From the NCBI GenBank assembly GCA_038087875.1, contig CM075992.1, positions 1,366,001 to 1,430,000 of the forward strand: DNA of 64,000 bases, read 5' to 3'. Of this stretch, positions 1 through 64,000 are shown piece by piece. This stretch comes from Malacoraja senta (lineage: Eukaryota). The notes under the pieces are model-generated. The model had not been told where the DNA came from. It was given only the letters and a program-made list of their open reading frames with translations, and did not search any database. How positions within the stretch are numbered: position 1 is the first letter of the stretch; each line of letters starts with the position of its first letter. The position numbers and the translations under genes are program-made.

Positions 1-275
1 TGGGGTTAAGAGGGAGAGATAAATCAGCCATGATTGAATGGCGGAGTAGACCTGATGGGCCGAATGGCCTAATTCCGCTCCTATGACTTATATGAACATG
101 AAGCTATAAGACCCTTTCATTCTGGGACTGTGGTTCCTGGTTTAGTTTTAGTTTAGAGATACAGCGCGGACACAGGCCCTTCAGCCCACCGAGTCCGTGC
201 CAACCAGCGATCAGCCTATCCTACACACTAGGGACAATTGGGGTTAGGAAGGAGATATAGATCAGCCATGAGTGG

Positions 276-886
276 ACTTGCAACCGCAAGAGATGCAACA
301 CTTGTCCCTTCACCTCCCCCCTCGATTCCATTCAAGGACCCAAGCAGTCGTTCCAGGTGCGACAGAGGTTCACCTGCATCTCCTCCAACCTCATCTATTG
401 CATCTGCTGCTCTAGATGCCAGCTGATCTACATCGGTGAGACCAAGCGGAGGCTTGGCGATCGTTTCGCCGAACACCTCCGGTCGGTCCGCAATAACCTA
501 CCTGACCTCCCGGTGGCTCAGCACTTCAACTCCCCCTCCCATTCCGTATCTGACCTCTCTGTCCTGGGTCTCCTCCATGGCCACAGCGAGCAACACCGGA
601 AATTGGAGGAAATGCACCTCATATTCCGCTTGGGCAGTCTACATCCTGGGGGCTTGAACATTGAATTCTCCCAACTCTGCTAGCCCTTGCTGTCCCCTCC
701 CCTTCATCAGCCCTCTGGTTGTCTCCTCCCCTCCCCCAGCCCTCGGGCTCCTCCTCCGCCTTTTTCCCTTTCTTCTCCCCACCCCCTATCAGTGTGAAGA
801 AGGGTTTCGGCCCGAAACGTTGCCTATTTCCTTCGCTCCATAGATGCTGCTGCACCCGCTGAGTTTCTCCAGCATTTTTGTGTACC
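276..886 (+). mobile_element. Penelope-like element (PLE) 3' fragment: GIY-YIG endonuclease end plus terminal repeat with hammerhead motif
   Basis: Frame 276-683 reads TCNRKRCNTCPF...NLIYCICCSRCQLIYIGETKRRLGDRFAEH...VAQHFN...GLN, the PLE GIY-YIG domain with its Cys/His motifs. Followed by a pyrimidine-rich UTR and the GTGAAGAAGGGTTTCGGCCCGAAACGTT motif at 794-821. Confidence 0.92.
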
Positions 887-944
887 AGCAGAGTGGACGT
901 GATGGGCCGAATGGCCTAATTTTACTCCTATTCCTTATGACCTT

Positions 945-1071
945 ATGATGTCTTTGGAGTGTGGGACGAGACCGAGGCACCCGGAGAAAACCCACAGGGA
1001 GAGCGTGCAAACTCCGTACAGACAGCACCCGTGGTCAGGATCGAACTGGTGCTGTGAGGCAGCAACTCTAC
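945..1071 (-). mobile_element. V-SINE (HE1-like) 5' part
   Basis: Reverse complement of the tRNA-like head (GGTAGAGTTGCTGCCTCACAGC...GTTCGATCC) and V-domain. Confidence 0.8.
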
Positions 1072-1631
1072 CAGGGGAAAAGACTGTCCCTTTATCCAGC
1101 CCGTCGAGCCCTCTAAAGTACATGGTACATCTCAATTACAGCAATGAGTACACTTCAACAAATGTTTCATTGACTGGAGAAGTACTTTGGGACATTGTTA
1201 CAGGCACTAAATAAAAGCAAGGTGGGTGAAGATGAAAATCTAGCCCCGTGGTCTCTTCAAGCAGGGCTGTCAAGCACGGTTAAGGAGCGCATAAAACACC
1301 CTGGCCATGCAAACTGGTGCAGATTTTTATCGACCACTTTCGCATTATGGCTCAGGCTTGCGATCAGTGTATTAATTATGTATCTTAAAATGATGGAGGA
1401 GCAGCTGTGGGTTTGGTAGCAGGTTATAAATAGTGGCTGGGTTCCAGCCAGGAGCTCCTTGGACCGGGCAAGATGAAGAGGCTGTGAGGAATGCAACGGT
1501 TTCTCTCCTTATGTTCTCACCCTGCGGTGACAATGTCCAATTCAGACTTAGTGCCGAGGTACAGTGAAAAGCTTTTGTTGCGTGCTAGCCAGTCAGCGGA
1601 ATGACAATAGGTGATTACAGTGTATAGATAC

Positions 1632-1841
1632 ATGTGGAATTCTCTGCCACAGAAGGTAGTTGAGGCCAGTTCATTGGCTATATTTAAGAGGGAGTTAGAT
1701 GTGGCTAAAGGGATCAGGGGGGTATGGAGAGAAGGCAGGTACAGGATACTGAGTTGGATGATCAGCCATGATCATATTGAATGGCGGTGCAGGCTCGAAG
1801 GGCCGAATGGCCTACTCCTGCACCTATTTTCTATGTCTCTA
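1632..1841 (+). mobile_element. CR1 LINE 3' end
   Basis: WNSLPQKVVEASSLAIFKRELD C-terminal motif plus conserved 3' UTR and TTTCTATG-type tail. Confidence 0.85.
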
Positions 1842-1856
1842 TGATAAAGGGGATAA

Positions 1857-2192
1857 TGGGTAGGAAAGAACTGCAGATGCTGGTTTAAATCGAAGATAGA
1901 AACAAAATGCTGGAGTAACTCAGCGGGACAGGCAGCATCTCCGGAGAGAAGGAATGGGTGACGTTTCGGGTCGAGACCCTTCTTCAGACTGATTAAGTTG
2001 TCTCTTCATTTTTATATGGCAATTTGGGGAGCTTGTATTGTGTAAGTATAGCATTGGAATGTGTAGGAAGGAACTGCAGATGCTGGTTTACACCGATGAT
2101 AGACACAAAATGCTGGAGTAACTCAGCGGGACAGGCAGCATCTCTGGAGAGAAGGAATGGGTGACGTTTCGGGTCAAGACCCTTCTTCAGAC
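1857..2192 (-). mobile_element. Tandem pair of PLE terminal repeats with TSD
   Basis: Two direct copies with hammerhead cores at 1960-1987 and 2163-2190. Flanked by TGATAAAGGG(G/A)ATAA at 1842-1856 and 2193-2207. Confidence 0.8.
1960..1987 (-). ncRNA. Minimal type I hammerhead ribozyme motif (consensus copy)
   Basis: Minus strand reads CTGAAGA A GGGT CTCG ACCC GAAA CG TC. Confidence 0.7.
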
Positions 2193-2577
2193 TGATAAAG
2201 GGAATAACTTTTAGTGCCAGAAAAAGCCAGTAAAGTCCGATCAAGGATAGTCCGAGGGTCACCAACGAGGTAGATAGTAGTTCAACACTGCTCTCTGGTT
2301 GTGGTAGGATGGTTCAGTTGCCTGATGACAGCTGGGAAGAAACTGGTCCTGAATGTGGAGGTGTGTGTTTTCACACTTCTGTACTTTTGCCCGATGGGAG
2401 AGGGGGGAAGAGGGAGTGGGTTGTCGACCTTCACAACATAAACAGGTTCAAACAAGGAATGTCTGCAAAACTTCAGACACACAAAACCCTTCAAGTCATT
2501 CACCCAAACAAATAGTTGCTACCGAGAAACCTCCAGCTTGTTAAGCACTCCCCATTTTCATGTTTTATTTTATTTCA

Positions 2578-2885
2578 GTGCGGCTTGCTGGCGCAGCGGT
2601 AGAGTTGCTGCCTCACAGCGCCAGAGACCCGGGTTCGAACCTGACTACGGGTGCCGTCTCTATGGAGTTTGTACGTTCTCCCCGTGACCTGCGTGGGTTT
2701 TCTCCGGGCACTCCGGTTTCCTCCCACACTCCAAAGATGTGCAGGTTTGCAGGTTAAATGACTTTGGTAATGTTGTAAATTGTCCCCAGTGTGTGTAGGG
2801 TGCTGTTAATGTACAGGGAGACCGCTGGTCGGTGTGGACCCGTTGGGCCAAAGTGCCTGTTTCCGAGCTGTTTCTCTAAAGCCTA
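2578..2885 (+). mobile_element. V-SINE (HE1-like), near full length
   Basis: A box TGGCGCAGCGG, B box GGTTCGAACC, V-domain GGAGTTTGTACGTTCTCCCCGTG...CCTCCCACACTCCAAAGA, and CR1-like 3' tail. Confidence 0.88.
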
Positions 2886-2999
2886 AAGATGCAGCGTGGG
2901 AACAGGTCCCTCGGCCCTCCGAGTCCAAGCCGAACGCCAATCACACGTTCACACTCGTTCTAATAAAAATATGAATTGCTTTGCCAGTGTAAATCATTC

Positions 3000-3790
3000 A
3001 GTGGTGGCTAGCTCATTGAGTGTGTAAATTGTCCAGTGAGTGTGATTTACTTGTGACGAGTGTGTAAACCAAGCAGTGGTGAGTGTGAAAATCATTTGAT
3101 GATTGTCATTGGTTTGGTTGTGTAAATCACTCAGTGGGCGTGGATTGCTTAGTGAGTGTGTAAATCACAGTGGGTGTGAGTTGCTTGGTGGGTGTGTAAA
3201 TCAGTAAGTGGGTGTGGATTCCTCGGTGCGTGTGTAAATTAGTGCGTGTGGATTCCTCGACGAGTGTGTAAATTACTCAGTGTGTGGATTCCTCGGCGAG
3301 TGTGTAAATCGCTCAGTGGGCGTGGATTGCTTAGTGAGTGTGTAAGTCACAGTGGGTGTGAGTTGATTGGTGGGTGTGTAAATCACTAAGTGGGTGTGAG
3401 TTGCTTGGTGGGTGTGTAAATCACAGTGGGTGTGAGTTGCTTAGTGAGTGTGTAAATCACTCCGTGTGTGTGAGTTGCCTGGTGGGTGTGTAAATCACTC
3501 AGTGGGCGTGGATTGCTTAGTGAGTGTGTTAATCACAGTGGGCGTGAGTTGCTTAGTGAGTGTGTAAATCACTCCGTGGGTGTGAGTTGCTTGGTGGGTG
3601 TGTAAATTAGTGCATGTGGATTCCTCGGTGAGTGTGTAAATCACTCCGTGGGTGTGGATTCCTCGGCGAGTGTGTAAATCACTCAGTGCGTGTGGATTCC
3701 TCGGCGAGTGTGTAAATCGCTCAGTGGGCGTGGATTGCTTAGTGAGTGTGTAAATCACTCCGTGGGTGCGGATTCCTCGGTGAGTGTGTA
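3000..3790. repeat. GT-rich minisatellite, ~36-38-bp unit (GTGTGTAAATCACTCAGTGGGTGTGGATTGCTTAGTGA-like)
   Basis: Roughly 20 recurrences of GTGTGTAAATCAC at ~37-bp spacing. Confidence 0.9.
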
Positions 3791-4615
3791 GGATACAAGT
3801 GAAGAATGACATAGATCGAGTGTGTACAGGTGACCACTGGTCAGCGTAGACCCGTTGGGCCAAAGGGCCTGTTTCCACGCTGTATCTCTAAACACGGAGT
3901 GAATTTTAATACCTGTACTCTTGTGTGTCCCTCCGTGTGATCCCAGCCTTTTAAAGTTTTAAAAGCCACTTCAATGGCTGTAACAAAAGGGCACGGTGTT
4001 TCCTGAGGTCACACAAGACGTGGCAGAAAGACTAGCCTGAGGAATTGGACACAAAATGCTGGAGTAACTCACTCAGCAGGTCAGGCAGCCTCTCTGGTGA
4101 AAAGGAATCTGTAACGAACCCTTCTTCAGACTTTTCCGACCCAAAACGTCACCTATTCTTTTTCTCCAGAGATGCTGCCTGACCCACTGAGTTACTCCAG
4201 CACTTTGTGTTTATCTTCAGTATAAACCAGCATCTGCAGTTCCTTCCTCAACGAAGCTTGAGGAAACTCTTTCAAGTAACTCCTGCATTCCCTCTCTCTC
4301 TCTCTCCATCCCTCCCTCCCCCATCCTCACCATTTGCATTCCTTCGTTATCACCTCATCCCCAGCCAACAATGGACCATTGTGGGCTCCACCTTTCCCGA
4401 GTCATCGGTGCGGGTTCTGCTTTGTTCTGTACCTTCCACACATCTAGCTTCCCCCTCCCCTGACTCTCAGTCTGAAGAAGGGTCTCGATACGAAACGTCA
4501 CCCATTCCTTCTCTCCAGAGATGCTGCCTGTCCCGCTGAGTTACTCCAGCACTTTGTGTCTTTCTCCAGAGATGCTGCCTGTCCCGCTGAGTTACTCCAG
4601 CATTTTGTGTCTCCT

Positions 4616-4920
4616 TTAGTTCAGTTTAGTTTGGTAGATGCAGCGCTGAAACAGGCCCTTCGGCCCAGTGAGACCACACCGATCAGCGATCCCCACGCAT
4701 TAACACTATCCAACACACACTAGGGCCAATTTTTGCTTTTATACCAAGCCAATCAACCTACACACCTGTACGTCTTTGGAGTGTGGGAGGAAACAGAAGA
4801 TCTCGGAGAAATCCCACAGGGAGAACGTGCAAACTCCGTACAGACAGCACCTGTAGTCGGGATCGAACTCGGGTCTCTGGCGCTGTAAGGCAGCAACTCT
4901 ACCGCTGCACCATCACGCCA
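4616..4920 (-). mobile_element. V-SINE (HE1-like), full length
   Basis: Reverse complement of the SINE with (CTAAA/CTGAA)n tail. Confidence 0.85.
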
Positions 4921-5079
4921 CATTAGAAATGAGGACAAGTCATAGAGACTGGCAAGAGGCTGTAACAGAGACTGGACGTGAATCCTGAGTGCCAGAGCTG
5001 ACCTTTTCAATGAGAATGAGATCCTCACGTCATGCATAAGGACACACACGTTCCCTAAACGGCTCTCCAATCTCTCTTA

Positions 5080-5466
5080 TAGAAACATATAAAATTATTA
5101 AGGGATTGGACAGGCTCGATGCAGGAAAAATGTCCCCCATGTTGGGGGCGTCCAGAAACAGGGGTCACACAGTTTAAGAATAAGGGGTCGGCCATTTAGG
5201 ACTGAGATGAGGGAAAACTTTTTCACCCAGAGAGTTGTGAATCTGTGGAATTCTCTGCCACAGAAGGCAGTGGAGGCCGATTCACTGGATGTATTCAAGA
5301 GAGAGTTAGATTTAGCTCTTAGGGCTAACGGAATCAAGGGATATGGGGAGAAAGCAGGAACGGGTTACTGATTCTGGATGATCAGCCATGAGCACATTGA
5401 ATGGCGGTGCTGGCACGAAGGGCCGAATGGCCTACTCCTGCACCTATATTTCCATGTCTATGTTTC
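5080..5466 (+). mobile_element. CR1 LINE 3' fragment
   Basis: ETYKIIKGLDRLDA...FFTQRVVNLWNSLP...GYGEKAGTGY plus 3' UTR. Confidence 0.88.
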
Positions 5467-6175
5467 TAACCATGTAGACTATTTGCTCCATGTTGTGTTT
5501 CCCACCAAAATGGTAAATTGCACATTTTTTGCCCATTTCCCTCCATTTGCCAGGTCTGTCACCTAACCAGTTTCTTCCCCTTTTGCAATCTCCTCATGTC
5601 GTTGTTTTACCTTAGACTTTGGAGACACAGTGTGGAAACAGGCCCTTCGGCCCACCGGGTCCGTGCCGACCAGCGATCGCCCATACTTTCCTAGTTCCAC
5701 CCCCCACATGGGGACAATTTACCGAAGCCAATTAACCTACAAATCTGCACGTCTTTGAGATGTGGGAATAAAACCGGAGCACCTGGAGAAAACCCACGTG
5801 GTCACAGGGAGAAACACTGTACAGACAGCCCCCGTAGTCAGGATTGAACCCAGGTCTCTCACGCTGCGAGGCAGCAACTCTACCGCTGCGACAGTGTGTC
5901 ATCCTTATTTGATTTGATTCTGAATCTTCTCAACTACGCTCTTGAAATCTAAGTATCCAAAGCACATGTTAATTCTTCAAAGAACTCCAATAAATTGATC
6001 AAACATGATATCCCTTTCACAAATCCATCTTAACCTTGCCTGGATGTTTAGAAGTGTCGCTCTACAACATTTTCAATACGAGCTTCTTATGTTTTCCCTG
6101 TGATAGATGTTATGCTAACTACTGTAGCTCATAGTGGAAGCGAGGAACTGCAGATGCTGGTTTGCAAAAAAAAGA

Positions 6176-6433
6176 CACAAAGCGCTGGAGTAACTCAGCG
6201 GGTCAGTCAGCATCTGTGGAGAACATGGATAGGTGACGTTTCACAGAGCGCTGGAGTAACTCAGCGGGTCAGGCAGCATCTGTGGAGAACATGGATAGGT
6301 GACGTTTCACAGAGTGCTGGAGTAACTCAGCGGGTCGGGCAGCATCTGTGGAGAACATGGATAGGTGACGTTTCACAGAGTGCTGGAGTAACTCAGCGGG
6401 TCAGGCAGCATCTGTGGAGAACATGGATAGGTG
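6176..6433 (-). repeat. 66-bp tandem array derived from the PLE terminal repeat
   Basis: GTGACGTTTCACAGAG junction recurs at 6233, 6299 and 6365. Confidence 0.9.
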
Positions 6434-7310
6434 CATAGATGATGTATTGTGTTGGGTCCCTTTTCCCCTCTGAATGTGGGGTGGGGGGGGGGAGAAGAAA
6501 AGATGGAAGAGATGAGGGGCAGGACAAAGCCTGGCAAGTGATAGATGGATGCAGCTGAGGGAGGCAGATGGTTGGACCAAGGCCAGAGATTAAAAGACAG
6601 AAGGGGCTAGACAAAACGCCACCTATCCATTCCCTCCACAGATGCTGCCTGACCCACTGGGTTACTCCAGCGTTTTGTTTAAGACTCTGGATAAAGTCCA
6701 ATTACAGAGAATGAGGTCTCCAATGAGGTAGATGGGAGGTGAGGACCACTCTCTAACTGGTGAGATGACGGTTCAGTTGCCCGATGACAGCTGGGAAGAA
6801 ACTGTCCCTGAATCTGAATCTGAATCAGTCTGAAGAAGGGTCTCGACCCGAAACGTGGCCTATTTCCTTCGCTCCATAGATGCTGCCTCACCCGCTGAGT
6901 TTCTCCAGCATTTTTGTCTACCTTCGATTTTTTCCAGCATCTGCAGTTCTTTCTTAAACACTGAATCTGGAGGTGTGCGTTTTCACACTTCTGTACCTCT
7001 TGTCTGATGGGAGAGGTGGGGGGGGGGGGAGAAGGAATGACTTGGGTGAGACTTGTCCTTGATTATGTTGGTGGCTTTGGCAAGGCAGTGTGAAGTGTAG
7101 ATGGAGTCAATGGAAGGGGGATTGGTTTGCGTGATGGTCTGGGCTACATCCACGATTCTATGCAATTTCTTACTGTCTTGGATAGACCTGTTCAGCTCTA
7201 TAAAACCATATAACCATATAACAATTACAGCACGGAAACAGGCCATCTCAGCCCTTCTAGTCCGTGCCCAACACTTACTCTAACACGAACACTAACACGA
7301 ACACTAACAC

Positions 7311-8452
7311 AAAGTTAGGAGTTTCTCGACTAACATAGGCAACTCTTTCTCCTCCCCAGCTAATCTCTGCTGTGGGGTTCCACAAGGTTCCATCCTTGGC
7401 CCCATTCTCTTCTTCCTGTATATGCTCCCCTTAGGCCAAGTCATTGAAAGGCACGGCATTTCCTTCCATTGCTACGCAGACAATACACAACTCTATCTCC
7501 CCCTGAAGCCCAAAAACCAATCAAATCTGTTTAACCTTACCCACTGCCTCGAGGATATAAAGTGTTGGATGGCCCAGAACTTCCTCCAACTAAACGAGAG
7601 TAAGTCTGAGGTCATCCTTCTCGGCCCCTCGGACTCAATCAAAATGATAGCAGGCAGCCTTGGAAGCCTTACCCCACTACTCAAACCTCACATCAAAAAC
7701 CTTGGCGTGATATTTGACTCTGCACTGAAATTTGACAAACAAGTCAATGCCGTGGTAAAAGCTAGCTTCTTTCAGCTTCGGACGATAGCTAAAATAAAAC
7801 AATTCCTCCAGTTTGATGACCTGGAAAAGATCATCCACACATTTATCTCCTCCCGCCTAGATTACTGCAACTCCCTTTACACTGGCATCAGCCAATCTTC
7901 CCTGTCCCGCCTGCAACTGGTCCAAAACGCCGCAGCGAGACTCCTGACGGGCACCCGAAAAAGGGACCACATCACCCCCGATCCTGGCCTCTCCCCACTG
8001 GCTCCCTGTGCGGTTCCGTATAAACTTCAAGATCCTCCTCCATGTCTACAAAGCCCTCAATGGGCTTGCCCCCACCTAGATAAAAAGTCTTCTCACCCAC
8101 CACTCCACCTCCAGGCCCCTCAGATCGGCCGACTTGGGGTTGCTGAATATCCCACGGTCTAGGCATAAGCTCAGGGGCGACCGGGCCTTTGTGGTTGCAG
8201 CCCCTAGACTGTGGAACAACATCCCCCTTCCCCATCAGAACTGCCCCCTCCATCGACTCTTTTAAGTCAAGACTAAAGACTTATCTATACTCCCAAGCCT
8301 TTCCTGACGTCCTCTTGAGTGAGGGCTACATGTATATATGTATGTAGTTTGTTTTGTTGTGCTATTCTTATAACAAATGTAAAGCACTTTGGCCAACGAG
8401 AGTTGTTTTTTAAATGTGCTATATAAATAAATGTGACTTGACTTGACTTGAC
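7311..8452 (+). mobile_element. L2-clade LINE, 5'-truncated, degenerate RT
   Basis: GVPQGSILGPILF...HCYADNTQLY...LDYCNSLY...LQLVQNAAARLL. Catalytic YADD is YADN, there is a frameshift near 7980, and the tail is (GACTT)n. Confidence 0.92.
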
Positions 8453-8712
8453 TATTCTCCCCTAGTCCCATCTACCTGCACTCAGACCATAACCCTCCAT
8501 TCCTTTCCCGTCCATATACCTATCCAATTTATTTTTAAATGATAAAATCAAACCTGCCTCCACCACTTCCTCTGGAAGCTCATTCCACACAGCTACCACT
8601 CTCTGAGTAAAGAAGTTCCCCCTCATGTTGCCCCTAAACTTTTGTCCCTTAATTCTCAAATCATGTCCTCTTGTTTGAATCTTCCCTACTCTCAATGGAA
8701 AAAGCTTATCCA
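8453..8712 (-). mobile_element. CR1 LINE 3' fragment (subfamily with TATGGTTA tail; its 3' UTR lies at ~7205-7280, split off by the L2)
   Basis: TRGHDLRIKG...FFTQRVVAVWNELP...GYGLSAGRWD. Compare the uninterrupted copy at 62715-63210. Confidence 0.85.
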
Positions 8713-9313
8713 TTTAATTTAGAGATACACCGCAGAAACAGATCCCTCGGCCTGCTGAGCCCGTATCGTCCAGCGATCCTTACACTAGCACTATCGTATA
8801 CTCTAAGGGCTACTTACAATTTTACCAAACCAATCAGCCTATAAACCTGGATGTCTTTGAAGTATGGGAGAAAACAGGAGCACCCGGAGAAAGCCCACAT
8901 GGTTACGGGGAGAGCATACAGACTGCGCCCATATTCAGGATCAAACCAGGGCCTCGAGTTGTAAGGTGCTAACTCTAACTCTGCACCACTGTGCTGTCCG
9001 TATTTGACACATTGGGGAAATGAGGGTTATTAGGCTTTGGCCATAGACCAGACCGAAGGGGCCGAGTGGCCTGCTCCTATTTGCTTGTGTTTTTGTGTTC
9101 ATTTCTAATTCTCAGGTTACAGCTATTTCTGGAATTCTCTGCAGTAAAGACTGATGCAAAGTATCGCTTTAATTCATCCATCATCTCTGTGTTTCCATTA
9201 TTTATTCCCCAGATGCACTTTCTCTATAACCAGTGCTCATTTTGTTAACTTTTCTAAGTACCTGCAGAAACTCCAACTATCTGTTTTTTAAATATCTGTC
9301 TGGCTCTATCTCA

Positions 9314-9640
9314 CGTGGAAGGAGGAACTGCAGGCGCTGGTTTAAACCGAAGATAGACACAAAATGCTGGAGTAACTCAGCGGGACAGACAGGCAGCATC
9401 TCTGGAGGGGAAGGAATGGGTGACGTTTCGGGTCGAGACCCTTCTTCAGACTGGTTAAGGATAAGGGAAACGAGAGATATAGACGGTGATGTGGAGAGAT
9501 AAAGAACAATGAATGAAAAAAATGTTTCCCTTATCCCGAACCAGTCTGAAGAAGGGTCTCGACCTGAAACGTCACCCATTCCTTCTCTCCAGAGATGCTG
9601 CCCGTCCCGTTGAGTTACTCCAGCTTTTTGTGTCTATCTT
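9314..9640. mobile_element. Fold-back (inverted) PLE terminal-repeat insertion
   Basis: Hammerhead core on - at 9422-9449 and on + at 9546-9573. 13-bp TSD TGGCTCTATCTCA at 9301-9313 and 9641-9653. Confidence 0.85.
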
Positions 9641-9779
9641 TGGCTCTATCTCAAGATCTTCCTTACTAAACAGTTTCACCATGCTTAGAGTTTAGAGATA
9701 CAGGGCCCAAGTCCAACGCCGACTATCGATCACCCCTATAACCTACGCACTCCGGATAATTTACAGAGGCCAGTTAACA

Positions 9780-10086
9780 ATAGACAATAGACAACAGACA
9801 ACAGACAATAGACAATAGGTGCAGAGTAGGCCATTTGGCCATTTGAGCCAGCACCTACATTCAATGCGATCATGGCCGATATTCACAATCAGTACCCCGT
9901 TCCTGCCTTCTCCCCATATCCCCTGACTCCGCTATCTTTAAGAGCCCTTTCCCGCTCTCTCCTGAAAGTATCCAGGGAACCTGCCTCCACCGCCCTCTGA
10001 GGCAGAGAATTCCACAGACTCACCACTCTCTGTGTGAAAAAGTGTTTCCTCGTCTCCGTTCTAAATGGCTTACCCCTTATTCTTAA
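9780..10086 (-). mobile_element. CR1 3' fragment inserted in a V-SINE (SINE halves ~9686-9780 and ~10086-10256)
   Basis: LRIRGKPFRTETRKHFFTQRVVSLWNSLP plus (TATTGTC)n tail. Confidence 0.85.
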
Positions 10087-10892
10087 CCTACAAACCGTCA
10101 TGTCTTTGGAGTGTCGGGGGGAAACCGGAGCACCCGGAGAAAACTCACCTAGTCACAGGGAGTAGGTGCAAACTCGGTACAGATAGCACCCGTGGTCAGG
10201 ATTAAGCCTGGGTCTCTGGTGCTGTGATCATGTGGGTACCACTGCGCCACCGTGCCACACTTCTGCTTACGTTTCTCTTGCTTGTCTTTGTGCTTTCTCT
10301 TTAAGTCTAATACTACCTTTGACTTTTATAATAAATCAAGGATGATGTGTCTTGCTTTTCAAAATTTTGCTTGTTATTGGGATGTATATATACTGTGGAC
10401 TTGGCTTTTAACCAAGGTCAGTTGGAAAAACATTCTGCCCGGAAATGACCAGGTCAGCATGGTTACCGGTTTTAGTCACTCCACTGTTGATGGCTGCCTC
10501 TTCATCTTGTTGGGGTTGGCCATTTAAGGACTGAGATGAGGAAACACTTTTTCCACCCAGAGTGTTGTGAATCTGTGGAATTCTCTGCCACAGAAGGCAG
10601 TGGAGGCCAAGGGATCTGGGGAAATGGGGAATCAAGGGATGTGGGGAAAAAGCAGGAACGGGGTACTTAGAAAAATAGGTGCAGGGGTAGGTCATTCGGC
10701 CCTTCGAGCCAGCACCACCATTCAATATGATCATGGGTGATCATCTAAAATCAGGACCCCGTTCCTGCTTTCTCAACATATCCCTTGCATTAAGAGCTAA
10801 ATCTAAATCTCTCTTGAAAACATCCAGTGACAGGAACCAAGATCAGGATTGAACCCTGATCTCTGGTGCTGTGAGGCAGCAGCTCTATTTCA

Positions 10893-11245
10893 CATGAGGG
10901 GAGTTGATCGGGTAGATGCACAGAGTCTCTTGCCCAGAGTAGGGGAATCGAGGACCAGAGGACACAGGTTTAAGGTGAAGGGGAAAAGATTTAATAGGAA
11001 TCTGAGGGGTAGCTTTTTCACACAAAGGGTGGTGGGTGTATGGAACAAGCTGCCGGAGGAGGTAGTTGAGGCTGGGACCATCGCAACGTTTAAGAAACAG
11101 TTAGGTAGGTACATGGATAGGACAGGTTTGGAGGGATATGGTCCAAACGCAGGCAGGTGGGACTAGTGTAGCTGGGACATGTTGGCCAGTGTGGGCAAGT
11201 TGGGCTGACGGACCTGTTTCTGTGCTGTATCACTCGATGACTATA
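10893..11245 (+). mobile_element. CR1 (HER1-like) 3' fragment
   Basis: MRGVDRVDA...TRGHRFKVKG...FFTQRVVGVWNKLP. The 3' UTR matches the SINE tail. Confidence 0.85.
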
Positions 11246-12786
11246 TATGTATATATATATATGACTCTCCTCACTGCACCACTCTGCCTTCCATTGTTCC
11301 TTGGCATGTTCTACATTATAAAAAGTGCTGTGTCAGCATAAGCTGTTGAAACGCCTCATTGGGACCACATTTATGTTTGCTAATTTTTCTCTTTTTACAT
11401 GGGTTTTAAAAGCTCATTATAATATCGCTTGCTAACTTATATCCTATTCTATTTTCATGGTCATATTTTGCTGATTCTGGCAAGTTCCCCAATCCTCAAA
11501 CACAACGTTCAGTCTTATCAAAAAAATCTCATTCAAGCTTCAGAATTAATTACATTTAAAGAAGAACAGGTTCCACAACTATATTTCTTAAAATACTGAA
11601 TTTAATATGTGGTGGCTTCGAAGTTTAATTCACTTTATCGCATTAGTTTAAGTCGAGGGTCAGACTCACAATACCTATTGACCTCTGGATTTCCCAGAGC
11701 CAACAAAGGGTTTTTAATTTTATAATATGGTTGTAGATTTGCCCCCAGTAATTTCCTAAAATACCAGAGAGGAAAATGAACAATTTTAGTGTTGGTTTCA
11801 TTTATTTATTAGCCAGAAGATTATTGGATTGTTTAATGGTAGAAGTCACATTGACTTTCTCTTTCATTTACACATTCACTTTCTCTTTCATTTTCTTTCT
11901 TTCTTGCTCTTTCTCTCTTTTACTATTTCATTTTCGCTAAAATTAAAATAATTTATTAAAAAAAAATAAAAGTCACATTGGGCTTCAGTTTAAAATCTTA
12001 TCCCAAATGTAGCCATCGGCAACAGTGAGACAAGGCCTCTGTACTAAGTCACCGAGTGCTGGAGTTACTCAGCAGGCCAGGAGCTGATCGAACCCGTGTC
12101 AGCTCTCGTACTGAAAGTCACCTATTCCTTTTCTCCAGAGATGCTGCCTGACCCGCCGAGTTAACCAATTAACTTACAACCTGTACGTTCTTTGGAGAGT
12201 AGAGTTGCTGCCTCACAGCACCAGAGACCCGGGTTCGATCCTGACTACGGGCGCTGTCTGTACGGAGTGTGTACGTTCTCCCCGTGACCTGTGTGGGTTT
12301 TCTCTGGGTGCTCTGGTTTCCTCCCACACGTGAAAGGCGTACAGGTTTGTAGGTTAATTGGCTTCTGTAAATTGTCCCCTAATGTACACGGACTGTTTGC
12401 AACAATTTTCTGTTACAATTTCCCGCATCCCCTTGTAAGGTTCTGCCCAACAGCATCATAACAATTAGTCAGGGCTGCAAACTATTTCAGTTTTCATCCA
12501 CTTGTGTCAAGATCTTATCCCTTTACTGCCTTGCCTCATCTTTTATTTACCGACCAATTTATTTTTCATCTTGTCCTTTTTGTTTGTTTCTATTCTCTTT
12601 GTAGTTAAAGTCTCTGTGTTCACTTCTAAGGGCACTCAGACGTCTTTATCCACTGATTTGCTACCCTTTGATCCATGTTCTCGCAAGGATGGTCTAAGTC
12701 CCATCTCGTACCTTTCCTCGACGATATATCTAGAAACACACGCAGATGGGGGCACTGTCTTCATGTCGGCAGTGATCACTTCCCAG

Positions 12787-13177
12787 CAAAGATCCTATAG
12801 CGAGCAAGATAGACCACTCGACGAAAAAGACGTAGTACGGTCATGGGCAGATTCACGGGTCATTTTCGGCCCCATTTCCGTAACCGGCTTCCGTCTCCGC
12901 ACCGAAGATCCCACAGGATAATAGTGCGGAGACGGAAGCCGGTTACGGAAACATCCTCGTAAAAATAAAAGTTCTTTGGTAAAAATCTTCTCCTCATTTT
13001 CAGAATTTTAATTTATGAACACAAACTGTTCCCCCGCAACGTTGATTACACTGCGGGTCGGGTCGGGTTACGGAAATGGATGAAAAAAAAGGCCCACGTT
13101 CTGTTCCGTTGCGTACTACACGTCAGCCCATTGCATTTAGAAGGAGTGGTCTATCTTGCTGTGCTATAGGATCTTTG
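12787..13177. mobile_element. Non-autonomous TIR DNA element (MITE), superfamily uncertain
   Basis: ~33-bp TIRs CAAAGATCCTATAGC-GAGCAAGATAGACCACTC and GAGTGGTCTATCTTGCTGTGCTATAGGATCTTTG. Internal perfect 28-bp inverted repeat. Confidence 0.8.
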
Positions 13178-13265
13178 GTGGCCAGACCCCTCGTGTCAAG
13201 CGGCTCTCTTACTGTGTGCTCTTCTAAAACAGAGACATTTGCACAGGTACATGGATACCATCATA

Positions 13266-13790
13266 TTATATACTTATTAAAACTGATCTAGTTCGTGTGT
13301 ATATGTGTGTGTGTATATGTGGTTGTCTTTACATCTTCGCGAAAACAATACGCTGTAACAATTACATTTTTACATCTTCCGGTTGACATTTTTCCCGTCG
13401 AGGCCGGGATCACCTTATCTGAACATTTCGTGCTTTATTTCTCGACTTATTCTCGACTAATTACTGATTAGGTCAAAAGACTTTGAAATTAAAACCACCA
13501 CCTTCAAATGATGACGTCACAATGGCTCAGCAAGCAGTGAAAAGCCTCAGTGAAGATTTCATCCAATATTTGACGCGTAATTCGCGATTACAGCTTTAAA
13601 AATGCCAACTTTCACAAGATTTTTACATATCCTGATTCACATTTTTCCCCTCGAGGCAGAGAACACTTTCAATGAACATTTTATGCTTTATTTCTCAACT
13701 TATTACTGATTAGTTACACTGGATTTCAAACTGACCAGCTTCAAATGATGACAGGTCACAATGGCAGCTTGAACTGATCACGTCCTGATG
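13266..13790 (+). repeat. Possible non-autonomous Helitron-like remnant with internal ~250-bp direct duplication
   Basis: TATATACTTATTAAAACT start and a short GT microsatellite, then two diverged copies (~13366-13525 and ~13620-13766) of TTTTTACAT...TTCAAATGATGAC..TCACAATGGC. Confidence 0.4.
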
Positions 13791-14080
13791 GATAGACTAG
13801 CAGGGGGAGAGCGAATTGCTACAGCAACATGCAGGGCAAGTGCAATTGGAATTTTTTTTAAATAGCTCTGCTGAGGGAGGCTAGGGGAGTGCTGGAATTT
13901 AACGTTCGGGAATGCTTGAGTCGGTGAACAGTGCCTCCCGTGAGGGCAAGGGGTAGGGAACTGGTGCGTTGGGGGAGCAGACTCAGGTATGATTGAATGG
14001 CGGAGTAGATGCGATGGGCCGAATGGCCTAATTCTTCTCCTATCACTTATGACATGAGGTTGTAGGAAAAAAGGCTATAA

Positions 14081-14402
14081 TGGCCCTGCCCCACGGTGCG
14101 AGTTCATTCCAAGAGCTCTCCCGAGTTTTAAAATAATCGAGCTCGTGGTAAGCACGGAGAATGAAGGTAGCGGGTACGTCGGAGCTCGGGGACGTCTCTT
14201 AGCGGCTCGTAACGCTAACGGCAGGTACTCGGGAAGACTCGCTAACGGCAGGTAAGCTCGGGAAGATTTTTCAACACGTTGAAAAAATGTCCACGAGAGC
14301 CCCGAGTACCGACGAGCGGCCATTACCGTAAATCTCCGAGTTCGAATCGGGGCAAACTCGGGGAGAGCTCTTGGAATGAACTCGTACCGTGGGACAGGGG
14401 CT
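14081..14402. mobile_element. PIF/Harbinger-type MITE (family A)
   Basis: TIRs (T/A)G(G/C)CCCTGTCCCACGGT.CGAGTTCATTCCAAGAGCTCTCCC, flanked by TAA and TTA. Reverse complement of 30153-30486. Confidence 0.85.
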
Positions 14403-14944
14403 TTAACACAGCACTTCACGAAATCCAGGGAGGTTTCGACCTGGTGATTGTGTCAATTAATTCACTGGAGCAAATGCCAACCTTCGACTAAAAAACCTGA
14501 ATGTCCTTTTGTGTTGAAAAGACCTAGGATTGTCGCGGATGCCGTCAGTACTTTGGACTGACTTCCACAGTTCCATTAAAGATCTTCCATTAAAGATCAC
14601 AGTTATCCTTCTGCCCCCATTCATATTATTACGAACTGTAGCCGCTGTTTTTGTGTTGACAGAAAGAAATATGTATCTTGCAAATGGAACAGATGTGAGT
14701 AGGTTTTAAAAGCTTTAAATGGAATCAAATCAATATTAATTCCACAGAAGGTAAAATGACACCAAGCTCCATCGTCAGCTGAAGGCTCAGGGTTCGAGAT
14801 GAAACAAAACTCTCGATGATCCAGCCAATCCTCCTTCACTCAGCTATCTCTGATTAACTCTATACCCTTCTATTTTTTAGAAACCTATGTTTCGACCCAC
14901 AACCACATTGCCTAGGTACTGCTGATTTAACCTATATGTAAGCA

Positions 14945-15445
14945 TAAAAAATAGGTGCAGGAGCAGGCCATTTGGCCCTTCGAGCCAGCACCGCCATTCA
15001 ATAGACAATAGACAATAGGTGCAGGAGCAGGCCATTTGGCCCTTTGAGCCAGCACCGCCATTCAATAGACAATAGACAATAGGTGCAGGAACAGGCCATT
15101 TGGCCCTTCGAGCCAGCACCGCCATTCAATGTGATCATGGCTGATCATCCCCAATCAGTACCCCGTTCCTGCCTTCTCCCCATATCCCCTGACTCCGCTA
15201 TTTTTAAGAGCCCTATCTAGCTCTCTCTCGAAAGCATCCAGAGAACCGGCCTCCACCGCCCTCTGAGGCAGAGAATTCCACAGACTCACCACTCTCTGTG
15301 AGAAAAAGTGTTTCCTCGTCTCTGTTCTAAGAAAAAGTGTTTCCTCGTCTCCATTCTAAGAAAAAGTGTTTCCTCGTCTCCGTTCTAAGAAAAAGTGTTT
15401 CCTCGTCTCCATTCTAAGAAAAAGTGTTTCCTCGTCTGCGTTCTA
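14945..15445 (-). mobile_element. CR1 3' fragment with reiterated ends
   Basis: Three copies of a 64-bp 3' tail (14950-15130) and five copies of a 29-bp unit at the 5' junction (15301-15445). Confidence 0.85.
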
Positions 15446-16140
15446 ATTCAATGTGATCATGACTGATCATCCAGAATCAGTAACCCGTTCCTGCTTTCTC
15501 CCCATATCCCTTGATTCTACTCAGACACTCTAACTCTCTCTTTTGAGTACATTTCAATGAATTGGCCTCCGCTGCCTTCTGTGGCAGAGAATTCCACAGA
15601 TTCACAACTCTCTGGCTGGAAAAGATTTTCCTCATCTCAGTTTTTGGATGGCAACTCAAGTAACTAATGGTTTGCCATCCAGCACTGCATAAGCCACACA
15701 AAACCCCCCCACAAAGTGCTGGGGTATCTCAGCGGGTCAGGCAGTCTGAAGAAGGGTCTCGACCAACACCCACATTGCCTAGTTACTGCTGATTTACCCT
15801 ACATGTAATCATTACCTTCAATGATTCAAGTAAGAATTCCTAGATCATCGTCTTTTTTGATCTGTCCTTTTCACACCTTCCATTCTCTTTGAACCCTTGC
15901 ATATGTCCAGTTTCCCTCTCCCCTGACTCAGTCTGAAGAAGGGTCTCGACCCAGAACGTCACCCATTCCTTCCTTCCAGAGTTATTCCAGCATTTTGTGT
16001 CTATCTTCAGTGTAAACCAGCATCTGCAGTTCCTTCCTACACATCAAACCACAATGTCCTCCGTTTCTCGATTCCACTGCTCTGGGCAAGAGACTCTGTG
16101 CGTCCACCCGATCTATTCCTCTCATCATTTTGTGCATTTG

Positions 16141-16455
16141 TTTAGTTTAGTTCAGTTTAGTTCTACACAACGCGGTAAACAGGCCCATTGGCCCACCTAG
16201 TCCGCGCCGACCATCGATCCCGCACATTAACGCTATCCTACACACACACTGGGGACAATTTTACACATACACCACGCCAATTAACCTACAAACCTGCACG
16301 TCTTTGGAGTGTGGGAGGAAACCGAAGATCTCGTAGAAAACCCACGCAGGTCACGGGGAGAAGGTACAAACTCCGTACAGACAGCACCCGTAGTCGGGAT
16401 CGAACCAGGGTCTCCGACGCTGTAGGGCAGCAACTCTACCGCTGCACCACCATGC
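16141..16455 (-). mobile_element. V-SINE (HE1-like), full length
   Basis: Reverse-complement SINE head, V-domain and tail. Confidence 0.88.
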
Positions 16456-16954
16456 TGCTGTTGTATGACACTTTATATTATGCTCCGGGAGAGAACATGG
16501 CACAGTGTGGGGTCACCTGCTCTGTTTTGACTGTGCTGACTCTTTGGAAAGGCTATCCTTTACAACAAGACTTTCACCATAGCCCTGCAAAAATATTGCC
16601 TTCACAGATGTATCCAATTCCCTTCTGAAAGCTATTAAATCTGCTTTGACTGTCCTTCAGGCAAGAGATGTTGGATCTTAACAATGTGCTGTGTTTAAAA
16701 ACAAAAACAACAATCTCCTCTTGCCTCGGGCTATTTTCCCAATTACCTTCAAGATTAAAAGACCAACTTCAGGCACCTGGAGCCAGCACTCGAGAGGTAT
16801 GTTGGTTGGATTGCAATCATTGCAGGAGCATTTCGGTGTCAGGAGACGTGCTTGAATTGGAAGGGCCCTCACACGGACTGGTCAAGCGGCAACCTTTATC
16901 AATCATCCATGGAGGGTCACATCCTTCAGCCAAACCTATCAACTCCTTCATCAA

Positions 16955-17172
16955 TATCCCCAGATACCTCATCATGTCACCCCATCAGCCGTCTTGTACA
17001 GCATATAATCCTCCAACATTTTCACTGCCTCCAACGGGATCCCACAACTGGCCACATCTTCCCATCACCTCCGCTGACATCAGTCTGAAGAAGGGTCTCG
17101 ACATGAAACGTCGCCCATTCCTTCTCTCCAGAGATGTTGCCTCACCCGCTGAGTTACTCCAGCGTTTAGTGT
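16955..17172 (+). mobile_element. PLE fragment joined to terminal repeat
   Basis: HPISRLVQHIILQHFHCLQRDPTTGHIFPSPP (resembles the PLE RT-to-endonuclease linker) followed directly by the hammerhead motif at 17085-17112. Confidence 0.7.
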
Positions 17173-17239
17173 CTCCCCAGATACCCCCCCTGGCTCTGGA
17201 TACCAAGATACACAATTGAATTTACTCATTCTCAATTTT

Positions 17240-18172
17240 CAGGACTCAAAGTCGCTTTACAATTGAGAGCCAGGAATAAACAAAACAAAATAGAGCAGTA
17301 AGACAAAGGGGAGGGGGACATGGGACTAAGGGTATGCAGAGGTGAAGAGATGGGTCTTGAGGCGGGACTGGAAGATGGTGAGGGACCTCTTGTGGGACCG
17401 GTTGTGGGAGGGAATTCCAGAGCCTGGGAGCTGCCCTGGAGAAGGCTCTGCCTCCAAAAGTGTAGAGGTTTGCTTTCGGAGTGGAGAGGAGACCAGCTGA
17501 TGTGGATCTGAGGGACCGTGAGGGTTGGTAGGGGGAGAGGAGGTCAATGAGATAAGGGGGGGGGGGGGGGCAGGTTGTTGAGGGCTTTGTAGGTGAGGAC
17601 CAGGATTTTGTAGGTGATCCGGTGGGAAATGGGAAGCCAGTGAAGTTCTTTGAGAACTGGGGTGATGTGGTGCCAGGATTTGGTGTGGGTGATGAGTCGG
17701 GCGGCTGCATTCTGGACCAGTTGGAGTCGGTTGATGCTGCTGGAATTGATTCCGAAAAGAAGAGAGTTACAGTAGTCCAGTCGGGAGGAGATGAAGGCAT
17801 GGATGAGTCTTTCAGCAGCGGGGGGTGTGAGAGAGAGGATCTGATTTTTGCAATGTTGCGGAGGTGAAAAAATGATGTTTTGACAACATGGCGGATGTGA
17901 GGCTCAAGGGAGATGGTTGAATCAAAGATCACGCCAAGGTTGCGTGCCTGAGGAGATGGGGAGACAGTGGTGCCGTCAATAGTGAGAGTGGGGTTGTTAA
18001 TTTTAGTGAGTGTTGATTTGGAGCCAATGAGGAGAAATTCTGTTTTGCTACTGTTTAATTTAAGGAAGTTGAGTTGCATCCAAGATTTGATGGCTGATAG
18101 GCAGGAGTTGATATGGGAGCGAGGGGGGGTGGTGGGGGGACTTGGTGCTGAGATAGATCTGGGTGTCATCAG
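17240..18172 (-). mobile_element. L2-clade LINE 3' fragment, frameshifted
   Basis: ADDTQIYLS...WMQLNFLKLNSSKTEFLLIG...ARNLGVIFDS...GRAFSRAAPRLWNSLP. Confidence 0.9.
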
Positions 18173-18430
18173 CAAGAGTGGGTGAGCGTTTGACGGCACT
18201 GAGCCTGCACTCGCTGGAGTTTAGAAGGTTGAGGGGGGACCTCATTGAAACTTACAGAATAATGAAAGGCCTGGATAGAGTGGATGTGGAGAGGATGTTT
18301 CCACTGGTGGGAGAGTCTAGGACCAGAGGTCACAGCCTCAGAATTAAAGGGCGCTCTTTTGGAAAGGAGGTGAGGAGGAACTTCTTTAGTCAGAGGTTAG
18401 TTAATCTGTGGAACTCATTGCCACAGAGGG
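18173..18430 (+). mobile_element. CR1 fragment
   Basis: SLEFRRLRGDLIETYRIMKGLDRVDVE...WNSLPQ. Confidence 0.85.
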
Positions 18431-18697
18431 ATGTGAGGTGTATGGAACAAGCTGCCGGAGGAGGTAGTTGAGGCTGGGACTATCGCAAAGTTCAAGAGTC
18501 AGGAGTGTTTTAGTGTCATATGTCCTGGACGGGACAATGAAATTCGTACTTGCTGCAACACAACAGAATATGTGAATATGTAAACATTGTATATAGCGGG
18601 GGAAGAGAAATAAAAAAGAAAAAGTTGAATAAATAACAAATATAGTGTAATACTAATAATACTACTACTAATAACAACAACATTTAAGAAATATTTA

Positions 18698-19121
18698 AGC
18701 CCCTGTCCCACGGTGCGACTTTACCCAAGAGTTCTCCCGAGTTTAAAAAAAAAAATCAAACTCGTGGTAAGGACGTAGAATGAACGTAGCGGCTACGTCG
18801 GAGCTCGTGGATGTCTCGTAGCGGCTCGTAATGCTAACGGCAGGTACTCGGGAAACGCGGAAACTCGTGAAGTTTTTTCAACCGTGTGAAAAACTTCCAA
18901 GAGTAAAAAAATACTCGTGATGAAGTACCAGGAGTTTGATTTTTTTTAAACTCGTGAGAGCTCTTGGGTAAACTCGCATCGTGGGGCAGGGGCTTGAATG
19001 TTTCTTAAATATTATTATTATTATTATTATTATTATTCATATTGCACTATATTTTTTATTTATTGACATTAACTTATTGAACTTTTTTTTATTTCTCTTC
19101 CCCCGTTATAGGACAGGGGCT
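18698..19121. mobile_element. Harbinger-type MITE with captured inverted copy of its left flank
   Basis: Left TIR AGCCCCTGTCCCAC at 18698. Right TIR ends at 18994 and again at 19121. TTA TSD at 18695-18697 and 19122-19124. Confidence 0.8.
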
Positions 19122-19639
19122 TTAGGCAGGTACATGGATAGGACAGGTTTGGAGGGATATGGACCAAACGCAGGCAGGTGGGACGTGTAGACGGGACATG
19201 TTGGTCAGTGCGGGCAAGTTGGGCCGAAGGGCCTATGACCACGACGCTATATCTTAATTGCTGTTGTGTTTTCATAGACACAGCGATGAAGTCTTATCAT
19301 CCCTCTGTCTTTTTCTCTTACATACACACAAACAGGGAGATGCACACTGAAATCTGCAATGGAAGGAACTAAAATCAATTCCTACCTCCATCTGCACTCC
19401 CTTGAGCCGTTTAATCTTTCTCTCATCGCATCCATATAATGAGTAAAACTGGAAGGCAAGAAGTTGAGGGCCGAGTGACTCCTTGCAGGGACTCACTACA
19501 CAAGACAGCTCCATCAGACACAATTAAACACAACGAAACCGCCGGCACGGTGGCGCAGCGGTAGAGTTGCTGCCTCACAGCGCCAGGGTCCCGGGTTCAA
19601 TCCTGACCACGGCTGCTGTCTGTACGGAGTTTGTACCTT

Positions 19640-20095
19640 CTCAAGTTCAAGTGAGTTTATTGTCGTGTGTCCCTGATAGGACAATGAAATTCTTGCTTTG
19701 CTTCAGCACAACAGAACATAGTAGGTACACAAAAATGCTGGAGAAACTCAGCGGGTGCAGCAGCATCTATGGAGCGAAGGAAATAGGCGACGTTTCGGGC
19801 CGAAACCCTTCCTCAGACATAGTAGGCATTGACTACAAAACAGATCAGTGTGTCCATATATCATTCTATAAATATATACACACATGAATAAAGAAACTGA
19901 TAAAGTGCAAATAACAGATAATGGGTTATTAATGTTCAGAGTTTTGTCCGAGCCAAGTTTAATAGCCTGATGGCTGTGGGGAAGTAGCTATTCCTGAACC
20001 TGGTCGTTGCAGTCTTCAGGCTCCTGTACCTTCTACCTGAAGGTAGCGGGGAGATGAGTGTGTGGGCCGGATGGTGTGGGTCTTTGATGATACTG
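19640..20095 (-). mobile_element. Rex1/Babar LINE 3' end inserted in a V-SINE
   Basis: [46 protein letters not shown]; same family as 55113-56690. Confidence 0.85.
19726..19816 (-). mobile_element. Solo ~91-bp PLE hammerhead mini-insert
   Basis: TSD ACATAGTAGG at 19716-19725 and 19817-19826. The 5' end is at the CTGAGGA core. Confidence 0.85.
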
Positions 20096-21262
20096 CCCGT
20101 GACCTGCGTGGGTTTTCCCCAGGTGCTCTGGTTTCCTCCCACACTGCCGGTTTGTAGGTTAATTGGGTTTGGTACAAATTGTAAATTGTAAATTGCCCCA
20201 GGTGTGTAGGATAGCGGGGATCGCAGGTCGGCACGGACTCGGTGGGTCGAAGGGCCAGTTTTTGTGCTGTATCTCATAGAGCGATACAGTGTGGAAACAG
20301 GCCCTTCGGCCCAACTTACCCACACCGGCCAACAATGTCCCAGTTGCACTAGTCCCACCCGCCTGTGCTTGGTCCATATCCCTCCAAACCTGTCCTATCC
20401 ATGTACCTGCCCAACTGTTTCTTAAACGATGGGATAGTCCCAGCCTCAACTACCTCCTCTGGCAGCTTGTTCCCATACACCCACCACCCTCTGTGTGAAA
20501 AAGGTATCCCTTGGATTAAACCTATTAAATCTTTTCCCCTTCACCTTGAACCTTTGTCGAAACTAAACTAACTGCATTACCTGTTGACCCAAGGCGGTCA
20601 ACTGTTGAACTGTCCCAGATACTGGTGTGCTCAGAAGAAGTGTGTCGACACAAAGTTGTATTGTGCTGGAAAAACATGGACACCCTTGTTCACCCCCCTC
20701 CTGCTCACTCACAGACCTACACCAGCTCCTTGTATTTAATTTGCTCCACACTCACTCTCACGCAGAGTGGGGGCAGCGGTAGAGGTAGCATAGGTTTGTG
20801 AAAACGCACACCTCCAGATTCAGGGACAGTTTCTTCCCAGCTGTTATCAGGCAACTGAACCATCCTACCACAACCAGAGAACGGCGCTGAACTACTATCT
20901 ACCTCATTGGTGACCCTCGGACTATCCTTGATCGGACTTTGCTGGCTTTACCTTGCACTAAATGTCACCATGTATCCATACGCTGTAAATGGCTCGATTA
21001 TCTTTCCGCTGACTGGTTAGCACGCAACAAAAGCTTTTCACTGTACCTCGGTACACGTGATAATAAACGGAACTGAGTTGCTACTTTACAGTTCCAAAGA
21101 CCGAGGTTACATCAAGTCTCAACCCATTCTCCTGCCTTCTCCCATGACACTAATCAAGAATCTATCATTCTCTACCTTAAAAATATCCACTGACTTGGCC
21201 TCCACAGCCATCTGTGGCAATGAGTTCCACAGGTTCACCAACCTCTGACTAAAGAAATTCCT

Positions 21263-21353
21263 CTGAAGAAGGGTTTCGGCCCGAAACGTTGCCTATTTCC
21301 TTCGCTCCATAGATGCTGCTGAACCCGCTGAGTTCTCCAGCATTTTTGTCTAC
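21263..21353 (+). mobile_element. Solo ~91-bp PLE hammerhead mini-insert
   Basis: TSD CTAAAGAAATTCCT at 21249-21262 and 21354-21367. Starts at CTGAAGA. Confidence 0.85.
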
Positions 21354-21505
21354 CTAAAGAAATTCCTCCACATCTCCTTCCTACAGGTACGTCCTTTTAT
21401 TCTGAAGCTGCGGCCTCTGGCCCTGGATTCTCCCTACAAATGGAGACATCCTCTCCACATCCACTCTATCCAGTCCTGGATAATGGAAGTAACAAGAACT
21501 TATGA

Positions 21506-21596
21506 AGAAGGGTCTCGACCCGAAACGTCACCTATTCCCTTCGCTCCATAGATGCTGCCTCACCCGCTGAGTTTCTCCAGCATTTGTGTCCACCTT
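21506..21596 (+). mobile_element. Solo ~91-bp PLE hammerhead mini-insert
   Basis: TSD AGAACTTATGA at 21495-21505 and 21597-21607. The 5' junction lies inside the TGAAGA core. Confidence 0.85.
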
Positions 21597-22053
21597 AGAA
21601 CTTATGATAAACACTTTCAAATTGAACAGTGGCTGCAAGATGTTCAGAGTTGAGTTGAGTTCAGTTTATTGTCACGTTGTACCGAGGTAGAGTGAAAAGC
21701 TTTTGCTGCGTGCTAACCAGTCAGCGGAAAGACAATACAGGATTACAATCGAGCCATTCACAGTGTATAGATACATGATAAAGGGTGTAACTTGAATAAC
21801 ATTTAATGCAAGATAATGTCCAGTTTGGACTGATCAAAAATAGTACGGGGGTCTCCAAAGAGGTAGATTGTAGTTCAGGACTGCTAAACGCTAAAAGATA
21901 GGGTAGACACTCAGAACCTTATTTTTGGGATGGAAAAGATAAAAGAGAGGTCAAAGTTAGGTAATGAGTAAATAAGCTCCAGAAAGATGGAGAAGCAAAA
22001 TTCTATATTGATTATTAGACTCAGATTTTGTACCCAATGGAACATAATTCAGT

Positions 22054-22081
22054 CTGAAGAAGGGTCTCGACCCGAAACGTC
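22054..22081 (+). ncRNA. Minimal hammerhead ribozyme motif (consensus copy)
   Basis: CTGAAGAAGGGTCTCGACCCGAAACGTC. Confidence 0.7.
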
Positions 22082-22236
22082 TCCCATTCCTTCTCTCTAG
22101 AGATGCTGCCCGTCCCGCTGAGTTACTCCAGCATTTTGTGTCAACTTCGAACCCAATTCTGGATAATTTAACAGGGACTCGAGTGTTGTTGGACAAGGTA
22201 AATGAAGATCTACTCAAATCTTTATATTGCTGAACT

Positions 22237-22515
22237 AGAGTTTAGTTTAGAGATACAGCGCGGAAACAGGGTCCGCGCCAACCAGCGATCCCCGCATAAC
22301 ACTATCCGACACACACTAGGGACAATTTACAATTTTACCGAAGCCAATTAACCTACAAACCTGTACGTCTTTGGAGTGTGGGAGGAAGCCGAAGATGTCG
22401 GAGAAAACCCACGCAGGTCATGGGGAGAACGAACAAACTCCGTACAGACAGCGCCCGTAGTCAGGATCGAACCCGGGTCTCTGGCGCTGTGAGGCAGCAA
22501 CTCTACCGCTGCTCC
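22237..22515 (-). mobile_element. V-SINE (HE1-like)
   Basis: Reverse-complement SINE. Confidence 0.88.
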
Positions 22516-22787
22516 ACCAGGGACAAAGATCGACAGAACGAGATGCAGTTGTTTAGACATCGAAGAGAGTAGTGGGAGTTTTAAAAAGTAGTTAAAATCA
22601 CTCTTGAGTTAAATGAAGAAACCATGGAAGATTTTATCGCCAAAGGGCGCAGTTTTAAGGTGATACACGACAAAATATTTTGACGCAAGCTGTGGTTAGA
22701 ATTTAGAATCCAGTATTTGGGAGATGTTAAAAAAACGTTGAATAAATACTTGAAGAAGAAACAAAAAAAATCTTTGGAAAAGAACAG

Positions 22788-23008
22788 GCAGCACGGAGGC
22801 GCAGCGGTAGAGTTGCTGCCTCACAGAGCCAGAGACCCGGGTTCGATCCTCACTACGGGTGCTGTCTGTACGGAGTTTGTGCGTTCCCCCCGTGACCTGC
22901 GCGGGTTTCCTTTGGGTTTCATCCCACACTCCAAAGACGTACAGGTTTGAAGGTTAATTGGCTTTGGTTAAAAAAAAGTAAATTGTCCTTCGTGTGTAGG
23001 ATAGTGTT
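22788..23008 (+). mobile_element. V-SINE (HE1-like), 3'-interrupted
   Basis: tRNA-like head and V-domain. Confidence 0.85.
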
Positions 23009-23263
23009 TGACAGAGAATTCCACAGATTCACAACTCTCTGGGTGAAAAAGTTTTTCCTCATCTCCGTTCTAAATGGCCTACCCCTTATACATTGTTGAA
23101 ACAGGCCTTTCAACCCAACTTGCCCACACTAATGTCCCAGCTACACTAGTCCTGCCTGCCTGCGTTTGGCCCTAATTTCCCTCCAAACCTGTCCTATCCA
23201 TGTACCTGTCTAATTGCTTCTAAAACGTTGGGAGAGTCCCAGCCACGACTACTTCCTCTGGCA

Positions 23264-23501
23264 AGTAGACAAAAGTGCTGGAGAAACTCAGCAGGTACAG
23301 CAGCATCTATGGAGCGAAGGAAATAGGCAACGTTTCGGGCCAAAACCCTTCTTCAGACTGAACCTGACATCAGTCTGAAGAAGGGTTTTGTCCTGAAACG
23401 TTGCCTATTTCCTTCGCTCCATAGATGCTGCTGCACCCGCTGAGTTTCTCCAGCACTTTTGTCTACCTTCGATTTTCCAGCATCTGCAGTTCCTTCTTAA
23501 A
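23264..23501. mobile_element. Fold-back PLE terminal-repeat insertion
   Basis: Cores at 23329-23356 (-) and 23375-23402 (+). TSD TAC(T/C)TCCTCTGGCA at 23250-23263 and 23502-23515. Confidence 0.8.
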
Positions 23502-23975
23502 TACCTCCTCTGGCAGATTGTTCCATACACCCACCACCCTTTGTGTGAAAAAGTTGCCCTGCAGATTCCTATTTAATCTTCCCCCCCCTCACCTTAAACC
23601 TGTGATCAGACAGATGTGAACCAAACATGGGCAGCTTAGATGAGCTTAGATGGGTCATTTTGGTTGGCATGGAGGATTTTGTCCGAAGGGTCTGTTTCCA
23701 TAATGTTTACGTCTATGACCAGTGCTATCAGGTAGCTTAAAATATTCCGTGATATATTGCTGTGGAAACTGGAAACTGTTGAATCAATTCAGCCTAAAAT
23801 GGATTTGTCCTTCAGAAAAAAAGCTTTTTTCCCCCCTCAAATGTCTCGACTCGACCTATTGTAAGAAATCCAATTTCAAATAATTGAAGCAGACCTGCAG
23901 AGATCATCAGTGGTTGCAGATTAAATCGGTGTAGTTTGGTCTGTTCCTTTGTACATTAAAGTATGCTGTGGCATA

Positions 23976-24287
23976 ATTCCAGGAATGAGTGGGTTAGCGT
24001 ATGATGAGCGTTTGACAGCACTGGGCCTGTACTCGCTGGAGTTTAGAAGGTTGAGGGGGGACCTCATTGAAACTTACAGAATAATGAAAGGCGTAGATAG
24101 AGTGGATGTGGAGAGGATGTTTCCACTAGTGGGAGAGTCTAGGACCGGAGGTCACAGCCTCCGAATTAAAGGGCGCTCTTTTAGAAAGAACTTCTTTAGC
24201 CAGAGGGTGGTGAATCTGTGGAACTCATTGCCACAGAGGCCTGTGGAGGACAAGTCAGTGGATATATTTAAGGCAGAGATAGACAGA
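23976..24287 (+). mobile_element. CR1 fragment
   Basis: IPGMSGLAYDERL...RRLRGDLIETY...WNSLPQ. Confidence 0.85.
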
Positions 24288-24752
24288 TTGCCGCGAATTG
24301 TGGACGCAGCCCAGACCATCACACAAACCGACCTCCCTTCTATTGACTCCATCTACACCTCACGCTGCCTCGGCAAGGCCGGCAGCATAATCAAGGACCA
24401 GTCGCACCCCGGCCACTCCCTCTTCTCCCCTCTCCCATTGGGCAAAAGGTACAGAAGTGTGAAAACGCACACCTCCAGATTCAGGGACAGTTTCTTCCCA
24501 GCTGTTATCAGGCAACTGAACCATCCCACCACAACCAGAGAGCGGTGCTGAACTACTATCTACCTCATTGGTGACCCTCGGACTATCCTTGATCGGACGT
24601 TACTGGCTTTACCTTGCACTAAACGTTATTCCCTTATCATGTATCTGTACACTGTAAGTGGCTCGATTGTAATCATGTCTTGTCTTCCCGCTGACTGGTT
24701 AGCACGCAACAAAAGCTTTTCACCGTACCTCGGTCCACGTGACAATAAACTG
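24288..24752 (+). mobile_element. Rex1/Babar LINE 3' end (second subfamily)
   Basis: RIVDAAQTITQTDLPSIDSIY...LPLGKRYRSVKTHTSRFRDSFFPAVIRQLN plus 3' UTR. Confidence 0.85.
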
Positions 24753-25397
24753 TAACGGGAAAGCCGTAAAGATGAATTATAGGGAAGGCAATTAATTGAA
24801 TCTGGTGGCCCTGCTGGTTTTGGAAGCGGATTGTTAGCAGTGAGATGTGTTTTTAATTAGCTCCAAAGATGACGCTAACTCATCCTGCCTTGGGCTTAGG
24901 TCCCCTCTTGTCTACAGCCACTTCAACCCACTTGGTCGGCTTCAGCTGGCCTGCACGAAACAACAGCAGCGGATCTGATCGGATCCTATTGCCCCTCCCC
25001 CCTCAACGATCGGTTCCTGAGGGTGCTGTGGGCGGAGGTTTTAATTATAGATCGCTCGCTTCCATTATAAATGAGAAGATAAGATTTTATAGATAGAAAA
25101 TTCAGGTCAGAATGTTTGACTGCAAAATGGGGATGAAATTATGTACATCTGTGCTCCCTTGTCCAATTATGCCATTGCTCCCTAACTTCTCCTGAATCTA
25201 AGGACAACACTTGATCCCAATTTCCTATATCTAAGGCCACAAGATATTGTCTGGTGTATTTATATATATTTCTTTATTGAGACTACCAGCGTGAAGCTGA
25301 TAGTTTGTCGATGAATGGGAGTGAAATCAAGGCTAAGTCAAGGAAATTAATTTAGTAGCCTCTAGTCTGATGGGGGAAAGTTCAGAAGGGCATAAGG

Positions 25398-25815
25398 TCT
25401 GGAGTTTAGAAGGATGAGAGGGTATCTCATTGAAACATGTAAGATTGTTAAGGGCTTGGACACACTAGAGGCAGGAAACATGTTCCCGATGCTGGGGGAG
25501 TCCAGAACCAGGGGCCACACAGTTTAAGAATAAGGGGTAAGCCATTTAGAACGGAGACGAGGAAACACTTTTTCACACAGAGAATGGTGAGTCTGTGGAA
25601 TTCTCTGCCTCAGAGGGTGGTGGAGGCAGGTTCTCTGGATGCTTTCAAGAGAGAGCTAGATAGGGCTCTTAAAAATAGTGGAGTCAGGGGATATGGGGAG
25701 AAGGCAGGAACGGGGGGTACTGATTGGGGATGATCAGCCATGATCACATTGAATGGCGGTGCTGGCTCGAAGGGCCGAATGGCCTCCTCCTGCACCTATT
25801 TTCTATGTTTCTATG
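25398..25815 (+). mobile_element. CR1 3' fragment
   Basis: CR1 C-terminus and 3' UTR with TTTCTATG tail. Confidence 0.85.
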
Positions 25816-25973
25816 CCTCTCATGATCTTATACACATCATCCCTCTGCGCTCTAAGGAATAAAGACCTTGCCTGCTCAACCTCTCCCTATAGCTCAGGCC
25901 CTTATGTACTGGCAACAATCCTCGTCAATCTTTTCTTCACACTCTCCAGTTCAACAGCATCTTTCCTATAACG

Positions 25974-26130
25974 CGGTGGTTCTTAACCTGGGGGTAGTTT
26001 GAGGCTTTGCCAGGGGGTCATGAAGGGGACATAAATAACACGTCAATTTGTTGAGCGCATGTTTAGGAACCTAATAAAGTATTTTGTTTGCGTATGCGCG
26101 TACTGGTGCCAAAAAGGTTAAGAACCACTG
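25974..26130. mobile_element. hAT (Charlie-like) MITE
   Basis: TIRs C(G/A)GTGGTTCTTAACCT. 8-bp TSD CTATAACG (25966-25973) and CGATAACG (26131-26138). Confidence 0.85.
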
Positions 26131-26451
26131 CGATAACGTCATGACTAAAACTGAACACAATACTCTGAATGTGGCCTCACCGATATCTTGTACGACTGTC
26201 ACATGACCGGCCAATTCCTAAGCTCAATGCTCTGACTGATGAAGGCCAATGTGCCCTCTTGACCACCCACCAGTTTGTTCAGAGGCTCCAGTTTCCTCCC
26301 ATATCCCTCGGGGAACGTGCGAGTTGGTGGGTTAACTGATCTCTGTAAATTGCCCACAGTGTGTAGGTAGGTTTTGGAATCTGGGGGGAATGAATGAGAT
26401 TAATTGGGATTAATCTCCCAGTTAATGAGTGGGAGATTGGCTCTCCCACTC

Positions 26452-26895
26452 TGACCATCGGCTCTGACCTCCCTTCCATCCATCGAGGGGATCTATCGCA
26501 GTCGCTGCCTCAAAAAGGCTGGCAGTATCATCGAGGACCCCCACCATCCTGGCCACACACTCATCTCCCCGCTACCTTCAGGTAGAAGGTACAGGAGCCT
26601 GAAGACTGCAACGAACAGGTTCAGGAATAGCTACTCCCCCACAGCCAACAGGCTATTAAACTTGGCTCGGACAAAACTCTGAACATTAATAGCCCATTAA
26701 CTGTTATTTGCACTTTATCAGTTTATTCATTAATGTGGGTATTTACGTATATAATGGTATATGGACACACTGATCTGTTTTGTAGTCAATGCCTACTATG
26801 TTCTGTTGTGCTGAAGCAAAGCAAGAATTTCATTGTCCTATCAGGGACACATGACAATAAACTCTCTTGACTCTCTCTTGACTCTTGACTCTCTC
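26452..26895 (+). mobile_element. Rex1/Babar LINE 3' end
   Basis: TIGSDLPSI...; 3' UTR ending in (CTCTTGA)n. Confidence 0.8.
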
Positions 26896-26946
26896 GAGAG
26901 TCTAGGACCAGAGGCCAGAGCCTCAGAATAAAAGGACGTACCTTTA

Positions 26947-27117
26947 AGGGCCTGTTACACGTGGACGTCATTTACGCGACATCATTTATGCTTCACGACG
27001 CGCACGTGACGGGTGCATGGCGTGCATGGCGACATAGACAGTGACGCGTGGTCGAGCGCGACGCCCCAGGATTTTGGGAATCACAAAATCTTCGCGCACA
27101 CAAGTGGGACAGGCCCC
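26947..27117. mobile_element. Harbinger-type MITE (family C) in CR1
   Basis: AGGGCCTGTTACAC...GTGGGACAGGCCCC flanked by TTA and TGA. Related fragments at ~46040-46099 and ~47075-47176. Confidence 0.7.
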
Positions 27118-27871
27118 TGAGAAAGATGAGCAGGAATTTCTTTAGTCAGAGGGTGGTGAATCTGTGGAATTCATTGCCACAGACGGCTGTGGAGGCCAAG
27201 TCAATAGATATATTTAAGGTGGAGACTGATAGTTTATTGATTAGTATGGGTGCCAGGGTTATGGAGAGAAGGCAGGAGAATGGGGTTGAGAGGAAAGTTA
27301 GTTAAGCCATGATACGATACAATACGATAGAACGTTATTTATCCCAGGAGAGAAATTGATCTGCCAACTGTTATAAAAACACAAAATACATGAAATTAAA
27401 GTGACGAGTGGAAAGGATTGGGGATGTGCAAAGATTGGGGGGAGGGCAGGCGTCAGTCTACCCCACGACAGAAGGGGGAGGAGTACATCGACTCCCCTCT
27501 CCCCCCTCTTCACCAATCTCAATGGCGTGGTAGACTTGATGGGCCGAATGGCCTAATTCTGCTTCCATCACTCACGAGGTCGCGGGAGAATACAAAGGAT
27601 TGATGCGGGATTAATGCAAAATGTTGGCAAGGACTCAGTGGGCTGAGGTGCTATTTCCATGCTGTATGTCTGAGACTGGGACAGGAGCAAGGAGGTGCAG
27701 TCACCTAGAAACAAGTACTTAGAGCTCAACTATAGCTGAGGGACAGTTTCTTCCCAGCTGTTATCAGGCAACTGAACCATCCTACCACAACCTACCTGAT
27801 TGGTGACCCTCGTCATTCCCTTATCGTGTATCTGTACACTGTGAATGGCTCGATTGTAATCTTGTGTTGCC

Positions 27872-28291
27872 ATGAACTCGCTAGAATTTAGGAGATTGAG
27901 AGGGGATCTTATAGAAACGTACAAAATTCTTATGGGGTTGGACAGGCTAGATGCAGGAAGATTGTTCCCGATGTTGGGGAAGTCCAGGACAAGGGGTCAC
28001 AGCTTAAGGATAAGGGGGAAATCCTTTAAGACCGAGATGAGGAAAAACTTTTTCACACAGAGAGTGGTGAATCTCTGGAACTCTCTGCCACAGAGGGTAG
28101 TTGAGGCCAGTTCATTGGCTATATTTAAGAGGGAGTTAGATGTGGCCCTTGTGGCTAAAGGGATCAGGGGGTATGGAGAGAAGGCAGGTACGGGATACTG
28201 AGTTGGATGATCAGCCATGATCATATTGAATGGCGGTGCAGGCTCGAAGGGCCGAATGGCCTACTCCTGCACCTATTTTCTATGTTTCTAT
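27872..28291 (+). mobile_element. CR1 3' fragment
   Basis: SLEFRRLRGDLIETYKIL...GYGEKAGTGY plus UTR. Confidence 0.9.
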
Positions 28292-29855
28292 GCACGCAAC
28301 AAAAAGCTTTTCACTACACGTGACAATTAACTAATCTACAGACCGAAGACAGACACAGAAAGCTGGAATAACTCAGCGGGACAGACAGCATCTCTGGAGA
28401 GAAGGGATGGGTGACGTTTCGGGTCGAGACCCTTCTGCAGCTGTGAGTCCATTCCCTTTGTCCTATTTTCACACCTCACACTTCCTTATCTACGTATCTC
28501 CCTCTCCCGACATCAGTCTGAAGAAGGATCTCGACCTGAAACGTCACCCATTCCTTCTCTCCAGAGATGCTGCCTGTCCCGCTGAGTTGCTCCAGCATTT
28601 TGTGTCTATCTTCGGTTTAAACCAGCATCTGCAGTTCCTTCCTACACATTCTGCTGATAGTGTTGGAAGGGACTGGGTTACTCCGAAGATAGACACAGAG
28701 TGCTGGAGTAACTCAGCGGGTCAGGCAGCATCTCTGGGGAAAAGGAATAGGTGACGTTTCCGGTCGGGACTCAGTCTTCAGACTGAAAATAACTCCTTCA
28801 AAGTAGGCATACCTTGGGGAGATTTTGCAGTGGAGCAGACAAAAGAAACTGCAGGTAGACACGAAATGCTGGAGTAACTCAGCGGGACAGGCAGCATCTC
28901 TGGAGAGAAGGAGTGGGTGACGTTTCGGGTCGAGACCCTTGTTCAGGCTGACCTGACAGTCTGGCAACTGTACACTACATCATTGTGCTGTCCTGTTGCG
29001 TACATGGATAGATGACATTTGGATTTGAGCTACAGGCTGAAAAAGAGCCATGACCCGAAACGTTAGCTGTCCATGTTCTCCAGAGGTGTTGCCTGACCCG
29101 CTGAGTAACTCCAGTGCCTTTTTTCTCTCTAAACCAGCGTTTGTGGTTCCTTATTTCTCACCGATTCCTTTCGTATCTATTATCCAGCCTTTCCTCTGTT
29201 CTCTGTCTCTATTGTTCGTCGTCAACCTCTGTGTGAACTTTAGACTTTGTCTCTGGAACTGTTATCACAACTGAATCACAATGTTTCAGACACATTTAGA
29301 CAGGTGCATGGATAGGACAGGTTTTAGAGGGATATGGGCCATTTAGAACGGAGACGAAGAAACACTTTTTCGCACAGAGAGTGGTGAGTCTGTGGAATTC
29401 TCTGCCTCAGAGGGCGGTGGAGGCAGGTTCTCTGGATGCTTTCAAGAGAGAGCTAGATAGGGCTCTTAAAGATAGCGGAGTCAGGGGATATGGGGAGAAG
29501 GCAGGAACGGGGGGTACTGATTGGGGATGATCAGCCATGATCACATTGAATGGCGGTGCTGGCTTGAAGGGCTGGATGGCCTACTCCTGCACCTATTGTC
29601 TATTGTCTAAATGCAGGCAGGTGGGACTACTACAGATGGGGCATTTGGTCGGTGTGGGCAAGTTGGGCCGAAGGGCCTGTTTTTGTGCTATATGATTCTA
29701 TGACTACTTTATGGTACAATGCTGGAAACTATATCCTACACACTGTATCCGTCCATGTGCTCTCCCTGTTATCCTTGATTCTGGCTTGATTGTATTTATG
29801 TATACGGTAGTATTATCTATTTTGCTGGATATTTCAAAGCTGAAATAGCTCAGTT

Positions 29856-30524
29856 CAGTTTAGTTTAGTTTAGAGATACAGCGCGGTAACAGGCCCACAC
29901 GAGTCCGCGCCGACCATCGATCTCCGCACACTAACTCTATCCTACACACACTAGGGACAATTTTACATTTACCCCAAGCCAAATAACAATAAAGGAAACT
30001 TGACTTGACTTGAACCTACAAAACCTGCACGTCTTTGGAGTGTGGGAGGAAACCGAAGATCCTGGAGAAAAGCCACGCAGGTCACGGGGGTAACTACAAA
30101 CTCCGTGGAGATCACCCGTAGTCAGGATCAAACTCAGTCTCTGTCGCTGTAAAACCCCTGTCCCACGGTACGAGTTCATTCCAAGAGCTCTCCCCGAGTT
30201 TTGCCCTGATTCGAACTCGGAGATTTACGGTAATGGCCGCTCGTCGGTACTCGGGGCTCTCGTGGACATTTTTTCAACGTGTTGAAAAATCTTCACGAGT
30301 CTTCCCGAGCTTACCTGCCGTTAGCGAGTCTTCCCGAGTACCTGCCGTTAGCGTTACGAGCCGCTAAGAGACGTCCCCGAGCTCCGACGTACCCGCTACC
30401 TTCATTCTCCGTGCTTACCACCAGTTTGATTTTTTTTTAAACTCGGGAGAGCGCTTGGAATGAACTTGTACCGTGGGACAGGGCTATAAGGCAGCAACTC
30501 TACCGCTGCGCCACCGTGCCGCCC
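29856..30524 (-). mobile_element. V-SINE (HE1-like) containing a Harbinger MITE
   Basis: Tail at 29856, head at 30490-30524. Confidence 0.88.
30153..30486. mobile_element. Harbinger-type MITE (family A)
   Basis: TIRs AACCCCTGTCCCAC and GTGGGACAGGGCTA. TAA TSD at 30150-30152 and 30487-30489. Confidence 0.9.
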
Positions 30525-31194
30525 GGCGGGAGAGCATTCAACTGAAGATCTAAAGGTCCCTGGTTCGATCCCAGGTCCATCCTCGATCCCAAGAACAAAT
30601 ACATGTAAAAAGTGGCTTATTCTTTGCTCAAGGATCCATATCTCTCCTCTGATCTATCGTCCGTGACAACAATCTATTGATTCTGCTACATAACGTGACT
30701 CTGAACCTTGCACCTTTCTTGTCCATGTCCAGTCTTGCACTAGCTGTAGGTTAAACATGTCCCATTCCTTCTCTCCAGAGATGCTGCCTGTCCCGCTGAG
30801 TTACTCCAGCATTCTGTGTCTATCTTTGGTTTAACGTGTCCACTCACAGACTGCCTTCATGTTAAGTTTACATTTCCCTGCCTGTTCCATTAACCAGGGC
30901 TGAAAGTGACAAATACTCTGCATGTGTAGGAAGGAACTCCAGACGCTGGTTTAAACCGAAGGTAGACACAAAATGCTGGAGTAACTCAGCGGGGCAGGCA
31001 GCATCTCTGGAGAGAAGGAATGGGTGACTTCAGAAGAAGGGTCTCGACCCAAAATGTCCCATTCCTTCTACCCAGAGATTCTGCCTGTCCCGCTGAGTTT
31101 TTTGGGTCAATCTTCAATGTTCTCCAGGTATGGCTGGACTGTAAGTGCAGCTTTGACAGCTTCTAGTTAGTCATAGAATCATACTACACATTGC

Positions 31195-31448
31195 AGCACG
31201 GTGGCGCAGTGGTAGAGTTGCTGCCTCACAGCAGCGGAGACCCGGGTTCAATCCTGACTACGGGTGATGTCTGGACTGAGTCTGCATGTTCTCCCTGTGA
31301 CCCGCGTGGGTTTTCTCCAGGTGCTCCGGTTTCCTCCCACACTCCAAAGACGTGCAGGTTTGTAGCTTAATTGGCTTGTGTAAATTGTCTCTAGTGTGCA
31401 GGATAGATTGCTGGTCGGTCTGTTTCCACGCTGTATCTCTAAACTAAA
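31195..31448 (+). mobile_element. V-SINE (HE1-like)
   Basis: Head, V-domain and tail. Confidence 0.85.
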
Positions 31449-31874
31449 TCTGTACGCTGGGCTTAACTAATGCCCAGACCACACCTTGTTGGACTCAGTA
31501 CTGAAGCACAGGAATAAGCTCCATGTCTTTCTACTGCAGAAAGGCAGCTCAGGAGATCGGTGGAGTGGGGTCTGGTCAAAAGAAACATTAAAGACCAAAC
31601 TCTCAGCTTGGAAAGGAAATGATTCATGTAGAATAAATCCAATATTTCATTTCTGTAACAAGCTGAATAATACAAATAGCCTTGTATGTTACTCAATTCC
31701 TGTTCTATTCAAGCAGATAATTACTTATTTAACAAATTATTACCTGATCTGACTTAATTAATTACTCAGATTAAGTTATGCTGAAAGAACTCTTCAAAAA
31801 GAGGCAAAGTTTAAGCTGGTTTCAACTCATTGCTCAGCAAAATAAGTTGGGAACTTTAACTGATAAATCCCATA

Positions 31875-32056
31875 ACACACTCACACACACACACACACAC
31901 AGATTAATTCACACACACACACACAGATTCATTCACACACTCACATGCACACTCACACACTCACAGATTCACTCACGCACTCACACACATTCACACACAC
32001 ACACAGATTCATTCACACACTCAGATTCATTCACACACTCACACTCACACTCACAG

Positions 32057-32139
<83 letters not shown>

Positions 32140-32390
32140 TTCATTCACACACTCACAGATTCATTCACACACACACACAAACACACTCACAGATTCATTC
32201 ACACACTCACACACACACTCTCACACACACATTCACACACTCACACAGATTCACTCACGCACACTTATATATACACACACACAAACACACCATATATATA
32301 ATATATATATATGTATAAACATAAACACACACACATATATATATATATACACACACACACACTCACACACACATATATATATATATATAA

Positions 32391-32437
<47 letters not shown>

Positions 32438-32550
32438 CACACACACATATATATATATATATAAACACACACACACACATATATATATATATACACACAC
32501 ACACACATTCACACACACAGACTCAATCAAACACTCACACACATATATAC
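31875..32550. repeat. Compound (CA)n / (TA)n microsatellite
   Basis: Long pure CA run at ~32060-32137, then alternating CA/TA blocks. Confidence 0.95.
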
Positions 32551-32560
32551 AAATACTCGA

Positions 32561-32922
32561 TGGGCCTGTCCCACTTACGCGACCTTTTCGGCGACTGCCG
32601 GCACCCGTGATAGGTTGCCGAAAATTTTCATCATGTTGAAAATTCAGCGTCAACCAGAAAGACGCTACGACTCTTGACGCTTTGGTTGACCAGGAGACCT
32701 CTCACGACGATACAGGCGACCTCTCACGACCATACAGGTGACCCCTGGCGACCTCTCACGACCATACAGGCGACCCCTGGCGACCTCTCACGGCCATACA
32801 GGCGACCCCCTGGCGATATGCCCCTTGATGACACCCCGCGACATGTCGCCAGGGGTCGCCTGTATGGCCGTGAGAGGTCTCCTGGACAACCAAAGCGTCG
32901 TAGCGTCTTTCTGGTAACCGCT
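32561..32922. mobile_element. Harbinger-type MITE, one end missing, internally palindromic
   Basis: TGGGCCTGTCCCACTTA TIR. Internal inverted arms (CCAGAAAGACGCTACGAC... / ...GTCGTAGCGTCTTTCTGG) and GGCGACC subrepeats. Confidence 0.7.
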
Positions 32923-33804
32923 CTCAACAAAGGCACATACTGTATACACACATACACAGACTCACTCACACACACACACACGTACACAGGTTATATACAC
33001 ACTGCTGCGTACCAGTTTTAATAAATCAACTGTTACTTTGAACTTGGGGTGTCCTTTCCATTTGCTCCTACAAGGGATTTGGGCCAAAAACAGGCAAGTG
33101 GGACTAGTGTCAGTAGGGCATGGGCAAGTTGGGCCGAAGGGCCTGTTTCCATGCTGAATGACTCTGTAACAGCTGAAATGTCTATTCGGGGATATGGGGA
33201 GAAGGCAGGAACTGATTGGGGATGATCAGCCATGATCACATTGAATGGCGGTGCTGGCTCGAAGGGCCAAATGGCCTACTCCTGCACCTATCGTAATCTG
33301 CGATTGATCCTGGTTGGATTCACTGAGCAAATTGTAAGACAAGAATAAACTGGGACAATCACCCTGACAATTTATGCTCAACTAATTTGATCCAATTTCT
33401 TGAGAAATTTCCCCAGTGCCTTGGGAAAGGAAATATCATGGCATTTGATAAGATGCCCCACCAGAGACTTGTTATGAAAATTAAGTCACGCAGATGGAAA
33501 GATAGCTAATGCAAACAGTCGCGGTTTACTGAAATGTTCAAGGAACCTTGCTGTCGGGAAGCCTTTTGCTTCTCGTTTTTGTCCACGGGTTGGTGGAGGC
33601 GCAATAAAGCGGAGAGGTGTGTGTGTGTGTGGGTGCGGGAGGAATGGGGCTGGGAGTGGGCAAAAAGATGGCAGCTGCTGATAGGCGCAGAGGCAACAAA
33701 CTTCAAGTTTCTGGGTACACAATAGACAATAGACGAAAGACAATAGGTGCAGGAGTAGGCCATTCGGCCCTTCGAGCCAGCCTACCTTCGAAGGAACTCG
33801 AAGG

Positions 33805-34245
33805 TAGGAAGGAACTGCAGATACTGGTTTACACCGAAGATAGACACAAAATGCTGGAGTAACTCAGCGGGACAGGCAGCACCTCTGGAGAGAAGGAATG
33901 GGTGACGTTTCAGGTCGAGACCCTTCTTCAGACAGAGACAGGGTGGAGGGAGACAGAGATATGGAAGGGTGAGGTGTAAGATAAGGATAAGAGGCTTTCC
34001 CTCCTTCTCCATCCCTGCCCCATCCTAGTTCTCCGATTAGTCTGACTGTCTCTTCATCCCCTTTGATCTCTCATTGTTACACCTCACCCTTCCATATCTC
34101 TGTCTCCCACTCCCCATCACTCTCAGTCTGAAGAAGGGTCTCCACCCGAAATGTCACCCGTTCCTTCTTTCCAGAAACGCTGCCTGTGCCGCTGAGTTGC
34201 TCCAGCATTTTGTGTCAGACTGAAGAAGTTTGTGTCTATCTTCGA
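33805..34245. mobile_element. Fold-back PLE terminal-repeat pair
   Basis: Cores at 33904-33931 (-) and ~34128-34155 (+, mutated). Confidence 0.75.
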
Positions 34246-35003
34246 GTTTCCGGGCGTGCATATCTCTGAAGATCAGTCCTGGACCCAGCACATTGATGCT
34301 ATCATGAAAAAAAGACCATCAGACAGATGATTGAGGAGATTTGGCATGTTAGACAATAGACAATAGACAATAGGTGCAGGAGTAGGCCATTCGGCCCTTC
34401 GAGCCAGCACCGCCATTCAATGTGATCATGGCTGATCATCCCCAATCAGTACCCCGTTCCTGCCTTCTTCCATTATCCCCTGACTCCGCTATTTTTAAGA
34501 GCCCTATCTTAATGATTAGGGCTCATTTTGTTGATGAATACTCTCTTGTACTTCTACAGGTGTATGGTGGAGAACATATTGACTGGTTGCACTCTAGCCT
34601 GGATCGACAACTCAAACATCCAGGATTGAAGGAGAATACAAAGAGTGGTGGAACACTGCCCGGTCCATCACGGGTACTGACCTCCCCACCATCAAAGGAA
34701 TCTGCAGATGGTGCTGCCTTGAAAAGGTAGCCAGCATGATCAAGGACCCATGCCACCCTGGCCACGCTCTCATTTCACTCCTGCCGTTGGGAAGAAGGTA
34801 CAGGAGCCTGAAAACCATGGACCTCCAGGTTCAGGAATAGCTTCCTCCCATTAACCAGTCTGAAGAAGGGTCTCAACCCGAAACATCACCCATTCCTTCT
34901 CTCCAGAGATGCTGCCTGTCCCGCTGAGTTACTCCAGCATTTTGTGTCTCTCTTTGTCTTAAACCAGCATCTGCAGTTCCTTCCTGGCCCACATTAAGGA
35001 TTT

Positions 35004-35618
35004 GGCATGATAAGCAAAGAGGTCCTTCTGCAGTTGTACAGGGCCCTAGTGAGACCACACCTGGAGTATTGTGTGCAGTTTTGGTCCCCTAATTTGAGGA
35101 AGGACATTCTTGCTATTGAGGGAGTGCAGCGTAGGTTTACAAGGTTTATTCCCGGGATGGCGGGACTGTCATATGCTGAGAGAATGGAGCAGCTGGGCTT
35201 GTACACTCTGCAGTTTAGAAGGATGAGAGGGTATCTCATTGAAACATATAAGATTGTTAATGGTTTGGACACGCTAGAGGCAGGAAACATGTTCCCGATG
35301 TTGGGGGAGTCCAGAACCAGGGGCCACAGTTTAAGAATAAGGGGTAAGCCATTTAGAACGGAGACGAGGAAACACTTTTTCTCACAGAGAGTGGTGAGTC
35401 TGTGGAATTCTCTGCCTCAGGGGGCGGTGGAGGCGGGTTCTCTGGATGCTTTCAAGAGAGAGCTAGATAGGGCTCTTAAAAATAGCGGAGTCAGGGGATA
35501 TGGGGAGAAGGCAGGAACGGGGTACTGATTGGGGATGATCAGCCATGATCACATTGAATGGCGGTGCTGGCTCGAAGGGCTGAATGGCCTACTCCTGCAC
35601 CTATTGTCTATTGTCTAT
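35004..35618 (+). mobile_element. CR1 3' fragment (open frame 35007-35528)
   Basis: LYRALVRPHLEYCVQFWSP...IEGVQRRFTR...GYGEKAGTGY plus (TATTGTC)n tail. Confidence 0.93.
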
Positions 35619-36171
35619 TAACATTTTGTGTCTATCTTCCCAATAAACGTCAGGCTAATGAACTGCAAATGCTAACTAAACATCAAGCTACAATCCCTTG
35701 GTTGCATGTACTTTGGGCATTTCTTTTCTTTTGCTTTGCACTGATATTATTTTTATTTATTGAGCTTTTTTTCTTCTTTTGTTTTATTATGTAATCTATC
35801 GGGTACTTTGTTTACAAACCTGCTCTGCTCTGCAAGTAAGCGCGTAATTGTTCTGTTTCGGTACATAAGGCAACTAACTCTTGACTCTTGAAATCTGAGG
35901 AAAGACATCTTGGGGAAATGAAGACTGTGAAGGGGATGAGATTCTTAAAACTAAAAGTAGAGGAAAGCAAAGGCGATGCATAAAGTGCTAGAGTAGCTCG
36001 GAGGGTCAGGCAGCTTCCGGTGAAAACCCACGCAGGTCACGGGGAGAACGTACAAACTCCGTACAGACAGCAGCCGTAGTCAGGATGGAGCCTGGGTCTC
36101 TGGCGCTGTGAGGCAGCAACTCTACCGCTGCGCCGACGTGCCACCCATGATTTTCTTCAGGTTAAAATCAG

Positions 36172-36690
36172 TGGACATCCTTGTGATTGAGGCAGTGCAG
36201 CGTAGGTTCACGAGATTGATCCCTGGGATGGCGGGATTGTCATATGAGGAAAGATTGAAAAGTCTAGGCTTGTATTCACTGGAGTTTTAGAAGGATGAGG
36301 GGATATCTTATAGAAACATTTAAAATTATAAAAGGACTGGACAAGCTAGATGCAGGAAAAATGTTCCCAATGTTGGGCGAGTCCAGAAACAGGGGCCACA
36401 GTCTTAGAATAAGGGGGAGGTCATTTAAGACTGAGGTGAGAAAAACTTTATCACCCAGAGAGTTGTGAATTGGTGGAATTCCCTGCCACAGAGGGCAGTG
36501 GAGGCCAAGTCACTGGATGGATTTAAGAGAGAGTTAGATAGAGCTCTAGGGGCTAGTGGAGTCAAGAGATATGGGGAGAAGGCAGGCACGGGTTATTGAT
36601 TGGGGACGATCAGCCATGATCACAATGAATGGCGGTGCTGGCTGGAAGGGCCGAATGGCCTCCTCCTGCACCTATTTTCTATGTTTCTAT
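36172..36690 (+). mobile_element. CR1 3' fragment
   Basis: DILVIEAVQRRFTRLIPGMAGLSYEERL...; UTR with TTTCTATG. Confidence 0.88.
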
Positions 36691-36947
36691 GGTACTTGTC
36701 ACCCTAATGCTACTGGTGACAGTCATACGAAGAATGAGAGCTCTACTTGTTAGGTTCACAGAGGTTCGTTGGCGGAGTTCTCTGTGGAAGGTTGTGAGGG
36801 CCTCTTGTGATCTCAGCGCTGTGTCCACTACTGGGGTGCTGTGCTTTCATTCTCGCACGGCGGGGATGTTCTTTGGAATAACGGCGAGGAAGATGAAGGT
36901 TGAATCTGCTGGAGATTTGCCAATTACTGAGAAAAACAAAACAAAAA

Positions 36948-37385
36948 CAGCACTGGGCTTGCACTCGCTGGAGCTCAGAAGGATGAGGGGGGGGACCTCA
37001 TTGAAGCTGACGGAATAGCGAAAGACCTGGATAGAGTGGACGTGGAGAGGATGCTTCCGCTAGTGGGAGAGTCTAAGACTAGAGGGCACAGTCTCAGAAT
37101 TAAAGGATGTACCTGTAGAAAGGAGATGAGGAGGAATTTCTAGATGAGGAAGAATTTCTATCCGGAGGGTGGTGAATCTGTGAAGTTCATTGCCACAGAA
37201 GGCTGTGGAGGACAAATCTTTTAAAGTAGAGATTGATAGATTCTTGATTAGTACGGGTGTCAGGGATTGTGGGGACAAGGCAGGAGAATGGGGTTGGGTG
37301 GGAGAGATACATCAGCCATGATTGAATGGCAGAGTGGAGTCGATGGGCCGAATGGCCTAATTCTGCTGCTATCACTCATGGACTT
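36948..37385 (+). mobile_element. CR1 3' fragment (older subfamily)
   Basis: ALGLHSLELRRMRG...; UTR GATGGGCCGAATGGCCTAATTCTG. Confidence 0.8.
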
Positions 37386-37627
37386 ATGGAAAAGTTTCAG
37401 ATGTTGAAAATACTGCAACACTCGGGCGGTCATGCAGCAGATGTGGAGAGAGAACCAGAGTGGATGTTTGATGAAGAATCCTTGACCCGAACCATTAAAT
37501 CTACTTTCCATTCCGCAGATGCGAACGGATGTGGTGAGTGTTTCCGGCATTTCCCAGTTATATTTGAAATTATTGAATGGCTGTTAAAATATAGGTCGAT
37601 GAGGCAATGAGAAGGGGACAAGGACTG

Positions 37628-37935
37628 CACGCATGGTGGCGCAGCGGTAGAGTTGCTGCCTCACAGCGCCAGAGACCCGGGTTCAATCCTGACTACGGGT
37701 GCTGTCTGTGTGGAGTTTGCACATTCTCTCCATGCCCTGCGTGGGTTTTCTCCGTGTGCTCCTGCTTCCTCCCACACTCCAAAGACATGCAGGTTTGTAG
37801 GTTAATTGGCTTTGGTAAAGATTGTAAATTGTCCCTAGTGTGTGTAGGATTGTTCCAAGTGTATAGGGATCGCTGGGTCAATGTGGACTTGCTGGGCCTG
37901 TTTCCACACTGTATCTATAAACTGAACTAAACTAA
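37628..37935 (+). mobile_element. V-SINE (HE1-like), full length
   Basis: Head, V-domain and (CTAAA)n tail. Confidence 0.88.
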
Positions 37936-38283
37936 ATATGCGTGCTCGGAGTAGGCTGTGCATTCTGCAAAACCTCCAGCCCTGTCTGCGGAGTTCAAAA
38001 CTGCAGCATTTCTGCTGAGCTGCCTGCAACCATGCATTATTGCCCTGCTATGTGTGGAGTTCAAAACTGCAGCATTTCTGCTGAGCTGCCTGCAACCATG
38101 CATTATTGCCCTGCTATGTGCAGATCTTGCAACTTGCAACTGCCGCGATGGCTTTGTCTGCATAGTTCCAAATCGCTGCATTGGTGCTGAGCTCATACTT
38201 GTTGCATTATTGCCAGAACATGCAACTTCTGCATTAATGACAATATCACAACTGAGTCTAGACTTGCAACTGCAGCATTGGAA

Positions 38284-38574
38284 ACGGCCTGTCCCACTTA
38301 CCCGAGTTACTCACGAATTCTCCCGAGTTTTCCCCTCGATTCAAACTCGGAGAATGTCCGTAGGAGTCCGTAGATATATCGTGGCGGCTGGTAATGCCAG
38401 CCGTAGGTACTCGGGGCATTCAGGTAAGTCGGGACGTTTTTTCAGCATGCTCAAACAAAAGTCCACGAGTAAAAAATATTGCCCCGAGTACCTACGGGTT
38501 TGAATCTCCGAGTTTGAATCAAGGGGAAAACTCGGGAGAATTCGTGAGTAACTCAGGAAAGTGGAACAGGCCCT
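38284..38574. mobile_element. Harbinger-type MITE
   Basis: ACGGCCTGTCCCACTT and AAGTGGAACAGGCCCT termini with long sub-terminal inverted arms (GAGTTACTCACGAATTCTCCCGAGTTTTCCCC). Confidence 0.8.
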
Positions 38575-40034
38575 TTACTAAGCCAAGTCAATCCTGACCT
38601 GGGGTGCTGTCTATGTGGAGTTTGCACGTTCTCCCTGTGACCGCGTGGGTTTCCTCCAGGTGCTCTGGTTTCTGCCAACATCTCAAAGACGTGTGTCGGT
38701 TGTCTAGGAAGAAACTGCAGATGCTGGTTTACACCGTAGATAGACTCAAAATGCTGGAACAGCAGGTCAGGCAGGATCTCTGTTCCTCCTCTCCAGAGTT
38801 GCTGCCTGACCCGCTGAGTTACTCCAGCATCTTGCGTCTATCATCGGGTTTGCAGGTTAATCGGTCCTCTGTGAGCTGCCCCCAGTGTGTAGGGAGTGGA
38901 TGCAGAAGTGGGAAAAGATAGAACTAGTGTGAATGGGTGATCGATGGTCCATGTGGACTTGGCCGGGCTGAAGAACCCGTTTCCACGCAGTATCTCCAAA
39001 CTAAACCAGCAATAAACAGAGAAAGAGAGATGGGAAGGAATATGTCACAGGAACTTTTGCAATGGACATGGGGAATTGGAAAATTGTGACTCAGATAGTT
39101 TTGCCAATTAGGTTTGATGCTTTGTTGGCGTTTTTTATCACATTATGTGTTGGAAGGAACTGCAGATGCTGGTTTAAACCGAAGACAGACACAAAAAGCT
39201 GGAGTAACTCAGCGGAACAGGCAGCATCTCTGGAGAAAAGGAATGGGTGACGTTTCTTCAGATTGAGAGTCAGGGAAAAGGGGAACAAGAGATATTGACG
39301 GTACACAGGACAAATGAATGGTAAAGATAGACTCTTCGTCGCGACCCGAAACGCCACCCATTCCTTCTCTCCAGAGACGCTGCCTGTCCCGCTGAGTTAC
39401 TCCAGCATTTTGTGTCTATCTTTGGTGTAAACCAGCATCTGCAGTTCCCTCCCACACACAATGATCACACGGCCTGCAGTCAGATTTCCCCGTCTACCTT
39501 CCCACCCTTGGTCTCCCAAACACATGAATCTTCACTGCAAAGTGCCCTTCCCCTGCCAATGGAAAGTAGTCACAACTAACTGGATGGCTGGTAGCCAAAA
39601 GTCTCCTCCAAACCCTGCCACATTTATAATGAGGGGGGGGGGGAAATCATTCCAACTAAAATTGTTTTTGGAATTTTTGTTTTACTGCTGAAGGATTTTT
39701 CTCCCTGGTACGACCTCCTCCGACCAGTGTCCTCAGGACAAGCCTCTAATTTCTGGAGTGTCTACACCAGTTGTGGAGATATTGGCAGCACTAGACCAGC
39801 TTGTGTTGTGAGCAGCCAATCTGGGTCTAATTGGTCTCTTGTGTGGACAGTTCGTGTTCAGACACTCTCCAGTCTGCTCTCTCGGGCGAATCCAAGATCA
39901 TCGATCAATATAATCACACTGTTTCCTTGCACGCGACTCTGGTCTCCAATCAGCCAGCTTGCTTCCTGACCAGCTCCCGAACCTAGCCTCCGCCCACTTC
40001 TGCAAATTCGCAATGGCACTCTCACCCAAAGACG

Positions 40035-40362
40035 TAGAAACATAGAACAATAAAAAATACAGGTGCAGGAGTAGGCCATTTGGCCATTCAATGTGATCAT
40101 GGCTGATCATCCCCAATCAGTACCCCGTTCCTGCCTTCTCCCCATATCCCCTGACTCCGCTATTTTTAAAAGCCCTATCTAGCTCTCTCTTGAAAGCATC
40201 CTGAGAACCTGCCTGAGGCAGAGAATTCCACAGACTCACCACTCTCTGTGTGAGAAAAAGTGTTTCCTCGTCTCCGTTCTAAATGGCTTACTCCTTATTC
40301 TTAAACTGTGTGGCCCCTGGTTCTGGACTCGCCCAACATCAGGAACATGTTTCCTGCCTCTC
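40035..40362 (-). mobile_element. CR1 3' fragment
   Basis: Reverse-complement CR1 C-terminus and UTR. Confidence 0.85.
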
Positions 40363-41289
40363 AACATGATCATCCAAAATCAGTACCCCGTTCCTGCCTT
40401 CTCTCCATATCGCTTGATACCTTTAGTCCTAAGAGCTAAATCTAACTCGATGGGCCGAATGGCCTACTACTGCTCCTAGTTTCTATCTGTGGCAATGAAT
40501 GCTCAGATTCATCCACCTCAAGCTAAAGAAATTATTTATTTCCTTTCTAAAGAAATTCCTCCTTTTCTCTTGAAAACACCCAGTGAATTGGCCTCCACTG
40601 CCTTATGTAGCAGAGAATTCCACAGATTCAAAACTCTCTGGATGAAAAAGGATTTTCCTCATCTCAGTCCTAAATGGCCGACCTCTCAATTTTAAACAGT
40701 GACCCCTGGCTATGGACTCCCCCAACACCGGGAACATTTCTTCTGCATCGAGCCTGTCCAAGCCCTCAAGAATTTTATATGACGCAAATAAATACTCTGC
40801 CTGTGTTCTCCATTGTGTGTGGCCACCATGAAATGACCCGCATGAGATTCCAGGCAACACAAGACAGACTTTAGAGATACAGCGCGGAAACAGGACCCTT
40901 CGGCCCACCGAGTCTATGCTCTCCAGCGATCACCCCTGTACACAAACACTAGCCAACACACTAGGGACTATTTCACAATATACCAAAGCCAATTAACCTC
41001 TAGTTTTAGTTTTGGAAATACTGGCAACAGGCCCTTCGCCCATCGAGTCCGTGCCAAGCAGCGATCCTCGCACACTAGCAATATCCTGCACACTAGGGAC
41101 AATTTACAATCTCTACCAAAGACAAATAACCTACAAATGCACGTCTTTGGAGTGTTGGAGGAAACCAAAAACACCTGGAGAAAACCCACACGGTCACAGG
41201 GAGAACGTACAAACTCTGCACGGACAGTGCCTGTAGTCAGTATCGAACCCTTCCATATCTCTGTGTCTCCCTCTCCCCTGAATCTCAGT

Positions 41290-41317
41290 CTGAAGAAGGG
41301 TCTCGACCCGAAACGTC
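41290..41317 (+). ncRNA. Minimal hammerhead ribozyme motif (consensus copy)
   Basis: CTGAAGAAGGGTCTCGACCCGAAACGTC. Confidence 0.7.
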
Positions 41318-41671
41318 ACCCGTTCCTTCTCTCCAGAGATGCTGCCTGTCCCGCTGAGTTACTCCAGCAGTTTGTGACTGACTTTGGCTATAAATAGTCA
41401 TTGGCAATCTGGCACAGGAGAAGTCTCTAGGAGCTGGAGGCTGCATTCTCCTCTTGAGTCCAGATGAGGCCAGGAATTAGCAGAGCAAGGGTGTTCCCCA
41501 GGGCTCTGGGACACTCAGGTCTATTTTAAACCGGTTCTGGGGCAGGGCTTGCGTCAGCAATGCTACATCATCACCAGCCACGTGGTCACAAGAACCGTGG
41601 CTAAGTGCATGAGCTGATGAGGTCAAAGGTCCACCTAGGAGATACCTAAACATGTCCACCTTACTCTGCTA

Positions 41672-42225
41672 GAGGGTGCGAGCTATAGGGAGAGGTTGAG
41701 CTGGCTGGGACTCTATTCCTTGGAGCACAGGAGGATGAGGGGTGATCTTATAGAAGTGTATAAAATCACCAGAGGAATAGATCGGGTAGATGCACGGAGG
41801 CTCTTGCCCAGAGTAGGGGAATCGAGGACCAGAGGACAGAGGTCCAAGCTGAAGGGGAGAGGGAGAAGATTTAATAGGAGTTTGAGGGGTAACTTTTTCC
41901 ACACAAAGGGTGGTGGGTGTATGGAACAGATCAGGTCAGTTTTTTCAGTTCAGTTGGGTTCATGTGTACCGAGGTACATTGAAAAGCTTTTGTTGCGTGC
42001 TAACTAGTCAGCAGAAAGACAATACATGATTATAATCGAGCTGCCAGAGAAGGTAGTTGGGGCAGGTATTAAGAAACGGTTAGACAGGTAGGTACATGGA
42101 TAGGACAGGTTTGGAGATTTATGGGCTAAAGGCGGGCAGGTGGGACTAGTGTAGATGGGACATGTTGGCCAGTCTGGGCAGGTTGGGCCGAAGGGCGTTT
42201 CCACGCTGTATCACTCTATGACTCT
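41672..42225 (+). mobile_element. CR1 (HER1-like) 3' fragment, interrupted
   Basis: LGLYSLEHRRMRGDLIEVYKITRGIDRVDA...; UTR at 42130-42225. Confidence 0.85.
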
Positions 42226-42479
42226 AGGTACAGAGTTACATTGGATGTTCTATCAGCTGGCTGTCCTCACACTGAGTAGACTGCTGACATTAAATACACT
42301 AGTGGACACAGAGTGCTGGAGTAACTCAGCGGGTCAGGCAAACATCTCTGGAGAACATGGACGGTGACGTTTCTGGTCAGGACCCTTCTTCAGATGTACG
42401 CTGGTTACGTATGCTCTACCAACAGCCTGGGTGTGAGTCACCCTCCCCTCACACCACAATGATCCATTCTACATGTTCC

Positions 42480-42992
42480 CTGTCATCTCACATTTTCACA
42501 CCTTCCCCTTCCATATCTCTATTTCCCTCTCCCCCGACTCTCAGTCTGAAGAAGGGTCTCGACCAGAAACGTCACCCATTCCTTCTCTCCAGAGATGCTG
42601 CCTGTCCCGCTGAGTTACTCCAGCACTCTGTGAAACGTCACCTATCCATGTTCTCCACAGATGCTGCATATCTGACCCGCTGAGTTACTCCAGCACTCTG
42701 TGAAACGTCACCTATCCATGTTCCGGCAGAATCTATGGAGCGAAGGAAATAGGCAACGTTTCGGCCCGAAACCCTTCCGGGTTTCGGCCCGAAACCCTTC
42801 CGGGTTTCGGCCCGAAACGTTACCTATTTCCTTCAGGGTTTCAGCCTGAAAGGTTGCCCATTTCCTTCGCTCCACAGATGCTGCCTGACCCGCTGAGTTA
42901 CTCCAGCACTCTGTGAAACGTCACCTATCCATGTTCTCCACCGATGCTGCATATCTGACCCGCTGAGTTACCCCAGCACCTCGTGTCTATCT
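42480..42992 (+). mobile_element. Rearranged PLE terminal-repeat cluster (tandem and fold-back units)
   Basis: Core at 42546. 70-bp tandem units joined at CTCTGTGAAACGTC. 23-bp GGGTTTCGGCCCGAAACCCTTCC reiteration at 42755-42821. Confidence 0.8.
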
Positions 42993-43349
42993 GGGTGTGG
43001 GTGGGCTGGCTATTCCTGGCTGGAGTGATGCCCCACGATACTATTCCAGCACAAACAGCATTGGTTTTTGAAAGACACAAAAAGCTGAGTCTGTGACACC
43101 TCCATAGAACAACTGCGATATCATCTGCCGCCTAAAAATAGAACCTCCTACCAACCAGCAAATTCCCAAGACTCATTCACAATCTGCAGCGTGAAATATA
43201 ATTGCTGGTTGCCGAGTTTTATCAATGCATTGGCGTCCCAGTGAGAGGTGGGGTGTGAGTATATGTAGCTGCGATCCTGGGAAATTTAGTTGGGGGAAGC
43301 GAAAGCAAGGAAGAAGAAGAATCCATCCACCAGCAATCTCCCCGTACAT

Positions 43350-43610
43350 TAGATTAGAGACACAGCGTGGAAACAGGCCCTTCGGCCCTCCGAGTCCGTG
43401 ACGGCCGGCAATCACCCCGAACACTAACGCTATCCTACACACAATAGGGACAACTTACAATTTTACCCAAGCCAGTTAGCCTACAAACCTCCACGTCTTT
43501 GGAGTGTGGGAGGAACCGGAGCTCCCGGATGAAACCCACGCGGGTCACGGGGAGAACGTACAAACTCCGCACAGACAGCGCCCGTAGTCGGGATCGAACC
43601 CGGATCTCTG
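43350..43610 (-). mobile_element. V-SINE (HE1-like)
   Basis: Reverse-complement SINE. Confidence 0.85.
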
Positions 43611-43829
43611 CCGCTACCTTGCATCTGGGATTAATCCTGACATCATCCACTATGTGTTTGCAGGTTCTCCTTGTGAATGCACAGGTTCCACCCCACCCCC
43701 CCCCCTCCCCCGCCCCCAAAATGACTACAAAACACAGGAGCAGAATTAGGCCATTCAGCCCATCGAGACCACTGCACCATTCATTGATGGCTGATCTATT
43801 TTTCCCTCACAACCCCATTCTCCTGTCTA

Positions 43830-44115
43830 TTAGTTTAGTTTAGTACAGAGATACAGCTCGAAAACAGGCCCTTCGGCCCACCGAGTCCGCTCACTAACAC
43901 TATCCCACACACACTAGGGACAATTTACAATTTTACCCAAGCCAATTAACCTACAAATCTTTGGAGTGTGGGAGGGAACTGGAGCAAAGCCACGCTGGTC
44001 ACGGTGAGAGCGTACAAACTCCGTACAGACAGCACCCGTGGCCGGGATTGAACCCGGGTCTCTCGGCCGCTGCATTTCGCTGTAAGGCAGCAACTCTACC
44101 GCTGGGCCACCGTCC
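43830..44115 (-). mobile_element. V-SINE (HE1-like)
   Basis: Reverse-complement SINE with extra bases in the head. Confidence 0.83.
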
Positions 44116-45046
44116 CGACCTGGAGTTACTCCAGCGCTTTGTGTCCTCATCGAAGATTGATGAGAATGACCCGGTGACTAACAAATATATGATGCTCTGC
44201 AGACGTGTTGCTTGCATTCCCTCGAGCCCAGGCGATTAGAGTGTGACCTAAATGTGTAAGATGATTAAAATAGGTGTAAGGTAGACGAAGAGGAAACACT
44301 CTCCTTGGTTTACAGACGTCTAGGGGCCCTACAACGTAATGGAGTTAATTAGAGCAAGTTCACACAAGGTCTGTCACAGACGGATATCTTTGTGCCAGGC
44401 ACAAAAACCAAGAAGTGGTGGGAACACTCGGCAGGTCAGCAGCACCTGCGGAGAGAGAAGCTGCGATACCTGTCCAGGTGAAGACCCCCCAACCAGATCT
44501 CATCCTTCTGATGAAAGGGGCCTTTCATCTGAAACTCTGGTACTTCTTCCACCTGCTTTAGTCTTCCCTATTTATTTTGGCTTCCAAACATCTGCTGTGT
44601 TTATTCTATTGATTTTCACATTTTCCCAGAATTAGGCCATTCGGCCCATCTATTCTACTCCACCATTCACTCATGGCTGATCCAATATCTCCCTCTCAAC
44701 CCCATTCTCCTGCCTTCTCCCCATAACTCCTGACACCCGTATTTTGCTGCTATCATTTGAGGTTGTTGTGGGTAAGGGGCAGGGGTGTTGGTCTGTGGGA
44801 GATTCTGTAACTAAGATAACTATTTGTGGTGCAAACACAGCAGGACTTGTAAAACAGCGGAGAGTTGTAATACTGCCTGACCTGTTGGGCCGAATGTCAT
44901 TGATGTACGGAAACAGGCCCTTTGGCCCGACTCATCCATGCTGGCCAAGATGCTGCATCTAAGCCAGTCTCATTGGCCCATATTTGCCCCAATATCCCTT
45001 CATATGGAATATAATTGCTATACACAACTTCAAGACACCCCAGGCT

Positions 45047-45340
45047 TGCACGGTGGCGCAGCGGTAGAGTTGCTGCCTCACCGCACCAGAGACCCGGGTT
45101 CGATCCCGACTACGGGTGCTGTCTGTACGGAGTCTGTACGTTCTCCCCGTGACCTGCGTGGGGTTTTTCCGAGATCTTCGGTTACCTCCCACACTCCAAA
45201 GACGTACAGGTTTGTAGGTTAATTGGCTTGGTATAAGCGTAAATTGTCCCCTAGTGTGTGTAGGATAGTGTTAGTTTGCGGGGATCGTTGGTCGACCCGG
45301 ACTCGGTGGGTCGAAGAGGCTGTTTCCGCGCTGCATCTCG
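45047..45340 (+). mobile_element. V-SINE (HE1-like), full length
   Basis: Head, V-domain and tail. Confidence 0.88.
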
Positions 45341-46224
45341 AACAGGGTCTGGACCAGAAATGTCAGCCATTCCTTCTCTCCAGAGACGCTGCCCGTCCCG
45401 CTGAGTTACTCCATCTTTTGGTGTCTATCTTCAGTTTAAACCAGCATCTGCAGTTCCTTCCTAAGCTAAACATACAGGGCCCTCCATAATGTTTGGGACA
45501 AAGACCCATCATTTATTTATTTGCCTCTTGTACTCCACAATTTGAGTTTCTACGCTGTATCTCGACACTAAACTAAACTCACATCCCCCTCCCCCCCTCC
45601 TATGGAGCAGCCCAGGGTTCCACCATCAGCCTCACCAGAGTCACAGGGCACAGAAACAGGCCCTTGGAAATAAGGCAGTGGCTGATTATACAGTGAGCTC
45701 AGCAGAGGAGGAAGCAAACATTGAAGAGGAGACAGACACAAAATGCTGGAGTAACTCAGTGGGACAGGCAGCATCTGTGGAGAGAAGGGATGAGTGACGT
45801 TTCGGGTCGAGACCCTTCGTCAGACTGAGAGTCAGGGGAGAGGGAGACACAGAGATATGGACAATGAAAGAAAGATTTAATAGGAGTCTAAAGGGTAACC
45901 TTTTCACACCAAAGGTGGTGGGTGTATGGAACGAGCTGCCAGAGGAGGTAGTTGAGGCAGGGACTATCGCAATGTTTAAGAAACAGTTAGACAGGTACAT
46001 GGATAGGACATGTTTGGAGGAGTGTGGACTTCGCCCTGCACGAAATCTTCGCACACCACCGGCCTGTCGCGTAACTGACGGCCAAAGTGGGACAGGCCCA
46101 AGACCCTGGGGCGACGCAACGTCTCACCTGCAACAGCAGCAGAAGCAGGCAAACTCGGCCTGGGGCTCACGGCCGTTGGGGATCCGGATCCGCCCCCCAC
46201 TCCTACTCCCAGAGCGGGGCCAAG

Positions 46225-46875
46225 TCTCTCTACAAGGGAGTCCTCCCCCTTTACATTGGGGACCTGGGGTGGAGAGTTTTGCACAAAGCCGTGGCCTGTA
46301 ATAGGTACTTGAGCCGGTTCACGGACTCTTCCCCTGCGTGTCATTTCTGCGGTGAGGAAGAGACCGTGTTCCACGTGTATATAGAGTGCGAGAGGTTGCA
46401 GCCCCTGTTCGAGTATCTGAAAGGGCTGCTCCTCAAGTTTTGGCTACATTTTAGTCCAACGCTATTAATCTATGGGCACCCGGTACAGAGGGGGGAGGGT
46501 CGGGAGGGAGGAGGGGGTCTCCCTGTCGGACTGCTCCTGGGCCTGGCCAAGATGGCCATTCGCGGGTCCAGGCAGTGGGCGGTCGATGGCCGCACAGCGG
46601 TCGGCTGCCTGCCCCTTTTCCGGGGTTACGTCCGTGCCCGCGTGTCCCTAGAGAGGGAACACGCGGTGTCCACGGGGACTGTGGAGGCCTTCTGTGAACG
46701 CTGGTCACCGCAGGAGGTTGAATATATTATAGATTAAAATGTTAATATTTTAATTTGATAATTTTGTTTAAGTGTTTTTTAAATGGTGTGAGCTTTCTTA
46801 CCCTCCCTTGTAAATTGTACATTTGTTTAAAAATCTAATAAAAAAAACATTTACGGGAAAAAGAAAAAAAAAAAA
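46225..46875 (+). mobile_element. Tx1/L1-clade LINE 3' end with poly(A) and TSD
   Basis: DLGWRVLH...CHFCGEEETVFHVYIEC (zf-RVT CCHC), AT-rich UTR and A-tail. 14-bp TSD AGAGCGGGGCCAAG at 46211-46224 and 46876-46889. Confidence 0.9.
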
Positions 46876-47576
46876 AGAGCGGGGCCAAGACGATTGGAGA
46901 CAGACACAATAAGCTGGAGTAACTCAGCGGGACAGGCAGCATCTCTGGTGAGAAGCAATGGGTGACGTTTCTTTAGACTGAAGAAGAATCTCGACCCAAA
47001 ACATCACCCATTCCTTCTCTCCAGAGATGCTGCCCGTCCCGCTGAGTTACTCCTGCATTTTGTGTCTATCTTCAAATGACGTCACGCGCTCCAGACGGCT
47101 GTGCGGACGCATGATGACGCGCGTCAGTCACGACCGGCCTGTTGCGTAAATGACAGCCCAAGTGGGACAGGCCCTTAAGGTGGGTGAATGTCTGGGACTG
47201 ATCGAAAATCTCTTCTGCAAATGCGATTCGGAAGTAACCAGCTGCGGTGTTCAGGATCGGCCAGTGTGGAACTGATCCATGCAGGATTAAGGAGCACAGC
47301 TTAATCCGAAGCAGAATGCCACAGACACTGAGTCGGTGCCTGGGAACGTAATCTCCAGATATTAAAGATTGGATTTCCGCGCTCCAACCCCGTGGGGTGC
47401 GTGCAGTCTTTGCAACGGCCCAGTCAAAACTCCACCAGTAGCAAACAAAATGTGTGGGAAGGAACTGCAGACGCTGGTTTACACCGAAGATAGACACAAA
47501 ATGCTGGAGTAACTCAGCGGGACAGGCAGCATCTGTGGAGAGAAGCGATGGGGGTGATGTTCGGGTCGGGTCTGGT

Positions 47577-47604
47577 CTGAAGAAGGGTCTCGACCCGAAA
47601 CGTC
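47577..47604 (+). ncRNA. Minimal hammerhead ribozyme motif (consensus copy)
   Basis: CTGAAGAAGGGTCTCGACCCGAAACGTC. Confidence 0.7.
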
Positions 47605-47631
47605 ACCCATTCCTTCTCTCCAGGGACTACA

Positions 47632-48166
47632 AAATAGAGAGAGTACAGAGGAGATTTACTAGAATGTTGCCTGGGTTTCAGCAACTAAGTTACAGAGAAA
47701 GGTTGAACAAGTTAGGGCTTTATTCTTTGGAGCGCAGAAGGTTAAGAGGGGACTTGATAGAGGTCTTTAAAATTATGAGCGTGTTAGACAGAGTGGACGT
47801 GGAAAAGCTTTTCCCATTGAGAGTAGGGAAGATTCAAACAAGGGGACATGACTTGAGAATTAAGGGACAGAAGTTTAGGGGGAACATTAGGGGGAACTTC
47901 TTTACTCAGAGAGTGGTAGCTGTGTGGAATGAGCTTCCAGTGGAAGTGGTGGAGGCAGGTTTGATGTTATCCTTTAAAAATAGATTGGATGGGTATATGG
48001 ACGGGAAAGGAATGGAGGGTTATGGTCTGAGTGCAGGTAGATGGGACTAGGGGGAAGTATTTATTTTTAATTAAAAAAAAAAAATTAAAAAAATGTTCGG
48101 CATGGACTTGAAGGGCCGAGATGGCCTGTTTCCGTGCTGTTATGGTTATATGGTTATATGGTTATA
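47632..48166 (+). mobile_element. CR1 3' fragment inserted in a PLE terminal repeat
   Basis: IERVQRRFTRMLPG...GYGLSAGRWD plus (TATGGTTA)n tail. PLE sequence resumes at ~48167. Confidence 0.9.
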
Positions 48167-48403
48167 TGCCTGTCCCGCTGAGTGTCTTTCCACCAGTTAC
48201 AAGACAGGCAACAACCAGCGGGCACTGACCCACAGCTACAGATAAAAAAACCAGGAATTATTGCTGCTCCTAATATTTACGACCTCTGCAGGGAACTGTT
48301 GAGTGGAGTTTGTCACCTCAGGTGTCTAACATGCGCAAGATTAAAGGGCACACTTTAGGATAAGGAGCAGCGGTTTGGAGCGGATCCAAGGAAGATTTTT
48401 AGC

Positions 48404-48710
48404 TTAGTTTAGTTTAGAGATACAGCCCGGAAACAGGCCCTTCGGCCCACCGGGTCCGTGTCAACCAGTGATCTCCGCACACTAACACTATCCTACACAC
48501 ACTAGGGACAATTTACATTTACACCAAGCCAATTAACCTACAAATCTGCACATCTTTGGAGTGTGGGAGGGAACCGGAGCGCCCGGAGAAAACCCACGCA
48601 GGTCACGGGGAGAAGGTACAAACTCCGTACAGACAGCACCCGTAGTCGGGATCGAACCCGGGACTCTGGCGCTGAAAGGCAGCAACTCTACCGCTGCGCC
48701 ACCATGCCGC
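48404..48710 (-). mobile_element. V-SINE (HE1-like), full length
   Basis: Reverse-complement SINE. Confidence 0.88.
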
Positions 48711-48952
48711 CCATTTTTTTCCCACGCAGAGAGTGATTGGAATCTGGGTGGGATAGTAGAGACACTCGCAACATTTAGAATCCATCTTGGTGAATATTTG
48801 ATTCACTAAAGCTAAGCATATGGACCAAGTGTTGTTACCTGGAGTATTGTGTGCAGTTTTGGTCCCCTAATTTGAGGAAGGACATTCTTGCTATTGAGGG
48901 AGTGCAGCGTAGGTTTACAAGGTTAATTCCTGGGATGGCGGGACTGTCATAT

Positions 48953-49152
48953 NNNNNNNNNNNNNNNNNNNNNNNNNNNNNNNNNNNNNNNNNNNNNNNN
49001 NNNNNNNNNNNNNNNNNNNNNNNNNNNNNNNNNNNNNNNNNNNNNNNNNNNNNNNNNNNNNNNNNNNNNNNNNNNNNNNNNNNNNNNNNNNNNNNNNNNN
49101 NNNNNNNNNNNNNNNNNNNNNNNNNNNNNNNNNNNNNNNNNNNNNNNNNNNN
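48953..49152. other. Assembly gap (200 N)
   Basis: Run of N. Confidence 1.
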
Positions 49153-50246
49153 GTGAACCTCCGCCCCAGTCTTAAGTCTTTTGCAGACTCTAACAGGTTT
49201 TCTTCCAAGATTGCCCTGTATTTGGCTCCATCCATCTTCCCATCAACTCTGACCAGCTTCCCTGTCCCTGCTGAAGAAAAGCATCCCACAGCATGATGCT
49301 GCCACCACCATGTTTCACAGTGGGGATGGTGTGTTCAGGGTGATGTGCAGTGTTAGGTTTCCGCCACACATAGCGTTTTGCATTTAGGCTAAAAACTTCA
49401 ATTTTGGTCTCATCTGACCAGAGCACCTTCCTCCACATGTTTGCTGTGTCCCCCACATGGCTTGTGACAAACTGCAAACGGGACTTCTTATGGCTTTTTT
49501 TCAACAATGGCTTTCTTCTTGCCACTCTTCCATAAAGGCCCGATTTGTGGAGTGCACGACTAATAGTTGTCCTGTGGACAGATTCTCCCACCTGAGCTGT
49601 GGATCTCTGCTGCTCCTCCAGAGTTACCATGGGCCTTTTGGCTGCTTCTCTGATCAATGCTCTCCTTGCCCAGCCTGTCAGTTTAGGTGGACGGCCATGT
49701 CTTGGTAGGATTGCAGTTGTGCCATACTCTTTCCATTTTCGGATGATGGATTGAACAGTGCTCCGTGAGATGTTCAAAGCTTGGGATATTTGTTTATAAC
49801 TTAACCCTGCTTTAAACTTCTCCACAACTTTATCCCTGACCTGTCTGGTGTGTTCCTTGGGCTTCATGATGCTGTTTGTTCACTAATGTTCTCTAACAAA
49901 CCTCTGAGGCCTTCACAGAACAGCTGTATTTATACTGAGATTAGATTACACACAAGTGGACTCTATTTACTAATTAGGTGACTTCTGAAGGCAATTGGTT
50001 GCACTGGATTTTATTTAGGGGTATCAGAGTAAAGGGGGCTGAATACTTTTGCACGCGACACTTTTCCGTTTTTTATTTGTAAAAAAATTTGAAAACCATG
50101 TATCATTTTCCTTCCACTTCACAATTATGCGCCACTTTGTGTTGGTCTATCACATAAAATCCCAATAAAATACATTTACGTTTGTGGTTGTAACGTGACA
50201 AAATGTGGAAAAGTTCAAGGGGTATGAATACCTTTGCAAGCCACTG
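49153..50246 (-). mobile_element. Tc1/mariner (Passport/PPTN-like, IR/DR type) transposon, 5' part; transposase frameshifted
   Basis: ORF 49867-49190 MKPKEHTRQVRDKVVEKFKAG...GRPPKL...ARRKPLL...WSDETK...KHGGGSIMLW, with a frameshift near 49285 into GCFSSAGTG. TIR CAGTGGCTTGCAAAGGTATTCATACCCC, TA at 50247-50248, inner DR at ~50032-50053. Confidence 0.93.
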
Positions 50247-50248
50247 TA

Positions 50249-50731
50249 GAAACATAGAAACATAGAAACATAGAAACATAGAAAATAGGTGCAGGAGGAG
50301 GCCATTCGGCCCTTCAAGCCAGCACTGCCATTCATTGTGATCATGGCTGATCGTCCCCTATCAATAACCCGTGCCTGCCTTCTCCCCATATCCCTTGACT
50401 CCACTAGCCCCTAGGGCTCTATCTAACTCTCTCTTAAATCCATCCAGTGACTTGGCCTCCACTGCCCTCTGTGGCAGGGAATTCCACAAATTCACAACTC
50501 TCTGGGTGAAAACGTTTTTTCTCACCTCAGCCTTAAATGACCTCCCCTTTATTCTAAGTCTGTGGCCCCTGGTTCTGGACTCGCCCCACATTGGGAACAT
50601 TTTTTCTGCATCTAGCTTGTCCAGTCCTTTTATAATTATATATGTTTCTATAAGATCCCCCCTCATCCTTCTAAACTCCAGTGAATTCATGCCTAGTCTT
50701 TTCAATCTTTCCTCATATGACAGTCCCGCCA
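50249..50731 (-). mobile_element. CR1 3' fragment; Tc1 inserted at its (TTTCTATG)n tail
   Basis: ORF 50361-50732 AGLSYEERLKRLG...GYGEKAGTGY. Confidence 0.9.
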
Positions 50732-51355
50732 CCTGAGAGTCCCAGCCTCAACTACCTCCTCCAGCAGCTGGTTCCATACACCTACCACCCTTTGTGTGAA
50801 AAAGTTGGCCCTCAGATTCTTATTCAATCTTTCCCCCCCTCACCTTAAACCTCGGCCCTCTGATCCTCGATTCCCCTACTCTGGGCAAGAGACTCTGTGC
50901 ATCTGCCCGATCTATTCCTCTCATAATTTTATACACCTCTATAAGATCACCCCTCATCGTCCTGCACTCAAAACGTGTTCAACCTCTCTCTGTAGCTCAG
51001 GCCCTCGAGACCTGGCGACATCCTCGTAAAAGGTGGTGGAAGCTGATACGATAGTGGTGTATAAAAGGTTTAGTTTAATAAGTTTAGTTTAGTTTATTGT
51101 CACGTGTACCAAGGTACAGTTAAAGCTTTTGTTGTGTGCTAGCCAGTCAGTGGAAATAGATTTTTAGATAGGCACATGGATATGCAGGGAATGGAGGGAT
51201 ATGGGTCACGTGCAGGCAGGTAAGAATAGTTTATCCTGGCATTATGTTCGGCACAGGCCTTGTGGTCCTAAAGAGCTTGTTCCTCTGATGTATTGTTCTA
51301 TGTTCCAGTTGGAAAGTTTGGGTTAGCGGGGACAGGGTCTATTGAAGTTCATTTG

Positions 51356-51805
51356 AGGGTGGCATGGTGGTGCAGCGGTAGAGTTGCTGCCTCAAGGGCC
51401 CTGTCCCACTTTCACCACCTAATTCATGACCTCTGCCGAGTTTGCCCTTGACTCATACTCTCAGCATGGCCGTCGCGAGGTCGTAGCGAGCCGTGATGCT
51501 AGTCGTAGGTACTCGTGGCTTCAAGTGGGTCGGGGCGTTTTTCTCAACATGATGAAAAATGTCCACGAGTAAAAAAGGTCGTGAATTAGGTCGTGAAAGT
51601 GGGACAGGCCCTTCACAACGCCAGAAACCCGGGTTCGATCTTGACTACGGGTGCTGTCTGTACCTTCTCCCTGTGACAACGCGGGTTTTCACCGGGTGCT
51701 CCGGTTTTCTCCCACACTCCAACGCTGTTCAGGTTTGTAGGTTAATTGGCTTCTGTATAATCACCACTTGTGTGTAGGGTAGAACTAGTGTGAATGGGTG
51801 ACCTC
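51356..51805 (+). mobile_element. V-SINE containing a Harbinger MITE
   Basis: Head split at GCC|TCA|CAAC. Confidence 0.85.
51395..51612. mobile_element. Harbinger-type MITE (family B)
   Basis: TIRs AGGGCCCTGTCCCACTTTCAC and GTGAAAGTGGGACAGGCCCT. TCA TSD at 51392-51394 and 51613-51615. Confidence 0.88.
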
Positions 51806-51845
51806 TGGTAGAAATTTAAATCAATCAATCAGTTTTATTCGTCAT

Positions 51846-52440
51846 ATAGATACATAGATACATAGAAAATAGGTGCAGGAGTAGGCCATTCGGCCCTTCG
51901 AGCCTGCACCGCCATTCAATATGATCATGGCTGATCATCCAACTCAGTATCCTGTACCTGCCTTCTCTCCATACCCCCGATCCCTTTAGCCACAAGGGCC
52001 ACATCTAACTCCCTCTTAAATATAGCCAATGAACTGGCCTCAACTACCCTCTGTGGCAGAGAGTTCCACAGATTCACCACTCTCTGTGTGAAAAAGTTTT
52101 TCCTCATCTCGGTCTTAAAGGATTTCCCTCTTATCCTTAAGCTGTGACCCCTTTGTCCTGGACTTCCCCAACATCGGGAACAATCTTCCTGCATCTAGCC
52201 TGTCCAACCCCATAAGAATTTTGTACGTTTCTATAAGATTCCCCCTCAATCTCCTAAATTCTAGCGAGTATAAGCCAAGTCTATCCAGTCTTTCTTCATA
52301 TGAAAGTCCTGACATCCCAGGAATCAGTCTGGTGAACCTTCTCTGCACTCCCTCTGTGGCTATAATGTCCTTCCTCAGATTTGGAGACCAAAACTGTACG
52401 CAATACTCCAGGTGTGGTCTCACCAAGACCCTGTACAACT
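51846..52440 (-). mobile_element. CR1 3' fragment
   Basis: QLYRVLVRPHLEYCVQFWSP...; UTR. Confidence 0.9.
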
Positions 52441-53345
52441 GCTTGCACATAAAGTGCAAGTGCAATGAATTTGCCAGCAGCGGTACAATGAAAAAGGAAC
52501 ACACAAAAACACGATAAAAACTTTTTAACACAAACGTCCACCACAGCATTCATCCCTGTGGTGGAAGGCACAACATTTGGCCAGTCCTCCTCCATTTCCC
52601 CCGTGGTCGGGACCTCAACCCTCCGCGGGCGTCCAGATGAGTGGACAAGGTAAAATTCCAGGTAAGTCCTGAATCCGTGCCTCCCCTACCGAAAACTCTC
52701 TGCTCCCAATATCAATAGATGCCAAGAAAATAGTTCATTTTCAATCCAACAATAATAGATTTTAATTGAATAGGCATTTTCAGCCATGGAGCTAAAGGTA
52801 ATAGATTAGCCATGATATTGTAGACTGGACTGGTCAATGTTTTCTGCATTGACATTATCCCCTGTAAGAACATGCCCATCATACATGTATTTAATTAACT
52901 TCACCTCTCCCCTTCCCCCTCGTGTTCGCACAAAGCCTTGACTCTGCGACGCTGGTCTGAAGAGCTATCTAGTTTCCAATTTTTAATAAAAGGGCCAAAG
53001 TGCTGGAGTAACACAGTAGGTCATGCAGCATGGCTGGAGAACATGGACAGGTGACGCTTTGGGTCGCCCACCTTCCCCAGACTGATGGTGGGGGAGGAGA
53101 CGATGAAAGCTGGGAGAGAACAAAAGCTAGCAAGTGCTAGCCAGGAGCAGCAAATTGTAGGTACAGCACCTCACAGTTCACTTGCACAGCTTACAACCCA
53201 GCGCTGGGAATGTTGATTTCTCTAATTTCACATAACCCCTGCATTCTCTGTCTCTCTCTTGCCCTCTCTCTGTCCCTCCACCACCCTAGACATCCTTCTA
53301 GTTTCACTGTTCACATCCCTTCATTATCAATTCTTCCACAGCGGT

Positions 53346-53373
53346 CTGAAGAAGGGTCTCGACCCGAAACGTC
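53346..53373 (+). ncRNA. Minimal hammerhead ribozyme motif (consensus copy)
   Basis: CTGAAGAAGGGTCTCGACCCGAAACGTC. Confidence 0.7.
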
Positions 53374-53779
53374 ACCTATTCCTTTGCTCCAGAGATGCTG
53401 CCTCACCCGCTGAGTTTCTCCAGCAATTTTGTCTACCTTCCACAGCCAACAATGGACCATTGTGGGTTCCACCTTTCCTTGGTCATCGATGCCAGCTCTG
53501 ATTTGTTCATACATCTACTTTCCCTCCTCCCTCACTCAGTCGACCCAATACGTCACCCATTCCTTCTCTCCAGAGATGCTGCCTGTCCCGCTGAGGTACT
53601 CCAGTATTTATTGTGTTCATCTTAAGTGATGGGTGGATACAGGTGAGGGACATATATACGGGTAGGGGGTTGATAGGCAGGTGGGTGGACAAAGGCCAAC
53701 TACTTTCCACGTTGGTCACCGCGAGTGGTGGGATGGGGAAGGAACGATGCAGATCTCTGCAGCCAGAGTTGTTGCCTTA

Positions 53780-54167
53780 AGCCCCTGTCCCACTTAGGAG
53801 ACTTAAGCAGCAACCTCTGGTGACCTTGCCCGCCACCCAAGGTCGCCACGAGGACACCGGAGGTTTTGGTCACTCTCCCCAATGGTCGAAAGTGGTTTCC
53901 GCGCGGTCGAGGCTTCATCTCGGTTGCTGCTAATTTTTCATCGTGATTAAAACCGGCCTCGTCTAAAAATAGGTCGCCGTTTTAAAGATCGATCATTTTT
54001 TAGTCGCAGGTCTATTCGAAGCCTGTTTTCTTCATAGTGGAAGGTTTTCAACGTGTGCCTGGGAGGTGGTAGGAGGTTGCAGGTCACCTCCACCTTGATT
54101 TATTTTTTGGGTGGCGGGCAAGGTGACCAGAGGTTGCTCTTTAGGTCTCCTAAGTGGGACAGGGGCT
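53780..54167. mobile_element. Harbinger-type MITE (family D)
   Basis: TIRs AGCCCCTGTCCCACTTAGGAGAC and GTCTCCTAAGTGGGACAGGGGCT. TTA TSD at 53777-53779 and 54168-54170. Confidence 0.9.
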
Positions 54168-55112
54168 TTACACCGAGCCAGAGACTCGTAGTCAGGATCG
54201 AACCCGGGTCTCTGGCGCTGCGAGGCAGCAACTCTGCCGAGTGACACTGAAGTTACAGCTCATGTGAAGACTGGAGGAGTGAGCTCATTTATAGTAAGAG
54301 AGATTGCAAATCAGTGTATTATGGCAATGAGATGACTCAATTAAAAATGTTCCTGTATCTAAATTGAGAATTTAAATAGCATTCTCAAAGGCATTATTTA
54401 AATATGAAAACATAGGCACTGCTTGCAGCAATGGTATCTGACGGCACAGTGTGTTAGTGACTCTGGTTATATGTCAGTACTTACTGAAGCCATGCAGGAT
54501 AATTTGCAGAAAGCAATGGCTTCTCAAATCCCTATTAGTCATGGCCACTCAGCCATTAATTCTGCTCAGCTAAATATATTGGTGAATAAATAGTTTAAAG
54601 GGCCAGTCACGGCTTTTACTTAAACGCCCAGGAGATTATTGGGGGGAAATATGAGAGAGTGATTCACCGCGTGGTGGAGGCGGAAATCAGAAAAGGTCAG
54701 GGTGGGGAAGTGGGGTGGATTGGAGGGGTTTAGACAGAGCAGGGTGAAGTGGGGGTGGTAGGTGCGGGCGTGTATCAGACTGGGTCACCGAGAGGTGGGG
54801 GAGGGGTGGGGGGGTACATCAGACAGGGTCACAGAGTGAGATGAGGGGGTGTATTAGAGTGAGTGACAGTGAGAATGTGGGGTATATCAGAGAGTTGACA
54901 AAAATGCTGGAGAAACTCAGCGGGACAGGCAGCATCTGTGGAGCAAAGGAATGGGTGACGTTTGGGGTCGAGACCCTTCTTCAGACTTCAGGCTCCATAG
55001 ATGCTGCCTCACCCGCTGAGTTTCTCCAGCATTTTTGTCTACCTTCGATTTTTCCAGCATCTGCAGTTCCTTCTTAAACGGTGTATCAGAGAGTGTCACA
55101 GTGGAACAAAGG

Positions 55113-56690
55113 TTCAAGTGTCAAGTGTCAAGTGAGTTTATTGTCATGTGTCCCTGGTAGGACAATGAAATTCTTGCTTTGCTTCAGCACAACAGAACAT
55201 AGTAGGCATTGACTACAAGGCATTCTATAAATATATACACAATGGTCAATATACTGATAAAGTGCAAATAACAGTATTGGCTAATAAAGTTCAGTGTTAT
55301 GTCCGAGCCAGGTTTAATAGCCTGATGGCTGTGGGGAAGTAGCTATTCCTGAACCTGGTCGTTGCAGTCTTCAGGCTCCTGTACCTTCTACCTGAAGGTA
55401 GTAGGGAGATGAGTGTGTGGCCAGGATGGTGTGGGTCCTTGATGATGCTGCCAGCCTTTTTGAGGCAGCGACTGCGATAGATCCCCTCGATGGAAGGGAG
55501 GTCAGAGCCGATGATGGACTGGGCAGTGTTTACTACTTTTTGTAGACTTTTCCTCTCCAGGGAGCTCAAGTTGCCGAACCAAGCCACGATGCAACCGGTC
55601 AGCATGCTCTCTACTGTGCACCTGTAGAAGTTAGAGAGAGTCCTCCTTGACAAACCGACTCTCCGTAATCTTCTCAGGAAGTAGAGGCGCTGATGTGCTT
55701 TCTTAATAATGGCATCAGTGTTCTCGGACCAGGAAAGATCTTCAGAGATGTGCACGCCCAGGAATTTGAAGCTCTTGACCCTTTCAACCATCGACCCGTT
55801 GATATAAACGGGACTGTGGGTCCCCATCCTACTCCTTCCAAAGTCCACAATCAGTTCCTTGGTTTTGCTGGTGTTGAGGGCCAGGTTATTGTGCTGGCAC
55901 CATATGGACAGTTGCTCGATCTCTCTTCTATACTCTGACTCATCCCCATCAGTGATACGTCCCACAACAGTGGTGTCGTCAGCGAACTTGATGATGGAGT
56001 TCGCACTATGTCCGGCTACGTAGTCATGAGTATAGAGTGAGTACAGCAGGGGGCTGAGCACGCAGCCTTGAGGTGCTCCCGTGCTAATTGCTATCGAGTC
56101 TGACACATTTCCACCAATACGAACAGACTGTGGTCTGAGAGTGAGGAAGTCGAGGATCCAATTGCAGAGGGATGCGCAGAGACCCAGTTCAGCGAGTTTG
56201 GTAACCAGCTTGGAGGGGATGATTGTATTAAATGCCGAGCTGTAATCGATGAATAACAGCCTGACATATGAGTTTTTGTTGTCCAAGTGGTCCAGAGCGG
56301 AGTGGAGGGCCAGCGAGATCGCATCCACCGTTGATCTGTTGTGGCGGTAAGCGAACTGCAGTGGGTCCAGGTTTTTGTCGAGGTAGGAGTTGATCTGCGT
56401 CATGATCAACCTCTCAAAGCACTTCATCACCACAGGCGTTAGTGCCACAGGTCGATAGTCATTGAGGCACGTCACCTTACTCTTCTTGGGCACCGGTATA
56501 ATTGATGCCCTTTTGAAGCAGGTGGGGACCTCAGACCTCAGAAGTGAGAGGTTGAAAATGTCCGTAAAAACTCCAGCCAGTTGGTCCACACAGGTTTTTA
56601 GAACACGACCAGGTATACCATCAGGTCCAGGCTCTTTTCGAGGGTTCACCCCTCTGAAGGATTTCCTGACGTCGGCCTCTGTGACTGTCC
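55113..56690 (-). mobile_element. Rex1/Babar-clade LINE, 5'-truncated, RT frame open (55297-~56690)
   Basis: [14 protein letters not shown]...[19 protein letters not shown]...[12 protein letters not shown]...[17 protein letters not shown]...KFADDTT; 3' UTR and (ACACTTG)n tail. Confidence 0.95.
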
Positions 56691-56885
56691 CTGGTTCTGA
56701 CTGTCCCTGGTTCTGACTGTCCACTGAATTGATGCCAAATGTCTGTAGTCTCCACGTGGTTAAATTATAATGTTTTATTTTTAATTGTCTACTGTATATC
56801 GTGTTGTTATCCTTGCGAGCAAAGCACCGAGGCAAATTCCATGTATGTGTACATACTTGGCCAATACAATTTATTCAATTCAATT

Positions 56886-57392
56886 CGTAGGTTCACCAGA
56901 TTGATCCCTGGGATGGCGGGACTGTCATATGAGGAAAGATTGAAAAGACTAGGCTTGTATTCACTGGAGTTTAGAAGGATGAGGGGGGATCTTATAGAAA
57001 CATATAAAATTATAAAAGGACTGGACAAGCTAGATGCAGGAAAAATGTTCCCAATGTTGGGCGAGTCCAGAACCAGGGGCCACACAGTCTTAGAATAAAG
57101 GGGAGGCCATTTAAGACTGAGGTGAGAAAAAACGTTTTCACCCAGAGAGTTGTGAATTTGTGGAATTCCCTGTCACAGAGGGCAGTGGAGGCCAAGTCAC
57201 TGGATGGATTTAAGAGAGAGATAGATAGAGCTCTAGGGGCTTGTGGAGTCAAGGGATATGGGGAGAAGGCAGGCACGGGTTATTGATAGGGGACGATCAG
57301 CCATGATCACAATGAATGACGGTGCTGGCTCGAAGGGCCGAATGGCCTCCTCCTCCTGCACCTATTTTCTATGTTTCTACGTTTCTATGTTT
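56886..57392 (+). mobile_element. CR1 3' fragment
   Basis: RRFTRLIPGMAGLSYEERLKRLG...; UTR with TTTCTATG. Confidence 0.9.
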
Positions 57393-57842
57393 CTAATTCA
57401 ACCCAATTTTATACACTTTTATCGTCTCCTCTCAACCTCTGACCTTCGAGAGAACATGTGTGGGCTATGTCACAGAGTCTTGCAGTGAGACTGTGGGGAG
57501 TACAGTGAGGAGTGTCACAGTGAGACAAAGATTCTGACTGTCTAACCATATTAATGTCTCTCATAATTGTATATACTTCTATCAACTTCTATCAATGATA
57601 GTGTGGAGTTGGATCAGAGAGGGCCACAGTGAGGCATATTGGAGAGTGTCACGGTGAAACATAGAGATATAGAATATAGGTGCAGGAGGAGGCCATTCGG
57701 CCCTTCGAGCCAGCACGTCATTCATTGTGATCATGGCTGATCATCCACAATCAGTACCCCGTGCCTGCCTTCTCCCCATATCCCTTGATTCCGCTACTCC
57801 CTAGAGCTCTATCTAACTCTCTTTTAAATTAATCCATTGAAT

Positions 57843-58285
57843 TGAGAGAATGGAGCGGCTGGGCTTGTACACTCTGGAGTTTAGAAGGATGAGAGGATGT
57901 CTCATTGAAACATAAGATTGTTAAGGGCTTGGACACGCTAGAGGCAGGAACCATGTTCCCGATGTTGGGGGAGTCCAGAGCCAAGGGGCCACACAGTTTA
58001 AGAATAAGGGGTAAGCCATTTAGAACGGAGACGAGGAAACACCTTTTCTCACAGAGAGTTGTGAGTCTGTGGAATTCTCTGCCACAGAAGGCAGTGGAGG
58101 CAGGTTCTCTGGATGTTTTCAAGAGAGAGCTAGATTTAGCTCTTAGGGCTAAAGAAATAAATAGATATGGGGAGAAGGCAGGAACGGGGTACTGATTGGG
58201 GATGATCAGCCATGATCACATTGAATGGCGGTGCTGGCTCGAAGGGCCGAATGGCCTGCTCCTGCACCTATTGCCTATTGTCTAT
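57843..58285 (+). mobile_element. CR1 3' fragment
   Basis: KIVKGLDTLEAG...WNSLPQKAVEAG...GEKAGTGY. Confidence 0.88.
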
Positions 58286-59187
58286 GGTTTAATTGGCCTC
58301 CACTGCCTTCTGTGGCAGAGAACTCCACAAATTCACAACTCTCTGGGTGAAAACGTTTTTTACCCCATCTCAGTTTTAAATGGCCTCCCCTATATTCTTA
58401 GATATTGGTGGGGTGTAACGGAGAGGGTGTGGAATATATTAGAGATTGTCACAGTGGGAGTGTAGAGTGGATCGGAGAGGTTCACAGTGATATAATAAAT
58501 GTTTTCTGGCTGTTTTGCTATAAAATTAGATGTTGTTTTATGTAGATTAACTTTGTGAAAATCCACCACTTCTTGTTGTAGGTAAAATGTCAATGTATAA
58601 ATTAGAACTTTTTGGGTCTCAAAATAATTTATTCAGCGACAGGAACTAAAGAAGCAATTTTTCGATCCGTGGGCCTGGGCTGATGTGGAGGCCTCCATTG
58701 CACCAAGCATTTCCCCAGTAATGAGAGCGATTCAACCTTCTCCTGTCGCCCTTAATGACAGCGGCTGGTGTAAAATGGATTTGTGATGATTCCCCGTGGT
58801 CTTGGACAGAGAACGCCACGTCCTTAGAAAACAATAGCAGATGTAACTCGGGGCAATGAGACCAGTTCTGTCCCCCGTACTGAAGGAGTGGTCTTCACCA
58901 CCTGTTCCGACATTACAAACTGCTGCCCCTTGCTTCAGCCAATGCACCACGACAGCAGAGCAAACCATACAATTCGCCACGTCAGACAGACCGAGGTTAA
59001 TTCAGTTCCGTTTGGAGATACGGCGCGGAAACGGGCCCTCCGTCCCACCCAGCGATCCCCACACGCTTACGCCACCCTGCGCACAACTAGGGACAATTTT
59101 ACAATTACATACCGAAGCCAATTCGCCTACAAACCTGCACGTCTTCGGAGTGCGGGAGGAAACCGGTAAAACACCCGGACAAAACCC

Positions 59188-59618
59188 ACAGTTTAAGAAT
59201 AAGGGGTGAGCCATTTAGAACGGAGACGAGGAAACACTTTTTCCTCACAGAGAGTGGTGAGTCTGTGGAATTCTCTGCCCCAGAGGGCGGTGGAGGCCGG
59301 TTCTCTGGATGCTTTCAAGAGAGAGCTAGATAGGGCTCTTAAAGATAGAGGAGTCAGGGGATATGGGGAGAAGGCAGGAACGGGGGGTACTGATTGGGGA
59401 TGATCAGCCATGATCACATTGAATGGCGGTGCTGGCTCGAAGGGCCAAATGGCCTTCTCCTGCACCTATTGTCTATTGTCTATTGTCTATTGTCTATTGT
59501 CTATTGTCTATTGTCTATTGTCTATTATCTATTGTCTATTGTCTATTGTCTATTGTCTATTGTCTATTGTCTATTGTCTATTGTCTATTATCTATTGTCT
59601 ATTGTCTATTGTCTATTG
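59188..59618 (+). mobile_element. CR1 3' fragment with long (CTATTGT)n tail, inserted in a V-SINE
   Basis: 7-mer array at ~59466-59618. SINE halves at ~59000-59188 and ~59618-59705 (-). Confidence 0.88.
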
Positions 59619-60239
59619 TCACGGGGAGAACGTACAAACTCCATGCATACAACACCCGTGGTCAGGATCGAACCCGGGTCTCTGGCCCTGTGCCACTGTG
59701 CTGCCTTACATTGCTTGGCATTGCTTGGCAATGTCACCAGGATTAGGAAGCAAAGTGTTTGCAGCTCAGGGTGTGTGTTCCGTTCTATTTCTGATTGCAA
59801 GTGGATGAGGTTTTGATCAGCCGTCAATGCCTCCACCTTCCTCCCACAGACCTCCGCTGTCCAGCACCACTCTCATTCAGCGATCTCTGCAAGGAACCTC
59901 TGCCTTCTACAGGGCGTGATGGAGGTGGCTCTGAAGATCTGAAAGATGGCACAGTCGTGGAGGGGAACAGGACAGCAGAAGCGATGAGGGTTTGCGAACC
60001 AGGAGGTCATGTTTACAAGAAAGCAATAGCCTTTAATCTGTCTGGAGAACAAGATGTATTGACTGAGGTCAAAGGGTAGGATGAGGAAGCAATCAGATTA
60101 ATAATACCAACAATACACACTGGGGTAAGCAGCAGTTTTATTCTCTCTGCTGGAGTTTGTTTCCTGGGGCATTTTTTCACATCAGACCCATCATTTATCT
60201 CACCTTGGTACATTGCTAAATGCTCCACTTTTCAGGAAT

Positions 60240-60612
60240 TCTATAAGACGTTGCATTTAGAATATTGTGAATATTGGTGAGACCGCGTTTAGAATATTGT
60301 GTTCAGTTCTGGGCCACCAAGTTATAGGAAAGATATTGTCGAGCTTCAAAGGGTTCAGAGAAGATTTACGAGGATGTTGCCAGGACTAGAGGGTGTGAGC
60401 TATAGGGAGAGGTTGAGCAGGCTGGGTCTCTATTCCATGGAGCGCAGGAGGATGAGGGGTGATCTTATCGAGGTATACAAAATCATGAGAGGAATAGATC
60501 GGGTAGATGCAGATTTAACCCAGAGTAGGGGAATCGAGGACCAGAGGACATTGGTTCAAGGTGAAGGGGAAAAGATTTAATAGGAATCTGAGGGGTGACT
60601 TTTTCACATCGA
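60240..60612 (+). mobile_element. CR1 fragment
   Basis: YRKDIVELQRVQRRFTRMLPGLEG...RRRMRGDLIEVYKIM. Confidence 0.85.
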
Positions 60613-61640
60613 GGTTGGACTAGTTTGGGCTGAGTTGGCCCAGGTTTTGATTGGGTTGGGTTGGTTTGGATTGGGTTGCACTACATTCTGGGTTAGATTG
60701 GATTACACTGGTCGGACTGGGTTAATGAATACCAGTCTGATGAAGGGTCTCGACCTGAAACGTCACCTATTCTTTTTCTCCGGAGATGCTGCCTGTCCCG
60801 CTGAGTTACTGAAGCATTGTGTGTCTGTCTTTGGTGTAAACCAGCATCTGCAGTTCCTTCCTACATATTTAGACTGGGTTGGACTAGATTAAACAGAGTT
60901 GGATTGTGTAGGAACAAGTTGGACCAAGTTGGACTGGGCTGGACTGGATTGGAATGGGTTGGCCCAGGTTGGACTGGGCTGGACTGGATTGGAATGGGTT
61001 GGCCCAGGTTGGACTGGGCTGGACTGGATTGGAATGGGTTGGCCCAGGTTGGACTGGGCTGGACTGGATTGGAATGGGTTGGCCCAGGTTGGACTGGGCT
61101 GGACTAGATTGGAATGGGTTGGCCCAGGTTGGACTGGGCTGGACTGGATTGGAATGGGTTGGCCCAGGCTGGACTGGGCTGGATTGGATTGGAATGGGTT
61201 GGCCCAGGTTGGACTGGGCTAGACTGGATTGGAATGGGTTGGCCCAGGTTGGACTGGGCTGGACTGGATTGGAATGGGTTGGCCCAGGTTGGACTGGGCT
61301 GGACTGGATTGGAATGGGTTGGCCCAGGTTGGACTGGGCTGGACTGGATTGGAATGGGTTGGCCCAGGTTGGACTGGGCTGAACTGCATTAGACTAGGTT
61401 GGATCGTTGGACTGGCTTGGACTGGCGCGGATGAGGTTAGGCTGAGTTGGATTGAGTTGGACTGAGTTAGACTGAGTTGGACTGGATTGGACCAGGTTGG
61501 ACAGGGCTGAACTTCATTAGCCTAGGTGGGACCGTTGGACTGGCTTGGACTGGCTTGGACTGGATTGGACTGGCTCGGATGAGGTTAGGCTGAGTTGGAT
61601 TGAGTTGGGCTTGGTTGGTTCGGACTGGGTTTTGGTGCTG
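60612..61640. repeat. Pentamer-derived minisatellite; homogeneous 40-bp unit GGACTGGGCTGGACTGGATTGGAATGGGTTGGCCCAGGTT at ~60921-61380
   Basis: About 11 near-identical 40-bp units flanked by degenerate GGNNT pentamers. Confidence 0.93.
60737..60764 (+). ncRNA. Minimal hammerhead motif with canonical CUGAUGA core
   Basis: CTGATGAAGGGTCTCGACCTGAAACGTC. Confidence 0.65.
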
Positions 61641-62030
61641 AAGTGGACTAGGGAGAGGGCCAGTTCTCACTGAGACTGCATGGAAGCAGAAAGGTGAGCA
61701 GATCAGGCAAGTAACATCGGCAGCCAAGACAAGAATGATTTGTTCCCTTGGCCACAGATAACAACACAACTCATTTACACTGCTGTAATACTCGCTCTGC
61801 AATTACCGGAGGAGTCAGGATTTGAAAGACAACTTACTTGGAATAACATCGGACTTGAGGAGCTGACAGATGATTGGCATTTTGCTGAGCAAACAGAAAT
61901 GAATAATAGGGAATCCAGAGCTGGCTGAGAAACTTTCTATCCATCAGAAGTGGCCTGTCGCCCTGTTTCCAGGCACAAGCTCTCACTTCCCCCTCCATAT
62001 CTCCATCCCACATCCAGGTCTCAAGTATTC

Positions 62031-62359
62031 AGTCTGAAGAAGGGTTTCGGCCCAAAACGTTGCCTATTTCCTCCGCTCCATAGATGCTGCTGCACCCGCT
62101 GAGTTTCTCCAGCATTTTTGTGTACCTGCTGGAGAAACTCAGCGGGTGCAGCAGCATCTATGGAGCGAAGGAAATAGGCAACGTTTCGTCCCGAAACCCT
62201 TCCGGGTTTCGTCCCGAAACGTTGCCTATTTCCTTCAGGGTTTCGGCCCGAAACGTTGCCTATTTCCTCCGCTCCATAGATGCTGCCGCACCCGCTGAGT
62301 TTCTCCAGCATTTTTGTCTACCTTCGATTTTCCAGCATCTGCAGTTCCTTCTTAAAAAC
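62031..62359 (+). mobile_element. Rearranged PLE terminal-repeat insertion (direct/inverted/direct)
   Basis: TSD TCTCAAGT(A/G)TTC at 62019-62030 and 62360-62371. Starts AGTCTGAAGA. Confidence 0.85.
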
Positions 62360-62714
62360 TCTCAAGTGTTCCTCATGGGCGGACGCCAGCCGTACCTTCA
62401 AAGTCGGGGGTACATGTGAACCCACACCCCCAGCTTGTGATTAATTTCAGAAATTCATAAGTCATAAGGTCATAAGTGATAGGAGTAGTATCAGGCCATT
62501 CGGCCCATCGTCAACTCTGCCATTCAATCATGGCTGATCTATCTCTCTCCCTCCTAACCCCAGTCTCCTGCTTTCTTCCCATCACCCCTGGACACCCGTA
62601 CTAATCAAGAATCTATTTATCTCTGCTTTCAAAATATCCAGTGACTTGTGTCCTCCACAGCCTCCTGTGGCAAAGAATTCCACAGATTCACCACCCTCTG
62701 ACTAAAGAAATTCC

Positions 62715-63210
62715 ATATAACCATATAACAATTACAGCACGGAAACAGGCCATCTCGACCCTTCTAGTCCGTGCCCAACACGTATTCTCCCCTAGTCCCA
62801 TCTACCTGCGCTCAGACCATAACCCTCCATTCCTTTCCCGTCCATATACCCATCCAATTTATTTTTAAATGATAAAAACGAACCTGCCTCCACCACCTTC
62901 ACTGGAAGCTCATTCCACACAGCCACCACTCTCTGAGTAAAGAAGTTCCCCCTCATGTTACCCCTAAACTTCTGTCCCTTAATTCTCAAGTCATGTCCCC
63001 TTGTTTGAATCTTCCCTACTCTCAATGGGAAAAGCTTATCCACGTCAACTCTGTCTATCCCTCTCATCATTTTAAAGACCTCTATCAAGTCCCCCCTTAA
63101 CCTTCTGCTCTCCAAAGAATAAAGACCTAACTTGTTCAACCTTTCTCTGTAACTTAGTTGTTGAAACCCAGGCAACATTCTAGTAAATCTCCTCTGTACT
63201 CTCTCTATTC
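62715..63210 (-). mobile_element. CR1 3' fragment nested in another CR1
   Basis: ORF 62792-63178 MLPGFQQLSYRERL...GRWD; TATGGTTA tail. Confidence 0.9.
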
Positions 63211-63254
63211 CTAAAGGATCATCCTTTTATTCTGAGGCTGTGCCCTCTGGTCCT

Positions 63255-63382
63255 TGGTCAATGGTCAATGATTCCAGGTGAATGGTCAATGGTCAATGGT
63301 TCAATGGTCAATGGTCAATGATTCAATGGTCAATGGTCAATGATTCAATGGTCAATGGTCAATGGTCAATGGTCAATGGTTC
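63255..63382. repeat. (TGGTCAA)n heptamer array, probably the 3' tail of a minus-strand LINE
   Basis: Direct reading of the sequence. Confidence 0.8.
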
Positions 63383-64000
63383 AGTATTTATGGACACATA
63401 TAATAGACACATACAATTCAACATTACAGTGAAATTCATTTTGCGTTTAATGCTGCCGCTGCCATGTGCGCCATTTCATCAGGTACAAAGTCCGGATTCC
63501 CGCGTGTTCGTTCTACCGTAGCGGCTCCCAATCCACTCCACCGCCCACGACCGACTCGTCCCGCGAACCCTCATCCCTCTCTTTTAGTTTTTTTAGTTTT
63601 AGTTTTAGAGACACGTCGTGGAAACAGGCCCTTCGGCCCAACCGAGACCACACCGACCTGCAGTCCCCAAACAGAAACACCTTCCTACACACACTAGGGA
63701 CAATTCAGTGTCCTACTTTAACAAGTTGGCGACGACTCTAACATCGGGAGCCTGGGAGCTCCAAACCGGCGCGGCCTTGTCGGCTTCGGAAGCCGCGGCC
63801 TCCGGTAAGGAAGCGGCCGTTCCAGGTGGCCCAGCCGCTGAGAGGACTCTCCCGACGCCGGGGGCAACAGCACCCGGTGAGAACGGCCAGGAACATCGGG
63901 CCTCCGTAGAGGCAATAGCGGAGGCCTCAATAGGCCTGACTTTGGGGAGAACTGGGGATGGGGACTGGATATTGTGCCTTCCCCCACACAGTGGTAACCA

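Follow-up and report, generated by a model that had tools for sequence, protein, structure and literature searches.

A 64,000-nucleotide stretch of the Malacoraja senta genome (contig CM075992.1 of assembly GCA_038087875.1, positions 1,366,001 to 1,430,000, forward strand; hereafter the window) carries many copies of a motif resembling the core of the hammerhead ribozyme, which raises the questions of what this motif belongs to, why its copies begin where they do, and whether they could cut the transcripts that cross them. Positions in the motif were numbered with C3 as +1, so that the predicted cut falls after +28. A pattern search allowing up to two mismatches found 28 matches in the 64 kb, against 0.00 expected from 100 shuffles, which upholds the roughly 30 recurrences claimed by a first-pass annotation of this DNA; the 11 example coordinates that it gave were all correct to within 1 base. 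When up to five substitutions were accepted, the census rose to 36 motif copies, and a profile built from 12 window copies recovered 65 pieces of the terminal repeat (64 on a rerun). Eleven of the 36 near matches are intact, that is, they have the whole core, the G10.1-C11.1 pair, a 4-bp stem II and the CG, and nine of these eleven also have a 2-bp stem I. The motifs do occur on both strands, as had been proposed (six of the intact ones on the minus strand and five on the plus strand), although this pattern is largely due to head-to-head pairs: 34 of the 57 placed window pieces have an inverted partner. The window is no special cluster, since its density of one piece per 1.0 kb is about twice the one per 2.1 kb of a genome sample (560 profile matches in 1.198 Mb, from 120 stretches spread over the genome with unplaced contigs left out). 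By extrapolation, the genome would hold about 0.9 million pieces and, from the 55 found in 1.198 Mb, about 89,000 strict cores; a single 35-mer has 9,951 exact copies in the genome.

The copy at the start of the window links the motif to its parent element. As had been noted, the motif lies just 3' of a GIY-YIG reading frame, beginning 110 bases after the stop; the frame is open from 261 to 680, matches Pfam GIY-YIG weakly (E 1.6e-4, 22.4 bits for a cut-off of 22.6) and keeps only the last 136 codons of the element ORF. A first look for the endonuclease fragment gave 94,181 candidates in the 1.94-Gb genome, and the 150 that were scored are 94-100% identical. Among 12 retrieved loci with long frames, we identified one whole element (L025), in which the motif occurs at 2723 and 6667, flanking an ORF at 2886-6551 (1,221 aa) whose ATG is located 163 bases downstream of C3. 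This single ORF contains a reverse transcriptase (RVT_1, E 5.9e-6) together with a GIY-YIG domain at its C terminus (E 2.2e-3), both scoring below the Pfam cut-offs, and the segment 2572-2859 is a 97% repeat of the 3' end of the element with the motif in both, a partial tandem that forms the pseudo-LTRs of an EN+ Penelope-like element (PLE); L029 is arranged likewise. The window motifs are the terminal repeats (pLTRs) of such RT and GIY-YIG Penelope-like elements. At E<=1e-20 the ORF has 1,611 homologs (8,000 scored), the nearest named ones being shark and ray proteins with 63-73% identity, followed by marine invertebrates with about 50%; among viral contigs, none of 14 candidates was a relative. 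The window translation carries a CX4CXXC linker, which fits the CX2-5CxxC linker between RT and EN that defines the Neptune/Nematis type in the available part of PMC8557442, and this linker motif marks the element as a putative EN+ PLE of that type. One named ray protein isoform (P0080) includes element sequence, and the pyrimidine tract with AG at +30 to +50 looks like a good 3' splice site in all subfamilies (e.g. 41319-41337), so exonisation of element sequence is possible. The features of the window are the following.

273-683, plus strand: 3' end of a 5'-truncated Penelope-like ORF that encodes a linker finger (CX4CXXC) and a GIY-YIG endonuclease containing CCHH and that stops at 681-683
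684-791, plus strand: pyrimidine-rich 3' UTR with TCA directly before the motif; full-length copies L021-L032 are alike
792-823, plus strand: minimal hammerhead with stem I at 792-793/822-823; the core begins at 794 with C3>G, and the cut is predicted after 821
824-886, plus strand: conserved segment 3' of the motif, reaching the first preferred 3' end (+93 here; the second, the 'tail', near +130)
270-277 and 891-898: possible 8-bp target duplication around the whole insertion, judged by eye, with 4-base filler
1960-2190, minus strand: intact motifs at 1960-1987 and 2163-2190; no other intact same-strand pair with stem I is close
9351-9639: head-to-head pair; minus copy intact (9422-9449), plus copy without C11.1
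19723-19820, minus strand: solo insertion of about 95 bp with intact motif (19789-19816) and 10-bp target duplication
21249-21368, plus strand: solo insertion of about 92 bp that begins at the core, with the motif at 21263-21290, a stem I of only 1 bp and a 15-bp target duplication
22049-22146, plus strand: solo copy with intact core (22054-22081), stem I lost
23263-23468: head-to-head pair joined at -5/-6; minus copy intact (23329-23356)
28347-28611: head-to-head pair, both cores damaged
30960-31101: head-to-head pair, damaged
33838-34221: head-to-head pair with 63-77 bp of 3' UTR per arm, damaged
41285-41383, plus strand: CUCG-loop copy with intact motif (41290-41317)
45730-45828, minus strand: copy with intact motif (45796-45823)
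46898-47071: head-to-head pair, damaged
47488-47626: head-to-head pair; plus copy intact (47577-47604)
53333-53446, plus strand: solo insertion with intact motif (53346-53373); 10-bp target duplication, then 3 bases, then the core
54894-55044: head-to-head pair, damaged
62029-62323: solo copy (62034, G12>A), then head-to-head pair with complex junction

The window also contains other retroelement fragments, at 55297-56874 (minus), 7308-8162 (plus), 17246-18220 (minus), 34998-35528 (plus) and 46075-46737 (plus), with RVT_1 (E 3e-33; 1e-12) and zf-RVT domains. The N-terminal part of a Tc1/mariner-type transposase (49190-49879, minus) adjoins a 200-base gap, and a 75-bp minisatellite at 60884-61393 is open in two frames.

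The identification of the motif as the minimal type I hammerhead of PLE terminal repeats is well founded, given that its layout matches the traits described in the available part of PMC4209133 and both repeats of L025 carry it. The catalytic positions (C3U4G5A6N7G8A9, G12A13A14, A15.1-U16.1 and H17) are complete in 11 of the 36 window copies and incomplete at 794, where C3 is replaced by G, a change that reportedly abolished cleavage in another PLE (PMC11167929). This substitution, the 2-bp stem I, the extra A after A9 and the loopless ACGT were all found as the first-pass annotation had described them, and so were the two stem II types, U-A with a CUCG loop versus U-G with a UUCG loop. The extra A had been regarded as a caveat; it is instead a listed trait of the minimal hammerhead (min-HHR) motifs (PMC4209133, in part). 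The suggested check against Rfam returned no hammerhead among the 19 Rfam matches in the window, nor among four matches at E<=10 on 301 bases, as is expected for a covariance model because the motif lacks the stem III loop; the miRNA-like Rfam matches turned out to be hairpins of head-to-head pairs.

The comparison of four copy clusters revealed the excess of core conservation that had been anticipated between subfamilies: none of the 13 catalytic positions differs, versus 19 of 67 downstream positions (Fisher p 0.03). Among the other motif positions 4 of 15 differ, and these lie in loop II (13, 14), in the U-A/U-G pair of stem II (17) and at H17 (28). Subfamily variation had been placed at N7 and H17; it stands for H17, but N7 varies in single copies only. 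When seven clusters were compared, a difference appeared at one catalytic CpG position, in the oldest cluster (13 copies). All five subfamily changes in +1 to +29 are structure-neutral, including the U-A/U-G exchanges in stem II and stem I. A descriptor search at 80 related metagenome loci found 17 sense-strand motifs and 2 antisense ones. The palindrome was demanded by the descriptor and stem I was left free; among the 17 relatives, stem III is ACGT in 12, ACCGGT in 3, AGCT in 1 and AAGCTT in 1. The one base between 9 and 10.1, the G10.1-C11.1 pair and the palindromic 15.2-16.2 are present here and in the 17 related motifs, and stem I has 3-6 pairs in 15 of the 17, with four pair types at the first pair; here it has 2 bp with the U-A/U-G exchange. 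The relatives have the same core with varied but paired helices. The motif was present within 500 bases in only 5 of the 27 related loci that include the endonuclease end.

Regarding activity, none of seven monomer folds formed the hammerhead (z -1.9 to +0.5), and in all seven GAAGAAGGG paired with the downstream pyrimidine run UUCCUUC. The active dimer is predicted to be 21.4 and 24.4 kcal/mol less stable than the best fold, compared with 3.4-20.2 kcal/mol for the 17 relatives, folding energies of three-way junctions being rough; of the 19 motifs compared, those of the window have the shortest stem I class and the worst dimer energy. These values suggest that the version of the hammerhead present here is weak, and it is predicted to cut poorly. 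In the available part of PMC4209133, min-HHRs did not cleave as monomers and cleaved weakly as dimers, and the Drosophila virilis motif with a 2-bp helix I was cleaved once helix III was extended. The motif of an anole PLE needs the protein of the element, and no RNA-seq ends were found at its cut (PMC11167929).

The insertions follow the pattern known for PLEs, with tails, inverted copies and target duplications (PMC8557442 and PMC3846280, both in part). The 3' ends are preferentially located near +94 and near +130, the latter including an optional tail, and a head-to-head inverted partner accompanies 116 of the 316 sampled core-bearing copies; the inverted 5'-truncated copy and the optional 30-40 bp tail of EN+ PLEs are thus both found. 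Of 200 solo copies, 59 are flanked by an exact target duplication of at least 8 bp, compared with 104 of 998 controls. The inverted pairs are joined at short self-complementary spots, and perfect palindromic junctions recur in them at -5 and +11. Some loci show more elaborate arrangements. A multi-step inverted junction, in which the stem II region is copied to and fro, was seen at five unrelated loci (42722-42915, 62126-62323, L090, L102 and L153; six matches in 1.26 Mb), and reflects either a repeated path of template switching at the UUCG subfamily's GTTTCG/CGAAAC hairpin or the copying of a whole palindromic unit. Two tandem arrays (6173-6464, minus; 42541-42992, plus) consist of a 66-72 bp unit that spans +21 to +86 of an older subfamily and leaves out the 5' half of the core. 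L147 and L150 have a hairpin-like 5' extension of about 40 bases that is common to three copies and absent from long elements; there was probably an insertion into a different repeat, which was later amplified. In L021 the 3' UTR is expanded by a tandem of about 2.7 kb between the stop and the motif, and a locus 10 kb before the window (L033) forms with window positions 1-712 a tandem duplication of about 5.3 kb, 95-99% identical and including the endonuclease fragment, which may be recent or an assembly artefact.

The 5' ends of the copies are concentrated at the edge of the motif. Among the 290 sampled pieces that could be placed (of 315), 95 begin at -6 to +1 and 10 at +27 to +31. The UUCG subfamily was chosen for a closer count since its upstream sequence is known, a choice that excludes unknown parents; of 84 copies, 29 start at -7 to +5, 28 at +6 to +26 (mostly fold-back junctions) and 2 at +27 to +31. 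Among 30 exact young copies, 17 start at -7 to +1 and one at -13, and 12 extend at least 80 bp upstream (two of them being arms of one pair). Starts of this subfamily were also counted over the whole genome, as matches preceded by three non-matching letters and given as raw/chance-normalised values: 700/1598 at -1, 902/2234 at -3, 264/1020 at -4, 172/613 at -5 and 36/76 at -7, the last for one of two upstream types (perhaps 130). Because the -7 pattern covers 7 of the 12 long copies, the drop from -3 to -7 is nearer 17-fold than 29-fold. According to the positions counted (-1, -3, -4, -5 and -7), the 5' edge is a band of 5-6 bases at -5 to -1, with no single base. An ungapped 5'-end scan over all subfamilies was excluded, as it was confounded by indels at +34 to +43.

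In the same counts there was no sharp 5'-end peak at the cut site: starts amounted to 149/340 at +28, 175/432 at +29 (G variant only), 57/317 at +30 and 157/358 at +33, drawn from a pool about three times larger than the upstream pool (49 versus 16 exact matches in the sample). The +29 value is 1.2-1.4 times those at +30 and +33 before the A variant is added, and +28 is lower after chance matches are removed; a small cleaved fraction, estimated at under about 0.3% of copies, is possible. Of the first 100 listed +29 matches, 53 belong to six triplets compatible with junctions formed through palindromes, microhomology or deletion, and 19 retrieved +29 loci comprised 14 head-to-head copies, 3 solo copies and 2 internal deletions. 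A +1/+29 junction, seen at 7 of 11 chosen TCA-flanked loci, was considered as a cleavage product and rejected: the recurrent +29 junction letters (n = 31) are A in 21, C in 8, T in 1 and G in 1, and the A form, being commoner by 21 to 8, fits microhomology and not cleavage. We also discarded a cap-derived G before the start, as the 25 non-C letters before AGT (G 11, A 9, T 5) look like background plus mutation, and G before GT (14 of 28) is indistinct from it. In contigs of other runs, the best-supported loose ends with random flanks were at -2 in four of four runs (91, 174, 114 and 23 contigs), and in two of four further runs they were at -3/-2; these ends are insertion borders and not RNA ends, and the absence of +29 among the best-supported ones listed is no proof.

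We consider that the copies of 95-135 bp are probably reverse transcription products of uncut RNA, primed internally and running off its 5' end 2-3 bases before the core. The anole PLE offers a precedent, since it primes internally at two sites and extends both strands with uncut RNA as the main template, its product length is set by the 5' end of the RNA, and cleavage takes place only with the protein of the element (PMC11167929). Under the run-off reading, the element RNA would start at about -3/-2, which would therefore limit stem I to 2-3 bp at most. Priming at +94 or +130 of the first repeat would yield cDNA of 95-135 bases that integrates alone, and priming in the second repeat would give long copies that include endonuclease sequence, 273-886 being an example. 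The head-to-head pairs could be produced when two cDNAs anneal at TCAG/CTGA, at stem II or at other short matches. The ribozyme, for its part, may cut only weakly, as a dimer assisted by protein and acting on the RNA of the element itself, and dispersed copies would therefore be mostly inert in host transcripts. The extension of this reading to the family, namely that shark and ray PLE RNA starts at the 5' arm of stem I and that a strong-stop-like cDNA of 95-135 bases integrates by itself, is put forward tentatively, as possible and a little short of probable. The TCAGTC at the -3/-2 edge presumably resembles an initiator, and we take +26 to +29 to resemble a downstream promoter element (DPE) at the right distance from it. 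In D. virilis, transcription starts about 120 bases before the hammerhead (PMC2377424 with PMC4209133, both in part), and a start at the motif is therefore not a general layout.

The main rival places the origin of the 5' pile-up at the DNA level: cDNA from the 3' repeat would stall, fold back or undergo trimming where it meets the TCAG-T-CTGA inverted repeat and the hairpin of stem II, and no transcription would start at this edge. The palindromic junctions at -5 and +11 of the inverted pairs agree with it, as do the 28 of 84 UUCG-type copies that start inside the motif; however, solo copies with target duplications start at -4 to +4 without any fold-back, a 4-bp arm with a 1-base loop is weak, and the counts are at background by -7, so that we regard it as unlikely. 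That the motif is a vestige, conserved as a core promoter (initiator at -5 to +1, DPE-like GTCA/GTTG at +26 to +29) or as a protein-binding site with no cleavage, seems improbable to us. Its spacing presumably fits the initiator/DPE consensus, and it has the short stem I and poor dimer energy already mentioned. Penelope itself has an internal promoter with a DPE (PMC2377424, in part). Yet the five subfamily changes, with U-A/U-G exchanges in both stems, are all structure-neutral, and CUGA-GA, GAAA and G10.1-C11.1 are no promoter motifs and never differ; moreover, the D. virilis motif also has a 2-bp helix I, and it was cleaved with an extended helix III (PMC4209133, in part). Splicing could also set a boundary here, through a CAG|T acceptor at -4 to -1 or a GT donor at -2 used with the polypyrimidine-AG at +48/+50. 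All long copies have a pyrimidine tract and CAG before the motif, as well as the tract and AG at +48/+50, and the D. virilis intron ends at helix I (PMC4209133, in part), but no intron-less copy was found in 1.26 Mb (the one match was not intron-less), target duplications often directly adjoin the motif, and the GT at -2 is lost in the relatives. This explanation is very improbable.

The first-pass annotation had proposed about one ribozyme-like motif per 2 kb, so that any transcript crossing the region could carry dimer-competent cleavage sites. Intact copies are sparser than this, at one in about 6 kb, or one in about 12 kb on each strand, and among those with stem I a single same-strand pair is close together (1987 and 2190, minus strand, 203 bp apart). 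A role of the dispersed copies as dimer-competent cleavage sites in the host transcripts that cross them would agree with the conservation of the core between subfamilies, with the extrapolated number of strict cores and the exact copies of the 35-mer, and with the weak cleavage of minimal-motif dimers (PMC4209133, in part). We nevertheless judge it very unlikely: only 11 of the 36 window copies are intact, the 116 of 316 sampled copies with an inverted partner have an antisense twin, the monomer folds hide the core and the dimer gap is large, and the anole motif depends on the protein of the element, with no RNA-seq ends at its cut (PMC11167929). Where a transcript spans a head-to-head pair, it would contain the sense motif and its complement, which would likely pair with each other. 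Nor was a host exon found in the window, 76% of which is repeat against a small custom library; none of the 131 remaining open frames matches Pfam, a search that could overlook short exons. A genome-wide burden of functional cut sites in host RNA would have greater consequences, but the evidence speaks against one.

The motif and its setting are of a known kind, described since 2014. The min-HHRs of metazoan PLEs (Cervera and De la Pena 2014, PMC4209133, in part), reported for Xena, Poseidon and Neptune elements of fishes, share the type I layout without loop III, the palindromic 15.2-16.2, the one extra base between 9 and 10.1 and G10.1-C11.1, and likewise occur in both repeats as well as singly, as thousands of dispersed motifs. 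Helix II has 4 bp here versus 7-8 in the Schistosoma min-HHR, helix I has 2 bp versus 4-5 in Schistosoma and 2 in D. virilis, and the extrapolated copy number is about ten times the 4,000-9,000 of coelacanth and Xenopus given in the same source. Neptune/Nematis EN+ PLEs (Craig et al. 2021, PMC8557442; Arkhipova et al. 2013, PMC3846280; both in part) share the RT, the Zn-finger linker and the GIY-YIG domain, the partial tandems, the heavy 5' truncation, the inverted truncated head-to-head copy, the optional 30-40 bp tail, the short target duplications and the palindromes at inverted junctions; in contrast to their variable 5' truncation, truncation here is concentrated in the 5-6 base band at the hammerhead edge. 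In PAc, the Poseidon element of Anolis (Frangieh et al. 2024, PMC11167929), two internal priming sites bound the tail, and both strands are extended from an uncut template with no RNA ends at the cut, features probably shared here; PAc belongs to a different clade, and its ORF starts inside the hammerhead, unlike the downstream ATG of L025. Non-LTR retrozymes (bioRxiv 10.64898/2026.07.22.740005; PMC7229834; both in part) are also non-coding and pLTR-related with a type I hammerhead, but they are tandem units each with a whole hammerhead, whereas the copies here stand alone or in head-to-head pairs, and in the two arrays (6173-6464 and 42541-42992) the repeated unit comprises only +21 to +86, without the 5' half of the core. 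The available part of the preprint sampled one chondrichthyan genome. In the literature searched we found no report of a PLE hammerhead in cartilaginous fish, although the supplements of PMC4209133 or of the preprint may list one, and no start-site run-off model for PLEs, few subscription papers being covered.

The copy starts in this genome provide a large natural read-out of which RNA was copied. The genome counts are in line with the in vitro finding that uncut RNA serves as template (PMC11167929). The run-off reading makes a precise prediction, capped ends at -3/-2, and, if true, it would account for a stem I of 2 bp as well as for the great abundance of 100-bp copies. The hammerhead would then be the first thing transcribed, hundreds of thousands of insertions would record the RNA start near base resolution, with cleaved RNA almost never the template, and solo copies that bear the tail would keep the start and the priming sites and could be copied again as SINE-like passengers.

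Follow-up and report, generated by a model that had tools for sequence, protein, structure and literature searches.

Three different Harbinger-like MITEs at the same trinucleotide of a V-SINE head in a 64-kb window

Few DNA transposons choose their targets strictly; the instances named in the portions of the literature available to us are Dada, Pokey and some CryptonV elements. Extended target preferences, which an earlier note on the present DNA had ascribed to some Harbingers, are indeed reported for PIF/Harbinger elements: they span 9 bp in plants (rice mPing and maize PIF; PMC2836001) and 15 bp in vertebrates, the target of zebrafish Harbinger3_DR being AAAACACCWGGTCTTT (PMC3016246). NuwaII, of the PHIS superfamily, has a TNA TSD, the target C-TNA-G and TIRs that start with GG (PMC4482050). 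Dada targets tRNA, snRNA and 5S genes, with some lineages entering the anticodon arm; recognition of primary sequence has been proposed, and the TSD at tRNA sites is a putative 6 bp (PMC8869645, PMC3706591). Pokey is a piggyBac element in 28S rRNA, and Tx1L, Tx1-Mar and SINEU are retroelements that prefer a DNA transposon (PMC8869645, PMC4494074). The words 'SINE' and 'Harbinger' do not occur in the main texts of PMC8869645 and PMC3706591, and in a search of openly accessible papers we met no description of a SINE as the preferred target of a Harbinger-type element.

Here, we describe a 64-kb stretch of DNA (the window) in which three MITEs—M30, M51, and M53 (Table 1)—occupy one and the same TYA in copies of a V-SINE head, with both orientations represented: relative to the window strand, M30 is oriented opposite to its SINE, a minus-strand copy. 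The identity of the SINE trinucleotide, claimed in the earlier note, was confirmed along with the coordinates, lengths and TSDs of all three elements. Their interiors and lengths differ as claimed, though M30 and M51 have a short motif of ~30 nt in common (84–87% in a within-window comparison); BLAST of the window with M53 returned nothing except M53's own TIRs. A pattern joining the left SINE sequence, TYA and the TIR found exactly three matches in the window versus none in 100 shuffles. When the 12-nt flanks were compared with those of an empty SINE copy, 12 + 11 (M30), 12 + 10 (M51) and 11 + 7 (M53) of 12 + 12 positions agreed, the third site, AGAGTTGTTGCC-TTA-CACCGAGCCAGAG, carrying a 2-nt insertion and substitutions. 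On the SINE strand, the TSD tracks the variant of the host copy (TTA for M30 and M53, TCA for M51), and empty SINE copies carry one trinucleotide each at the target (TCA in twelve, TTA in three). Enrichment of TTA at filled sites was non-significant (2/3 versus 3/19, P 0.12).

Table 1 Same-TIR elements, host SINE copies and target features, with positions in the 64-kb window.
Feature	Position	Strand	Description
MITE M14	14081–14402	.	M30 family, 93% over 330 nt; non-SINE flanks; TSD pair TAA/TTA
MITE M18	18698–18994	.	Related to M14/M30, 80–88% in parts; TSD pair TTA/TGA
MITE M27	26947–27117	.	171 bp, within LINE 3′ fragment; TSD pair TTA/TGA
V-SINE copy S30, host of M30	29854–30525	-	Near full-length; ~10% from window majority sequence
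TSD of M30	30150–30152 and 30487–30489		TAA/TAA; TTA on SINE strand
MITE M30	30153–30486	.	334 bp; TIR ~46 bp, 43/46 match
M32	32561–32950	+	Left end of same-TIR element beside (AC)n/(AT)n array; right limit approximate
Target TCA in empty SINE copy S37	37661–37663	+	Between A and B boxes
MITE M38	38284–38574	.	TIR 64/68; ambiguous fourth case
M46	46040–46102	-	One TIR end; limits approximate
M47	47105–47175	-	One end; outer flank CACCCACC-TTA, non-SINE; inner limit approximate
V-SINE copy S51, host of M51	51356–51800	+	A and B boxes; ~10% from majority sequence
MITE M51	51395–51612	.	218 bp; TIR ~38 bp, 35/38; TSD TCA/TCA
SINE-head fragment, host of M53	53765–54187	+	~36 bp, 5′-truncated, without A box; left arm of fold-back
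MITE M53	53780–54167	.	388 bp; TIR ~61 bp, 57/61; TSD TTA/TTA
Mirror arm of fold-back	54184–54239	-	Truncated SINE head; TCG (not TNA) at site; without MITE

The host repeat has a tRNA-derived head, A and B boxes and a V domain, and its majority sequence fits the Ac1 consensus by eye. It may be the HE1 SINE, with a putative shark or ray origin; no HE1 sequence was found in the supplements searched. By eye, its head and central domain match the Ac1 consensus as printed in PMC6887750, including GCCTCACAGC at the target, and V-SINEs include HE1 of sharks and rays, Ac1 and DANA (PMC4824008). MER6 is the reverse chimera, a V-SINE within a Mariner MITE. Our alignment for the window holds 26 copies or fragments, and the SINE-head target carries TNA at 18 sites in 64 kb, about every 3.5 kb. 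The earlier placement of the insertion site between the A and B boxes is borne out in S30, where the MITE separates the two, but not in the host of M53, a fragment devoid of an A box. Loss of Pol III transcription, which the earlier note thought probable and which may affect the other two hosts, is inapplicable to this third site, and an intact SINE promoter seems unnecessary for insertion. In the fold-back around M53, the MITE is present only in the TNA-bearing arm. The description of the host as the most abundant SINE stands among tRNA-headed repeats of the window, whereas the position class of a LINE-tail-like repeat numbers 57.

The TIR form and the 3-bp TNA TSD, the two features on which we place the elements, make a PIF/Harbinger affiliation likely. 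PHIS TIRs are mostly shorter than 60 bp and usually start with A or G (PMC4482050); the TIRs of the three SINE-site elements conform, and most ends begin with AG, in the form AG(G/C)(G/C)CCTGTCCCAC, one end each of M30 and M14 beginning with T. A 3-bp TSD is confirmed by the single trinucleotide in empty SINE and LINE-tail copies. Compared with TWA, the TSD of the PIF/Harbinger group in its strict sense, the TSDs of M30 and M53 agree, M51 has TCA on both sides, and one of the two copies is TGA in M18 and in M27; in mPing, a C or G is tolerated at the middle TSD position (PMC4561436). No autonomous partner or transposase was found in the five frames scanned with Pfam (of 19 of at least 150 aa in the window), in which there were Tc1 domains, LINE domains or no domain. 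The supplements searched did not contain the TIR motif, and the SINE–TIR junction pattern had no match in either viral_contigs or genome_contigs. A TNA-plus-TIR pattern occurred at four viral loci and at least 117 metagenome loci (among 26 of 64 parts, for a total of about 300). We attribute these 121 loci to chance: none matches the window past 21–29 nt, and the two with a partner-like end have no TSD and 71% GC. A search with a translated M14 frame for called ORFs across MITE junctions gave no hits in one case and, in another, a single tandem-repeat protein (E 3.6e-4), which was rejected. In a run search, 20 of the 21 listed runs contained part of a 7.7-kb stretch, with word shares of 0.41–0.61; we assign this no evidential weight.

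Among the described systems, Harbinger3_DR and mPing/PIF resemble the present elements as short non-coding TIR elements with a 3-bp TSD and, in our case, a putative preference beyond it. Unlike these, the elements here use TNA TSDs that include TCA and a non-palindromic favoured site in a SINE head, their off-site insertions show no common consensus, and no transposase was found with them in the frames scanned. The 3-bp TNA TSD recalls NuwaII, as does the C that precedes it at M47 and the SINE site, but the SINE site reads C-TYA-C, the TIRs mostly start with AG rather than GG, and the C and the G do not occur together in any of the six complete elements, so that membership in NuwaII was rejected. 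As in Dada, a DNA transposon occupies a set position within a tRNA-type sequence present in many copies; Dada, however, belongs to a different superfamily and its targets are real RNA genes, whereas the present elements are not exclusive to their site, and their 3-bp TSDs, long TIRs and five of nine junctions off site spoke against including them there. Like Pokey and Tx1L, Tx1-Mar and SINEU, they have another multicopy repeat as preferred site, the direction being reversed relative to the latter three, with a DNA transposon entering a SINE.

The window contains ten elements with this TIR and nine countable junctions (M46, bordered on its outer side by sequence like the M27 interior, was excluded): three at the SINE site, one ambiguous (M38) and five elsewhere. 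In M38, the right end is followed by TTA and V-SINE body, its first 10 nt matching poorly and about 9 nt short, and the left flank is non-SINE with no TSD. M14, 93% identical to M30 in unrelated flanks, argues that this family is mobile as DNA and not confined to SINEs. M18 is centred in an AT-rich inverted repeat whose arms are 18628–18752 and 18940–19064, paralogous empty LINE-tail sites of M27 carry one trinucleotide each (GTA, TTA, GTA), and a right TIR was not found for M32. In all three complete non-SINE elements, the two TSD copies differ at the middle base.

The SINE site makes up 18 of about 3,900–4,050 TNA sites in the window, yet it holds three of the nine junctions (fixed-site P = 8e-6). 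Post hoc, the probability of at least three of nine at one repeat position lies between 6e-4 (dispersed classes) and 8e-3 (all classes, over-merged); it is 0.05–0.15 for the two clean cases alone (2/9, site 3 discounted) and 1e-5 to 4e-4 for four cases including M38. Within the SINE, all three insertions are at one of nine TNA positions (18 of 127 site copies; P, by hand from the counts, 0.003 for a fixed and 0.016 for any position), the other eight (109 site copies) holding no such element. Insertion clustering at the SINE site exceeds within-window chance, all P values having been computed within one window that a scan chose as striking, a selection they do not include. The earlier idea that this lineage targets the SINE site is thereby supported as clustering; exclusive targeting and a common extended consensus of the Harbinger3_DR type are unsupported.

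The reading we favour, with a probability of about 0.55, is that three non-coding TIR elements of one related clade, likely PIF/Harbinger MITEs, inserted at the V-SINE TYA in likely independent events, the site being a non-exclusive hot spot that likely reflects transposase preference. A putative PIF/Harbinger two-protein machine—transposase plus a Myb-like protein—would make a 3-nt staggered cut at TNA, a favoured TNA being recognised through sequence within about 12–15 bp, which the V-SINE head would supply about every 3.5 kb. The match between elements and site may be an adaptation, such as the safe harbour proposed in the earlier note, or an accident. That chance and the selection of a striking window suffice, with MITEs landing on any TNA and SINE heads common enough for a triple coincidence, seems unlikely to us: the scan covers very many windows, five of the nine junctions lie elsewhere with no common motif, and intact SINEs account for just two of the cases, but the post-hoc values for three and four cases are low and the remaining TNA positions of the SINE carry no such element. 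Rare chance insertions might also have been multiplied later, by retroposition of SINE+MITE chimeras or gene conversion into empty SINEs. Each of the three might belong to a small family of chimeras, and the star-like host tree, with 17 of 20 inner branches open, rules out nothing firmly. We nevertheless regard this as improbable: three different elements in three hosts need at least three primary insertions at the site regardless, no repeated chimera occurs in the window, a grouping of the three hosts had 0% support across 200 bootstrap trees, the hosts have no special set of changes in common, and S30 and S51 are not within each other's nearest sharers of changes. T runs stop Pol III, and such runs lie on the SINE sense strand in M30 (one T5), M51 (one T5) and M53 (seven of T4–T6). 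The claim of independent events is upheld by the three different elements, by TSDs matching the local SINE variant, by empty paralogous copies and by the M14 sibling elsewhere.

Likeness to the SINE site, the only property scored in our search for an extended consensus, was at chance level for the five non-SINE sites, a small sample (flanks: M14 6/24, M18 4/24, M27 7/24, null mean 7.3; half-sites: M47 3/12, M32 2/12). Were one rigid consensus in use, some trace of it should be visible at these sites. The lack of a common consensus, together with the central position of M18 in its long inverted repeat and the overlap of the target with the anticodon loop in the ARAGORN fold of S37, would suit a site chosen by structure or host proteins, be it an anticodon-loop hairpin or TFIIIC/Pol III tethering on SINE heads. 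That fold appeared at a very relaxed threshold, default settings giving no genes, and Rfam returned solely hairpin-type matches, all under gathering scores. Empty SINE heads fold as DNA no better than shuffles (z -0.47, -0.08, -0.07), with stems of 2–4 bp around the targets and 4 bp reached at 14% of all TNA sites, and the hairpin is unsupported as site determinant. The site-3 host, moreover, has no A box, and we judge this explanation rather unlikely as a whole. Doubtful, too, is the bolder proposal that a vertebrate Harbinger-like clade evolved real targeting of the V-SINE anticodon-loop TYA as a Dada-like safe haven, and that its elements carry a 3-nt overhang from the donor as they move. 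On departure from a SINE (TCA/TGA), they would then stamp the donor middle base into one TSD copy at the new site, and such carry-over would explain the middle-base mismatches of the complete non-SINE elements.

If the hot spot holds genome-wide, one parasite would use another as its landing pad, many SINE copies would have their promoter split (in the window, 3 of the 18 heads with a TNA), and a natural site-preferring transposase would be on offer. The V-SINE head sequence is also present in bony fish, as Ac1, which makes the idea testable in existing assemblies. According to PMC9179366, Harbinger was not found in the elephant shark and checks of other cartilaginous fishes were called for, a question to which these MITEs are relevant if the present DNA is of shark or ray origin.

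The earlier note had placed three MITEs (M30, M51 and M53, at sites 1, 2 and 3) at one trinucleotide of the V-SINE head, and we re-found each at its position with paired target-site duplications (TSDs). The junction pattern matched the window at exactly these three places, versus nowhere in 100 shuffles. At sites 1 and 2, the host SINEs keep both promoter boxes, and each differs by ~10% from the window majority sequence. The proposed siting between the A and B boxes holds for these two, but not for site 3, where the host is a SINE-head fragment of ~36 bp without an A box. Here, a 2-nt insertion follows the TSD, and the mirror head of the surrounding fold-back—cut off at the same point as M53's host—lacks a MITE and reads TCG at the target position; we infer that insertion of M53 postdates formation of the fold-back. 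S30, the SINE hosting M30, itself sits in tRNA-Phe(GAA)-like sequence, with tRNA-Phe being called (ARAGORN, relaxed threshold) once the SINE was excised in silico: a triple nesting, with the MITE inside a SINE inside a tRNA pseudogene.

Motif and profile scans of the window detected ten elements with the MITE terminal inverted repeat (TIR). Interiors of M14, M18, M30, M38 and M51 are 66–93% similar in parts; M53 shares only the TIR start with the other elements. M38 was scored as ambiguous because the V-SINE body following a TTA on its right begins poorly (first 10 nt, shortened) and its left side shows neither SINE nor TSD, and M46 did not enter the junction count, since the sequence adjoining its outer end is similar to the M27 interior. 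This left nine countable junctions: three at the SINE site, one ambiguous and five elsewhere.

Features of the window (TIR arms, matching positions/length)
Feature	Position	Strand	Remarks
M30	30153-30486		host SINE on minus strand; TAA both sides; TIR arms 43/46
M51	51395-51612		TCA both sides; TIR arms 35/38
M53	53780-54167		TTA both sides; TIR arms 57/61
M14	14081-14402		93% identity to M30 over 330 nt; flanks unrelated
M18	18698-18994		centre of AT-rich inverted repeat 18628-19064; arms 125 nt, ~70 nt of each beyond TIR, AT-rich
M27	26947-27117		inside LINE 3' fragment; three paralogues have single trinucleotide
M32, M47			one end each
V-SINE S59	59600-59715	-	deletion spans target
V-SINE S10	10083-10262	-	left flank of target replaced
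V-SINE S43	43349-43640	-	starts just past target
V-SINE with GAAGGGCCTGTTTCC in tail	48395-48715	-	
V-SINE, split body	19545-20312		~450 bp LINE-like 3' fragments at 19643-20093
tRNA-Phe(GAA)-like	29838-29856, 30528-30584		
Fold-back pairs of repeat fragments	23265-23466, 62039-62202, 9410-9585		arms 62-97 nt, 95-96% complementary; spacing 8-52 nt
Fold-back pair, site 3	53765-54239		mirror head 54184-54239
Second element kind, ~390 bp	~12788 to ~13180		inverted ends AAAGATCCTATAGC...GCTATAGGATCTTT; internal palindrome
Open frame, 229 aa	49190-49879	-	Tc1/Sleeping Beauty-type transposase domains
LINE reverse transcriptase (RVT_1, zf-RVT)	55297-56874	-	
same	7308-8162	+	
same	46075-46737	+	
Tandem array	3119-3790		38-bp unit x18
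Tandem array	31875-32543		(AC)n-rich, 670 bp
Tandem array	60918-61425		40-bp unit x13, 5- and 10-bp subunits

By resemblance, the host repeat may be HE1, and of shark or ray origin. Our alignment comprised 26 copies or fragments from the window, of which 22 span the target and four do not. The trinucleotide reads TCA in 13, TTA in five, TCG in two, and CTA and TTT in one each; hence 18 copies carry a TNA, and three of these are filled by a MITE. By eye, the majority sequence matches the Ac1 V-SINE consensus, including GCCTCACAGC at the target (PMC6887750, part of the supplement), and an excerpt of PMC4824008 gives the V-SINE of sharks and rays as HE1. Lesions at or near the target in S59, S10 and S43 could be break scars or ordinary decay; another copy is split at a position other than the target. 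In the SINE tail, GAAGGGCCTGTTTCC resembles the MITE TIR start (AGGGCCTGTCCCAC / AGGGCCTGTTCCAC); it lies ~235 bp downstream from the hot spot and could represent either a cryptic binding site or a chance match.

That chance alone produced the coincidence seems unlikely. We grouped 3,895 TNA sites (elements removed) into homologous classes by self-BLAST and drew random insertions; setting aside that this window was selected for looking odd, and with all counts from one 64-kb window, P for at least three of nine was 8e-6 for the site fixed in advance (18 copies) and, for any class, 6e-4 (dispersed classes only) or 8e-3 (all classes), becoming 9e-4 and 1.1e-2 with n = 10. Four hits would give an any-class P of 1e-5 to 4e-4 and two only 0.047–0.15, so the signal hinges on accepting site 3. 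The SINE consensus has nine TNA positions, with 127 site copies between them, and all three insertions fell at the 18-copy position (P, calculated by hand, 0.003 for a fixed site and 0.016 post hoc). Choice of the site via structure or protein tethering is slightly less probable again: the SINE head does fold in ARAGORN, with the target on the 5' side of the anticodon loop, but at a very relaxed threshold only and with differing labels; a hairpin is not supported at the target, and site 3 is hard to reconcile with tethering to a complete Pol III promoter.

Least probable among the alternatives is secondary amplification behind an apparent hot spot. Since three different elements occupy the site, at least three primary insertions are required; moreover, each TSD follows its host SINE variant and the M30 family is present outside SINEs too. 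These observations favour the independent events suggested previously and disfavour, rather than exclude, an amplified chimera. In a SINE tree (23 of 26 rows, three below 100 nt omitted), S30, S51 and S38, the copy adjoining M38, formed one group in 0 of 200 bootstrap trees, weak evidence against a single host group, given that 17 of the tree's 20 inner branches are open. On the SINE sense strand, all of the elements contain a run of at least five T, and T runs terminate Pol III transcription.

The site preference is probably explained (roughly 0.55) by a PIF/Harbinger-type machine that recognises local sequence; what we observe are insertions, from which we infer transposase, cut geometry and recognition. 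The extended Harbinger preference invoked by the earlier note is reported in the literature (plants, 9 bp; vertebrates, 15 bp; excerpt of PMC2836001; palindromic consensus for Harbinger3_DR, excerpt of PMC3016246), but non-SINE flanks matching the SINE site at chance level (M14 6/24, M18 4/24, M27 7/24; null mean 7.3) speak against a single consensus. Two non-SINE half-sites match at 3/12 and 2/12. Targets fall into two modes, the hot spot on the one hand and sites unrelated to it on the other.

TSD pairs are perfect in the three SINE-site elements and differ at the middle base only in the three complete non-SINE elements (M14 TAA/TTA, M18 and M27 TTA/TGA); P for at least three of six mismatched pairs is 0.006 at 7% decay and 0.026 at 12%. 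TGA is the reverse complement of the TCA found at the SINE target. For mPing, staggered TSD cleavage with 5' overhangs has been proposed (PMC4561436, in part); by our own extension, an element with a donor-derived overhang would transfer the middle base of the donor into one of the two new TSD copies. Such carry-over is a lead from three cases only, and M18's pair may instead stem from a fold-back.

Fold-backs seem common in this DNA. The second element kind is unrelated to the MITE clade at the SINE site, and the 229-aa frame is no partner of the TNA MITEs; the longest LINE reverse-transcriptase frame in the window measures 525 aa.

Our search of the open-access literature (Repbase, Dfam and subscription papers lay outside this scope) brought up no description of a Harbinger-type element with a preference for SINE heads, and pattern scans of public sequence collections and protein-level proxy searches yielded nothing usable. 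The C|TNA|G target that an excerpt of PMC4482050 gives for NuwaII does not occur here. Judged by TIRs and a 3-bp TNA TSD, the elements fit the PHIS superfamily described there, as putative members. They belong to none of the Dada, Pokey and Tx1-Mar groups, and are alike in mode: Dada works in this way in tRNA genes (PMC8869645, PMC3706591), and Pokey and Tx1-Mar likewise use a multicopy repeat as their site (PMC8869645, PMC4494074).
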